Positions 1-64,000 of a DNA stretch of 64,000 nucleotides are shown one piece after another. Source of the DNA: Chiloscyllium plagiosum (lineage: Eukaryota); assembly GCF_004010195.1 (NCBI RefSeq), contig NC_057756.1, positions 2,916,776 to 2,980,775 on the forward strand, read 5' to 3'. The notes beneath the pieces were generated by a model that saw only the letters and a program-made list of their open reading frames with translations, made no database searches and was not told the DNA's origin. Both the position numbers and the translations under genes were made by a program. Each line of letters opens with the position of its first letter. Position 1 is the first letter of the stretch.

Positions 1-1430
1 TTCAGCCTCTCCTGTTCAGCAAATCCTCCAAGTCTGGCAACATCTTTGTAAATCTTTTCTGAACCCTTTCAAGTTTCACAATATCTTTCCGATTGGAAGG
101 AGACCAGAATTGCACGCAATATTCCAACAGTTACATAAACAATGTCCTGTACAGCCGCAACATGACGTCTCATCTCCTGTACTCAATACCCTGACCAATA
201 AAAGAAAACATACCAAACGCCTTCTTCACTATCCTTTCGACCTGCGACTCCCCTTTCACGGAGCTATGAACCTACACTCCAAGGTCTCCTTATTCAGCAA
301 TACTCCATATGACCTAAGTGTATAAGTCATACTAAGATTAACTTTCCCAAAATGCAGCACCTCGCAGTTCTCTTAACTAAACTTCATCTGCCAGTTCTCA
401 GTCCATTGGCCCATCTTGTCAAGATCCTGTTGCAATCTGAGTAACCCTCTTCGCTGTCCACTACATCTCCAATGTCTCTGTCATCTGCAAACTTACTAGC
501 TGTAACTCTTACGATCGCATCCAAATCATTTAATTAAATGACAAAAAGTAGAGGGCGCAGCACTGATCCTTTTGTTACTCCACTGGTCAAAGGCCTCCAG
601 TTTGAAAGAAAGAACCCTCCAACGACTACCCTCGGTTTTCTACCTTTCAGCCAGTCCTGTATCCAAATGGCTAGTTCTGCATGTATTGCATGAGATCTAA
701 CCTTGCTAATAGTGTCCCATGGGGAACGTCGTCGAATGCCTTACTGAAGTCCACGTAGATCACGTGTACCGCACAGCTTTCATCAATCCTCTTTGTTACT
801 TCTTCAAAAATCTCAATCAAGTTTTTTACACATTATTTCCCATGCGCAAAGCCATGTTGACTATCTCTAATCAGTCCTTGCCTTTCCAAATACGTAAACA
901 TCCTGTCCCTCAGGATTCCCTCCAACAACTTGCCCACCAGTTAGTTCAGGCTCACTGGTCTATAGTTCCCTGGTTTGTCTTTATCGCCCTTCTTAAGCAG
1001 TGGCACCACGTTTCCCAACCTCCAGTCATCCGGCACCTTACCTGTGACTATCGGTTACACAAACATCTCAGCAAGAGACCCAGCAATCACTTATCTCCAA
1101 TCCCATAGAATTGTCGGGTACACCTTATCAGGTCCTATGGATTTATCCACCTTTACCCGTTTCAAGACATCCAACACTTCCTCATCTAAATTTGGACATT
1201 TTGCAAGATGTCACCATCTATTCCCCTATAGTCTATATTTTTCATATCCTTTTCCACAGTAAATACTGACGCAAAATACTCCTTTCGTATCTCCCCCATT
1301 TTCTGTGGCTCCACACAATGGCTGCTTTGGTGATCATTGAGTGGCCTATTTTTTTCCGAGTTACCCTTTTGTCCTTAATGCAGTTGTAAAAACCCATTAG
1401 ATTCTCCTTAATTCTATTTGCCAAAGCTAT
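1..1430 (-). mobile_element. CR1-type LINE fragment (ORF2 linker/RT region, degenerate)
   Basis: Minus-strand ORF 1242-1424 reads ANRIKENLMGFYNCIKDKRVTRKKIG, resembling the CR1 ORF2 'IKENPKAFYxYIKxKR' segment. The rest reads as the reverse complement of CR1 RT. Frameshifts and stops are present. Confidence 0.85.
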
Positions 1431-1502
1431 CTCAAATCTATCAAAGCTGACCTTAGCTGAGCTGCTGTTGTGGGGACAAGGTGGGGTGAGTGTATGGCGG
1501 GG

Positions 1503-1560
1503 NNNNNNNNNNNNGGGGGGGGGGGGGGGGGGGGGGGGGGGGGAGGGGGGGGGGGGGGGC
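1503..1560. other. Assembly gap (11 N) followed by a poly-G run
   Basis: N run followed by about 45 G, seen directly. Confidence 0.95.
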
Positions 1561-1589
1561 GGAGGTGGTGGTGCGCACAGGTGTAAACA

Positions 1590-1921
1590 AGAAGGATTTT
1601 AGTGCACAGGCAAGTATTGTGGGTAGCACATACCCCTTTGCTGGCCATTCTTATCTCAGAGGCACATGCCTTGGATCATTGAGCTCGAGGAGAGGTGTTG
1701 TGGAAGATAAAGAGCGATGGATTTGACCACCTTAATTTCAGTCCTCAGTAGTTTACATATTACCCCAATGTGTTATCTGTGCTCAAAATATTGTCAGGAA
1801 AAGGTTGGCGAGCCCTGTAAGTCACATACCTGTACCTGAAGGGCCAGTTAAGATTTTAGTGATTGATGGTATGAACATGATAAAGGCAATGACAAAGAGG
1901 AGATATGTTGGTGTTCATTGA
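1590..1921 (+). mobile_element. ERV pol remnant: integrase N-terminal HHCC zinc-binding domain
   Basis: Translates as LLAILISEAHALDH...QCVICAQN...SHIPVPEGPVKILVID, an H-x3-H...C-x2-C motif followed by a 'PxGPxxxLxID'-like motif. Contains in-frame stops. Confidence 0.75.
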
Positions 1922-3919
1922 GGCTAAACGCCAGCTCGCGGACACCTCCTCCTATTGCCCCCTTGACCATGATCCCATCTCCCACCACCAAACCATCATC
2001 TCCCAGACCATCCATAACCTCATCACCTCAGGGAATCTCCATCCACCGTCTCCAACCTCCTAGTCCCACAACCCCGCACCACCCGTTTCTACCTCCTGCC
2101 CAAAATCCACATACCTGACTGCCCCGGCCGACCCATGTCTCAGCCTGCTCCTGCCCCACTGAGCTCATCTCTGCATAACTCGACACGGTCCTGTTCCCCG
2201 TTAACCCAAGAACTCCCAACCTACGTTCGGAACACCACTCACGCCCTTCACCTCCTCCATGACTTTTGCTTCCCGCACGCGAACGCCTTATCTTCACCAT
2301 GGACATCCAGTTCCTATACACTTCCATCCCCATCATGAAGGCCTCAAAGCCCTCCGCTTCTTCCTTTCCCGCCGACCCAACCAGTACCCTTCCACTGACA
2401 CCCTCCTTCGACTGACTGAACTGGTCCTCACTCTGAACAACTTCTCTTTCCAATCCTCCCACTTCCTCCAAACGAAAGGAGTAGCCATGGGCACCCGCAT
2501 GGGCCCCAGCTATGCCTGCCTCTTCGGTGGAAAAGTGGAACAGTCCATCTTCCGCAGCTACCCTGACACCACCCCAACCTTTTCCTCCGCTAAATCGATG
2601 ACTGTATCGGTGATACTTCGTGCTCCCACGAGGAGGTTGAACAGTTCATCCACTTTACTAAAACCTTCCACCCCGACCTCAAATTTACCTGGACCATTTC
2701 AGACTCCGCCCTCCTTCCTAGACCTCTCCGTTTCTATCTCGGGCGACCGACTCAACACGGACATTTACTATAAACTGACGAACTGCCACAGCTACCGAGT
2801 TTACACTGCATCCCACCCTATCCCCGGTAAAACCGCCATCCCATATTCCAAATTCCTTCGCCTCCGCCGCATCTGCTCCCAGGAGGACCAATTCCAATAC
2901 CGAACAACCTAGATGGCCTCCTTCTTCAAAGACCGCAATATCCCCTCAGTCGTGGTCGACGATGCTCTCCACCGCACCTCCAACACTTCCCGCTCCTCCG
3001 CCCTTGAACCCCGCCTCTCCAATCGCCACCAGGACAGAACACCACTGATCCTCACCGACTACCCCAAAAACCTCCAGATACATCGCATCATCCTTCGTCA
3101 TTTCCGACACGTCCAAACAGACCCCACCACCAAGGATATGTTTCCCTCCCTCCCCTATCAGCGTTCCGGAAAGACCACTCCCTCCGTGACTCCCTCGTCA
3201 GGTCCACACACTCCACCACCCAACCTCCACTCCCAGCACCTTCCTCTGCAACTGCAAGAAATGCAAAACTTGTGCCCACACCTCCCCCTCACTTCCCTCC
3301 AAGGCCCCAAGGGCTCCTTCTATTTCCATCACAAATTCACCTGCACCTCCACACACATCATTTACTGCACCCGACGTGGCCTCCTCTACATTGGGGAGAC
3401 AGGCCGCCTACTTGCAGAACGTTTTTGAGAACACTTCTGGGACACCCGCACCAACCAACCCAACCGCCCCTTGGCTGAACACTTTTAACTCCCCCTCCCA
3501 CTCCGCCAAGGACATGCAGGTCCTTGGTCTCCCCCATCGCCAGACCATGGAGGAAGAGCGCCTCATCTTCCACCTAGGAATCCTGCAACCACAAGTGATG
3601 AATGCAGGTTTCTCCAGCTTTCTCATTTCCCCTCCCCTCACCTTACCTCAGTCCCAACCCTCGGACTCTTGATCTGCAATCTTCTTCCTGACCTCTCCGC
3701 CCCCACCCCCTCTCCGGGCTATCACCCTCACCTTAACCTCCTCCCACCTATCGCATTCCCAACGCCCGTCCCCCAAGTCGCTCCTCCTTATCTTTTGTCT
3801 TAGCCTGCCTGGCACACCTTCCTCATTCCTGAAGAAAGGCTTATGCCCGAAACATCGATTCTCCTGCTCCTTGGATGCTGCCTGACTTGCTGCGCTTTTC
3901 CAGCAATACATTTTTCAGC
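1922..3919 (+). mobile_element. Penelope-like retroelement (RT + GIY-YIG endonuclease), 5'-truncated and frameshifted
   Basis: RT motif LNNFSF...QTKGVAMGTRMGPSYACLF; TDIYYK; AIPYSKFLRLRRICS; GIY-YIG segment IIYCTRRGLLYIGETGRLLAERF. Flanked by a near-perfect 16-bp direct repeat (1906-1921 / 3920-3935). Confidence 0.92.
3829..3856 (+). ncRNA. Minimal hammerhead-ribozyme-like motif in the PLE 3' end
   Basis: CTGAAGA-aaggc-ttat-gccc-GAAAC matches the CUGANGA / short stem II / GAAA core described in PLE terminal repeats. Confidence 0.6.
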
Positions 3920-3935
3920 TGTTGGTGGTCCTTGA

Positions 3936-4620
3936 CAATTTTAGTGAATGGATAGAAGAGACCCGTCTAAGGATACTGCGCCAGGAGCAATGGTAAAGTG
4001 TTTAACAACGGAAGTTATTCCGAGGTTTGGAATACGTCTGGGATCAGTTTGGACAGTCGTTCTCCTTTTATCCGAATGAGAGTTAAGTTGGTTCTGCGGA
4101 CTTTGTGTATTAAGTGGTGGATTTGTTGTGTGTATGATCCCTTGTCGCAGGGTGTGGTGAAACGGAAAATTGAACTTTAAAAGCTTAGTTGAATATAATT
4201 TCTGTAAGTACCTATCGTACCTGAGTTGATTCGCTGCTACTGGCATTAATGGGCTACCGTATGCCGACTCACTGTATGACTAACATGACGCTGCATGGTA
4301 TGCTTACAGTGGACTCATGCCAGTGCTTGAATTGGGTTGTGGTCCATTTGACGGGCCTAACTTGGAATGATTGGAACTTGAACTTCAGTAGAGCATGCAA
4401 CAGCTAACTATGATACATGAGTCCATCCAAACACAGGAAATGCTGAGAGAGCCAGCGTCTGGTATCAGGAAGGAGACGACTGGATCTGGAAATCAGGTGT
4501 ATGTGCAGGTTTTCTGGAGCAAGTGGAATGAGCCGAGAGAACAGTCCCTTTGCGTTAAGCAGAGTATCACCTATTGCCTTTCAAGTGGAAGGTCGATCAG
4601 CATGATGTCCCCTTCGTTTC
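3936..4620 (+). mobile_element. ERV integrase core and C-terminus remnant
   Basis: LVVLDNFSEWIE...VKCLTTEVIPRFGI...ISLDSRSPF...YDPLSQGVVKR resembles the retroviral rve consensus (LVxVDxFSxWxEA...EIIPRFG.P..I.SD...YHPQSQGxVER). Confidence 0.85.
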
Positions 4621-5039
4621 TATGACAAGGTGCTCCTACAAGCACAGATGGACTTCGGGGTTGCGGTGTGTGAGGGATGAGAAGGGGCTGCGATGTTTGA
4701 AAACGCGTGTTGTGGCATGTGCCTTGATTGCATGAACTTGAGCAGTCAGAGAATGCGGCGTTTGGGGGTGCTGATGCCTCCGAGGGCCTCAGTGATGCGT
4801 TTGTGGAAAACTTTTCTCCTGATTGTGTGGCTGAGGACAGGTGGGGATGGGGTGCTCATTGAAGCTCCTTCTCCAGTCCTGAACCGTTTTTGATCCTGTG
4901 CTGACTGGGGTCGATCGATTTGGCGGACATGGCAGATCTCGCTTGGTAGTGCCAATGCTCTGTCACAATCAAATCTGCACTGCCTCAAAAGAGAGTATGT
5001 TCCTGATTCGGCAATACATGTTTTTTATATAGGTTAGCC

Positions 5040-5560
5040 AGTGGGTATCACCACTGCGTTCATGAACATGAATGAAATTGCCACCGGTTGGGAATCGCTT
5101 ACCCCTGCCATTATTAACGAGAATGCTGAGTGGATGAATGATATCTAGCCAATCAGCGGGAATTTATTAATTACACTGATGATGCCTTTTCTGTGTTGGA
5201 TGAGCTATTGGACGGAGCAAGTCAGATGGTGTGGCGGACTAAGCAGGCCTTAGACTGGTTGTTGGTGAGAAATGGTGGGGTCTGTACACTGTGTGGGGAA
5301 CATTGCTGTACCTTTATTTCCATGAATACTTTCCCAGGGGGTTTTTCGACTCAGACGATGAATGAGCAGTGGAATTTGCTGAAGGAGCTTAAGGAGAATG
5401 CAGGGTCCAACCATCGTTTTTTTTTTTAAATCTTATTGGATGGAGTTTTGGGTAAATGGGGGATTTGGTTGCTAAGATTTGGATTGTTGCAGATGTTGTG
5501 TTGCTTGTTGTTGCCTTTGTCTTTAGCTGTTTTCTACCGCTCATTAAGTCTTTTTATTGT
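5040..5560 (+). mobile_element. ERV env transmembrane subunit remnant (gamma-type Env)
   Basis: TKQALDWLLVRNGGVCTLCGEHCCTFI gives an immunosuppressive-domain-like segment followed by CX6CC. A hydrophobic membrane anchor (IWIVADVVLLVVAFVFSCFLPLI) follows after a frameshift. Confidence 0.88.
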
Positions 5561-5922
5561 GTATTTCTGGGTAACAACTCGGTGTTGTTCCAGTGGACTC
5601 TAGCCCGGTCCTCTCTTCTGCTGCGCGTTCGCAGCTCTACTACTATGATGTGACGACTGGTGTGGTGGTGAAGACTTGTTCGAATGGGGATGCTTAACTT
5701 GCAAGTGTCGTTTGCACGTTTAAATTGTGAGGGTCTTTGCGTCTTCTTTTTTCCTCTTCTACTTATTGTGGGACCGGTTTATGGCCTCTGTCTGCAAGTG
5801 CGGAGGAAGAATCCTTTGGCATTTGCACACTCGTTATTGTCATTGTCTGTTTTGCGGCTGTGCTGATCAATTTGACCTTGAAGCATCCTGCCTACATCTA
5901 TTCTTTCTCAGTGTGAGGCCTG

Positions 5923-6376
5923 TTTAAAGGGGAGGGATATATGGAAGTTATTCTGGCAGGTGTGTAGTTAATTTAGTGTAGCAATGCATGCTTGGGAACA
6001 TGTTGCAGTGCTCCAGTAACAGAAAACGGTAGGGCATTATGATAGCCCAGTTAAATCAATGTTGGTGAGCTAATACTGGAAATGATGGTGGGGTAATGTG
6101 ATAGGTTAAATGTAGTGTAGGAAGCCAGTGTGGCAGGCGATGATTAGTTTAGAAAGTAAAAGCAAGCTGGCATGATTGGTTATGATAATTTTATCTGATA
6201 ACTGCGGGAAGAACAACTGTATAAACAGCAGAAGAACACAGAGAATTTTGGCAGTCAGCTAAAACATTGTGCTGGCTGCCACAGCTTTGATTTTGCAAGA
6301 TTAAGGTTTAATTTCATGAAGGATTTTCTGTATCGCCTGTTTTTATTTTAATCGAACATTGAGTGATTATTTGACA
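5923..6376 (+). mobile_element. ERV polypurine tract and 3' LTR
   Basis: PPT-like aaaggggaggga ending near 5937, TATA-like gtataaa near 6220, and an end at ...tttgaca just before CR1 sequence begins. Confidence 0.6.
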
Positions 6377-7950
6377 TCAGGGATAATGGAGGGAACGTCT
6401 GCCTGGAGTCAGAGGCGATCAGAGGAGGTAGGGGAGGTCCCTAATGAATACTTGCCTTCAGTATTCCCTCGTGAGAGAGACATTTTCGTTTTTGAGAACA
6501 GGGTGGGATAGGCTGCTAAGCTCGAACACGTTGATGGTCAGAGGAAGATTTGCTGGAAGTTTTCAAAAACATATAAATAGTTAAGTCCACTGAGCCAGAT
6601 GGGATACACATGAGATTATATCGCATGTCCGAGTAGACATTGCTGCGCCTTCGGCCATGATATTTGCAAAGTCACTGCCCAGTGGAGTAGTACCAGATCG
6701 GTGAAGGGTGGAAAATGTTGTTCCTTTGTTCAAGGAAGGGTCTATCCATTACGCTGGGAATTATAGACCACTTGGTCATAGAGCAGTGGTGAGAAAATTG
6801 TAGAAAAAGGTGTTCGAAAGACAGACTTTATGATTATTTGCAAAAAACATAGTTTGGTTAGAGGTAGAATGACTTTGTGTGGGGGCAGGTAATGTATCAC
6901 AAGTTTTATTGAATCCTTTGAGGATGTGAAAAAAACAAACTGATGAAGGTAGAATAATGGATGGTGTGTATCTGGATTTTACCAAGGCCTTTAATATGGG
7001 TTCCCATAGTACCGCCATTCAGGAAATAATCTGATGCAGGGAACATTGTCTCTTTGGATTCGGAAACGTCTGGCACATAGAAGACATATGGTTTGGCAGT
7101 AGATGGAATGTATTCAATTTGGAGGTCAGCGACCAGCAGTGTTCCGTAGCGATCTATTCTGGCACTGCTGCTCTTGGTTATTTTTATAAATGATTTCAAT
7201 GCAGAAGTGGAAGCGTCAGTTAGCAAGTGTGCCGATGATACAAAGGTTGGCATATTGTGAAGAGCCATTGTAGTTGGAAAAGGGACGTTGGCAATATGTA
7301 GATCTGTGCTAAAAAAAAAAGTGCCAATCGGATTTCAAACTGGAAAAGTGTGAAGTCATTCATTTTGAAAGGTCAAATTTCAATTCAGATTACGGGTTAA
7401 AGGGAGGTGTCTTGGCAGTGTCAATGAACAGAGGAATCTAGATCCCTCAAATGTGCCCCCCCCCACCCCAAGTTAAGGCGAATGGCCTGTTGGCTTTCCT
7501 TTCCAGGGGGGCTGAGTTTAAGAGCCACGAGGCTATGCTGCAGTTCTATCAAGCCCTGGTGAGAACACACTTGGAACATTATGTTCATTTCTGGTTGTCT
7601 CCTCACATGAACGATATAAGTGCATTACAGGGGATGCAGTGGATGTTTAGCAGAATGCTGCCTGGGTGGAATGCAAGCCTTATGAAGAAACGTTGAGTAA
7701 ACTAGGGATTTTCCCACTTGAAGCAAGTGGGATGAAATGTGATTTAATAATGGTTGACGAGATGATGAGAGGCATAGATAGAGTGGCTAGTCAGAGAGTT
7801 TTACCCACAGTGTAAATTTCTACCACGAGTAAGCATAATTTTATTGTGATTGGAGGAAGTTTTTGAGATAATTTCATGGGAGGATCTTTACATAGAGAGT
7901 GGTGGGTGGGTGAAATGGATTTCCAGTGGTGTTAAGTACAGTAATATACT
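6377..7950 (+). mobile_element. CR1-type LINE fragment (RT to 3' region, degenerate)
   Basis: EEVGEVPNEYL-like segment, KSTEPDGI, NVVPLFKEG, GNYRP, DGVYLDFTKAFN, SKCADDTKVG, and ALVRTHLEHYVHFWLS (CR1 '[15 protein letters not shown]'). Confidence 0.88.
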
Positions 7951-8197
7951 TGAGGAATACTTAAGCAATTCTTGCATCGGCAACCCTCTCACAGTCTTTG
8001 AAACCCCAGATTTGCTTCCCTGCATGGAGTACACATGGAGTCTTGTAATTGTGTTCTTTCCTCTTTGTGGCATACTAAAAATGTACACGATTGTTCCACA
8101 ACTTCAAACATTTAGAAATCATTGTTTTATTTTCTCTCCTTTACCAATGAGATGAGAATATATTTTGTACAGATGAAAACAACTGCTTTCTAACAAT

Positions 8198-10170
8198 AAA
8201 GTTAAAAATCACACAACGCCAAGTTATAGCTCAAAAGGTTTATATGGAAACACTTGCTATCGGAGCACTATCCTTCATCAGGTTGTTGTGGAGAATAAGA
8301 TTGTAAGGCACAGAATTTATAGCAAAAGTTTACAGTTTTAATGTAACTGAAATTGTATATTGAAGAAAGACCTGGATTGTTTGTTAAATCTCTCAAATTT
8401 TAGAATGACCATCTTGGTTTCAGTTCTTTCATATGCAAATCGCAAAACTTTTTTCAGCTTTGCATACACAAGTCAATTTTAACAATTGATGTCATGTCGG
8501 CCCAGATGATTTTTGAAAGTGTTAGCTCTCTGAGTGAGGCTGTCTGTGCCACAATATTCAGACAAATTCTTTTGTAATAAATGGATCTACAGAATCCTAC
8601 ATGGATTCATTCAGTAATTGAACAAAGTAAAATCTAATTCTGCAAATAAAAATTCACCCCATAAACTTATATGTGTATGTGTGCATGTGGGTCGTGCGTG
8701 GGGGGGGGGGGGGGGGGGGGGGGGTGGGTGTTGGGTGGAGCGCAGTAATGAGTGTCTGTTAGAGGGTGTGCGTATGTTTGTGAGTGTGAGTGTAAAGAAG
8801 TTTAAAGACTGTGAGAGGGTGTATGTGAGGATGCATGCGTGAGTGCATGAGAGAGGCTCTGCGTGAGTGTGCGTGTGTGTCCGTCTGCCTCTGTGTGATA
8901 TACTGCTATGGGGTGTCACTTATAATGTGACATGAACTCAAGGTTCCTGTTGAGGACAACCCTGTGGCACCAAACACGGCTCTCAGCCTCTGTTCGGACA
9001 CTTTTCGTTGTTGCCTGTCCTGAAGTCCACCTTGGAGGACAGTCATCCGAAGGTCAAGGTCGAATGCCTTGGACCGCTGAAGTGTTCTCCGACTGGGACG
9101 AAATGCTCCTGCTTATTGTTTATTCTGCACCGTCCATTAGTCCGTTGCCGTGGCCTCCGTTTGGTTTTGACAATGAACGATTCTTGAGGATATGCTTGCC
9201 TGCAGCGTATGAGATAGACAACGTTGGCTGAGAGGCATGAGTACCTGCCACGACAATGGTGGGAGGTGTCCCCATGTGTAATGCTGGTATCCGTGTTGAC
9301 ATTCCAACATGTCTTGCTGCGTCTACCGAGACAGGATTGTATTGTATTGTCCTGAAAGCTGGGCATTTCGCTCCAAGCAATGATCTGTTTGAGGTTTACT
9401 TGTTTTTTAAATGCGAGAAGTGGAGGTGTGAGGAAGGTCTTGAAGAGGTACTCATCCTCATTGAATTGTCTTGCAGGCTGTGAAAAACGTTGCGTAGTTT
9501 TTCGACTCCTGGGAAGTATGGGACAGCAAAGGGTACCCAGTTGGTTGCAGCTCGTATCTGTCTCCTGAGAAGGTCATTACGGTTCCTAGAAGTGGCACGT
9601 CAGAACTGGCAGTCAATGAATTAAGCAGCGTATCCAGTTCTTATGAGAGATTCCCTGAGTACTTCTAAGTGCCATCTCGCTGCTCATCATCTGAACCGAT
9701 ACTGCATATACCTAGGGATTTCCCATGGGAGATCGCAGTTTAATATGTTTCGGGTGGAAGCTGGAGAAGTGTAGCATCGTGAGGTTATCCATGGCTTTGC
9801 TGTAGAGTGAGGTGCTGAGGAGCCCATCCTTGATGGAGATGCATGAGCCCAAGAATGAAACAGATAGTCGAGAAAAGTCCATAGTGAGTTTGTTGATGAG
9901 ATGAAACTTTGTTTATATCAATGTGTAGGTGTTTTTTTCTGTCTGTGATTTCGCTCCATGGGTCCAGAGGAAGAAAATGTCATCAATGTACCTTGTGCGT
10001 AGTGTTGCTATAAATTCTGTATCTTTCAAACTTATTCTCCACAACCACCTGAGGAACGAGCAATGCTCCCGAAAGATAGTGCTTCGAGATAAACCTGTTG
10101 GACTATATACTGGCGTTCTGTGATTTTTAACTTTGTACCCCCCAGTCCAACACCGGCGTCTCCAAATCAT
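8198..10170 (-). mobile_element. Penelope-like element (second family) with an inverted terminal segment
   Basis: Minus strand carries RYIDDIFFLWTHG (RT) and SCLSANVVYLIRCRQAYPQ (GIY-YIG region). About 8198-8325 is the reverse complement of about 10005-10135. Each copy has a hammerhead-like motif (ctgagga...gaaa at 10049-10074 on +; ctgatga on - near 8280). Confidence 0.85.
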
Positions 10171-10269
10171 ACAACGATAAATCAGCTTTCCAATCCCAAC
10201 AGTTCTTCTATCCTGTCAATGTATGTGACTGAGGTCTTGCATGTGTTGATTTTGTTGCCTGTTGCATAA

Positions 10270-11830
10270 TAGAGTCATAGAGTTATCCAGCACAGAAACA
10301 AACAGTTCAGCACAACGTGCCTAGACCAAACAGACGTGCAAAATTACTCTACCCATATGCTAGCATTTGACCCATACCTATGCCACTCCTTCCTGTTCAG
10401 GTACCCAACTAGGTGCATGTTAAATTTTGTAATTGCACCTGCTTCCACCACTACAACGAGCAGCTCGTTCATGACATGCACCACACTTTAAATCGAAACA
10501 TTTACCCGTGATGTCCCTTTTATATCATTTCCCTCTCACATTAGAACTGAAGTTTTGAAATTTCCTACTCTTGTAAAAAGACATCGGGTGTTCACTTCTC
10601 CATAGGCACAATGACTATAAACCTCTAAAAGACACTCTGCAGCCTCTGACCTCCTTGGAAAGTAGCTCCAGTCTATTCAGTCGTGCTCTATGGTGAAAGG
10701 GTGCAACTATGGCAACAGCCTTGTATTTTCTTTCTGCATATTTTGCTTCATCCGACCCATGGATTTGATGCAGTATTCCAAAATTGTCCGAAACAATGTC
10801 CTGGAAAGACACGGCATAACAGCATTACCCAATGTGCTGACAAATAAAGGCAAGCAAACTTCCATACCAAGGTCTCTTTGTTTGGCAACACTCTCAAAGA
10901 GCCCACTATTAATTTAAAAGTACAGCCTTGATATGCCTAACTAAAATGCAACACATCAGCATTACTTAAATCTAAGTCCAACTGTCAGTCCTCTGTCCAT
11001 AAACCCACCAGATCAGGGCACTATTGTAAATATAATAACACCTTCTTCACTGTCCTCTAGAACAAACATTTTGGTATTATCTGCAAAAGTGCTACCATTC
11101 CTCCTACGTTCACATCCAAATCATCAATGTAAATTGTTAAAAAAAGAAAAGGATTCAGCAGAGATGCTTCTGCTTCACCACTTGTCACAGTCCCGTTGTT
11201 TGAAAAAATCAACAACTCAAAACTATCGTACTCTTTGCCTATATTTAAGCCAACGTGTATCCAAATGGCGAGGTCTGCCTGGATTCCAAGTGATCTTAAC
11301 TTGCTAACCAATCAACCTGATCGACTGCCTCAGCGAAATCCTTATAGAAAACATGGACCATTCTGCTTTCATCAATCAAAAAAAACCGAAGTTGAGTCAC
11401 TGATACGTGAATTCCCTGGCTAATTTCAATGCTGACCATCCCAAAGCAGACCTTGTCTTTCCAAATAAATGTGTATCATTTTCACGATGTATGGCTCAAT
11501 GATCTATTCTTCATTGGCGTTTCCTTGACAGCTTCCATAAATAAAGGCACCATATTAAGCACCCAACAATCTTCGAAAACCTCTCCCATAGCTTTTGATG
11601 TAAACAAATCTCAGAAAAGTGGCCAGCAATCATTTGGTTAGCTTCACATAAAGGCCTGGAATACACGTGATCAGCTTCCAGTGTTAATCCATCTTTATGT
11701 TATTTGAAATTCAGTACCACTTCCTTTATAAAATGAGCACAATGGAAGCTATCACTGTGCATTTCTCCTGGATCTCTCACATTCATATCTTTCTCCATTG
11801 TAAACACTGACACAATATGTTCTTTCAGTA
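10270..11830 (-). mobile_element. Old CR1-type LINE remnant
   Basis: Tail-like tagagtcatagag at 10270. Minus-strand LFLTIYIDDLDVNVGGM (RT 'YINDLD') and LVSKLRSLGIQ-like segments. Confidence 0.75.
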
Positions 11831-12009
11831 TCACACCCATATCCAAAACTTGCACACATGTGCTGTCTTGTTCTCAGTTGACTACATCTAACTTATGACT
11901 CTTTTATTTTCTTGACCACCCAATCAATTTCTATTGTTATTCAACATTCCTCGTACCTCCAACTTTTAAGATTCACACTAAGAGAATTTTGTGGGCATGC
12001 CAGTGATAC

Positions 12010-13450
12010 ATTAAGGTGGATATGGTCAAAACGTCTCACTATACCAGGTTTAAATCCAAAAGGTAGTTTTGAAATCGGAAGCTTTCTGTGAACTACCCAT
12101 TTGTCTGGCAAAGTGCCACTCACAGACTCTATAAAACGAGAGATCAAAAGATCACACAAAGAGTGGTGTGTCGACTGGCCTTGTTATAGATCTCTGCACG
12201 TGATGAAGAGTGTGGGACAGTCCAAGCGAAGTGTGAACAATTGAATAGCAAGTGAATGGATGACCAGGAATCCGAATATTTGAGGCAGATACGCAATTTT
12301 TAACAAACTGTAAGGTGATGCAGCAGTCAAACAAACTAACTGTAATAATGCACTACATCGAAGAATTGCATGCCAAGCGTCTAAACAAAGCCATAAACAA
12401 TATAAAACTGCACAAACTAATTTAGACGTAGATACCGTAACACGTTATCAAGATGTGCGACATTAAAGAAGACTTTACAGAACAGTATACTAGGGATTAC
12501 ATGTTGCAACATACGAACCAAAAACAGGATTCAGACCGTCTTTATAGTTGCAGAATTTGGCTATCAGTTTCTGCTCTGCCATTCTGCATTGATATCCGTC
12601 TGGAAGGTTGACTTAAAGGATGCTGACTCAAAGATCAGAGACTGAATGTCCTTGAGCTCTGAAGTGTTCCCGACTGGAAGAAAATATTCTTGGATAATTA
12701 TTTCTTGCATGCTATCGATTCATCCGATGCAATAATTAACACAAGCAGCTGACAGTTTCCAGACACCATTCTCAAACTTGTTGACTTCATTTTTGACAAC
12801 AACGTCTCAACTTCAATAACCAATTCTTCATCCAGAATATGGCACAGACGTGGGAAACAATTTTGCAGCTCAATCATCCAACATTTTTAATCCACAAGTT
12901 CTAATAAGACTTCTTTGCTACTAGCCAACTCTATAAAACAGACACTTCAACTACATGTTCTTCATGTGAACTCATACCAAGGAATCAGTGAAATGACAAC
13001 GCACTGGAATCAAGAATTCTAATCCCACCATCAGAGTTATAATGGTTTATTCTACAGAATTTCTCAATCTTGGTCATTCCCATCTCCATCAAGAGACGAA
13101 CACTAAAATAATTTGCTCTACCACAAACCCACAACTTCCCTCAGGATTCTAGACTTTTTTAGCTTTCATCCTAAACATTGGATGATAGTTCTCCCCGTCA
13201 CTTGTGATTCAAATGTTGGAATTTAAATCCCACTGTTTGACAATCGTAACACAGATATATTATTCGGCCTTTCCAAAATCGACTCACAACGATTTTGAAT
13301 GGACTTTTGAACTCTCTTATTCTAACTTCTGCACCAGGGTGCTCTCTTCACTTCATCTAATGAAGAACCGGTATTCAGAAAGCGTAACATTTCAAATAAT
13401 CTTGTTTGAGGATATAATGTTATCGCGGGAATTTTGTTATCTATTTTTTG
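12010..13450. mobile_element. Highly decayed, rearranged Penelope-like element
   Basis: 12016-12110 resembles the 8198 terminal segment; 12540-12730 resembles the 8990-9140 endonuclease region; 12760-13180 is forward-strand RT-like; 13340-13440 is a forward terminal copy. Confidence 0.6.
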
Positions 13451-14104
13451 AAGTCATTTCAATTACTCAGAATTTACGAATCGTAGTTCTGATCTTCCAT
13501 GATAATTTATAATCAGGCTCATTCTTGCCTTGAATATAACACAGCTCTTCCAATTTTAATGTGAATTGCCTGATACGCACCAGCAGATCTATTCATCTCC
13601 AATGGGCCCTGCGTTTGCTCCTGCGTTTTTCTCGTCCTTAATCGATTTTTTAAAATCAGAATGTGAAAGTCCACACTGTGTGATTGAAAACAAAAACAAC
13701 CGACGACAAAAAAAAAACCTGGTACAGCTGTCAATGAACGTTCAATTTCTACCCATGGGAAGCTGTATTTGTTTGCATATTCAGATATCCAAGTTATTTA
13801 CCACTGTCAATAACACTGTAACTGTTTTCAAATATGTAATGCTTGTCTGTCGTGTACTGAAACTTTTCATTGAATAGGACCATTTTGGATTATACCTCAT
13901 GAAAGTAAAAACAATCTATTGTTCGGCCAACAGTCTGAAATATAGGTCAGCTTGACATTGTAAAGCGAAAGAATGTTATTATTACAGGAAAATGAGTTCA
14001 ACATCACTGCTAATTATTTTAGATTTCTCTCAAAGAAAGATTAATATCGGGCAAAACCAAAATGAATTTTCTGAAAATATATTTCTCTGTTTGATTGTTG
14101 ACAG

Positions 14105-14131
14105 AAAGCGTCTTAATTACCTCTGAGAAAG
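14105..14131 (+). CDS. Candidate micro-exon E1 (27 nt, phase 1-1): xSVLITSEK
   Basis: Acceptor atttctctgtttgattgttgacAG; donor AAG|GTAAGT (perfect consensus); open frame. Confidence 0.7.
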
Positions 14132-15024
14132 GTAAGTGCCAAGGGAAAAAAAAAGTCAGCAGTCAAATATCGTAATTACTTTTCCAGATCAGAATTGGTT
14201 AATAAATTGCAAATATGGTTGGTATGCAGCTGAGTTCTGGAAAAGCAAAATTATGACGAGAAATTGATTTTCTGCATAATCTGTTTTTCAATACTTAAAT
14301 ACGTGTTATGCCATCATGATACACAGGAATCTGTTAAGACTGTCATACTTTTCGAAGCATCAAGGCATATCAGCGCAGGTTGAAATGCCATCCTGCATTT
14401 GAGAACATGAATTTAACATGAAGTCAAAAAGTGCCGAAATATGCCCCGTTGTGCAATGCAAAAATGGCGAAAAAACTCACCTCTTTTGAAGTCGAATTTC
14501 CTGTCCCAATTACATTGAACATTCCACGGACTGTGGTGCCTCTGATAGAGTCGCAGAATGCATAAAGTAGAGAGTGTCAGTAGTCTACAGGAAAAATGAG
14601 TGTGAGACTGAGACATTCTGTGGGAGTAAGAATATCTGATGATTATGACACAATTGTTTTTTTCTAACGCTTCATCCACGTGAATGTTTATGATTTAAAA
14701 GAACTTTGCTGCATTCGTCATTCGCTGATTTACTTTTGCAATTGTGGAATGCTGATACAAAATTGGCTGTCCATGCTTATATAAAAACACATGCATGTGT
14801 GAAAGAAGTATAAATGGTGTACAAGCTTTTGCTATGTCGTAATCGTGGAAAATGAAGCATTGGAAGATTGAAATTCAGCTCTGTCTCACTCACGAAGTTA
14901 AAGGTAACATTGTGTAAGAAGTTAAGGCATGCAAAGGTTTCACCAATTGAAAACACTAGTTCCATAAACGACGGAGCTTCCCCAAAATACCAATGAAACA
15001 TTGATTTACTTTTCCTTCACATAG

Positions 15025-15051
15025 TCAACAGGACAGTACATAAAGCAGATG
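15025..15051 (+). CDS. Candidate micro-exon E2 (27 nt, phase 1-1): VNRTVHKAD
   Basis: Acceptor ttacttttccttcacatAG; donor ATG|GTGATA; size, first codon and donor mirror E7. Confidence 0.55.
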
Positions 15052-18000
15052 GTGATAATTTCGATATATAAACAAGTTACCTTTTTGAAATCTTGTTAAT
15101 GATGTATTAATGAAAAGTATATTGTGCTTTTGCATTGAAAATAGCTGTTGAATGTTCGTATTAGAGCAGAATGAATAGCAAAAGGCTCAAAGGCGATTAA
15201 AAACTCGAAAAAAAAATCAACAAAATGACATTGTGGATTTTTAATGGAAAACAAAATCGTTTCTCGGACAATAGTACTCAATAATTGCTTAAATCATGTA
15301 TCAGCCTATGGAAGCAAAAACCATCATGCGCACAGTCTAATCTGTGTACAAGAACAAAACGCATGTTTCAGCGACAATACAGTTTGTAACAACTGACCTT
15401 CATGAACAGTTGTCTGAATGTGGAAAGATTTTAAGAAGCCCCATTTCTCTCAATTCTCCAACTGGACGCAGGTGATATTTCTAAGTGCTTCACGCCCATG
15501 CCGGATAGATTGTGTCCAAGAAGAAGAGACAAACAATGTTGTAGCTACAAGGATGGTAAAGCAGTTGTTAATATTACTGAGTAAAATGTGTTTGGTAGAA
15601 TGCATTCAATTCAGTTCCTGTTGTCAGTACCACAGTAATTTTATTTTGGCAGGAAAGCCTATGGTGAGGCTGTAAAGAAGAAAATATAGGAGCAAAGAGA
15701 ACTGATAATGAACAGACAAGTTGTTCTATTCCATGTGAAAAATTCAGCCATAGTTACAACACGTCACCTTGTGAAATGACGAATACCTACAGTCCATTAC
15801 TACTAGGAAGTTACTATAACATAAACTGAGGTTGAAAATAATTATTCAGAGCTAATAGCATGTTCCGCTGAGAGGACTTGCAGCTCCATAGTAATGTATG
15901 CCAGAAAGTTCAGCGTGAGAAATGTAAGTTTAGAAATCACAAACTTTAGGAAGAATAGCAAGTTGAAGAAACTTGTATTGAACACCACTTCTTTATCATT
16001 CCGAAGTCCTGAGACAACTGAAGGTAACATTAGTAGAGGGATTGTTTGTAACAGTTTATTGCAAGAGAAAGAAAACCTGTGGATACATGCAAAATATGCC
16101 TTGAATTGAATGGTAAATTTAGTAATAGGTGTATTAAACAAACATTTCGTAAATACTCAGAATAGAATCGGAAGTAACAAGTTTCCAATCAAGCGAGGAA
16201 AGATGTTTTAATAAAGTTGATGATCTTTATTGAGATGAAATCAAATAATGAACGATGAAATAGGAAGTCACAACCTTAACTGTCCTGGATGTAGAGTAAA
16301 ATGTTCTTTCCTAATTGCGTAATGTTTGGAATGAATGGAACTCGATATGATAGTAATAATCAAAAAAAAACTTAACGAAATATCAATGAGTAATCATGAT
16401 GGTATAACTTAGGCTATTTCAGTATTTAGTGCTTTGTTAATAGAATATAAAAGTTAGCTGGATTTGCTCCATTTAAATATGATGATAGATAAGGAAATAT
16501 CCGCTGTCCATTCATGACTGTATATTTGTAGGTACAATGGTAAAAACTTCAACGGCTTGAATAGACTTGCAGTACTTTTGTTGCTTGTCTCTTTGGACAC
16601 ATATATGAAGGTTGCGTACATTCAAATCTATGGATTTTTTTCATAATACTGTGAACGGTTACTAAGCTTTCACAAAAATTATTGAGTGGCATTTCATTTC
16701 GAATATCGTTTATGAGACTATATAAATTGTGTCAAGAGTAATTTACTGTGCTTGATAGATCTTGATGATCGGTGATCCATACAGTAAATCTCATTTTTGA
16801 GAGCTCAGCATGTTGTCACATATGTCTTACATTAAATGATGGACAACGCAATTCATATGTCCACGAATTATACAAATCGATTTGAAAGAGCAATCAGTGA
16901 GTTAACAATTTAGCTAACAGTGTTATTTCTTCTGAAGCATCTCTTCCACATGAAATGTAGCTTCAGTATCCACTCGGTCTGCATACCTCATAACTTTGAT
17001 TCGATCAATCCAAGGACAAGTAAAACATCCAGTCCTGCCTCTGGTCAAGTTGTTAATTGTCATGCAGGCAACATCCCAGTAATATCCCTCCACATCCTCT
17101 CCAGTGAACATATTCTGACATTCACGTGCTGACCATAACTGCATGCAGTTTACATTACTGGCTGAGAGCTTATATTTATGATTTGAAAGAAAGACCTCTT
17201 TGCTCCTATGTTCTAATCCGGGCTAATGACGGAAAAGATCGCACATGTGTTAAACCAGTCTATTTGTGCTTCAACCTCAGAGATTGATAGATATTTACTC
17301 GAAGGCACTTCATTTTTCACTACGTCTGAGGGAAATGCCCCTGCGTTTGCATATGCTATTCTATGTGCCAATACGTATCTCCTCAGGTGGAGATGCAGAG
17401 AGGTCTGTAGGGTGGTGATCTTCTATTTGCAAACAAAGGCTGTGACAACCAGCAAGCTAATTATTGACTGCCCCCGAGCCTCGTCGTCCATTGCTCATTG
17501 TATATATTTGATATCATGTTTCCTTCCAGCTTATCAACATGTCTGACTGTGTTAGTGAGAGTAATCTTACTACAGATATACAATAACACAATAGTGATAG
17601 TTCCTGTTCTGTCGGCACTTCTGTCACTATAGTCTGTTCTCCATTAAACCTAAACTTGTTCGAATGTGTCATGGTTAGGTATTTACTTTTACATTTGCCA
17701 CAAAAGTCTTTAACATCAGGCTAACCCTGCCAGCTACTAACTAGGTAACTACTGTCACATTTTGCCCCAATGGTCTCCAGCAGCCTGACCTTGCTGACCC
17801 TGCTAAATGCTGATTAGATATTTAATAATACGACTTGCTACGATCATTTTTAGCAGCCGGTGCTGAGCTCAATGATGATTGCTATCTCATCCTGTCTCAA
17901 TGCTCCTGTAGCCCCAGCCTGACTCCGTTAATTGGTGTAACTAAATACCACAAGCCCTTTGATGTGTTATTTCAATTAGTGTAAAACTACACTTTAAGCC

Positions 18001-18099
18001 TTCTCATGATTTTGTACTCCTTTAGCTCGTTGGTTGTCACAGCTTTCATTTTCCATACTCTGCAGACATATCAATCAATATATCAGGCTATACATCGAA

Positions 18100-18260
18100 C
18101 TGGCGATCTATGTATTTGCCTACCTATCTCTCGATATGACTATCTGCTTGTCTCCCTCTCTGTCTGTCTGTCTACCTACATGTCTGCCTACCTATCTATC
18201 TACTTTATCTATATATCTATCTTTCTACCTATCTATCTACTTTATCTATATATCTATCTT

Positions 18261-18326
<66 letters not shown>

Positions 18327-18400
18327 CATCTATCTATCCATCCATCTATCTATCTATCTGTCTCTTCATCCATCTATCTATCCATCGACTTGTTTGTCTA
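18100..18400. repeat. (TATC)n tetranucleotide microsatellite with degenerate flanks
   Basis: Perfect tatc array at about 18262-18326 with degenerate copies on both sides. Confidence 0.97.
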
Positions 18401-19207
18401 AATATTTTCCATCTAAATATTAAGTTATAAATGGAACAAATGAAAACACTTGTGTTGGATGCTTGTGTCACTTTTTGAGAATGTCCTTTGTTAAGTGAAA
18501 CCCATAATTTTCAGTCTGATTTAAATGTTTTAAATCTACAATCGTAAGTTCTTCAATTTCATGATGAACTGCTTTAGGAACTTTATGTAAACGTGTGCCT
18601 ATAATTCATTCCTGAGTTCTTACAACTTCTGTACTTTTTTTGTGTTAATTTTATTATCTGAAGTCAAATTATGCCATGTGCAAAACTGTATCCATGAGGA
18701 TGGCAGTCCTCACCATTGTTCTGTTGGTAACCGGTTGTCTTTTAGTTTTCTGAAGTTATCATATGTAACGAGAATTGTGACAATCCTAGGTCCTTTTGCC
18801 TTTGAAACTTGATAGTGCCAATGTCGAGCAGAGAACTATGTAATACACGACTCAAACAGGCACCCAGGTTTTGTCACATATAGTTCTCGTCAAATGATTA
18901 GTTCGAAAGTGGAACATTGACATTTTAATGAAACGAGGTAGTTCTGGCCTAATCGATTGTTTTTTTAATTAATTGAAATAGTATACCGTCCTTTGTTTTT
19001 GTTGTATTAGCAATCTGTTATCACATAAGCGCTATAAAGGGCATGCATATTGATTTCCTTCAATAGCCAGCCAAATCGAATGATGTAACAAATTTATCTG
19101 GTTGTGTTGTTTCTACAATGTTTTTTGAGTGTACAGAAAAATAAGCTTTCTCACTGTGAATTCAAATGTTGACTGGAAACACAAAATATGTATTTCTTGT
19201 ATTTCAG

Positions 19208-19243
19208 AACGGGCGAAATGTGCAGCAGATCTAAAGAAAACAA
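19208..19243 (+). CDS. Candidate micro-exon E3 (36 nt, phase 1-1): ERAKCAADLKKT
   Basis: Acceptor tatttcttgtatttcAG; donor CAA|GTATGT; open frame. Confidence 0.65.
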
Positions 19244-19584
19244 GTATGTCTTGAGGCTTTCTAAATATGCATATTTTACACTTTACAGTTTCACTAAAAA
19301 TCAACGATGTAATGTAATAATACATATATTCTTGCAATCATTCAGCAATTTAAAATGATACGAAACTCTCTTGAAATACATCTTCGAAAATAAAAGAGGT
19401 TTATGACATGCATGAGGGGAGTTCGTGGTCATCATTCAGCGATGAGGAGACGTAAATGTACTGTTAATTTCCGTGACACATTTCATATCTTACAACTATA
19501 TTTACGCTTGACTTCAATACATTAATTTGTTTCTTCTGCAAAACAGCGGGATATTTGAATTGTGCTAAACTAAGTAATTCCATG

Positions 19585-21690
19585 AGATGCAGAACATAAA
19601 TATAGACCACAGAAAAGCACAGCACAGTGCAGGCCTTTCGGCCCTCAATGTTGAGCTGACCTTTTTGCTTACTCTGAGATCACACAATGCTAACACCTTA
19701 CATTTTACTTTCATTCATTATTTACACATAAGTCGCTTAAATGCACCAAATGTATCTGATTCTCCTACTCATGCTGGTAGTGCATTCCACGTACCCACCA
19801 GTCTCCGTGTAAAGAAACTACCCTTGATATCGGCCTGAAATCTTCCTCCAATCACCTTAAAGTTATGGCACCTGTGTGATGGGCTCACAAACTGAGAAAA
19901 CCTTCTGGCTACTCCCTCTATCTCGGCCACTCATAGTCTTTCACACCTTCATAAAGTCACCGCCTATCCTCTTCTCTCAGCTGAGAAACGCCCTAGCTCT
20001 CACAACCTTGCTTCATAAGTCAAGCCCTGCAGTCCAGGCAGCATTCTGATAATTGCACACTTCAACCTCTCTAAAGCTCCTACCTCCTTGCTATAACGAG
20101 TCGGCCACAACTGAACACAATATTCCAATTGTAGTTTAACCAGGGATATTCAGAGCTGCAGCATCTCCTGCTAATGAAAGACAACACACCATATGCACTC
20201 TCAATAAACCTGCCAACTTCTGTGGTAACTTTAAGGACCATTGGACGGTGACCAGAGAATCCCTCTGTTCATCCATTCTGCCAAGCATCCTGTCTTTAAA
20301 TTCGACGTTGCAAAATGAATCACCTCACACGTTTCTGGGTAACTACCACTTACCAATCAAGTTCCAATTTCCGTCAATACCATCCACGCAGCAAATCCAT
20401 CACTCTTCTTGACATCGATATATTATAAAGCCACCCTTCCATTTCCTCATGAAGTTATTTATAAAAATGACAAAGAGTAGATGTCTTAGGAGTGTGCTGC
20501 GTGAAACACCACTGATCACCAATCTTCAGGTTGAACACTTTCCATCAACTGCCACACTGTCTTCTCTGGGTGAGCCAATTTTATAACCATATCGCCACAA
20601 TTCCCAGTGCCCCATGCCTCCTCACTTTCTTAGTGAGCATACCATGGTGAAATCTATCAAACGGTTTGATAAAGTTCATATACTACACATCTACTGCTCT
20701 AACTTGATCAATATATTTTGTCACATACTCAAGTAGTTCAATAAGGCTTGTGAGACATAACCAGCCCCTTCTAAAGCCATGCTGACTATTTCTAATCAAG
20801 CCACGCAAATATTCATAAATCCTGTGTTTCAGAAACCTCTCGAATAATTTGCCTACCACCGAAAAAAAGATTGAATGGTCCATAATTCCCAGTGTCATCT
20901 CATTTCTCCTTCTGAACAAGTTGATAACATTCGTCAACCAATCATCTCGTACAACTCCCCGGTACGGTGAAGATGACAAGATCATACCCAAAGGCGCTGC
21001 AATCTCTTCCCTTGCTTCCCGTAAAAACTTGAGTAAATCTCATCTGGCAGCCCACAATTATTTATCCTAATATTTGACTAAATTTCCAGCACATCCTCCT
21101 TTTTGACATTAGCTTGTTTCACGCTTTTCACATAAGAAATAGGGTTTATGTTTAGCAAATACTGTAGCAAAATACTCATTTTCGACATCCACTTCCTCCA
21201 CCAACTCCAGTCACAAGTCCCTTTCACTATCACTGATCAGCCCCATACTCACACAGGTCATCATCTTGTTCCCGACATAAATACAGTAAACCTTGTGCCT
21301 TTTCTCAATCGTTCCCGCCAAAACTTTCTCCTGCTCCCTTCTCGCTCTCCTGACTCCAATCATCAGTTCCTTCCTGGCTAACGTGTAACCCTATAGGGCC
21401 CTGTCTGGTTCATGCTTCTTCAATCTTAAGTAAGCTTCCTTCTTCCTCTTGATTAGATACTCCACATCTGTTGTAATCCAAGATTCATCACCCTATCATC
21501 CGTTCATTTCCTCAGTGGGAGAAAGCAAGTGCTTTCTAAACAGCTTGCACATTTCTGTTGTGCATTTTCCAGAGGATATCTGCTCCGAATCAATGACACA
21601 TAGTTCCTGTCTAATACCATTATATATCCCCCTCCCGCAATTAAATACTTACCCATATCTTTTATTGTTAATCCTATCTACATATTCAAG
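19585..21690 (-). mobile_element. CR1-type LINE remnant
   Basis: Minus-strand SVVGKLFERFLK...IRNSQHGFRRGWLCLTSLIELLEYVTKYIDQVRAVDV (CR1 'SQHGFxxGRSCLTNLIEFFEEVT..ID.G.AVDV'). Confidence 0.88.
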
Positions 21691-23289
21691 TTAATTGAAA
21701 GGCCAATAATTTAAGTTTGGGCGAAATTAACAAAATGTAGATTGCCCAAATCAGATCTGAAGTTTGCATTCTTAAAAGATTGTGATGGATGCAAATTCAG
21801 AATTTAAAACAAAGGTTTTGAAAAAGGTAGTACGTGTAGTTCAGCTATAAGGAAGTAATTACTGCATATTTCCGTGGCACAAATGAGTTACCATCCTTTG
21901 GCGAATAACGTCTGTGGACAACTTTCAAATTTTGATTACTGAGATCGACTGGCAATATTCTGAGTTTCAAAGACGATGCAAACATATGGAATTAAGGTTT
22001 TAAGCAATGTTATATACATATGGGAACAACACGACCTGTAAGTTCCACTCGGAGGCACTCCTGACTTGAAAACATATCCCCATTCCTTCACTCTTATGAT
22101 GTGAATATAAAGTGGACTTCCCTCGCAACGCGCACGGCAGTTACGTCTGTTGCATTGGAAAAATTGATTCGATTTTGCAGCTTCCACCATTATCTCAAGG
22201 GCAACCAAGAGAGGAAAATAAAGTACTACCTCAACAGGAATGTCTAGGAAAGAAAATTTAAAATGTAGTGATAATATGATAAAATTATACAACAATAATA
22301 GACAATAATTTCTGAGCCAATACTCAAGCACTGACCTACCTGAGTTCGATATTCCCTCATCTGCTGTGTCGTGTTCTGTGTTCGGTGCTATAACTGATCA
22401 TCGAAATATCTCTTCAACGTTCAGATGTTTCCCACTTAATGGCACATTGAAGCATGGAATTCGGGAGAATTCCAATTCTTATTGTTAAAAACAGCCATCT
22501 CCAACTCTCCTTCCTTTAGCAAATTTTCATACCATCTGATTATTTACCAATCAACTAATTGTAAATGCTTAGCCCTGTCTACTGTCTATATGTTCCTCCT
22601 TGGCTTTTAATTCTCAATCATATACATAACTTTCCCTGTTCAAAGCAAACTAAGTCCAGACTCTCTATTCTCCCTATTTCCTGCCTACGAAATATCTCAG
22701 TGAATCGTCTCTGCGCCAACAATGGTGAAATCACGCGATGCTTAAGATGGCAATGAGACATTCATATTATACCAGAGGTGTGACAACCATCTCATATAAC
22801 TGAAACAATATCCACCTACTGTGCTATATGAACAATACGAGATTCCAAGACTTTATTAAAACCTCCTTATGCACGTTTCACTTTTCATCAATGACCTTGG
22901 GACGTTTGCTCTCAGGACATAAGCAAGAAAACGAAGAGCTACAGAAGGTGAAAGTCTTTACTCAGAGAGTGGTTAGGATTAAAAGTGTAATTCTTGAAGA
23001 GTTCTGGAGAAGAAGTCCATTTGAGACTTCAAAACAAAAGTGAATGTATATTTTAGGGCTACAGAGGTAGGACTAGCTGGGCATTTCATTCTCTATGTAG
23101 AATGGCCATATTCCATCTTGCAGACTGCTATGATTTTCTCATCTTCCTCAGATTCCCTTTGCATCCTAGTGTGATATTAATAACTGAAAACTAATCTGTG
23201 ACATTTGTACATTTATAAAATGAGAGTGTCTCTCGGTAAGCCATCATATATTGCCCCTCTCTAATTGACAGAAGGACAGTTAAGCGTCA

Positions 23290-23590
23290 GTGACTTTTCT
23301 GTGGGTCGAGGAACAGGTATAGGCGAGGCACAGTAAGCGTGGTAATATTGTTCCATTAAAAAAATGACCCAGACGGGTTCCCCGCTCCCCTACCACCCGG
23401 ACGCCGCACCCCCACTCCAGTAAATGGCACAGATTCATGGTCATCGTTAGGTTCTTAATTCTAAATATCTTTAGTGAGTTCAAATTCTGTCAACTGCTGT
23501 GTCGGGTATTCAATCCCCGTCCCGAAAGCATCACCTCGATATCTGGACGAAGATGACAATGATAACAACTCTAGGTCATTGCGTCCCTTA
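23290..23590 (-). mobile_element. SacSINE1/DeuSINE-like SINE remnant
   Basis: The reverse complement resembles the + strand copies at 39845, 46740 and 51480. Confidence 0.55.
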
Positions 23591-23855
23591 TATATGCAAA
23601 CCAGCCCTCAAGCCCATCGATTCAAAACTTCTTGATATGACCATCGTGTAAAAACTGTTAAATGCTTTGATATAAAAGCAGTTATTTTTGTACTTGGTCA
23701 GTTTTAACGCATTGTGTGGGCTTCCCTTATGGCAGTGTCAATTAAATTGCAATCTTAAATGGAACAATGCAGTGAAGACGTATTCTTATGCTCGCAATCT
23801 ATTTGATCTTCGGAATAGCATTCTGAAATAAGTATAATTTGAATCTCTCTTCCAG

Positions 23856-23882
23856 AGGAACTTTTGTCCAAAAAAATGGAAG
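23856..23882 (+). CDS. Candidate micro-exon E4 (27 nt, phase 1-1): KELLSKKME
   Basis: Acceptor tttgaatctctcttccAG; donor AAG|GTGAAT; open, helical and charged peptide. Confidence 0.65.
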
Positions 23883-26280
23883 GTGAATGATTTCATTAAT
23901 AAATAAATGCCTTTAATTGGAAGTCTCTTACTAGATTATAATTCTTAGCAATTTTTGAGAGGACTTGTAGCTCAGGTTGATGATATATATGCAAAATAGC
24001 TCACCGAGCTTAAAGATTTTTTTACAGACCTTTTATCAACATGCTCGTTAACGTCAGTAGTGAGAGTCTCTGGTGAAGCGCTGGTGGTACGTCCCACCTC
24101 TTTATTTATCGGTCTTGGTATCTGAAGGTGTCTGATGTATTTTCCTTTCATTTCAAGGGATGGTAGATATGGCATAAATCGATGTGTTTATTGATGGAGT
24201 TCTGATTATAATATCATGCCTCTAGATATAAAAAAAATCTTTTTGAATCGATTGTAAAATGATTATGCAATAACAAACATTTGTGTCCCGATCTCAACAT
24301 TAATGGGCTTGCAGTAATACATTCTATGCCATCCTCAAATCATTTGCATTAACATCGCTAAGTTTCATTCAAGTTTTGATGAATGTGCTTTATGTTCTCC
24401 AGCATAAACATTATTATTTGAAGGTGTGCTTTTTTCCTAATGTTTGGACAAGATTTCTGGAACTGAGCTCTTTGTCGAATTGCCTTACAGCTGTGCTAAT
24501 AAGCCAAATGCACAACCAAACCTTTGATTTCCAAATTGAAGCCCGCCCACTCAGATAATAATAATTCTATCACTCTTTCAGCGAAATGACGAATTGGAGA
24601 ATTATTGGTTGACCACATCTCAGTTTTCATATGAACACACCCCGGTAATCTGCATCAAAGGAACACAGGGCAGAAATTCTGCCATATTTATCTGTTGCAC
24701 GCTTCATGTGATTCTGTTGCACACGAATGTAATCCACTCCAACCTTGCATTTTAAAACAAAAAAACACAAAACTTTCTAGCGACAAACCATTCAAAAATG
24801 AAGTATGAAACAGACCCAATAACTGGACCCTACTCAGCTTTACAAAGTCTTTCAAATTCATATATGAGTTAAAATGCGTATGTGTGATATGGTCACCAGA
24901 GTCGAGACGTATTTCTATGTCGCTAAAATGGAGACACACTGGGCTGTTTTATTGCAGGCCCAACGAAATCTCATGGCATTACAATCGAAGTAACCTGCCT
25001 CAGGAAACAGCAATTCAAGCTAACAGTCACTGATGAATTGACCAAGGGTGACGTGCACATTTAGTTTATTCAAGAAATGTGGTACTCAATTTCAATTGCA
25101 ATATATTAATCAACAACATCATAACCCTGACGACGTTACATAAAAAGGAAATAACAAAAGGGAATGTCTTGGTCTCTAACCCCCAGTGGGGAATATAAAA
25201 GCAAGGTAAATAATAACTAATATGATTATGAAAATACAACTAATGATTTAAATAATGATCCTATCCTTATCTGTCTGCCTGAGCACATCGAACACTTTGT
25301 GTAAATGACTACCACATCCATGCTGTGGAGAAGAACGCCCAGAATGGCTTTGAGGATACCAAACATTAAATATAGCGCCACTTAGAACATGCAATAAAGG
25401 GATAATAAACTGAACGAACCAATGTTGGACTGGTAAATGCGAGTTTTGAGTAGGTTATTAGCAGTAAGAGATTTGTCAACGGTTGCTGCTGATGAAGAAC
25501 GTTCATAGTCTGACATAAGTTTCAAAAAAGCAATGAATAATTTCAATGAATAATACATGACACAATGAGCTGATCAATGATATCCTGCTAATTAAATCCA
25601 TCTTTGTTTACAAGCAAGGCCTGTGATCTGGCATATACAGCTGTTTTGCATTTCACTGTGGTTGGCATATAAAATGTTGATTTAATGGAAATCCAGTTGT
25701 ATCCTTTATCACACAGACAGGAAATACAGCAAAGGTCATCAGGTGTATGCTGTGAAATTCACCATCATTTACCAAATGTATACTGTCCATCACAAGGTCA
25801 GCAATTTGTTGCTGAATAATAACTGTTCAATATTCAGCACCATTCTTAAATATTAGTGATTAAAACAGCTCTTGATCGAAGGTTGCACCTGCTTGAAAGT
25901 ACACAAGTTTGGTCTGAAAACTGGCACGTGATAATTTTGCCTTGAAAGTGTCAGATAATGAAAAATTGAAGAATAATTTACCTAATCAAATATCGTGGCA
26001 TCTATGACAGTTCAATGGCTTTAAAGGGTGAATTGTGCCAGTTTGTCTTCAGGGGAGCGTTTGCAAAAGACGTACCAAGCCACCTGTTCCAAGCAAATAG
26101 ACCTAACACCTTGTGAGGCATTGTCTTGTTTTTCAGTTGGAATGCCTCGGGTGAGACTCCCACAGGACAAAGCGTTCGGTTTAACTTTCAACAGTTGCAG
26201 TAGTGGAGACTCATACCCCACGATCTGATGGAGATACAAGCTTGGTCACTCTTCTTTCTGCAATAATGGCATTTGAGACT

Positions 26281-26496
26281 CGAGTGTGTTGTACTGGAAA
26301 TGCACAAGTTGTCAGCCAGCATCCGAGGAGCAGCAGAATCGATGTGTCGGGCAACAGCCCTTCAACATCCTGATGAAGAACTCTTCTCCGAAAGATTGAT
26401 TCTGATGCTCCTCTGATGCTGCCTCACCTGCTGTGCGTTTCCAGCATCACTCTCTCGACTCTAATCTCCAGCATCTTCAGTCCTCACTTTTGTCTT
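26281..26496. mobile_element. Short palindromic PLE-tail element with a 12-bp TSD
   Basis: Left arm (about 26281-26365) is an imperfect reverse complement of the right arm (about 26371-26460), both resembling the 3829-3905 PLE tail. gcatttgagact is repeated at 26269-26280 and 26497-26508. Confidence 0.8.
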
Positions 26497-26589
26497 GCAT
26501 TTGAGACTGTCCATGTTACTGCAATTGCGTTTGCCCAGTGAATGTTTACTTTTATTTACTATATTTAAACAGATGCTGTCTGGTGGCTA

Positions 26590-29078
26590 AGCAATTTATC
26601 ATTCTGTTACGTTTCTAATGGAGTTAAGTTATTCCAATTCTCAATTCATTTGTTTGTATATTTACAGAAGTTCTTAAAAAAAGTGTATTTTGCTTCAAGT
26701 ATTATAGCTTGTGCAATCGAATTGTTTCTTAAGAACTAAGCTTTACATGTGCATTAATAAGAAAAGATGGAGTTGATGCAATATTCTTAAAATATGTTGA
26801 GGAGAATTCGTCTTGTCCACTTCAAATTTGAGAATCTTGTCGGGATCAATATCCCAAATAGCGTGTTGTGTTTGGGATTCTTGGTCTCAAACACAATGCG
26901 TCGTGAATCTTCATGTGTACTTTCAGTTGTTGCACTTTGTTGGTATAAACAGGATGTGTCTTGTGTGGTAAATGCTCTTTACGACAATGCAACTTTTACG
27001 GAGTTGAAAGAAGCCCTTCAAGGGGTTTACTTTTACAGAATTGAGAAAGGGTAATGTTTTGGGTTTGGGAGACAAGCAGGAGTTGGTGATACTTCATTTT
27101 TCTGTGTGAAAAGTGGAGTTACTTATAGCATTAGCTCGACGTTTACGAATGGTAGAAATGCCATTCAAACTTTGGAAATGGTAAGTATTTGGTTAAAAAT
27201 GGAGCAGCCTGAATTCGAGGCTTAATGAAGAAATTAAACAATTTTAATAGAAATCGAAAACAGAAGAAAACGCAAAAAAAGAAGAGAACATAACTATACC
27301 AGAGGGAAATAAAAGGAGAGGAAAGCCATAAAATAACTTCATAAACAGAGTGATTCTGTACTTCTGAGTTTAGAACTGAAAATTCATGCTCGATTTTAAA
27401 TGGCAGAAGTACCATTGAAATTGGGGAGCAGTAATGAGGTGAATAATGAAGAAATATCAAATGGTAGTAAACGTCGATTCAGCATTTTTTAAAAAAAATC
27501 TCGAAGCATTGCCTTAGTTAGACGAAAAGGACGTAGAAGACATTCTCAGATTATTTGATAAGGTGGTTAAACAGAAGGAATGGCCAATTACCATTTCTGG
27601 TTATTCGAGATCCATGCAAAGTTTGTAGGTAGATCTAGTGATGCATTTGCATCACGATCAGAAGAGAGTTTGGGGAGTGCGTAGAGGTGTTAAAAAGGCA
27701 TATTGAGTGAATATGAACTCATACCACACGCCTACAGAAAACTTTTTTATGTGTCTAAAATGGAACTGTTCTGATAACACAGAGTTTGAACGAATTGAGA
27801 AAACAAACTTTGACAGTTGGTTCAATGCATTGCAAATAGATGAAACATACAGAAAGAAAGGATGAAGCAAGGTAATCTTGAATGGTAGTCAAATCAATTG
27901 GATAGGCATCTGTTTTGGAGAAGTGAAAAAAAAATCACTTCTTGCAGTGGTGGCAACTGATCAGGAAGAATGTAGTGTGAAGATGGCTAAATATGCAATG
28001 GAACCTTCAGACGATTATGACTTAACTCATAAATCCTGGATTGGACTCCGACATTAACATCAATTGGGGTTTCAAAATTGGGCAAAAATAATATCCTTAA
28101 ATTGTGAAGGGAAAGAACATCTCATTTGAAATAGTTAAGACTGTTTTCCAGAGGATGAAAAGGAAAGCCATGAAAGTGAAACAAAAGTTAAACAGAATTT
28201 GCCTTGACTAAAAAAGTATGCCACTTGAAGTCTCAAAAAGGAAATTTTTAAAGAAGTTTAATTACAATTGAAAGCACATGTAAAAAAAAAACTACAAGAT
28301 TATACAACTGCAGCATAGGGAATATGAAAGGAAAGGAAGGCACTACCTGAATGAAGTGTGGAACAGAGTTGTTTTGATCTTCGGAGTTGGACTTAAAATC
28401 TCATGCTTGATTTAAAATAATGGTGATACCAGTAAAATGGTGGAGTTTTGATGAGGACAATAATGGAGAGTTTCGAAAAATTACTCTGAGCAAAATGTAA
28501 AAACAAACATAAACAAACAGGAAAACGCAGTGAACTCTGATGACGAGTTAAAAGAAACGATAGTGGAAGCTAAAACGCTCCAAAAACATGTATTACCAGA
28601 TCAGGGAATGGTTCTGAAGAAAGATCCAAGTGCCTTTCAAGAATGCATTTGCTTTGGTAGAAGTTACTCAAAATGTCAGGAACAATAGATGAACAAATTG
28701 GAAATGAAGGGGCTTGGGATGGAGTCAATCTTTGTTCGTGAGCAAGGTGGAGATACGTAAATCACAAAAAAAGAATTGTCATCTAAAAGTGATACCATGT
28801 AGAATTTACGGTAAGAATAGCAGTGCTCCATTAGATAAGGTGAGGTTGGAGATTCCGGTGAAAATTAGTGAAGTATTGATCGGAGTAATAGGAAAAAATC
28901 TCTTTACTACAAATGCCGTTTAACCTTGTGAATGATATCTTCGGATCAAAGATGGGAGTGTTGAATCCTTCGATGTAATGTCAGAGAAAACTCAGACAAC
29001 TATGATGTTGAAAGAACTTGAAAATATTCACTTTGTCCTTAAACTTTGCATGTTTTATTTTCCCAAAACCATTTAATG
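26590..29078 (+). mobile_element. Gmr1-like Gypsy 5' block, copy 1 (LTR 3' end, degenerate PBS, gag, protease)
   Basis: Gag-like DEKDVEDILRLFDKVVKQKEWP near 27520. The LTR end resembles 36050-36272. Colinear with 29085-31516. Confidence 0.75.
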
Positions 29079-29084
29079 AGTGGC

Positions 29085-31516
29085 TCGGTAATCTATTGTT
29101 CTGTGAAGTTTTCTAATGGAGTTAAGTTAGTCGAATTCTCGTTCCATTTGTTTGCATTTTTATTAAAGTTTTGTAATTCTACCTTGAACAAATGAATTGT
29201 GTCTTAAGATTTAAGTATCATACGTACCTTAATAAGAAACGTTTGAGTCGATGCGATCTTAAAATATGTTGAGGAGCGTTAATCTTTCCATAGCAAATTC
29301 AGGGGTCATGTCATAATCAATATCCCAAATAGTGTATTGTGTTTAGGATTATTGGTCTCAAATACACTGAGTCGTGAATCTTAAGTGGACACATTTCAGT
29401 TGTTGCATTTGGTTGATTTAAAAGGGATGTGCCATGTGTAGTAATTGATCTTTCAATCAATGCAAAATTTCAAAGTTGTAAGAAGACATGTCAGGTGTTC
29501 TACTTTACAGAATTGAGAAAGGCGAATGTTTTGGGTTTGGGAGACAAACAGGATATGGGGATTTTGTTTCTTGCGAATAGGGGAGTTAATCACAGCAATA
29601 CCTGATGTGTAAGGTTTGCAGAAATGTCATTGAAACTTTGGAAATGGCAGCTCCTCAGTTAAAACAAAAAAGCAGCTGAATTTGAGGGTTAAAAAGAAAT
29701 GAAACCCTTTCCATTTCAATTGAAAACAGAAGGAACAGTAAAAAATAAAATTTGAATATAACTGTAGCAGAGGGAAAATAAAGGGAAAGGGAGGGCCTCA
29801 CCTGCTGACATGATAAACAGAGTTGAAAATCGGAGTTTGGAACTGAAAACTCATACTCGCTTGGAAATGGCATAGATACCAGTGAAAGGGAAAGTAGTGA
29901 CGAGGACAATAATGAAGAGCAATCACATTGCAGGCAAAAATCTGTTAAGGATTTTTAAAAATATATATCGTACAGTTGCCTAATTCAGACAAATAGGACT
30001 TAGGAGACGTTTTCAGATCCTTTGAAAAGGTGGTTAAACACATGAAATGGCTGCATATTCGTGATCCATACAAAGTTCCTTGGTCGAGCTAGTGAAGCAT
30101 TTGCATCATGATCAGAAAAGATTTTCGGGAGTATGTAGAGGTGAAAAAAGTCATATTAAGTAAACCCGAACTGATACCAGACGCTCATATAAAACGTTTT
30201 AGGAATCTAACCATGGAACTGTTCGGATATATAAAGAGTTTGAAATTATTGGGAAAACGAACTTTGACAGATGGTTGTAAGTATTGCAAAGAGATGAAAC
30301 ATAGAGAATGAAAGCATGAAACAAGGTAATCTTGAAAGATTAATCAAAGCTTTGTCAGTTGATCAAATGCATGCTGTTACTGGACAGTCAACTATTTGGG
30401 AGAAGCAAAAAAAACTTCTTGCAGTGGTAACAATTGATGAGGAAGAATGCAGTATTAAGATGGCCAAATTTGCGATGGAAATGGCAGATTGTTATGATTT
30501 AGTTCATAAATCGAGTATTTAATTCCGACATTAACTTGAATTTGTGGATTTTAAAAATTGAGGAAAAAGAAAACTGAAGTGGTGAAGGGAAAGAATATCG
30601 CATTTGGGATAGTAGAGACTGTTTGCCACTAGTTTAAAAGGGAAACAAAAGATAAACAGAAGTTGATTCCACTAATAAAGAATGCCACTTGAAATCGCAA
30701 AAGGGAATTCAATTAACTACAATGGAAAACATTAGAAAAATATATCAAATGTGATTACAACTGTAGCAGAGAATATGAAAGGAAAGGAAGGCCCTATCCA
30801 AATACAGTGACAAACAGAGTGGTTTTGAATGTAGGGGATTGACCTTAAAACGCATGCACGATTCAAAATGGCAGAAATACCAGTGAAAGGGAGGATCACT
30901 GATGACAACAATAATGGACAGTTTCGAAAGAGTACTTCGAACAATGATGCGGTAAACCATCACAATACAGTCAGCTCTGCTGACGTGGTTAAAAAAAAAA
31001 CTGCAGTGGAAGCTAAAAAGCTACAAAAGCATGTACAACCAGATCAAGGAATGGTTGTGAAGAAAGATCCAGATGTCTTTCAAGAATATACTTCCTTCAG
31101 TAAATGTTACTCATGTATGTCAGGAGTAGTAGATGAGGAAGTTGAAAATTAAGGGGCTTAGGATAGAGTCAATCTTGGTTGGTGAGCAATGAGGAGATAC
31201 GTAAGTCACAAGGAGAGATGTCATGTAAACGTGATACCATGTGGATTTCATGGTGGGAAGAGCAGTGTTCCATTATATAAGGTGAGGTTGGAGATTCTAG
31301 TGAAAGTTGGTGAAGTATTGGTTGGAGTAAAAGGAAAAATCCCGGTACTATAAATGCATTTTATGCTTATGAATAATATAATCAGATCAGAGGTGGGAGT
31401 GTTAGATCCGTGTTTGAAATACCAGTGGAAATTCAAACAAGTAGGGTGTTGAAGGAATTGGAAAATATCCAATTTGTCTTTCACTTTGCCATTTTTTTTC
31501 CAAAACCATTTGATGA
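29085..31516 (+). mobile_element. Gmr1-like Gypsy 5' block, copy 2
   Basis: EYVEVKKVILSKPELIPDAHIKRFRNL (gag 'Y..VK.AIL.AYELVPEAYRQ.FR'-like), AMEMADCYDLVHK, and a protease-like region at about 31150-31400. Confidence 0.78.
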
Positions 31517-31699
31517 AACATGCATTCTGACCAGTCATCTTCAAATTCACTGTCCTTCCTCCTTCATTTCTTCTCAAGTTACAAGCTGTAGCTTTGTGCC
31601 CTTGTACGTACAGAGGAAGCATCCCAGAATAACGTGCATGTTTTTAGTTCTGACAGCAGAGCTGAATTACAAAATATATCTGAAAACCTAAAGCAGTTT

Positions 31700-34500
31700 T
31701 ATCAAACAGCATATACAGAAAAAATATCTTAGTATGTCACAGAAGGTTGCTTTCTTTTTTAAAAAAAGATTTGATTGGAAAACACAGATCATCATTTATT
31801 CACGCAGATGTTAAATGGAAGGAAGGTAAGCCAGTTGCATTATCGTATGGTTAAAAAAAAGGTTTTGCGGGTAGCACATAAATTATCTTTAAAAGCTGGT
31901 TTGGAAGTCAGGACAAGTCAAGCTAAAGGAGGATTCTTTTAAATTGTTCTGAAGTGCATAGGGACGTCAAATAATGGAAACATTTAAGCAGTGATAAACA
32001 TAGGTAAGCTTAATACCATTTGCATTGCGTGCATAGGGCCCCTCCATAAAGAAAAACTAAAAGTGGGTACAAGGATTTTGTGATCATAATTGATGCGTCT
32101 CGTGGATTGCCAGAGGCTGTTCCACAACGTCGTATCAAAACCAAAAGAAATTCAGAGGAGGTACTCTTTTTTTGTTTAACCATGAAGAGATGACACACAG
32201 AGATACAATTCGAAAAAAAAATCGAATTTTACATCAATGTTATTTAAGAGCATTCAGAGCGAAACAATTAAATGCAATGCATATAATTTAGCATGACAGG
32301 GAGCATTAAAACGGTGGCATTTAAAGGCTGTGTGGATGGATTATAGTCAGGAGCATGCAGAGGAATAGGCTAAACGAAAGCCATTTGTATTTTTTTTCTA
32401 AATAAAAACGTACCAAATTAATGAGCTAAATTCACTAAATTTGAATCGATTTAATGCGTTCGAAAGTGGGACACTGAAATTAATTAAGGCAAATTCGTGA
32501 AGTCAGTTTTCAGAGTCCACACTATTCGCATATGAGCTCAATTTCACTGAAGATTCACTAAAAGGGATGAGTTGGCTGGATAGCATTAAAACAGCAGGAA
32601 AAAAGTAGCATTAATTAATCTGCAATTGGATGCAGGATAGCACTGCAGATCAATAGTTAGCACTGCTACCTGATTGTACTTGGAACCCTCGTTCAATTAC
32701 ACCTCCGTGTGAGTATCTGTGTGGGCTTTGCACTTTCTCCCTCAGGCAGCATGGAATACCTCTGGGTGTGCCCGTTTCCTCCCACAGGCAAAGCGATGCA
32801 GTTTAGGTAGATTGGCCATTGTAAATTGACCAAATTGCGAAGTGAGTGCAGGCTAGATGAAATAGCTACAGGAAATGCAGGTATGCGTGGATAGGATAGG
32901 AGGCGCATCTGGATGGGATGCTCCTCAGATGGTCATTCTGGTCCCAATGGGGCGAATTGCCTGCATTTCCACTGCAAGGAGGAAATCAAAATATTGTGAT
33001 TTTGTAACTGCCGATAAAGTGCTAGTGTTAGTCTGAGTGTAATCTTTCAAGAGAAGGGTTACTGGATCTTATGAAACAAAAATGGTATTGATTACGCAAA
33101 ATAGTTTGATGAGAACATCAGATTAAAAAATAATAAATCGCACAGTTGGGACAATGTCAATATGCTCAAACTTATTTTGATAGGTAAGGAAAGCAAAATG
33201 GTTTAAAACAGTGATACTGTTTACAACACAGAGGGAAGAACCAATTTCAGATGATTCTGAACTGGACTTGGATCAACTTAAATTGGACAATTAGGAAGTA
33301 AGTTCTCAAGAATTGGGTTAAATTCTTAATTAAATTCTGAATATTTATTTCAATCAGGTGGGGCAATATGTGAAAAGAAGCTGTGTGGACTAAACATATT
33401 GAATGTTATGTATATTTAGAGAATTCTGTTCCACTTAAGCAACATGCGAATGTGATTATACTTCTAAAGTTGGCACAGTTTTAAAAAAAAAACACGTTTA
33501 GCTGTGCTCAAAAACAGTTTAGTTAAAGTAAGTTGCAACCCATGAAGCTTATTCATAGTCGTGTTGCCAAACCCAGATGCTGTCCAACGACTAAGAGGGG
33601 ACTTTCACAAAGTCAAGGCAGTCACAAAACCTGGTTTGCATCCTATTCCATGTTTGGAAGACTGCATTAAGAATGTTAGACAAGCAACTTATAATTCCAG
33701 GATGGACATAATCAGAGGATACTGTCAGGTACCTTTGAATGAGTGAACAAAGTCAATTGCAGTTTTCGTGACACCAAATGGAGTGCACAAATTTAAAGGC
33801 ATGACATTTGTTGTCAAAAATGCATCAGTCACATTTAAAAGACGAAGTAATGAAGTCATTTTAGCATTACTGAATCAGGACTTGTAAATAGACAATCTGT
33901 TGATTTTAGTCCCATTTGAAAGAATATTTTGAGCATCAATTTTAATAATTCGATCCACTTTGCAAGGTGGTCTTCGTGTTAAAACTGGTTAAAGTACGTT
34001 CGAAATAGTCCAAGTCTTGTTCTTGGGGCATACTTTTCGAAATGGTCAAATGGGCACCAGGGAATGGTTTGAATGGTTTGAGAAATGTCAAAAGACACCT
34101 GAAAACCGTACAACTCTGTTCAACATTGCTCCCCCTTTGCATAACCTAATTATGTAAAGAGATTCAGGTAGGCTATTGAAGAGAATGAGGTACTTGTTGC
34201 TGCTGTACTCTCAGAATAAGACATTGAAAACATAAAAAAGCATACTTTTGTTTCCCTGAAAATTTAATAATAACCAACAGAAATATTAGAAACTTGCAAA
34301 TAAGACCTTGTGTTTGATGTTTCCATTGCAAAACGTTTCTGTGGCAATTATATATACTGTGCACAACTCTAAAGGATATCTGTAAAACAAATGTAAGATT
34401 GAACTTTCAACTCTGTTTAAATGAAGCTTATTATTGCATTCATTCAGTTTAAAAATAACCTACATGGCATGTCGACAGAATGTAACTTCTAACGTGATTT
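31700..34500 (+). mobile_element. Gmr1-like Gypsy pol remnant in integrase, RT, RNase H order
   Basis: Integrase IACIGPL / TKSGYKDFVIIIDASRGLPEAVP at about 32020-32130 lies upstream of RT PNPDAVQRLRGDFHKVKAVTK...PIPCLEDCI...DIIRGYCQVPL at 33561-33746. Confidence 0.8.
32630..32980 (+). mobile_element. HE1/V-SINE-like tRNA-derived SINE inserted in the Gypsy pol
   Basis: tRNA-like head (gttagcactgct...gttcaatt), V-domain-like tctgtgtgggctttgcactttctccc, and a gattggccat...aaattg core. Confidence 0.75.
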
Positions 34501-35637
34501 ATGTGACTCTTAAGAAAGTCACCCTTGTGGCGGGCTGAAAAAGACTGATTTGGGCTGCAGCACTGAATACTTGCACGCATATGGTCTTTGCAATTTCTAC
34601 GAGTTGGACCGTACTGATAGTGTAATGCTAATAGAGTCCAAAAGATGAAACCATCTTTATATATTGATGGATCACTATTTTAAAGTGAAGAGATGAAACA
34701 ATAGTTTTAACTAGTGCAGTTTGTCCTTTTTTATGAGGAGAGATTGAGGCAGAGTGACATTCCAGTCTTCTGACAGCCAATAGAGGCGTTGGGAAGTCAG
34801 CTTGAAAAGAATGTGGAGTTTTATTTTAAACAAATGAGCTAATATAATCTGGCAGAATGATTGGGATATCTCACAGAGAACCAGGATCATTAATATTATC
34901 TTTCTGCAGTTGGTGTGGTCTTGCAGATGAAAGTTGAAGTTCCTTTTTCTGTCTATTTTTACAGCAAAAATCTGAGATGCTCTTCCTGCTGCTCTAATTA
35001 TTTGCGAGGCAGTATGTTTTATTGACATTGCAGTTGACAAGGGCATGCTTCTGGGATGTTGGTATATTGGATCAAAATAATCAATTTGTTTATTATTTTG
35101 TTACATAAATCATTAAAGTTTCAGTTAGGCCTTTTTAAAAAACATTTTGTGTTATTTACCGATGACATCTGCATTAAGTGTATTTTCCGTCAAGCCTGAT
35201 AGTGTGATAAATCCAATTGCACCCAGTATGTAACGCTTGTTACCTAGTTTTAAAATGAGTAAAAAGTTACTTTCTAGCCTATTGGCTTGGCATATTCCAC
35301 AATTGAGAATGAGGCTTTGTTTTTGGTGATGGCACTGCAAAATTTCGGTAACGTTTCTGTGGCAATTACATGTACTGTTCACAATATTAAAGGAGCTGTG
35401 AGCACAATTTCCAGAATGACACAACAACTAATTTGTCTCCTTGATGATTAGAACCAGACAGAGTCAGTGGCAGAAAACAAATCTAGATTCAAATGGCACG
35501 TAGTCTCGAGTTTTTCCATGCTTAGATTCAATGTCATGTACACGCATTGCAGTCTATGAAGAACGCAAGACATCTTTAAAAATAAAACTCCTTCCTTTTC
35601 TTCTCCGGACTGATTGTCTTTTATTTAAGTGGGGAGG

Positions 35638-36272
35638 TGCGACGATGCTGCAGCATTAAAAGGCACATTTTGTTCCTTTTTTTCTGAAAAGAGGTTGGGA
35701 TAAACGCGACGAAGTACTTGTTCCAAGCCGATAAACTAAGTTGCATTTCAGGGTATTTATTTTCTTTTAATTAGAAAGAGGAAGAGATAAAGGGCGGGGT
35801 GAAGCTCGCAGATAAACAGGATTTATTTAAACTTTCAGCAGTTACAGGGATCTTGAAAATGAATGTGGAACTTGTTATTCCTCACCATCTGACAGTTAAA
35901 AGCTTGGAGTGTCTTGCCATTGCTGAAATTTCACGTGCAACGATCTACGTTACCGAATTTGGCTTTGACAACTGCGTGTGAATGGGATTTTAATATGTTT
36001 AAACAGTTGATGTCTCGGAGGTAAATAATGTCTTATTCAGTTATGTTTTCGGATTGGCTTAAGTCATTCATAATCTTATTTTGTTGTTGTTCTTATTGTC
36101 TTTAAGCTGTACTATAAGGAGGAATTGTACGTTGCTTCAAGAATGATAGTTTGACCAATCCTGTTGCTTCTGAAACACAATGCCTGACACATGAATTTAA
36201 AAGTAATTTGAAGAACATCGTGTCTAGGATATCTTCTTAACATATTTTAAGCGGATAAATCGATCCCTAACA
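35638..36272 (+). mobile_element. 3' LTR of the Gmr1-like element (about 635 bp)
   Basis: Purine tract ggggagg (35631-35637) immediately followed by TG; ends ...ccctaaCA. Its 3' part resembles 26590-26825 and 29090-29295. Confidence 0.65.
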
Positions 36273-37143
36273 ACATTCAGCGCCAGTATATTAGAGAGAC
36301 CCGGGGTAAGCATTTACCAGAGGCATATGTTTTAAAAAAAAAACATAAAACCTTCGTTATTAAATGACGATTGGAGAGGCTGGGATTTGTCTTCTCAAAA
36401 AAACTGTCCACCAGCTCCAAGCTACAACTCAAGTGTGCTTCTGAATATTGCCACGCTGCCTACATGACTGCATTTACAATTACAATCAAAACGCCTAACA
36501 AGTTTTATGGAAAATCAACCCGCTTACATGTCACCACGTCCCTAATCAGTCAGGCACACCAGTCTCAATACACAGTAATCATCACTTGCAATTTTTCCTT
36601 TAAGAGACAAATCATCGTAAATTGGAAGACAGAATCTTGAATCTCTGCCGAGCACCTCTACATGTTTATCAACAACATATGATGCCAGTGGAAGAAGATA
36701 AGAGCTCACAACATTTCTTTTTCATATCTCAGAGAGAACTAGTAATGGCAAATTTGTGCCGATCTACACAGAGAAGTTCTCTTTCTATTACAGATGACAT
36801 TGATTTTAAAAAAAAAAAACTCGTTGCCTGTCATTTCAATGGCAAAATGTGCAAGTACATCCGAAAAGCAAAGTATCAAGAGATGGAACGAATGTATGAA
36901 TGTATAAAAGAGCTGCATGTAAGTTGATTATGAGCGAAATCAACAACTTTCAGAGATTATATTTTTTTTATCAAAATTATTGCAAATCAATCTGTTGTCT
37001 CTTCTAATTTGAGCATTTACCCAAACCTCAAATGTAACATTGTCCGAAAATTTTACAGAAAAAGGTTAGGTTGCTCTATTAAATGTTAGCAAAAATGAAA
37101 AATTGTCAAAATAAGATATATTTTTATTGTTATTTATTTGCAG

Positions 37144-37173
37144 AATTCCAAAGATGGAAACAGTCTAATTGTG
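37144..37173 (+). CDS. Candidate micro-exon E5 (30 nt, phase 1-1): EFQRWKQSNC
   Basis: Long T-rich acceptor tttttattgttatttatttgcAG; donor GTG|GTCAGT; open in phase 1. Confidence 0.6.
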
Positions 37174-38779
37174 GTCAGTTATGTCAATTCTGCAATATAT
37201 AGTCAACAGTGCACAATTATTTATATCTTTGAGGAAATCTATGCAAAGATTGCTGTTTTATATTTTCCTTTGGAAATAATTTAGCTGCACAAGGTGTATA
37301 AAAGAAAACAATGAGCGATTACGAAATGTAACCTTTATATTTAACTCCATCAAGTCTAGGGTAGTTTCATAGTTTCTAAACACGATAGATACACACTTCT
37401 TTGAATCTACATAGTTATTTCTAATTGCATTTTGTTTACTTCGCTTCTGCTGATTTGCCAATGTATAAACGGAAATGTATGTCTACTTGATATATTGCTC
37501 GAGATGAACATGCAGCATCAGATGGATAAAAGGTTCACACGTTTTATGGTATTGCTATGCATATTAATTTTGGGCCAGATTGCAAAAGAAAATGGATAAG
37601 TCCATATTGAAATTTATTTGACAGGGATAGAATTAAGGGTGACATTGAAATGTCACTTAAAATTACGTTAGTTGAACATCACTAGCATATTAGCATTTGC
37701 ACGCTTCATTGCTCTTTCTTTAAAAAATGTCCGAAATATCAGAGAACAGTTTCTTTTGCTGTTAAGATTCTGTAATTAATTATATCTCATTCATTTTTAC
37801 AATGTTAAATGCAAGTCCATGGTATATTCTGATATTTAACGATTGAGGCAAACAATCAGCATTTGATTGTATGCACAGCAGGGAAATAAACACTTTCAAA
37901 TAGAGACTTGAAGTGGCAGAACTGGTAAATTTTGAGATTGCTATCTATTTTGATTTTGGGTAATATCAATGGGGAGATGAAATGCAGATGGCTGACTGCT
38001 TCCCAAACCACGACAATCTGTCGTCCACCTCAACACAACAGACAGATTCTGCCCAACTTTTCAATCTCAGACTGTTTGTCTACATTTACCTGCATGCATC
38101 GTCCATTGTAACCAAAAAAATTAGGAGTGGTGTGCACACAGATCACTTGCTAGTTTCCATACAAATTCGAGTATCGCTGTTATAATATTTGAGGAACTAA
38201 ATGGGGGGACCAAATGGCAAAACACATTAAATCTCTGGTTAGGCAGCGTCGTGGAAAGTAGGTGTAATTATGCATATCATGCACCTAACATGACTGAAAT
38301 ATTTTACTCTGCTACTCATTTTAAAACAAGCCAGTGATAAAGAACAAAAGCAATAACCGCTGGAGAGATTTTCCTGGTCAGGACGCATTTGTTGATCGAA
38401 GGTAAAGTTAAATTGTCTGCTCCAAATGACTTAAGACTAACTGTCACTGGAATATGCAGAAGACAGGGGATAGGGTAAGAACGGGAAGGAGTAAGTAATA
38501 GATATAGATGGAACATAGAAGGAGCGAAAGATAGTTAGCACCCACAAAAAAAGGTAGATAACAGTAGGCCATGAAGAAAAAAATGCGGCTCAAAACGACA
38601 ATAATAGGAACAAAATAGTTTTCTGTGTTGTACCCATTCCATCATCAACCCGAGGTTATGGGAATGATTAATGAACAAGTGAAGAGTAAAAGCTTTGGAA
38701 AATAAACATATCAAAAGGCTGTAGTGTCCCTCAGCATAAATGCTATTCATTCAGCCTGTGCTCAGCCTGGAAAAGAATA

Positions 38780-39290
38780 GAATTTGGACACATAATTCAG
38801 TGTCGTGTTGAAGTGACAAAAAGCTGTAACTTTTTGTCCTTTTGTCGACAGAGTGTAGCGGTCTGCTAGGGGTTCACCTGTCTTGGTCTCATCTACTCAG
38901 TGTAGAGATGATGACATTGTGAGCAGAGAATAGTACAGAACGGATTGAACGATGCATGTAAATCAATGCTTCACCTGAAAGTTGTGTCTGACCGTTGATA
39001 GTGAGTGGGACTGGATGGAAAATAGCATTTTTTACATTACGTGGGAAGGTGCACTTTCTATGACAAGTTGTTGACATTGCAGGTAAGGTGAACAAGGCTG
39101 TTCATCTCAGTCTATGGTGGCATCACGCTGTTGAAACCTATTTGATCTAGATGTTTGTGGGGTGGAAAGTGAGGAGCAGCTGAATAAGGGAAGAGAATGA
39201 GTCAGGGCAGAAGTGCAGGAAATGGACCAGATAAGACTGAAGACATTACTAATCACAATGGCACTGATTGCTCACGAGAGGAAAAATAAT
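38780..39290 (-). mobile_element. Old PLE-like remnant
   Basis: Purine-rich text weakly resembling the reverse complement of the PLE C-terminal region seen at 53200-53750. Confidence 0.4.
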
Positions 39291-39844
39291 AATAAGTACA
39301 AGAGAAGTAAAGCTAATTTCTTTCCATTTATTACGATCAATAGGCTCCATTTGCTGAAATTCATATTGATTGCACTACTGTTGAGCAATGTGTCTGCTCT
39401 CTTTTTGAATCTGTGACAAATTAAACAAGCAAAATGAACAAACATTAATTGGAAGATTATTTCCTTTATCTCCATTATGCAATATCACATCGCTCATTCA
39501 CAGTTAATAACATAAAATCCGAACATATGAAAGCATTAATTCCTTGAGGCCGTTTCGTATTTCCTATGGAAGACAAGTTAATAACTCCTCTTATATTTGA
39601 CAACATCCTCATTGTCCACTTTAATTTGAGGAATGTACAGTGTAACATCATCTCCACTTGGTTCTTCATTTTGTGATTTAACGGGTAATACATTCTCACT
39701 TTGCTTCTCTTCCTTGTCAAATTACTTTTTTATTACTATTCGCAATCATCTCTTTCACAAAGGGGAACTGGGAAGGTTAATCACTGTGTACTTGCAACTT
39801 TGCCACAGGTGTAGCAACCGCATGCCACAGATTAAGTACAAAGG

Positions 39845-40140
39845 CCTAGTGGTATTGCCTCTAGCTTATCTGTCCAGAAATTCAGCTGAAATTCCGGGGT
39901 ACTAATTTCAAATCCTGACCAGTCAGATGGTGCAATTTGAGTTCAATGCTAATTTTTATTTAAGTGTCTAATGATGTCTAATTCAGAAATCCATCTGATT
40001 TATTAATATCTTGTCTTTCGGGAGGAATTTTCCACCATTGCCTTGTTTGGCCTGCAGGTGACTCCAGGCACATAGCAATGTGGTTGACTCATAAATGCCC
40101 TCTGTACAAGGAGGGGAATAATTGATTAACAGCTAGTGAG
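39845..40140 (+). mobile_element. SacSINE1/DeuSINE-like SINE
   Basis: Head ggcctagtggta...ttcaaatcc; conserved core gtgactccaggcacatagcaatgtggttgactcataaatgccctctg. Confidence 0.7.
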
Positions 40141-41039
40141 TAATGTTTTTAAAAGTGCCTTGCAGATCAATGGTGGTATTGTTCATAAAGAAAACCCTGA
40201 TGGTTCCATTGCTGCGAGTTTGTCAAGAATTACGGAATATATTGGCATAAGAAGATTTTTTTGTATGTGGTGTTTTCTTCTGCAAGAACACAAAGCAGCC
40301 CCATAAACCTGCATTACCTTTCCAGCTGCTGAAATACCTCTCTTCGCAAGGAGAGAACAAAACATGAAAATATAATCTCGAAACTTCAGGAGGACTATTG
40401 ACAGGATATATTGAAATGAATATGATTAGACTGCTATATATGATCACATATTTTACATCACGGAATATTTAGACATTAACCTTAAACAGCCTTAATGAAT
40501 TAGTAAATCAGCTTAAAATAACATTTTTTTCAGAATCGCATTTGTTATATGAACAATAGCATCCATGTAAGAAAACCTCAAATCTGATGATATGTCATTC
40601 CAAAATCCACTGACAGAAAATAATCACGTATGGATTTTCCTTTTCGCTCTACTTACAAGGTTAAACATTTGTTACTGAAGTTGCAAAAATAAACAATTGC
40701 TGATGCATTATCAAAGGGAAATCAAGTTTGACATGGGAGATGTTCCATTCGTCTGGAAGGATACAGCAACAACAAACATGCAGGATTTCAATAACACTAC
40801 AAGCCAAAACAATAGATTGCAATTTCACAAAGTGCAATACAAAATATCTGCCTTGATTAATTCTTGTGCGCTATTGCATGAGGCTTATCGACACATTTTC
40901 TCCTAATTGCCCAACCACGTTTTAAAAGTAACTTTTTCAAAAACACTGACTACCAAAAAGACAGGCAATCTGTTGCTTGTGAACATCAGCAAATGAAAAG
41001 GAACGAGGAGATGCAGACATAGCATGATCTCATAAAGTC

Positions 41040-42400
41040 AGTTCATTTAACTCATTTACTGTAATTCCGTAAGGACATTCCATGCCCAGTAACCAAACGG
41101 GGAATGAGTGGATTTGTTATTTCTGGATTTCCAGAAAGCTTTCAACATGTCAATCAAAGTGCTAATGTATAAGATTAAGGTACATGACGTTGCAGGTAAT
41201 GTGTTATCATGGGTCGTAGATCGATTAATGAACAGAAAGCAAATAGTTCAGATTACATGGGTGCCTTGCTTTTTGGTTATCAATGTCCAGTAGTGTGCTC
41301 AGTGATCAGTCATGGGACTGCAATTATTTACAATTTACAAAAATGCATAGATTTGCACAGCAAATGATTTATGTAAAATATTGCACATGACACTATAACG
41401 AGTAGTAGAGGTAAATGTGTAGAGAAGACTGAAAGTCTGCAGAGATATATAATTATGTTAAGTCAGTGGGCAAGGACCTGGCAGAGGCACGAAAATATTG
41501 GTGAATGCGAGGTCATCCATTTTCTTAGGGATAACAAAAAATAACTATAATTTCAATGCTGACTAATACAGTATGCTACTGTGCAGTGTGACCTAGCTGA
41601 ACTTGTGTGCATGAATCACAAAAGTTAGGCTGCAGGTGTAGCAGATCATTAAGAATGGAAACGATCTATTGTTCTTCATTACAATAGGGATAGCGTTTAA
41701 AATAAAGAAGTTTATGCCGGAGCTGTGTAGGAGTTCGTGAGACAACACCTGGCATATTGTGTACAGTTTTTTTTTCTCCTTACTTGAGAAAGGATGCAAT
41801 GGAGGAGATGCAGGGGACGTTCATTAGATTGATTCGAGAATTATGAGGTTTCACTTATGAGGAGAGGTGAAGTAGACTGGATTAGAGTGGTGCTGCAAAA
41901 GCACAGCAGGTCCACCACCACTTTAATCCTGACTCGGGTTTCCAGCGTCTGCAGTCCTCGTTTTTAGCAGGCTGGGTCTATTAAGTAGACTGGGTCTATT
42001 TCCATTAAGATATCGAAGCATCAGGTAGATTCTTATAGCAACATGATAATTACTAAGGGAATGGACAATCTCGAAACAGGAAGTTTGCTTCCACTGATTG
42101 GTGAAACTGTATTATGTCTTAGAGCCTCAAGATAAGGCAAAGCAGAGTGAGGACAAGGTTGAGCAGGAATTCCTTCGCCCAGGGTGTTTTCTACCTCTCG
42201 CTTTACATGCTCAGTGAAGAATATGGGCTTGCCCCGTTGAATGATTTTCAGGCAAATATAGATAGATTTTTTAATAGTTAAGGGATTAAGCTGACTGCTA
42301 ATTGGAGCTGTGTGCACAAAAGTTCAGCCATGACCCTAATGAATGGTGGTTCAAAATCGATGGGCCAGATATAGAATTCCTGCTCAATTTCTTATTCTCT
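41040..42400 (+). mobile_element. CR1-type LINE 3' remnant with a small PLE-tail insertion at about 41881-41965
   Basis: DLLFLDFQKAFN...KIKVHDVAGNVLSWV (RT). The insert gagtggtgctgcaaaagcacagcagg...tccagcgtctgcagtcctc is flanked by agtagactgg-like repeats. Confidence 0.8.
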
Positions 42401-43078
42401 TACGTCTTATGAAGCGACTCGTTTTACTTGTTTATTCTTTGGTCAATGTTTAAATTCATAAAGCTGCTTTGCAATGCAGGGCCAATAACTACAGGGGACA
42501 GATGTTGGTGTTTCAAAGTTGTATTCATTGACATCTGTCTGACAGTCAGCAATATAAAAACTGTGCATGCTATCTTTGGTGAGATTTTCCATTCTGAACA
42601 TAATTAAAGACGAAAGTGACGGCTGCAACTGCTGGAGATTATAGTCGAAAAGTGTGGCCTTGAAAAACACAGCAGGTCAGATAGCCTCCAACGATCAGGA
42701 CATAAGTGTGTTAAATGATTTCCTATGTCTGAAAGAATATATTGGCAACTTGCCCTCCAGACACATTAGCTCTCTCTGATTTTGGTTGTCTCCAGATTGT
42801 CAGTTGGAAAATGATTGGTTGAAAATGGAGTACATATGAATTTAATGTTACATACGAATTCAATGTTACATAGCTGTTTACATATTTGTGTTATGTCAAA
42901 AAAGTATGTTACAAATTATGTTTTCAGGCCTCATTGAATTTCTAACTAGGAATTATATGTGTATGTGTGTGTGAGGGAGAGAAAGAGAGAGCAAGAGAGA
43001 TATTGATCAATGCATCATCAGCTTGTTCATTGTATAACTGAAGTTTATCATGTGAATTCATATTTTTCTCTCAAACAG

Positions 43079-43105
43079 GAACAAGTGACCTTCAGTTCGG
43101 AATAG
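43079..43105 (+). CDS. Candidate micro-exon E6 (27 nt, phase 1-1): GTSDLQFGI
   Basis: Acceptor tatttttctctcaaacAG; donor TAG|GTAAAA; open frame. Confidence 0.6.
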   Translation, partial: EQVTFSSE

Positions 43106-44339
43106 GTAAAACATGGCATGGAAAGTACTGAGATGACGAATTGCTCAATTGCTGCATGCACTTCTAATGAGTTGTATTTTCCCCAAAGGTCGCTGGAATA
43201 TATTAGTGATAATTATTTAAGAAAGGGCTATGATTATAAACAAACACAGGTAAGGAAAATAATACAAAAGCGAATCTCTTTTACATAACAATACTTCTTT
43301 CAAGAATGTTTTGGATGAAAGCGTGGAGTTCAGGTACATTCGAAATCGCACCACAGGACTATAAATATGCGGCCATTCAAACAGAGTGTATGGAATTCAA
43401 ATGAGAGAGTGAAGCATACTATAAATAGGGATTGGCTTTCCCCCTACCCCAACCCACTGAAATTCCCTGGAAATAATTTAACATTAATCCCATACAGCAG
43501 CCTAAAAAAAAGTCATCATGAATACAATATCAGTTCTACTTTTACTGGGGAACATAACATCACAATTGTATTCTGAACGATTGCTGACTCAGAAGTTCAG
43601 GTACTGTAAAAGCGCTTATGAGTCAGATTTGCAAATTGAAATAGTTAAAATGCAAGTGTGGGTTAATTGCATATGTCAAAGTAGTTATTCTTTTCTCTCT
43701 AGGAACACATTTCACATTTTAGTTAGATGGTTGAACTTGTGTGCTTCATAAATCAAAACAAGCACATTGAATCTGGCAGCATTGTCTGGGAATATGCATG
43801 TTATGAGCATTGTTTGTTAACATGTTTTCTCTAAATTATGTATTACGAGATCAAATAACCAATGACGTATTCTACAACGAGTAATACACATAATGACCTT
43901 GAAATGGAAAAGCACTACCTAAGACATCGATGATAAGCGATATCTAGTATACAACTGAGTACTGTTCTACATTTTAGTTAATAATGATTTCATTCGGCAA
44001 ACATTAACTATAATTTTCAGTTCAGTAATTGGAATCATAAGAAGAGAGACATTAACTAATTTGAAATTCATCCATACATTTAATTTCAGGATCAGAAATA
44101 TACAGTGGGCTACATTAAAATACGCAACTCAATGCATTCAGTGGTTAGATACCCAGAACTATATATTGCTTACAAAACAGACTTTCTGTCAGTCTATGTG
44201 AACAGAAGAATTCTTATAATGTTTGAAAAAGGATCTGAAACGTCTGCGTGTTTGAACGTTTCTGAATCCCAGAATGTACCAATATTTCTGGTAAAGATCA
44301 GAAAAACAAATGGGAGAACGTGAGAAGTCTCTAAAAATA

Positions 44340-45430
44340 ATTTGCAACAACAGAACGTTCATAAAATAAAACTAAGCAAGTCTGGTAACATCTTTGAAAA
44401 GAAAATAAATTTTATGTGCCATGTCCTTTGACGTTTCTTCAGAAGTGATGGCAACTCATAAAATGTTAGTATATATGCTTACGCTGCAGGTATTGAAGAT
44501 GCATTAAACTGGAGGTGGAGTTGAAGGTGGAGTTAAGAGAGAGAGAGACAGAGAGCGACAGAGAGAGACAGACAGAGACACAGACAGAGGGAGAGAGATG
44601 GAAAGAGAGAAAGCGATAGAAAGCTGGAAAGAGCAATAGATCACAGACGAAGGAATGGAGTAACTGAAAGTCTGTGAGAATTCATAGTTCCAAACGGGAA
44701 CCAATGGTAGCTGACAACTGGGTTGTGTCAGTGGCCCATATGACGACAAGAACTGGTGTTTGGTTTTTGGTCTGCTGCTATGGGAAATGTTTTAACGTTA
44801 TTCAAATTCATCACAAGGGCTGAAGGCTGCAGGGCACCGCAAGTGGATAAATTACATTATATTTCAGCACTTTGCGTTGAGTATCGCTGGTGGTGTCCAG
44901 CAAGCGAAAGAGATGTTTGCCAGGGAACAGCGAGGGTTCCTGAAGTGACAAACAACAAGAAAATGTGTCAGACTTTGCAAAAAATAAATCAGGTCGCCAA
45001 GTCTTCTTTTTCCCTGTCCAATTTCCAGCAGATCACATTGTGAACAGCAATCACATTCGAGTTGAGTGAGCCAACTGGAAGGAAGTCATCACTTGATTTT
45101 TGAAGATGGAGCAGGGGCCTTAAGTACTGATGAGCGACATCATAAATGGTCAGCAGTCAGGCATTCCGAAATGACATTTAAATGTTATTGTTGGAATGGG
45201 TAAGAAACTGATAAGACCCTCGAAATATTGAATTCGCTATTCAATTCTGAAGGCTACATGGAGGCCAAGTGTAAAATGAGGTGGTCATGTTCAATCTTCG
45301 AAATATCATTCAGCAAACCTGAGGCACAGATGTTGTCAAGCGAGCATTCTCGAATGTCTGTAACAGCACTACCGCTTTCGCCGAACTAATGTGTGCTTTT
45401 ATTTACTGAAGATTAGTTGATGCAAGGGTG
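44340..45430 (-). mobile_element. Decayed PLE-like 3' region containing a (GA)n/(GACA)n microsatellite at 44535-44620
   Basis: Weak resemblance to the minus-strand PLE tail (acgtttcttcagaa; tgaaggctgcagggc; aaatgaggtggtcatgttc). The microsatellite is seen directly. Confidence 0.45.
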
Positions 45431-45559
45431 CTGAGTGGTATGTTCCAAGGCAACACATTGCACACTTTGTGAGGTATTTCTTTTAAAGGTGTAACAATAA
45501 TATCAGCTTGAATGGATGGTGTCAAACTCTAACAGAACCTGACATTTAGTTCAAATTTC

Positions 45560-45942
45560 AGTAGCTGTTGCGGTTTAGAAACTGTGATACATCTCGAATT
45601 CGGAAAGAATAAAAAAAAAACCCGCTGGAGTTCATACATTGTGCCAGCGCTTATTCTAGAGCTTCTTTCCTCTGGAATTAGAGAAAATTTGCATATGAGT
45701 GAATTATTTTATTGAATTTGCCTTTATCAAGTGTTTTTTTATGGGATGTTACTACCTTGAAAAAAAACAAATCTGTAGTAGATAACTTATATGCTGTCTT
45801 TGTATTTTCTTACTTAGTATTTTAACTGCAATGTAAGAATAAAGTTTGTTTACATTTACAATGGCATTTTAGGATAACAAGAGAGCTGAGTTCTAGGATG
45901 TCTTCTTAATCTATTTAAGGGTGTTACGTTTGGTCCACAACA
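45560..45942 (+). mobile_element. Partial solo LTR related to the Gmr1-like LTR
   Basis: Ends tctaggatgtcttcttaatctatttaagggtg...ggtccacaaca, similar to tctaggatatcttcttaacatattttaagcgg...ccctaaca at 36222-36272. Confidence 0.55.
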
Positions 45943-46039
45943 ATATCAGTTACTGGCAGCAGGAACGATTAGATGTATAGCATTGGCATTCCATATAAAT
46001 GTTACTGTATTAATTTTTCTTTATAAACGCATTCAATAT

Positions 46040-46725
46040 TGTCAGAGTACTACATACTGTCCCTGTGCGAGAAATTTCCTAGCATGCACATCATGACCAA
46101 ATTGCCATGACTTCTGGGTTCATTAGTGCATTGTATACGCCAGCAACTCTGCCAGGTGATCTAAAGGCGCTCGCCATCTTATCACTGCACTGCTGATACA
46201 ATGATCCACGAAATTTTCTGTGGGCATGATTTTGAATTCCTCTGCGGTAGGCGATGGCACTTTGTGGTGAAAGGGTTAAAATTGTGTCCCAATACATGTG
46301 TGAATCTAACCGAAAATGGAAGGTGTCGCTTAGTCCCGTGTGAATCTTATTATACACCTTCCCGTGTGAATCTTCCTATCTGTATGTAACCAGAATGGAA
46401 TGTGTTTTTTAGCCTTGCTCTGCTGTTCACATGCATGTTTATATCTGGACAAGAGTATATCAGCTGGAAAAGTCTCCAGTTCGGTAGAGTCTGCTCCGGG
46501 GTTGCGTTTAACCGCCGAGCGTGGGTTGTTGGCAACCGCTCTACGAGAACTGACAGCTCCCAGTTCCGGTAACACGTAGAGTGAGTATAAACCAGACCCG
46601 TTGTAAGTACGAGACTGGTTGTGGCGACACTGCGGGGAATAAAACACTTATATTCTAGCAGACTCGCCTCTTGGCTGTTTGTTCTGTGTCAGACTACTTT
46701 CCTGCGAGCCTGGTCCTTGACCTTG
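46040..46725 (+). mobile_element. Putative solo LTR, CpG-rich
   Basis: Three gtgtgaatct repeats (46297-46372), TATA-like gtatatcag and gtataaa, AATAAA near 46638, and more CpG than the flanks. Boundaries uncertain. Confidence 0.5.
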
Positions 46726-46739
46726 AGAATTTTTTAAAA

Positions 46740-46985
46740 CACACTTGAACTCAATAAAAGAAAATCTGGAATGAAGAGGCTAATGATGACATAAGTCCAT
46801 TGTTGATTGTCAGGAAAAATCTATTTGTTTCACTAATGTTCTTGAGAGGACGAAACTGCCATACCTATCTAGTCTGGACTACATCTGATTTAAGACCAAC
46901 AACAATGTCGTTGACTCAAGCCTACCCTCTGGGATGGGCAAATTTCGCTGGCCGATCCAGAGATGTTGTCATCCCTTAATTGAAA
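46740..46985 (+). mobile_element. SacSINE1/DeuSINE-like SINE, 3' part
   Basis: ctaatgatgac...tgttgattgt...gtttcactaatg...caatgtcgttgactcaagcctaccctctg, matching the 39845 copy. Confidence 0.65.
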
Positions 46986-47935
46986 AAAAAGAATAGAAAA
47001 TCCTTCTCAAAAAATCACTTATCCTTCGATGTTTTGTGACTGGTCTAAACCTAATCCAATTTATGCTGACTGAATAAACCATTAAATTACAAATACTGCT
47101 TTGAATTTTGGTAACAACATCAGACTAAAAACGAAACACTGAGAATGCTGAGAAAATACAACAGTTCAGGCAGTATCAACACCCGAGAAACTGCACTGAA
47201 ATGTGAAGTCTTTTAAGAGTCTATTTTGGATCTAAGCTCTAATAGTCTGACATGTCTAACTGTATTTCTGTTGTACAGAATTTGGCAGTCCTCCCATATT
47301 TTCCAATAATTGGCTGTGTTTGTTTTTTTTCCCGCATTCACATGATTCAGCCTTTAATAAATTCAGACTACTTAAATGTCAGCCGTGTTTCATTTCAATG
47401 ATTTGACTGATTTCACAGGTTTTATTTCGACGAAAAGGAATCATTCACAAATTTAATCTGTTCATCATTTCCTCCGTCTATTCAACTGAACATGCCTTAA
47501 GGTCTGAGGTATCCTCTACCAACTTATCAATGATACCATTAAACTTAATATCGTTTTATATTTGTTTATTATTGTAACATATTACGATTATGTATGCTTA
47601 TATCTTTCAGTCCAATGCTTCAGGCAAAATTGAAGCTATGTCCGATTGCATTATCGTCTGATAATACATACTTAATATTAAAGTCATTTTTTTCCACCAG
47701 GTAGCATTCGAGGAACCAATGTTGCTGTTACTCCAGTGCACAGACGCATTGTAATTACCTATCCCTGAAATAGGAGAAATGACTTCCATGCTAAAGATGA
47801 ATTTCGTGGAAATGAACACGAACCAGATAACAGTTTTAATAGTAAAGTTCGTTATGAATTCCAGAAATTGTAACTTAGGGAGCTGTTCAGTAACGTAAGC
47901 AAAATATTGACGTTCATACTTTACTTTTCTTCTAG

Positions 47936-47962
47936 TTGCGAGAAATCTCTACCTGGAGAAAG
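47936..47962 (+). CDS. Candidate micro-exon E7 (27 nt, phase 1-1): VARNLYLEK
   Basis: Acceptor tactttacttttcttctAG; donor AAG|GTGATA; open frame. Confidence 0.65.
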
Positions 47963-49577
47963 GTGATACCTCACTTTCTTGCGCTTTTGTTTTGATAATA
48001 AAAAAAAAACTTTTCATCATTTACCTTACATTGGTATCCACTCGTAACTTTGAATTTATTTCAGTAATTTCGAAAATACTTCATTCATCCATAAAATGGA
48101 GTTACTTGTTTTAAATAATGAATCTGTTTTGTCAGTGATGCGGTTAGTGGTTAATATCTATTATTCTGCCATATTGTCCAATTGAAAAACTAGTTCAATT
48201 TCCATCATTTGTTCATTTCACACAATTTTATAAAGTCTGTTCATTGGATATGTAATCAAGTAGGGATCATATCATGTCTGTCTCTAATCGCTTTGCTGAC
48301 TAAAGAGAGTATTGCATAATGCAGAATGTCGAACGATAGTTTGACGTGCCTCCAATTCTTGTGTGGTTATGGAGAATAGGAGCAGTGTCAGATTATTGCA
48401 TTTCGTTTTTTTTTGTTGTTGAACGTGATTACAATTATCCTTGAATGGTAAATCGCTATTGATCAAAAGCACATCTTAATGATCCCCTTACCTAATGAAT
48501 TGCACACATATCTTGTTTAAATATGATTTCAAATTTGTCTTACAGAAGTCAAATAACAAATGAATTAAATAATGTGCGACTCATCATCCCGAATACCAAA
48601 AGTCCAAGAAATGAACATGACAAATAATTAAAGATTAGATTATGTCCTTATGAATCCAGGAGAGTAGGACTTTTGTATAGGTTTGACTTCTGGGCGCTCG
48701 AAGGAAATATATGTCAGCAAACCGATCAAAGAATTGTCATTGCCTCCAACTTATTTACAATAATGTAACTCAAAAAGTTTGCCTCCCCCTTGCACAGGGA
48801 TGAATAGTCTCCAATTAATTGTTTCTTAATTATTCATTCGTTATTGGATCTAGGCACGGCTAGTTGCCGCAGCATGTGTCCCATTCCTATGCCCTTTTTG
48901 TTAAACAACCTTTTTGAATGACTACTCGACAATCCAAAATTTAAATTGATTGGGGATTTGTAATTATGTTACAAAAATCCTGAAGAAGCAATGCCGCATT
49001 ACAACTAATGAGGTAAAAATAACAATATATGTTTGAGCTAGCACTAAATTGAAGCGAAATGAACATTCTCACATTGCTGTTAGTGGTTGCTCTCAACTTA
49101 TTTTCTAGAGCTACATAACCGGCATCGTCAACTAACTATTCAGTCAGCACTGTCGACCACTTAATAACCATTTTAAATAGAGATATTTCCTGAACGTGCA
49201 CTGTACTTTAATACGGAATTAGTCGAGACTTTATTGAAAATTTTGCTCGATAAGGAAAAGGGATGAAACAGTTTGTAGCATAGACAACCAGTGTCATTAA
49301 AGAAATGTTCGATGAAATTGTAGAGTAGACAAAGAATTGAATATCTCAAGTAAGACTGACAGGAATTAAATTACCCAACCTAATGTGTCATTCCAGTTTC
49401 CTTCTCACTTCCTCTTTGATATGAATGCTGTTTTTATAAATTGCCTTGAATTTCATTTCTGAGATATTATTTTGTTTTCTTGCAGGTCACTATATATTCT
49501 CAAACAATGTTATGTGTTTTGCATTTTATTCATATCATCATATTGGATATCTTTTTTTATTGTTTACTTTCTGTCAG

Positions 49578-49613
49578 AAATAGTCCGAATGCAAGTGGGA
49601 CTAAAAGTCGCCA
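49578..49613 (+). CDS. Candidate micro-exon E8 (36 nt, phase 1-1): EIVRMQVGLKVA
   Basis: Acceptor tttttattgtttactttctgtcAG; donor CCA|GTAAGA; same size, first codon and terminal A as E3. Confidence 0.65.
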
Positions 49614-50150
49614 GTAAGAAAAAAACCACGTCTCTCTATTTTATAACGTAAAGATTCCAATGATGTTGTCGAGACAATTTCACAGTATATTGTGACAAAA
49701 GCAACAATGATATATTGTGCCTAATTTTCCCTCTGGGCATATTGAGTTTTATGCATGTAGCCTTCTTCTGCTCTTCATTACCAGTTATTGATTGGTCGGA
49801 AGCCAATCTTTACCACTGCTGTTGCCTGCCAAAAAGAGTTAACTCGATTTCTGAACTCACTCTCCACCTGTAGATTACTCCTCACGCCATTCTCCAACCC
49901 AATTTCAGCATACTAACCAGCATTGTTCAGACTAAAATCATTATTTTATTTCTAAACAAAAGGTCACTGGTTCCTAAACGTTACTCTGCTTTCTGTCCAC
50001 ATATGCAGACCTGCTGAGTGTGCCCAGAAATTTCTGAATTTGTATCTATCCACTTGGATTGATCCATATATTATCATTACATAACAATAATCAATCTATT
50101 AGTTGATGGTCAATTCTTATTAATACTGCATTTTTAATTTTACTTTACAG

Positions 50151-50177
50151 AGAATAAAATTAAGGAGCAAACATCTG
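50151..50177 (+). CDS. Candidate micro-exon E9 (27 nt, phase 1-1): KNKIKEQTS
   Basis: Acceptor tttttaattttactttacAG; donor CTG|GTATGT; starts with AG like E4. Confidence 0.7.
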
Positions 50178-51479
50178 GTATGTATAACAATGTGCACAGT
50201 CTGTTTGATTGGTCGTTAATTCGAAACATTCCAAAACCAGCATCTACCATTCAATTAGAAAATAAGTGTGTAAGTTCACGAATATATTTTCTGATATTTC
50301 AAAATGCATCATTTTTCGCATATGAACAAATAAATGCAGCCACAGTGAATTCCATTTAATTCCTGATTTTTACAGTCTCGATTGTGCAATGGTAATTCTC
50401 CCTAAATTGGAGAATGAAGCTTATTGAAGAGTCACATGTTTCTGTCATTAGTCCCCATGTCAATGAGATACTGTAATTCACACTTAACGTTTGTCACAAC
50501 TCAATATAATATAGTATTGAAGAAGCAAACAATTCCATTACTCTTTTCAATGATCTGCTGCCCTTTTCTATATTTTTACAAATCCATTCTTAAAGGATAG
50601 TCAGTGACGACGCAGAAATGGTTGTCTTATGAATGTTTACAAGTTCCTCACACTCATTAACAACAAAACATCTCCACAGGCATTTAAGGAAGGAAAACGA
50701 TTAGTGATCCCTTTTACTTTACTTTTTGCACGCCATAGAGAGTGGACCAATTTAATGGCAGGCAACCAAAAACTGCAAAAGATGACTGCGTTTTGGTGTT
50801 GTGATGTTTGCGATATTGGTCTAGTTTTGTTATTGTAACTATTGATGATGTTACTCTGGAAAATTAAGAATCCACCTCTAGGATTGGGATGGGTGAACTC
50901 TATTGAGCAGATCAACAGCTGTTCTGTTAGATACCAAGATATCACTCCATGTAATGAGCATTAAATGCAGATGTACTGACTTCTTTCAAGCCACATTGGT
51001 CGACATGGTGGACTTAAATAAGGGCATTTTTTGGGTTTTTTTTCTCTGCATGCGGGAAGGTAGGAGTAGGTGAATCTAAACCGTGAGTAATGAGCTGGTT
51101 GTCATTGGGTTCTAACCTGTTCCATCAGAAAGTGTTAAACAGTTCAGGACGCTACTTCCTGAAATTTATACATATGTGCTTTTATTACAACCTTTTGCGT
51201 TCTTAAGGGGCCTAACAAGACACCTGCAGATAGGAAGATTCCCCTATTGAATTATGGAGCATGCTCGCTTGTTCAAAAGAAATGGTTCTTCAGCAATTTA
51301 ATGTGGTTTTATGATTCAAAAGTAATTAGTTGTTAGTGATTTAATGCATAAACCCTATGTATATCGAGCAGAGTAGGCATAATGCATGCATACATTTGTA
51401 TCTGAATACATGAAGCATTCAGAATAAATTTGATAAATTGTCAGTATATATCGAGGGAAATGAAATTGATTTCATTCGG

Positions 51480-51815
51480 GGAAATGATATCCCAGTAATA
51501 GGCGAAGATCTAATAATCTGCAACTTAATTCGTGGTCTGCAGACACGGGTTTGAATCCCGATGAAATAATTCATTTAAAAAAAATCCTGGGAGAAAGTAC
51601 ATATTTATTACCATTGTCGATTCTTGAAAAAACACATTTGGTCACAAATTTGGTCTCAAATGTCCAACATGTGACTTCTTTTAGAGTGGAGTGTGGCTGA
51701 CTCACACTTGTCTTCTGAAATTGTCAATGAAGCTACTTAGATCAAGGCCAGTGCGTGATGTGCAAAATCTCCTGACCAGCCATCAGCGGCCAAGTCCCAC
51801 GTCTGAATGAAAGAA
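51480..51815 (+). mobile_element. SacSINE1/DeuSINE-like SINE remnant
   Basis: B-box-like gggtttgaatcc, followed by accattgtcgatt and tgtggctgactc segments shared with the other copies. Confidence 0.55.
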
Positions 51816-52790
51816 AGAAATACAGAAACATGATTGCAAAGGCACAAAGTTCTGGAAATTAACATTTAGGAACATGTGAAATTTGGAAAGCCAAGAGTAA
51901 TGGATAAAATGGTGGACATCACTATAATTTCGGTAAGGACTTAAGGGAGTTGTGAGAAATGATCTGGACTTGAATAATGCAAATTTTATTTAGGAGGCTG
52001 TTTTTTCTTTAAATAAACGTTCAGCAAGTTAGGCATTGTTTTGACCGTCCATACTTGAGCCACTATTTAGTAACAGTTATGAATCACCACATAATTCATT
52101 CACATAAAAATGCATCATTAATTAAAGATCAACATTGGATATGATAACACGTATTTAGGGCCTTTGTTTGTTAAATGAAGGATCTCTTGCAACAAAAGTT
52201 CCTGAAGGAATAGTATTAATATACTTTTCAAAAATTCATTTCGACAAGACAAAATTACTTCGTTCAGAAACAATTGTATCTAATACAAATACGGTGACTT
52301 CCATTGAAGTGTAGATCGAGTTAGCTGCAATCAACTTGGCAGATATATTAACAAAAATCTTTGGAATATCGCAGCAATTCCGGTAGCATTTGGGAGAACA
52401 TAGTGCGAAGTATTAGTCAAATGTAACCGAATAAGGATGAAAGGTTTCAAGAAAGGGTAAAGCCAGTTATGGAGAGCCAGTGTGGTCAAGGTGAGATTAA
52501 TGAAAAAAGAGAAAGCATAAAAACAGGCAAAACGCGGTGATAGCCCAAAGCTCTGAATAATTCCAAAATCCATAATAGGGTGTACGAACAGATAACAGGA
52601 TCATAAAAAATAAGAAATATTAGATGATTGTTTGGGCGTCCATAGAGTGTAAATACAGACCAAATAACCTGAGATATATTGCTGGAAAATATTGCATTAA
52701 AATACGAATCAAATAATGGTAGAACATTGGAAAAATCCAGAACTGTTCAAGTAGAGTCGGCGTAGGTTCATGAAGTCTCGACTTGAGCCA

Positions 52791-54298
52791 TGCTGGAAAA
52801 ACACAGCAGGTCATGCAGCATCTGACGTATAGGAAAGTCGACGTTTTGGGCGAAAGCCCTTCATCATAACAGAAGACAGGGTTCCTCCCGGGTGGAGAGA
52901 TTAATGGGTGGGGGGTGGGGCGGGGAGATGGTAGCAAAGAGTACAATGGGTGTTTGGGGGTGTGGATGAAGGTGATAGGTCTGACAGAAGGATGGAACAG
53001 ATAGATGAGAAGAAAGATGACATATAGGACGGGTCATCAGGATGGTGCTAAGTAGGAAGGTTGTAACTGGGGTAAGTTGGAGGGAGGGGACATGAGGAAA
53101 CTGGTGATGTCCACATGGATGTCCTGGTGTTGAAGTGTTCTGAGGTGGTAGATGAGGCGTTCTTCCTCCAGGCGTTGGATGGTGAAGGAGCAGTGGTGGA
53201 GGAGGCCCAGGACCTGCAATTCCTCGGGCAGGGTGAGAGGCGACGTTGAAGTTATGGGCCACAGGCCGGTGGGGTTGATTGGAGTTGGTGTGCCAGATAT
53301 GTTCCCTAAAGCGCTCTGCGAGAAGGTGTCCAGTCTCCACAATGTAGAGAAGAGCGCATCGGAAGCAATGGATATAATAAATTACATATGCAGGTGAAAC
53401 TTTAATGGATGTTGAAGGCTCTTTTGGGCCCTTGCATTGTGGTGAGGGGGGAGGTGTGGGCGCATATTTTGCAATTTCGGTGGTAGCAAGTGAAGGTGCC
53501 AGGAGGGGAGATGTGTTGTTTGGGGGGCGTTTACCTGACCAGGTAGTCACGGAGGGAACAGTCTTTGAGAAAAGTGGAAAGGGGTGGTGAAGGGAAATAT
53601 ATCCCTGGTGGTAGGATCCATTTGGAGATTGCAGAAATGTCGTTGGATGATGTGGCTTATGCGAAGGTTAGTAGGGTGGCGATGAGGTCAAGGGAGGTTC
53701 TGGCCTTGTTACGGTAAGAGGGGTGGTGTCTGAGGGCGGAGGTGAAGGACGTGGATGAGCTGCATTGGAGGCCATCTTCAACCACGTGAGAAGGGAAATT
53801 ATGGTTTTTGTAGAAGGAGACCATCTTGTGTGTTCTTTTCTCCTGGGAGCAGATACGACGGAGTCGGAGGAATTGGGAATACACTATAGCATTTTAGCTG
53901 AAGGTAGGGTGGAAAGATTTCTAATCCAGGTAGTAGTGGGATTCGGTGGGTTTGTAAAGAAAAGTGTCAGTGTCAAGTCGGTCGTCATTGATGGAGATGG
54001 AGTGGTCAACGAAGGGAAGGGAGGTGTTAGAGATGGTCCAGGTGAATTTAATGTCGTTGTGGAATGTGTTGATGAAGTTGATGAACTGCTCAACCTCCAC
54101 GCAGGAGCTCGAGGTGGCGACGATGCGGTCATCAATGCAGTGGAGGAAGGGGTGGGGAGTGGTACCAGTGTAACTATGTAAGATGGACTGTTCTACGTAG
54201 CCGACAAAGAGACAGGCATAGCCTGCGCCCATACGGGTGCCCATGGCTACCCCTGTGGTCTGGAAGAAGTGGGTAGATTCGAAGGAGAAATTGATAAG
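52791..54298 (-). mobile_element. Penelope-like element, same family as 1922-3919, 5'-truncated
   Basis: Minus strand NFSFESTHFFQTTGVAMGTRMGAGYACLFVGYVEQ...CIDD; YSQFLRLRRICSQE; IYYIHCFRCALLYIVETGHLLAERFREH; terminal tail tgctggaaaaacacagcagg. Confidence 0.92.
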
Positions 54299-55079
54299 CA
54301 TCATGCAAGGTAAGTCCTGTGTGAGTGATTTATGATTATTACAAGGAAGTATTAACTATGGTTGTCAAAGGGAAACCAGTATTTCATGTTGCATTTCGAC
54401 TTCTGAATGTAGTTTGACAAGATAATCCACAATTATTTTTGTCAAAAGAAAAATGTTCACGGTGTTGGACATAATATTTTGGCATTAAAGCGAACTGGCC
54501 AAATGCAGAAAGCAGCCAAACTTTTTTCTTTCGTTTTACAAACTGTCCAATTGCGTGTTTAAATATATTGTGGGAGAGAAGCAACTGCTCTTCAGTAAGA
54601 CTCTTAGATGCCACAAAAATTGTGGAAACGTAGGTGCAACAAGCATGTAACAAGTTTGCAGAAGAGTGTTGATCAATTATGTCGATGAACAAATGAAATT
54701 AAAAACTTGAGAATGAACAGTTTTTTTTTGGAGTGGACAAGAAAAGAATGTAGTATTCGTTAAATGTAGAGAGAAATTTAGACAGCTGGAACACAAATGA
54801 ACCTATGATGTACTTGTGCAGGAAACTGCCACAAACGTGTTGTAGATAGTCCAAAAATATGAATGATAATGGTTTTGAAACAGAAAAGTACAGAGGTTTT
54901 ACTGCAAATGTACAATGTGCAGGAAAGACCACATCTGGAGCAATGTGAGCATTTTGAACAAATTTTCCAATCTTCATGCCAATGAGTCATACAACATGGA
55001 AGCTAACTCTTGGGTCCAAGAAGCCCAGGCTGATCACTTTCCTCAACCGAACTCGTCCCACTTCATAACGCCTGACCGA

Positions 55080-55930
55080 CATCCCTCAGCCCATTTTCTA
55101 TGAATGTGCTAATTCCAGAACTTCTGTTTACATTGTACACCACCTTCTCTAGAATTGCATCCCCCACCCAAGCGACTCTCTGTCCATGAACAAAAAAAAG
55201 ATGCTTATGTTGTTTAAAGTGTTTCTCCTCTCAAATTAAAAAAAAGACTTAGTCTTGAAATCCCTGAGTCCAGGGACAAGACAGCTGGCATTCACCTTAC
55301 ATGCATGGCACGTGCTTTGATAAACCACGATAAAGTCACCCAGTCAACTTCTTATTCTCCAGTGAAAGGAAGTCCAATCCATTCTTCCACTCTGTATAAC
55401 TATTTCCAGCAATATCATGTTTACATCTTGGAATGTTTTTGTCAGATCATAAAATGTATACTGTGATGATCTACAGTTTGGAAAGATTTTCTGAAGTGCA
55501 AATTTGTCAGGTTGGAAAACAATTCCTTTGGCATTTGGAAGAATGAGATGTTCTCTCTTGGAAACATATTGAATTCTTGTGTGGCGTGGAATGGTTCGTA
55601 CTGAGAGGATATTTCCCCTCACAGGAGAATGTCAGATTAGAGGCCATTTTGTCAGAATTACCGGCTGTGATTTTAAAGAGAATTGATGAGGGACTTCTGT
55701 AAGACTGGGATGGGACTTTGGAACTCATTGACAGACAGAGCCGTGGAGGAAGATTCTTTGTGCACATTTAAGCTGACATCGACAGTCTATTGATAAACGG
55801 GGAAAGTAATGGCTCTGGGGAAAGTACAGAAAAGTGGAGTTGAAGGCAGTTAGATCATGACCTTATCGAAAGTTGGGGCATGTTCGAAGGTTTGTCAAAA
55901 ATGTCCCTGTTTCCAGTTCCTGCAGCCATG
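55080..55930. mobile_element. Two short CR1 3'-end remnants in opposite orientations
   Basis: 55080-55480 resembles the minus-strand CR1 tails elsewhere in the window; 55500-55930 resembles the plus-strand tail at 42040-42390. Confidence 0.5.
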
Positions 55931-56029
55931 TGCGTTCAACATCTTTGGCTGTGTACAGTGAATTTTGACATAAATCAGAGCTGAATTCCCATAATGACAA
56001 TAGGAATGAAAATTTATTGTAACATTATA

Positions 56030-56285
56030 GGTGGGTGGCACGGTGGCACAGTAGTTATCACTGCTGCCTCACTGCACCAGAGATCCGCATGGAGTTTGCG
56101 TGAGTTTCTTCCGGGGGCTCCGATTTCCTCCCACAGTCCAAAAATGTGCAGGTTAGTTGATTTGGCCATGCTAAATTATCTGTAGTGTTAGGTAAATATA
56201 GGGGGACGGGTCTGCATGGGATGCTCTTCAGAGGGTCAGTGTGGACTTGTTGGGCCAGACGGCCTGTTTCCATACTGTAAGTAAT
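56030..56285 (+). mobile_element. HE1/V-SINE-like SINE, internally deleted
   Basis: gggtggcacggtggcacagtagttatcactgctgcctcac...tggagtttgc...ttcctcccacagtccaaaaatgtgcaggttag...ggcctgtttccatactgtaa. Confidence 0.85.
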
Positions 56286-57641
56286 CTACTAATTTTTCGT
56301 TTGTGGATCTGGCTCTGAGTAACGTGCACAAAACTGATACATAAACCTGTGGCAGTTTGAGATAACGCCAGTGAAGAAAATTTTTCGATTTATTTGCTGA
56401 TGGATGGAAATATAACGCAATACTTGAGAATACCTCTTATGGGATTAATGAGAATTGTGATTGAGAAAATAAAATGTTTCAAGAAGAAATTAATCAGGAA
56501 CATGATCAAGATCAATTTCAATTATGAAGACAACTGAAGAGCGGTTCATTTTAATCTGCCTTGTAGTTTGTAAACAAAATGCAATCGATTTTTTTTTAAA
56601 TTCAACTGGCATTCCAAATACCAATGTAAGTATGTGCAATACATGTTCATTACTTATCTGTCTTTTCAGCAAGCCAACCCATGGAGACATACATTACTCC
56701 AGTACTCGTTGTCTGTGTCTGCTCCATGGTACTTGGTGTGAAGTGTCAATAGTAGTCATTCAATATGATTGCCACAACAGAATGCCACCTTTGTAACACT
56801 GAATGTCAGGAAACATTTGTGTCTACAAGATGTTCTGAAAATAAACATCTTCACTCCACTGTCTTAAATCTCCAATGTGGACATTTGTATTTTTGCAAAC
56901 TGATCGTGATCCTCTTGATGCATTTGTCCTGAATTTTTTTTGCCGGTTTTACAATGTCCACTGTGCTCAACAAAATTCAGGTGGAAAATACGCATAAGTC
57001 CTCCTTCAGACATTACCAAAGGATCTTTTTTATGTATTTTGTAAATGACATTTCAAGGTGCTATTGACTGTTTATTTTGATGAATTTCCTGTGACCAAAT
57101 GCAGTTCCTGTTTGTTTTTTTCAATTCCACCCATAAATTGATGCGTCACTTTATGCACTAAGGCATGTTCTCATGCTTATTGAGACATAATAAACAAATG
57201 CTGTAAATATTGCAAAAGCTTTCTGGGTTCCAATTTTATTCCCCTCACTCTCACTACCACTGTTTTTGTGTTATGCGCTGCTAGCCTGTTAGCCGCACCA
57301 CTGAAGCCATTCACACATTAGACATTGTTCATTGTTCATTCTAATGTTTAATTATCCCCATAAACACCACTGAGCTCAAGCTATTACGTTGTTATTCTAT
57401 TTCCAGCAGCACGTTAAAAACCTTTTGGCACATTAGTTATCGAAAAAAATGACCCTCATCACTGGCTATAATTTCCGATTTTTTAAGTTCAAAGTTAATT
57501 TGATTACATTCTCTATTTCACTTTCCAATCTCCACGTAAGTCGCTGCCTCAAATTATTCACAACTGAATAAAAATGATCATCCATGTCCTTTAAGGAAAA
57601 CAGGGCCAATAGTATTGGAAACTCTGAATGAAAATCAAATC

Positions 57642-57952
57642 GAATTCGACTGGGACAACACTACCATTATAGGGCAAGCCAAACAAATAACAGCCAGAGA
57701 ATTCCTAGAAGCATGGCACTCATCCACAAACTCCATCAACAAACACATAGACCTGGACCCAATATACCGGCCACTATAGCGGACAGCTGAAACTGACAAC
57801 CGGAAGCGGCAGGGACAGGCCACTATAAATTCCGGAGGAAACACCACAGAAGCGCTTCACAGGAGGCTCCCAAGCACTGAGAATGTCACCTAGACAGGGA
57901 ACAAAACGTTTGCAACAAAAATTTCCAGCTCGGCGAACAGAACCACAACAAT
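57642..57952 (+). mobile_element. 3' fragment of a third PLE family (GIY-YIG C-terminus + tail) with an 11-bp TSD
   Basis: Reads EFDWDNTTIIGQAKQITAREFLEAWHSSTNSINKHIDLDPIYRPL*. aaaatcaaatc is repeated at 57631-57641 and 57953-57963. Confidence 0.8.
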
Positions 57953-58260
57953 AAAATCAAATCAATCAACCTCTGCGACATTTAGGTGAGCCGTAGGTGA
58001 AAACATTTTCTCTACTTCTCGATTCCCATAAGGAAAAACAACATGGTGATATCTGATCTATCAGGTTCTGTTCGTGGATCACATTGATCGTCCAGTCCTC
58101 CTCTTTCTCTTCCACACAATGCTTGGTCTTCGAATTTTACTCATATGACAATTATAGATCCAAACCAAATCCCAGTAATCCATCTCTAAATTGTGTACAA
58201 TAAATGCACAAATGTGGAAAACCATATCTGCATATAGTAATTCAGAGGTTGCTGAAGCAA

Positions 58261-58335
58261 TCTCTCTCACTCTCTCTGTCTGTCTGTCTCTCTCCCTCCC
58301 TCTCTCTCTCTCTTTCTCTCTCTCGCTCACTCACT
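58261..58335. repeat. (CT)n/(CTGT)n microsatellite
   Basis: Seen directly. Confidence 0.9.
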
Positions 58336-60514
58336 GGTAATTATTCCATCTTTCTCTGTTTATATATTCGGATAAAATTTTCTTTCTGGTTTTCAGATTC
58401 ATTGCTGCCTTTTATTCGCGTTCTTTCTAAATCTCCTCCGAAAAGAAAATATCTTTTTTTTTCAGAATACCACAGTTGAGTTTCTAGGAAAAAGGACTTT
58501 TTTAAGAAAAGAATCCACTGATCCTCGTGTCTATTACAATTAGTCTACTTTTGATGATTTGGTATAATCATGTGAAACGCTAGAATATAAACACTGCAGA
58601 GGCGGGACATCTGGAACAAGAGCAGAAACAGTAGTCTGTTTCTACATAGGGAAACTGCAGCCTTCAGGACTCCATACCGAATTCAATTTATGTGGGTTCC
58701 GAACACATTCTTCCTTGTCATTTATCCGCACACCTGTGCCTTACCTGTCATGGTATTGGCTGTTACGTTTACCTCTTAACATTCTTTACATACTCTTCCA
58801 CTAATGGTGTTTATTTCAAATTTATTTTCTCCTTTGCGGACATAGTCCATTCGTTTTGTCAAACCAACTTTTTTTCACTTTCTCAGAGTTCTGTTTCTTG
58901 CTCGTCTGTCGACAGGCCTGTTGTTCTCTTTCTATCTGCTCTGTATACACGTTTCCCTACATATTCCGTTATTTCAGCAGAAATCTGACATTTATTCGGT
59001 ACTATCACATCTGAAGAAGGGTAACTGCAGTGTAAATGTTAAGATTGCTTTCTGTCCAAACATGCTGTCAAAACAGATGATTTTCTCCCGTAAGTTTTCT
59101 TTTTTTCGTGACATTGCTGCATCAAGAGTTTAACAGATTCATTTGATCAATAAGCATTTGGCGAGTATCATATCCAAGAGCTTAAGTGATTTAAAAAAAC
59201 AAAAACATTTCACTTATTAAATTCTTAATGCAGATGCATCATGGATTGAATGAGCAAATGGCTTCTCTAGAGGCAAAATAGGCTTAAACATTTTGGTCAC
59301 TATGATAGTACTACCTCAGGTACTTATTCACTCATAATCAAAGTTATGGGTTACCTTGGTTTCGGAAAATAAAGGATACATTTAGGATCTTCCATTATTT
59401 GTCCTTGAATAATAACTGGGTGTAATAAGATTACATTGGCCTCTGATTAGCCAATCCCTGCCTAAACAACTTTAGGTTATGCATGGTCTTTCGATAATCA
59501 GTATATCAGCATCACATGTGATCAGCAAGCATCACCAAATGCAGCACAAAAGTGTCATCTTATGTGATTTGTTGTAACAGTGAACTTTTTTTTAAAATGA
59601 CAACTTGTGCGTGGAAAGAAGAAATAAAATTATATATTTTCACAAATTCAGAATCCGTTTATTGAAAAAAATGCTACTGTATTTATAGCTTTTGATCTGT
59701 ATTCGTTTCTATAATTGATCACAGACAAAACATTAAATTGCAAAGTAATACCAAACGTCTGTATTATCTGGCAGCTGCGGCCTGAATCCTTGACACTGGA
59801 AATTCATTCTAGTGCATCTATCATCTGTGTATGCAATGGATAAATATCAAAAAATAGATTAACTTTGTATGTTCAGTCTAAAATGACTTGTGTGTTGAAA
59901 AAGGAACAGGCTTTCTGGTTTGTCATGGTAACTATCATTATGACGTATTGCTGTCTGTTGCAAATCAGAAATATTCACAAACTTTCTAGAAGGATGTCAA
60001 GCCAAATGGAAAAATAAGGCGAACTCATCGAATTTCTACGGGAAGGTGTGATGCTGGGGAAAAGGTGTACTTAATAAATGAAAGCAAATTTTACTTTTTT
60101 AAGTCGGGGATGAGTTACTACATTAAAGTAACCACACTGGAATGAGGGTGCTTTTGGTTGAGTTAACATTTTGAGACCATCACATACCTCCACGAAGTCT
60201 GGTAAATTTTTGTATATAACGATTCACAGTAAATTACTTATTCTTCCCGAAGGAAAATTATTGAAGTACATTCATTATTTTTTGAAGAATGTTCAGTAGA
60301 ACCTTGTCGTTAGGCATTCATTTCACCAGTTAAAAAAAAACAAATATTGCCCGATGTCATAGCGTGAGATGAATTAACGAATTCAGAACATTAGTCTGTG
60401 GTCTGGAATAATAATCCATCAATAACGCAACAAAGAAACTTCCTTTATATTCATTCAAAGCCAAACATATCTTATTGTGATCGCAGCATTCATTGATATT
60501 GTCATTGAATCATA

Positions 60515-60897
60515 GCACTGGACAGCGAGGAAACAGCCCGTTCAGTCAAAGAGTCGATTCTCGATAGTGGGAGAACAGGTTCTTCAGGTCAACTGTGTAG
60601 GTCAACCCTTCGAAGATTAACCCACCCAGACCCATTCCTTTACCTTATTACTTCACATTTCCCCTGACTAATGCTCCTCACCTACATATCGTTGAACACT
60701 GTGGGCAATTTGGCTCAGCCAATTCACCCAATGCACATCTTTGGACTGTGGAACGAAACCGGGGCAGCTGGAGGAATCCCACCCAGACACAGCTAGGATG
60801 TGCAAATTCCACACAGACAGTAGTCCAAGGATGGAAATGGACACGTGTCCCTGACGCTGTGAAACAGCAGTGCTAACCATTCAGTTACTGTGCCGTC
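60515..60897 (-). mobile_element. HE1/V-SINE-like SINE
   Basis: Reverse complement of the HE1-like pattern (tgcacatctttggactgtgg...tgtgcaaattccacacagaca...cagcagtgctaacca...ctgtgcc). Confidence 0.85.
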
Positions 60898-61289
60898 TCA
60901 ACTTGTATATGGCCACCCGACATCCTAAAATAACTTTTTTTCCATTTCCCTTTATCTCGATGACTTTTACTTTTTGTCACTTTACCAGCCTTCGTACTTT
61001 ACTCTGGATTCTCTTTCCATATGTACACCGGCTTATGTGTAAAAGGAGTTGCCCCTTATCTCCCTTTTAAATCTTTACCCTCTCAGCTTAAATCTGTGCC
61101 CTCGAGTTTTGGATCCACTGCTCCAAGAACCTTAAAACCACCTAGCAATTATGCCTGTTGCTAGAGACTTCTTGTGGGAACTAACACAATCCTGTGTGGC
61201 AAACTATTCTGTGACTGTCATAGCGTTCTTTGTAATAGGTTTTGAAAGTATAAATCGTGTTTGTTTGACTGTCACACCTGCCAAAGTGA

Positions 61290-62950
61290 AGTGAATAGCT
61301 TCGCTGATGAGTAGTGAAGGCAGTTAATAGTAAGCAAAGATGTACAGATCAGAAAGGCATAGACAGAGGCGTACAGGTTGCATTGCCCAGGGCGTGCTCA
61401 AAGCGAGCGGAATGTTTGCAATGCCAGCTTGACTTTAGGTTAGAGAGCCCATTCATCCAACTAATAATGGCAGGGAATAAGATGTTCCTGAACATATTGT
61501 TGCGTGTGCTCAGTGTTTTGTATTTCCAAACTGCTGGAAGAGGTTGTAGAAGATCTTTACCAGTGTGCAGTGATTTATTGATAATGTCAGGAACCTTTCT
61601 GTGGCACTGAATCATGTAAATGCGGTTCATGGATGGACGGTTGTCTTCCGTGATTATCTGGGCTGTGCACACCATCTTCTGTAGATTTTATGATCACCGG
61701 CACAGCAGTTGCCATACCAGGCCGTAAAGCACTTTTATAGTGGGCTTTCAATGTGGCATCAGTCCACATTACTGAGACCGTAATGGACATGCCAAACTCC
61801 TGAGCCACTTGACGAAGAAGGGGCATTGTGGTGCGTTTTTGACCATCGGGCATTGAGTGCGAAATTCAGGACAGATTGTTGTTTATCGTCCCTCCTAGAA
61901 ACATCATGCTCTCCAAACTCTCACCCTCAGTTCTGTTGATGTGGAATGGGCTTGTTCTCCTCTGTGCCAAATATCAATTATCATTTGTATTTGTGTTGAG
62001 GTTGCGAGAGATTTTGTTCTTATTGTACCAGAAAAGCGAGCTCTGTATCTTCCTTCTATGCTGAGATTCGTCCTTGTCACATGTCCGTTAAACTATTTTG
62101 CTGTCGTCAGCTAAATTATAGTTCATGCTCGTATGGATTTTTTTAACACAGTCATTCGTGTAGAGGGAGTAGAGACTGAGTCTGAGGACGCTTCCTTCGG
62201 GTTTCCAGTGTTGTGTGTTATCGTGGAGGAGTGCAGTCACTTAGCTACTTTGAGGTCTGTGGTTCAGAAAGCTGAAGATGCATTTGAAGAGGTCAGTGGC
62301 GACAGCAATCTCACAGAGATTTAACAACATTCTGGAGACAATAATGGTATTAATGGCAGAGCTGTAGGAAATGAGTAGGAATCTGAAAAAGTTGTCCTTG
62401 TATCCAGATGTTCTCGGGATGACTGTTGGGCTAGGGATGTGACCTGTTAGGTTGGTTGGCGATTTGTAGGCAATTGCAGCAGCCTTGGAGATTGGAGTTG
62501 CTGGAGACAAGGAGCAGCTTGTCGAAACTCTTCATGATTATTGAAGTCAATATAACTAGGTGGTAATCATTAAGGCAAATTGCATGTGCTTTCTTAGATA
62601 TTAGGATAATGGTGCATCGGTGAAGCAGGTGGGCACTTTGGCTTGTCGGGGAAAGAGCTTGAAGATGTTGATGAATGCTTCCGCCAATTGGTCCGAGTAG
62701 GATCACAACATCCGCCACGAACACCATCCAGGCTCGTAAATGTGCTTGGGTTTACTGCCAGGATATCCGATCTGATTTCAGCTGTGGTATGTGCATTTGG
62801 GGCTGTTGCTGAAGTTGTCACTGCATCTCTGGCATTATGCTCAAACCAAACATAAAACGTATCGAGCTTGTTAAGTAGGGATATATCATTGCGTGGTTTC
62901 TTGCTGTTGGAATCAACACACCAATCCAGTTTCATGTAGAGTTTAGCTGA
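61290..62950 (-). mobile_element. Rex1/Babar-type LINE remnant
   Basis: Minus strand ICLNDYHLVILTSIIMKSFDKL (Rex1 '[21 protein letters not shown]') and LLISYSSAINTII ('LFIDYSSAFNTI'), plus a Rex1-like C-terminus (HTGKDLLQPLP...RNNMFRNILFPAII). Confidence 0.82.
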
Positions 62951-63652
62951 GAGGCAAAGATCGACTTCTGCAATTTGAGTTTTAAGTAAGGCAATGTTCA
63001 ATGGAGACAAATACTGCCCAGAGTAAACAGAAAAGCCAGCTCACAGAAACATTAAGAACTGTGAAGGGTGTGAAAAATGCTATTTGTCAGCAATCTGTGC
63101 CATGAGAAGAAAAACATGATTCTTACAAAAATTAAACCTAGATATCGAAGGAGGAAAAGTCAGAAATAACATTATACTAACGGGTTTGCGAACTGCAAAC
63201 AAGTCTACAAATCACAGATCAGACAACAATGCAAAGTTAAAAATTATTTACAATCAATTATTAAGAACAGCTAGCAAAAGTAACGAAGGGACAGCCGGCA
63301 AATGCATTAAAAATAGAATAATTCATACTTATATGAAACGTGAAAAGGCTGTTTACGAGTACTACTGGCCTACTAAAGGCAGAGAATGGAGATGTTCTCA
63401 TCGACCACGGGAAATGACATGTATGCTGAACACTTATCGTGCTTGGGTATTGAGAGCATAAAAGGAGACTAGCTTGCCAGAGGTCGACTCCCTTTCTCGC
63501 CAAGAATTATTCCGAGCATCATGGATAGAGTCTAAATGAAATTTGCTTAACTGAATCATCAATAATGCAAAAAATAATTGAACTGAAAATATGCTTCTAA
63601 TTATATAAAACGATAAAACATGTTGCAATGTCATGTTTTTTTTTCCTTCTAG

Positions 63653-63688
63653 ATCTTAAAGAGCTGAAGGGTAGATTGGAAATGCTTG
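63653..63688 (+). CDS. Candidate micro-exon E10 (36 nt, phase 1-1): DLKELKGRLEML
   Basis: Strong acceptor gtttttttttccttctAG; donor TTG|GTGAGT; heptad-like Leu spacing. Confidence 0.75.
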
Positions 63689-64000
63689 GTGAGTAAAAAT
63701 AGCTTTTCCACATCTAGTCCATAAAATATGTTGTTGTTGCTTTAAATATATTTCTATAAACATATTTAATTAAAAGCTTTTTTTTACTTCTTTTACAAAA
63801 CATTTATACATAAAGAAAAAATAATCATCAGACCAGAAAAGAAGTATAAAAATCAAAACAAACATATTGAATAAACACTGGCTTAACTTACATTCAAGTT
63901 ACTTAAATTATATACTGTCAACTTACTTTTTTTCTGTATTACTCATCAAAACTCCACTGAGGCTCCCATCCCTGGGAGTAACCCTACAGTACCCATATTC

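Follow-up and report, generated by a model that had tools for sequence, protein, structure and literature searches.

The locus raises the question of whether nine very short exons (E1–E9) in a window of 64,000 nt, i.e. the whole stretch of DNA that was analysed, are real and from which unit the corresponding gene was built. An earlier note had proposed a five-exon unit encoding 49 residues that repeats in coiled-coil register. The underlying observations hold: the exon sizes 27-27-36-27-30 and 27-27-36-27 are all present where the note had placed them (Table 1), as are the initial T (Val after a G) and the GTGATA donor of E2 and E7, the AA start and final A of E3 and E8, and the AG start of E4 and E9. 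Likewise, E1–E5 indeed total 147 nt.

Table 1. Micro-exons of the window and terminal B30.2 exon of the array. Exon positions are window coordinates; C47 is the contig label used in the analysis.
Feature	Position	Strand	Signals and splice score
E1, phase-1 micro-exon, 27 nt	14105-14131	+	cag..G gtaagt, score 20.2
E2, micro-exon, 27 nt, weak	15025-15051	+	tag TC..G gtgata, score 12.2
E3, micro-exon, 36 nt, Cys at usual d position	19208-19243	+	cag AA..A gtatgt, score 24.1
E4, micro-exon, 27 nt	23856-23882	+	cag AG..G gtgaat, score 23.8
Candidate extra phase-1 exon, 18 nt	31808-31825	+	cag AT..G gtaagc, score 22.0
E5, micro-exon, 30 nt	37144-37173	+	cag AA..G gtcagt, score 15.9
E6, micro-exon, 27 nt, weak, atypical composition	43079-43105	+	cag GA..G gtaaaa, score 12.2
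E7, micro-exon, 27 nt	47936-47962	+	tag TT..G gtgata, score 17.4
E8, micro-exon, 36 nt	49578-49613	+	cag AA..A gtaaga, score 17.2
E9, micro-exon, 27 nt	50151-50177	+	cag AG..G gtatgt, score 24.6
E10, micro-exon, 36 nt, beyond the E1–E9 range	63653-63688	+	tag AT..G gtgagt, score 29.0
B30.2/SPRY terminal exon	C47:4577499-4578019 (L181:7499-8019)	+	micro-exons directly upstream

In all likelihood, E1–E9 are genuine exons and belong to the central part of a huge, probably single gene. A generic splice model that had not been trained on the locus finds 22 candidates of 27 nt on the plus strand versus four on the minus strand of 264 kb, and 17 versus two candidates of 36 nt. It is this strand asymmetry, together with related gene models, that bears out the reality of the exons, while the internal pattern to which the earlier note had appealed for this purpose serves less well and is superfluous. 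All nine exons are flanked by AG..GT and are of phase 1-1, and joined they encode 88 residues with neither stop nor proline; E2 and E6 have the lowest splice scores. The array goes on upstream, the preceding exon (36 nt) being located about 9.9 kb upstream of the window. When the 63 exons of the window's block are joined, no stop and merely three prolines occur in 638 residues; a 64th candidate at 200168 was removed since joining it created a stop. At the small depth sampled (about 2% of one RNA run and 6% of a second, which contributed no reads), only repeat-derived reads matched window positions 36500–51000 and the region of the B30.2 exon, and none was spliced.

The main recurring unit is the pair of a 36-nt and a 27-nt exon, which encodes 21 residues or three heptads, as the earlier note had correctly calculated. 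The 36-nt exons have a fixed a/d pattern: among the 23 of them, hydrophobic residues occupy position 1 in 70%, position 4 in 78% and position 8 in 74%, and five carry cysteine at position 4. An upstream stretch of 11 exons displays a period of 3.48 residues (p<0.002 when residues are shuffled, 0.006 when exons are reordered), and lags of 7, 21, 42 and 63 are prominent in the 63-exon block, the lag of 21 also in an elephant shark gene model. Taken by themselves, E1–E9 lack a significant heptad period (p 0.37), and E1, E2 and E4–E7 fit one register poorly, with hydrophobic residues at four of 15 a/d positions. The window's own block uses exons of 27 and 36 nt, whereas the flanking blocks contain 110 exons of 21 nt scoring at least 17. 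In 41 non-independent duplicated pairs of 21-nt exons, exon identity amounts to 0.80 versus 0.685 in the flanking intron. The proposal that the gene grew by exon duplication is supported.

The plus-strand phase-1 array can be followed from about C47:2.24 Mb up to 4.577 Mb, where it closes with a B30.2 (SPRY) exon. In the 1.66 Mb covered end to end, 180 high-scoring exons lie on the array strand and eight on the other. The 180 exons counted provide a coding capacity of at least 1464 residues, before a mostly uncovered 0.67 Mb (C47:3.89–4.56 Mb), of which six stretches of 10 kb were sampled. The B30.2 exon has an intact frame of 177 codons and is presumably spliced to the window exons 1.6 Mb away. 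No other B30.2 was found by tblastn or HMM in 1.91 Mb covered end to end, of which 27,364 positions are N, nor between 2.2 and 4.57 Mb among the own-genome hits (best 150 of 258 candidates), and the sequence examined yielded no convincing first exon. A nearby array on the minus strand likewise leads up to a B30.2 exon, in its case at 1.297 Mb.

Relatives of this B30.2 occur in cartilaginous fishes. In a midpoint-rooted tree of a limited sample of 26 rows, it forms a 100/100 clade of nine with eight cartilaginous-fish rows, apart from 17 other rows that include the sampled butyrophilins. Its best sequence matches in the PDB include TRIM58, TRIM21 and pyrin, and it also matches BTN3A1 structures (E 8.5e-17). 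The cartilaginous-fish models, which combine a coiled coil with B30.2, resemble the array in a rod of 9- and 12-residue blocks and in the 27-to-36 junction motif: a profile of seven genomic junctions matches the elephant shark model six times (0.14 expected), four of these matches being near-identical internal repeats, and a ray model twice. Pfam detects SPRY/PRY in the models and no Ig, RING or B-box. At 175–1722 residues, the relatives are far shorter than the product expected of the whole array, whose counted exons alone would provide at least 1464 residues, and this counts against the long-rod reading. A short hydrophobic leader is seen only in the elephant shark and skate models. Isoforms deposited for relatives are distinguished by internal differences of 6, 9 and 9 residues, and the elephant shark model exists in two versions that deviate from each other in blocks of 9, 10 and 12 residues; the six-residue cassette has the length that the 18-nt candidate of Table 1 would encode. 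Compared directly with the elephant shark model, only E7 and E8 of ten window exons beat shuffles (p 0.015 each, uncorrected). Word-based protein searches returned few relatives (4 of 268, 1 of 16 and 2 of 481 candidates) and no full-length orthologue, and a complex prediction with two copies of the skate relative gave an uninformative score of 0.01.

On the basis of sequence, the array is probably one gene of about 2.3 Mb that would encode a long predicted coiled-coil rod, likely with a C-terminal B30.2 domain, from 36+27-nt and 21-nt exons. All exons are of phase 1-1 and multiples of three in length, and can hence be duplicated, lost or skipped without frameshift; rod length would thus be open to adjustment through alternative splicing as well as over evolutionary time. 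Such a rod would comprise at least two chains wound in parallel, with cysteines at d positions as possible cross-links, and would keep the B30.2 heads at a great distance from an anchor or leader at the N-terminus. Within it, the window would correspond to a stretch of lower regularity, where the 21-residue module is interrupted by additional 27-nt exons and a single 30-nt exon (a size found in only two of the block's 63 exons). A more elaborate version can be put forward only tentatively: a gene of about 2.35 Mb, the size class of the dystrophin gene, with at least 250 micro-exons would give rise to a disulfide-linked rod of more than 2,000 residues (about 300 nm) with B30.2 head and leader. 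Cartilaginous fishes might use the product as a B30.2 receptor, either secreted or anchored at the surface, and set its reach by skipping cassettes of 6–12 residues.

That the gene was instead assembled by repeating the five-exon, 49-residue unit in register appears improbable. The spacing between 36-nt exons equals 49 residues in one of 22 intervals compared to 21 residues in nine, and exon self-similarity reaches z 4.3 at lag 21 versus z 0.6 at lag 49. The tenth exon, predicted at 30 nt, turned out to be the 36-nt E10, and the adjacent five-exon groups encode 51 residues each. The size order X-27-27-36-27 does occur three times, each time closed by a long intron (13.3, 13.5 and 11.4 kb), but the groups come to 51, 49 and 51 residues, and chance suffices to explain the order of sizes taken by itself (p 0.43–0.52). 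Speaking for a single local duplication, the agreement of boundary features, which were chosen post hoc, peaks at a lag of five exons (p 0.0018 versus random draws, 0.014 versus reordering). GTCAG donors, of which there are just two among the 64 exons, are also five exons apart. Some of the shared features are common (AA or AG start in 14 of the 23 36-nt exons, AG start in 9 of 38 27-nt exons), others rarer (GTGATA donors in 3 of 63 exons, a final A in 3 of the 23). In a proven duplicate pair of 78% identity, the donor hexamers have already changed; hence, donors shared between exons that are no longer recognisably alike are weak evidence. The four proposed pairs are as alike as random pairs of the same size (mean z -0.02, p 0.50), in contrast to z 4.4 for a genuine duplicate pair from another part of the array, and similarity over 13 pairs is also at chance level (amino acids p 0.084, nucleotides p 0.48). 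The starts of E3 and E8 are 49 residues apart, so that their built-in heptad registers match. On balance, the earlier note's five-exon interpretation holds in part. The 18-nt candidate between E4 and E5, which is absent from the earlier note and outscores the weakest exons, E2 and E6, in a model trained in part on E1–E9, would spoil the count by extending the spacing from E3 to E8 to 55 residues, if used. A unit of 12 exons, considered as an alternative, did not reach significance (10 pairs, p 0.13). The five-exon unit is at most a one-off local duplication and not the gene's repeat unit, and the chances that such a single old event took place are about even.

Alternatively, the exons could be real and the array comprise at least two genes in tandem, each spanning about 1 Mb, which is rather unlikely. 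The window's gene would then encode a rod only and end near C47:3.21–3.28 Mb without B30.2, akin to the tail of chicken BG. Such an arrangement is suggested by two 36-nt exons at window positions -679111 and 363343, 1.04 Mb apart and identical at 29 of 36 bases, both with a similar 27-nt exon before and a 21-nt block after them, as well as by one of the largest exon-poor gaps directly before exon 363343. Yet, internal duplication inside one gene yields the same pattern, and nothing in 296–363 kb passes convincingly for a terminal exon, a leader exon or a remnant of B30.2. Moreover, the non-coding match shared by both possible heads that was followed up proved to be a dispersed LINE-like repeat. 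Very improbable is a decaying pseudogene, or rarely used exons, at the locus or in the window's part of an ancient array, where E1–E9 would no longer form a regular rod. E1, E2, E5 and E6 do have the weakest heptad signal and atypical residues of the block, and third codon positions of duplicated 21-nt exons differ little more than first and second ones (0.23 vs 0.17–0.18). Decay is difficult to reconcile with intact splice sites, the open frames of the 63 joined exons and of B30.2, the scarcity of proline and a helix-forming composition of E1–E9 that equals that of the remaining exons.

The single-gene reading invites comparison with known systems. For chicken BG, passages of PMC5938342 and PMC4046983 describe an Ig-V domain, a transmembrane exon and a long heptad tail modelled as coiled coil, encoded by a variable number of exons (27–37), many of 21 nt and few of 18 or 24 nt, with split first codon; the long tails take the place of a B30.2 terminus. 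The array shares the tail of 21-nt one-heptad exons, found in its flanking blocks, and differs in having three-heptad modules of 27/36 nt, more than 180 exons, a size in megabases and a B30.2 exon; no Ig-V domain was found. Butyrophilins (BTN/BTNL) carry a heptad region followed by B30.2, according to the corresponding parts of PMC12841164 and PMC4046983. Here, too, heptads are coded by small phase-1 exons; a B30.2 exon closes the array and would presumably be joined to them. The heptads are far more numerous, and no IgV/IgC or transmembrane exon was found. TRIM proteins likewise place a coiled coil before PRY-SPRY, but no RING or B-box was found with the array, which is built from micro-exons and would encode a rod many times longer. 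Enterophilins, which are mammalian and much shorter, combine a long leucine zipper of about 30 heptads with B30.2 and are not known to carry Ig or RING. The array resembles them in this two-part plan of rod and B30.2. Enterophilins are touched on in PMC13749957, the pertinent part of which does not describe their architecture.

Further domains were sought around the array. Neither two BTN-type IgV queries (tblastn) nor motif inspection gave a credible match in 1.91 Mb, 27,364 N included, and no Pfam V-set lies near the array among the matches listed (150 of 1319 candidates). For RING and B-box, no motif matched in the 1.91 Mb, and any tblastn hits of the two queries had E values of at least 0.26. 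Sequence near the array contains no convincing transmembrane exon; a TM-like frame at -128873 has a poor acceptor and was rejected on that account. A type II C-type lectin was discarded as well (none of 35 Lectin_C matches on C47, no credible motif in the flanks), as was a tetherin/PV1-type transmembrane coiled-coil protein, whose sole PV-1 match lies on another contig.

While the five-exon arithmetic itself is of little consequence, the gene matters more. With it, the heptad-exon-plus-B30.2 plan found in butyrophilins and chicken BG tails would reach megabase scale and include a three-heptad module of 36+27 nt. The family is common to chimaera, skate, ray and sharks; no paper on the gene was found in the open-access literature. 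It may serve as a test case for the splicing of hundreds of micro-exons across megabases, and also for the question of whether B30.2 proteins that carry neither Ig nor RING form an ancient branch of the immune system of jawed vertebrates. The relatives are filed in databases under names that do not fit their domain content, namely 'nuclear-pore anchor-like' (XP_042192744.1), 'TRIM69-like' (XP_055510696.1), 'A33-like' (XP_069775384.1), 'TRIM39-like' (XP_038672306.1) and 'TRIM58' (XP_042191566.1). Leads from a protein atlas include A33-like and BTN1A1-like SPRY clusters and a cluster of 137 members with a representative of 1579 residues.

The nine micro-exons of the window (E1-E9) are part of a plus-strand array on contig C47, in which symmetric micro-exons with a built-in heptad register are closed by a B30.2 (SPRY) exon. 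They belong to a curated block of 63 exons of 27, 30 or 36 nt, which is flanked on both sides by blocks of 21-nt exons, with more 27/36-nt blocks beyond. Between C47:2.23 and 3.89 Mb, which was read end to end (3.89-4.56 Mb was sampled), 180 exons scoring at least 17 were found versus 8 on the opposite strand (110 of 21 nt, 34 of 27, 23 of 36 and 13 others; 1464 residues in total). Micro-exons also lie immediately 5' of the SPRY exon. All nine segments were recovered with the sizes and boundary features described in the earlier note; each has AG..GT borders and phase 1 at both ends, and their spliced product is an 88-residue, stop-free peptide without proline. A generic splice model applied to 264 kb gave 22 plus-strand versus 4 minus-strand candidates of 27 nt and 17 versus 2 of 36 nt, an excess which argues that the exon class is real. 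E2 and E6 score lowest of the nine. With a model whose training set comprised 137 exons from this locus, some of them in the window, an 18-nt candidate outscores six of the nine, and the next exon past E9 measures 36 nt.

Features on C47 and C37, another contig (L-numbers, stretches of contig sequence; window coordinates below 1 or above 64000 continue the window numbering along C47)
Feature	Coordinates	Remark
Window	C47:2916776-2980775	genome 3.56 Gb
E1-E9	window 14105..50177	plus strand
63-exon block	window -133047 to 383011	
18-nt candidate	window 31808-31825	
Exon past E9	window 63653-63688	
21-nt blocks	C47 ~2.58-2.74 and 3.44-3.55 Mb	multi-exon segmental duplications, 65-70% identity through introns; two exon types tend to alternate
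Terminal SPRY exon	C47:4577499-4578019	phase 1
Second micro-exon array (27/36-nt)	C47:1.50-2.09 Mb	minus strand, head-to-head with plus-strand array
The same second array, as far as its B30.2 exon (L143-L150, L161-L169)	C47:1.30-2.09 Mb	aims at its own B30.2 exon, 1296638-1297162
Close B30.2 relatives	C47:994509-995036; C37:22229878-22230375; C37:20720070-20720591	60%, 40%, 33% identity
First-exon candidate (L177)	C47:2185019-2185103	for the plus-strand array; ATG-started, phase 1, with a hydrophobic core like that of a leader; several such candidates exist, all unproven
Similar 36-nt exons	C47:2237664 (L139); C47:3280118 (L040)	
Open frame past a 27-nt exon	L043:1094-1270	long hydrophobic run; weak acceptor
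Tandem duplication, E4-E5 intron	window 26680-31640	~2.46 kb, 74-85% identity
Open frame within it	window 30835-31152	
Short repeat	window 46260-46660	
Broken frames	window 2000-3800; 52800-54400	
Broken frames (L141, L176)	C47 ~2.1675-2.172 Mb	GC-richer

The main repeat is the 36+27 pair of 21 residues. Hydrophobic residues occupy positions 1, 4 and 8 in 70-78% of 23 36-nt exons and position 3 in 61% of 38 27-nt exons; hence the pair represents three heptads in register, as had been proposed. Cysteine is common at the d core positions. Successive 36-nt exons are 21 residues apart in 9 of 22 cases and 49 apart in one, and the strongest self-similarity within the block falls at lags 7, 21, 63 and 42 (z 5.0, 4.3, 3.8, 2.9), with z 0.6 at lag 49. 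The elephant shark model likewise gives z 4.9 at lag 21 versus 0.5 at 49.

The five-exon, 49-residue unit that the earlier note saw in E1-E5 and, in part, again in E6-E9 is not supported as a repeat, although the underlying sizes and boundary features are confirmed and a local duplication is possible. The four proposed exon pairs are as alike as random pairs of equal size (mean z -0.02, p 0.50), and similarity in the 100 bases flanking them does not rise above background. By comparison, a genuine duplicate pair (96337/96931 and 126017/127411) reached z 4.4. The 36-nt tenth exon breaks the size pattern, and the lag-5 size match across the block is 0.54 versus 0.49 when shuffled (p 0.24). The size series X-27-27-36-27 occurs three times between -9867 and 79844 (X = 36, 30, 36), spanning 51, 49 and 51 residues, but the size pattern by itself is at chance level (p 0.43-0.52). 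Each group is closed by a long intron. Also speaking for a duplication, boundary-feature agreement is highest at lag 5 (p 0.0018 and 0.014; 1 of 55 real runs; features picked post hoc), and the only two GTCAG donors are five exons apart (about 3% by our own arithmetic, also post hoc). The chances of a single old local five-exon duplication are close to even. Its unit, however, would measure 51 residues, one copy having lost two to reach 49, so that preservation of a 7x7 register is no rule. E3 and E8 do keep register, but the intervening exons fit poorly, with hydrophobic residues at 4 of 10 a/d positions, and the heptad period is not significant in E1-E9 taken by themselves (p 0.37). Over the stretch encoded by the window, the rod is probably irregular or has a hinge.

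In a 26-row tree, the terminal B30.2 joins eight cartilaginous-fish rows at 100/100, separate from 17 other rows. In those coiled-coil-plus-B30.2 relatives that were scanned, Pfam identified SPRY/PRY but none of Ig, RING and B-box. The 1.91 Mb read yielded neither another B30.2 nor an Ig-V, RING or B-box. The nearest paralogues lie at 0.995 Mb (plus strand, 60%) and 1.297 Mb (minus strand, 42%); the minus-strand array is directed at the second of these. The B30.2 relatives tabulated for C47 and C37 are possibly additional family members. Isoforms of the relatives, which presumably rest on RNA alignments, show internal differences of 6, 9 and 9 residues; between two elephant shark model versions, the differing blocks measure 9, 10 and 12 residues. 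Blocks of 6, 9, 10 and 12 residues equal exons of 18, 27, 30 and 36 nt. Scanning with a profile built from seven such 27-to-36 junctions in the genome gave six matches in the elephant shark model (0.14 expected), two in a ray model and none above threshold in three shorter models. In two relatives, the N-terminus is a hydrophobic leader.

The whole array is probably expressed as one transcript, whose coiled-coil chains would form a parallel oligomer with a rod length altered through exon gain, loss or skipping, while the B30.2 domain may bind a ligand by analogy with TRIM and butyrophilin proteins. The main rival assumes two tandem genes, divided near 3.21-3.28 Mb. No first exon for the plus-strand array was found at this locus. 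Two 36-nt exons 1.04 Mb apart, each preceding a 21-nt block, share 29 of 36 bases, which hints at a megabase-scale duplication. The L043 frame is either fortuitous or an alternative last exon that would anchor the protein in the membrane.

Chicken BG genes have a heptad-exon tail resembling the present rod, and butyrophilin and TRIM proteins a B30.2 head resembling the array's end (PMC5938342, PMC4046983, PMC12841164); however, the Ig and RING domains of those families were not found in the 1.91 Mb read. No description of a coiled-coil-B30.2 family of cartilaginous fishes was found in the open-access literature searched.

Several other elements lie nearby. The open frame in the E4-E5 intron, which resembles a retrotransposon remnant, gave only DUF4799 in Pfam (E 0.068, below cut-off). 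The broken frames of the window are presumably reverse-transcriptase-like and of retroelement origin (no Pfam match for the one scanned), and those of L141/L176 resemble an endogenous retrovirus (no match in the one stretch scanned). The high-copy short repeat carries RNA reads (run X5) with poly(A) loose ends and is likely a transcribed SINE.
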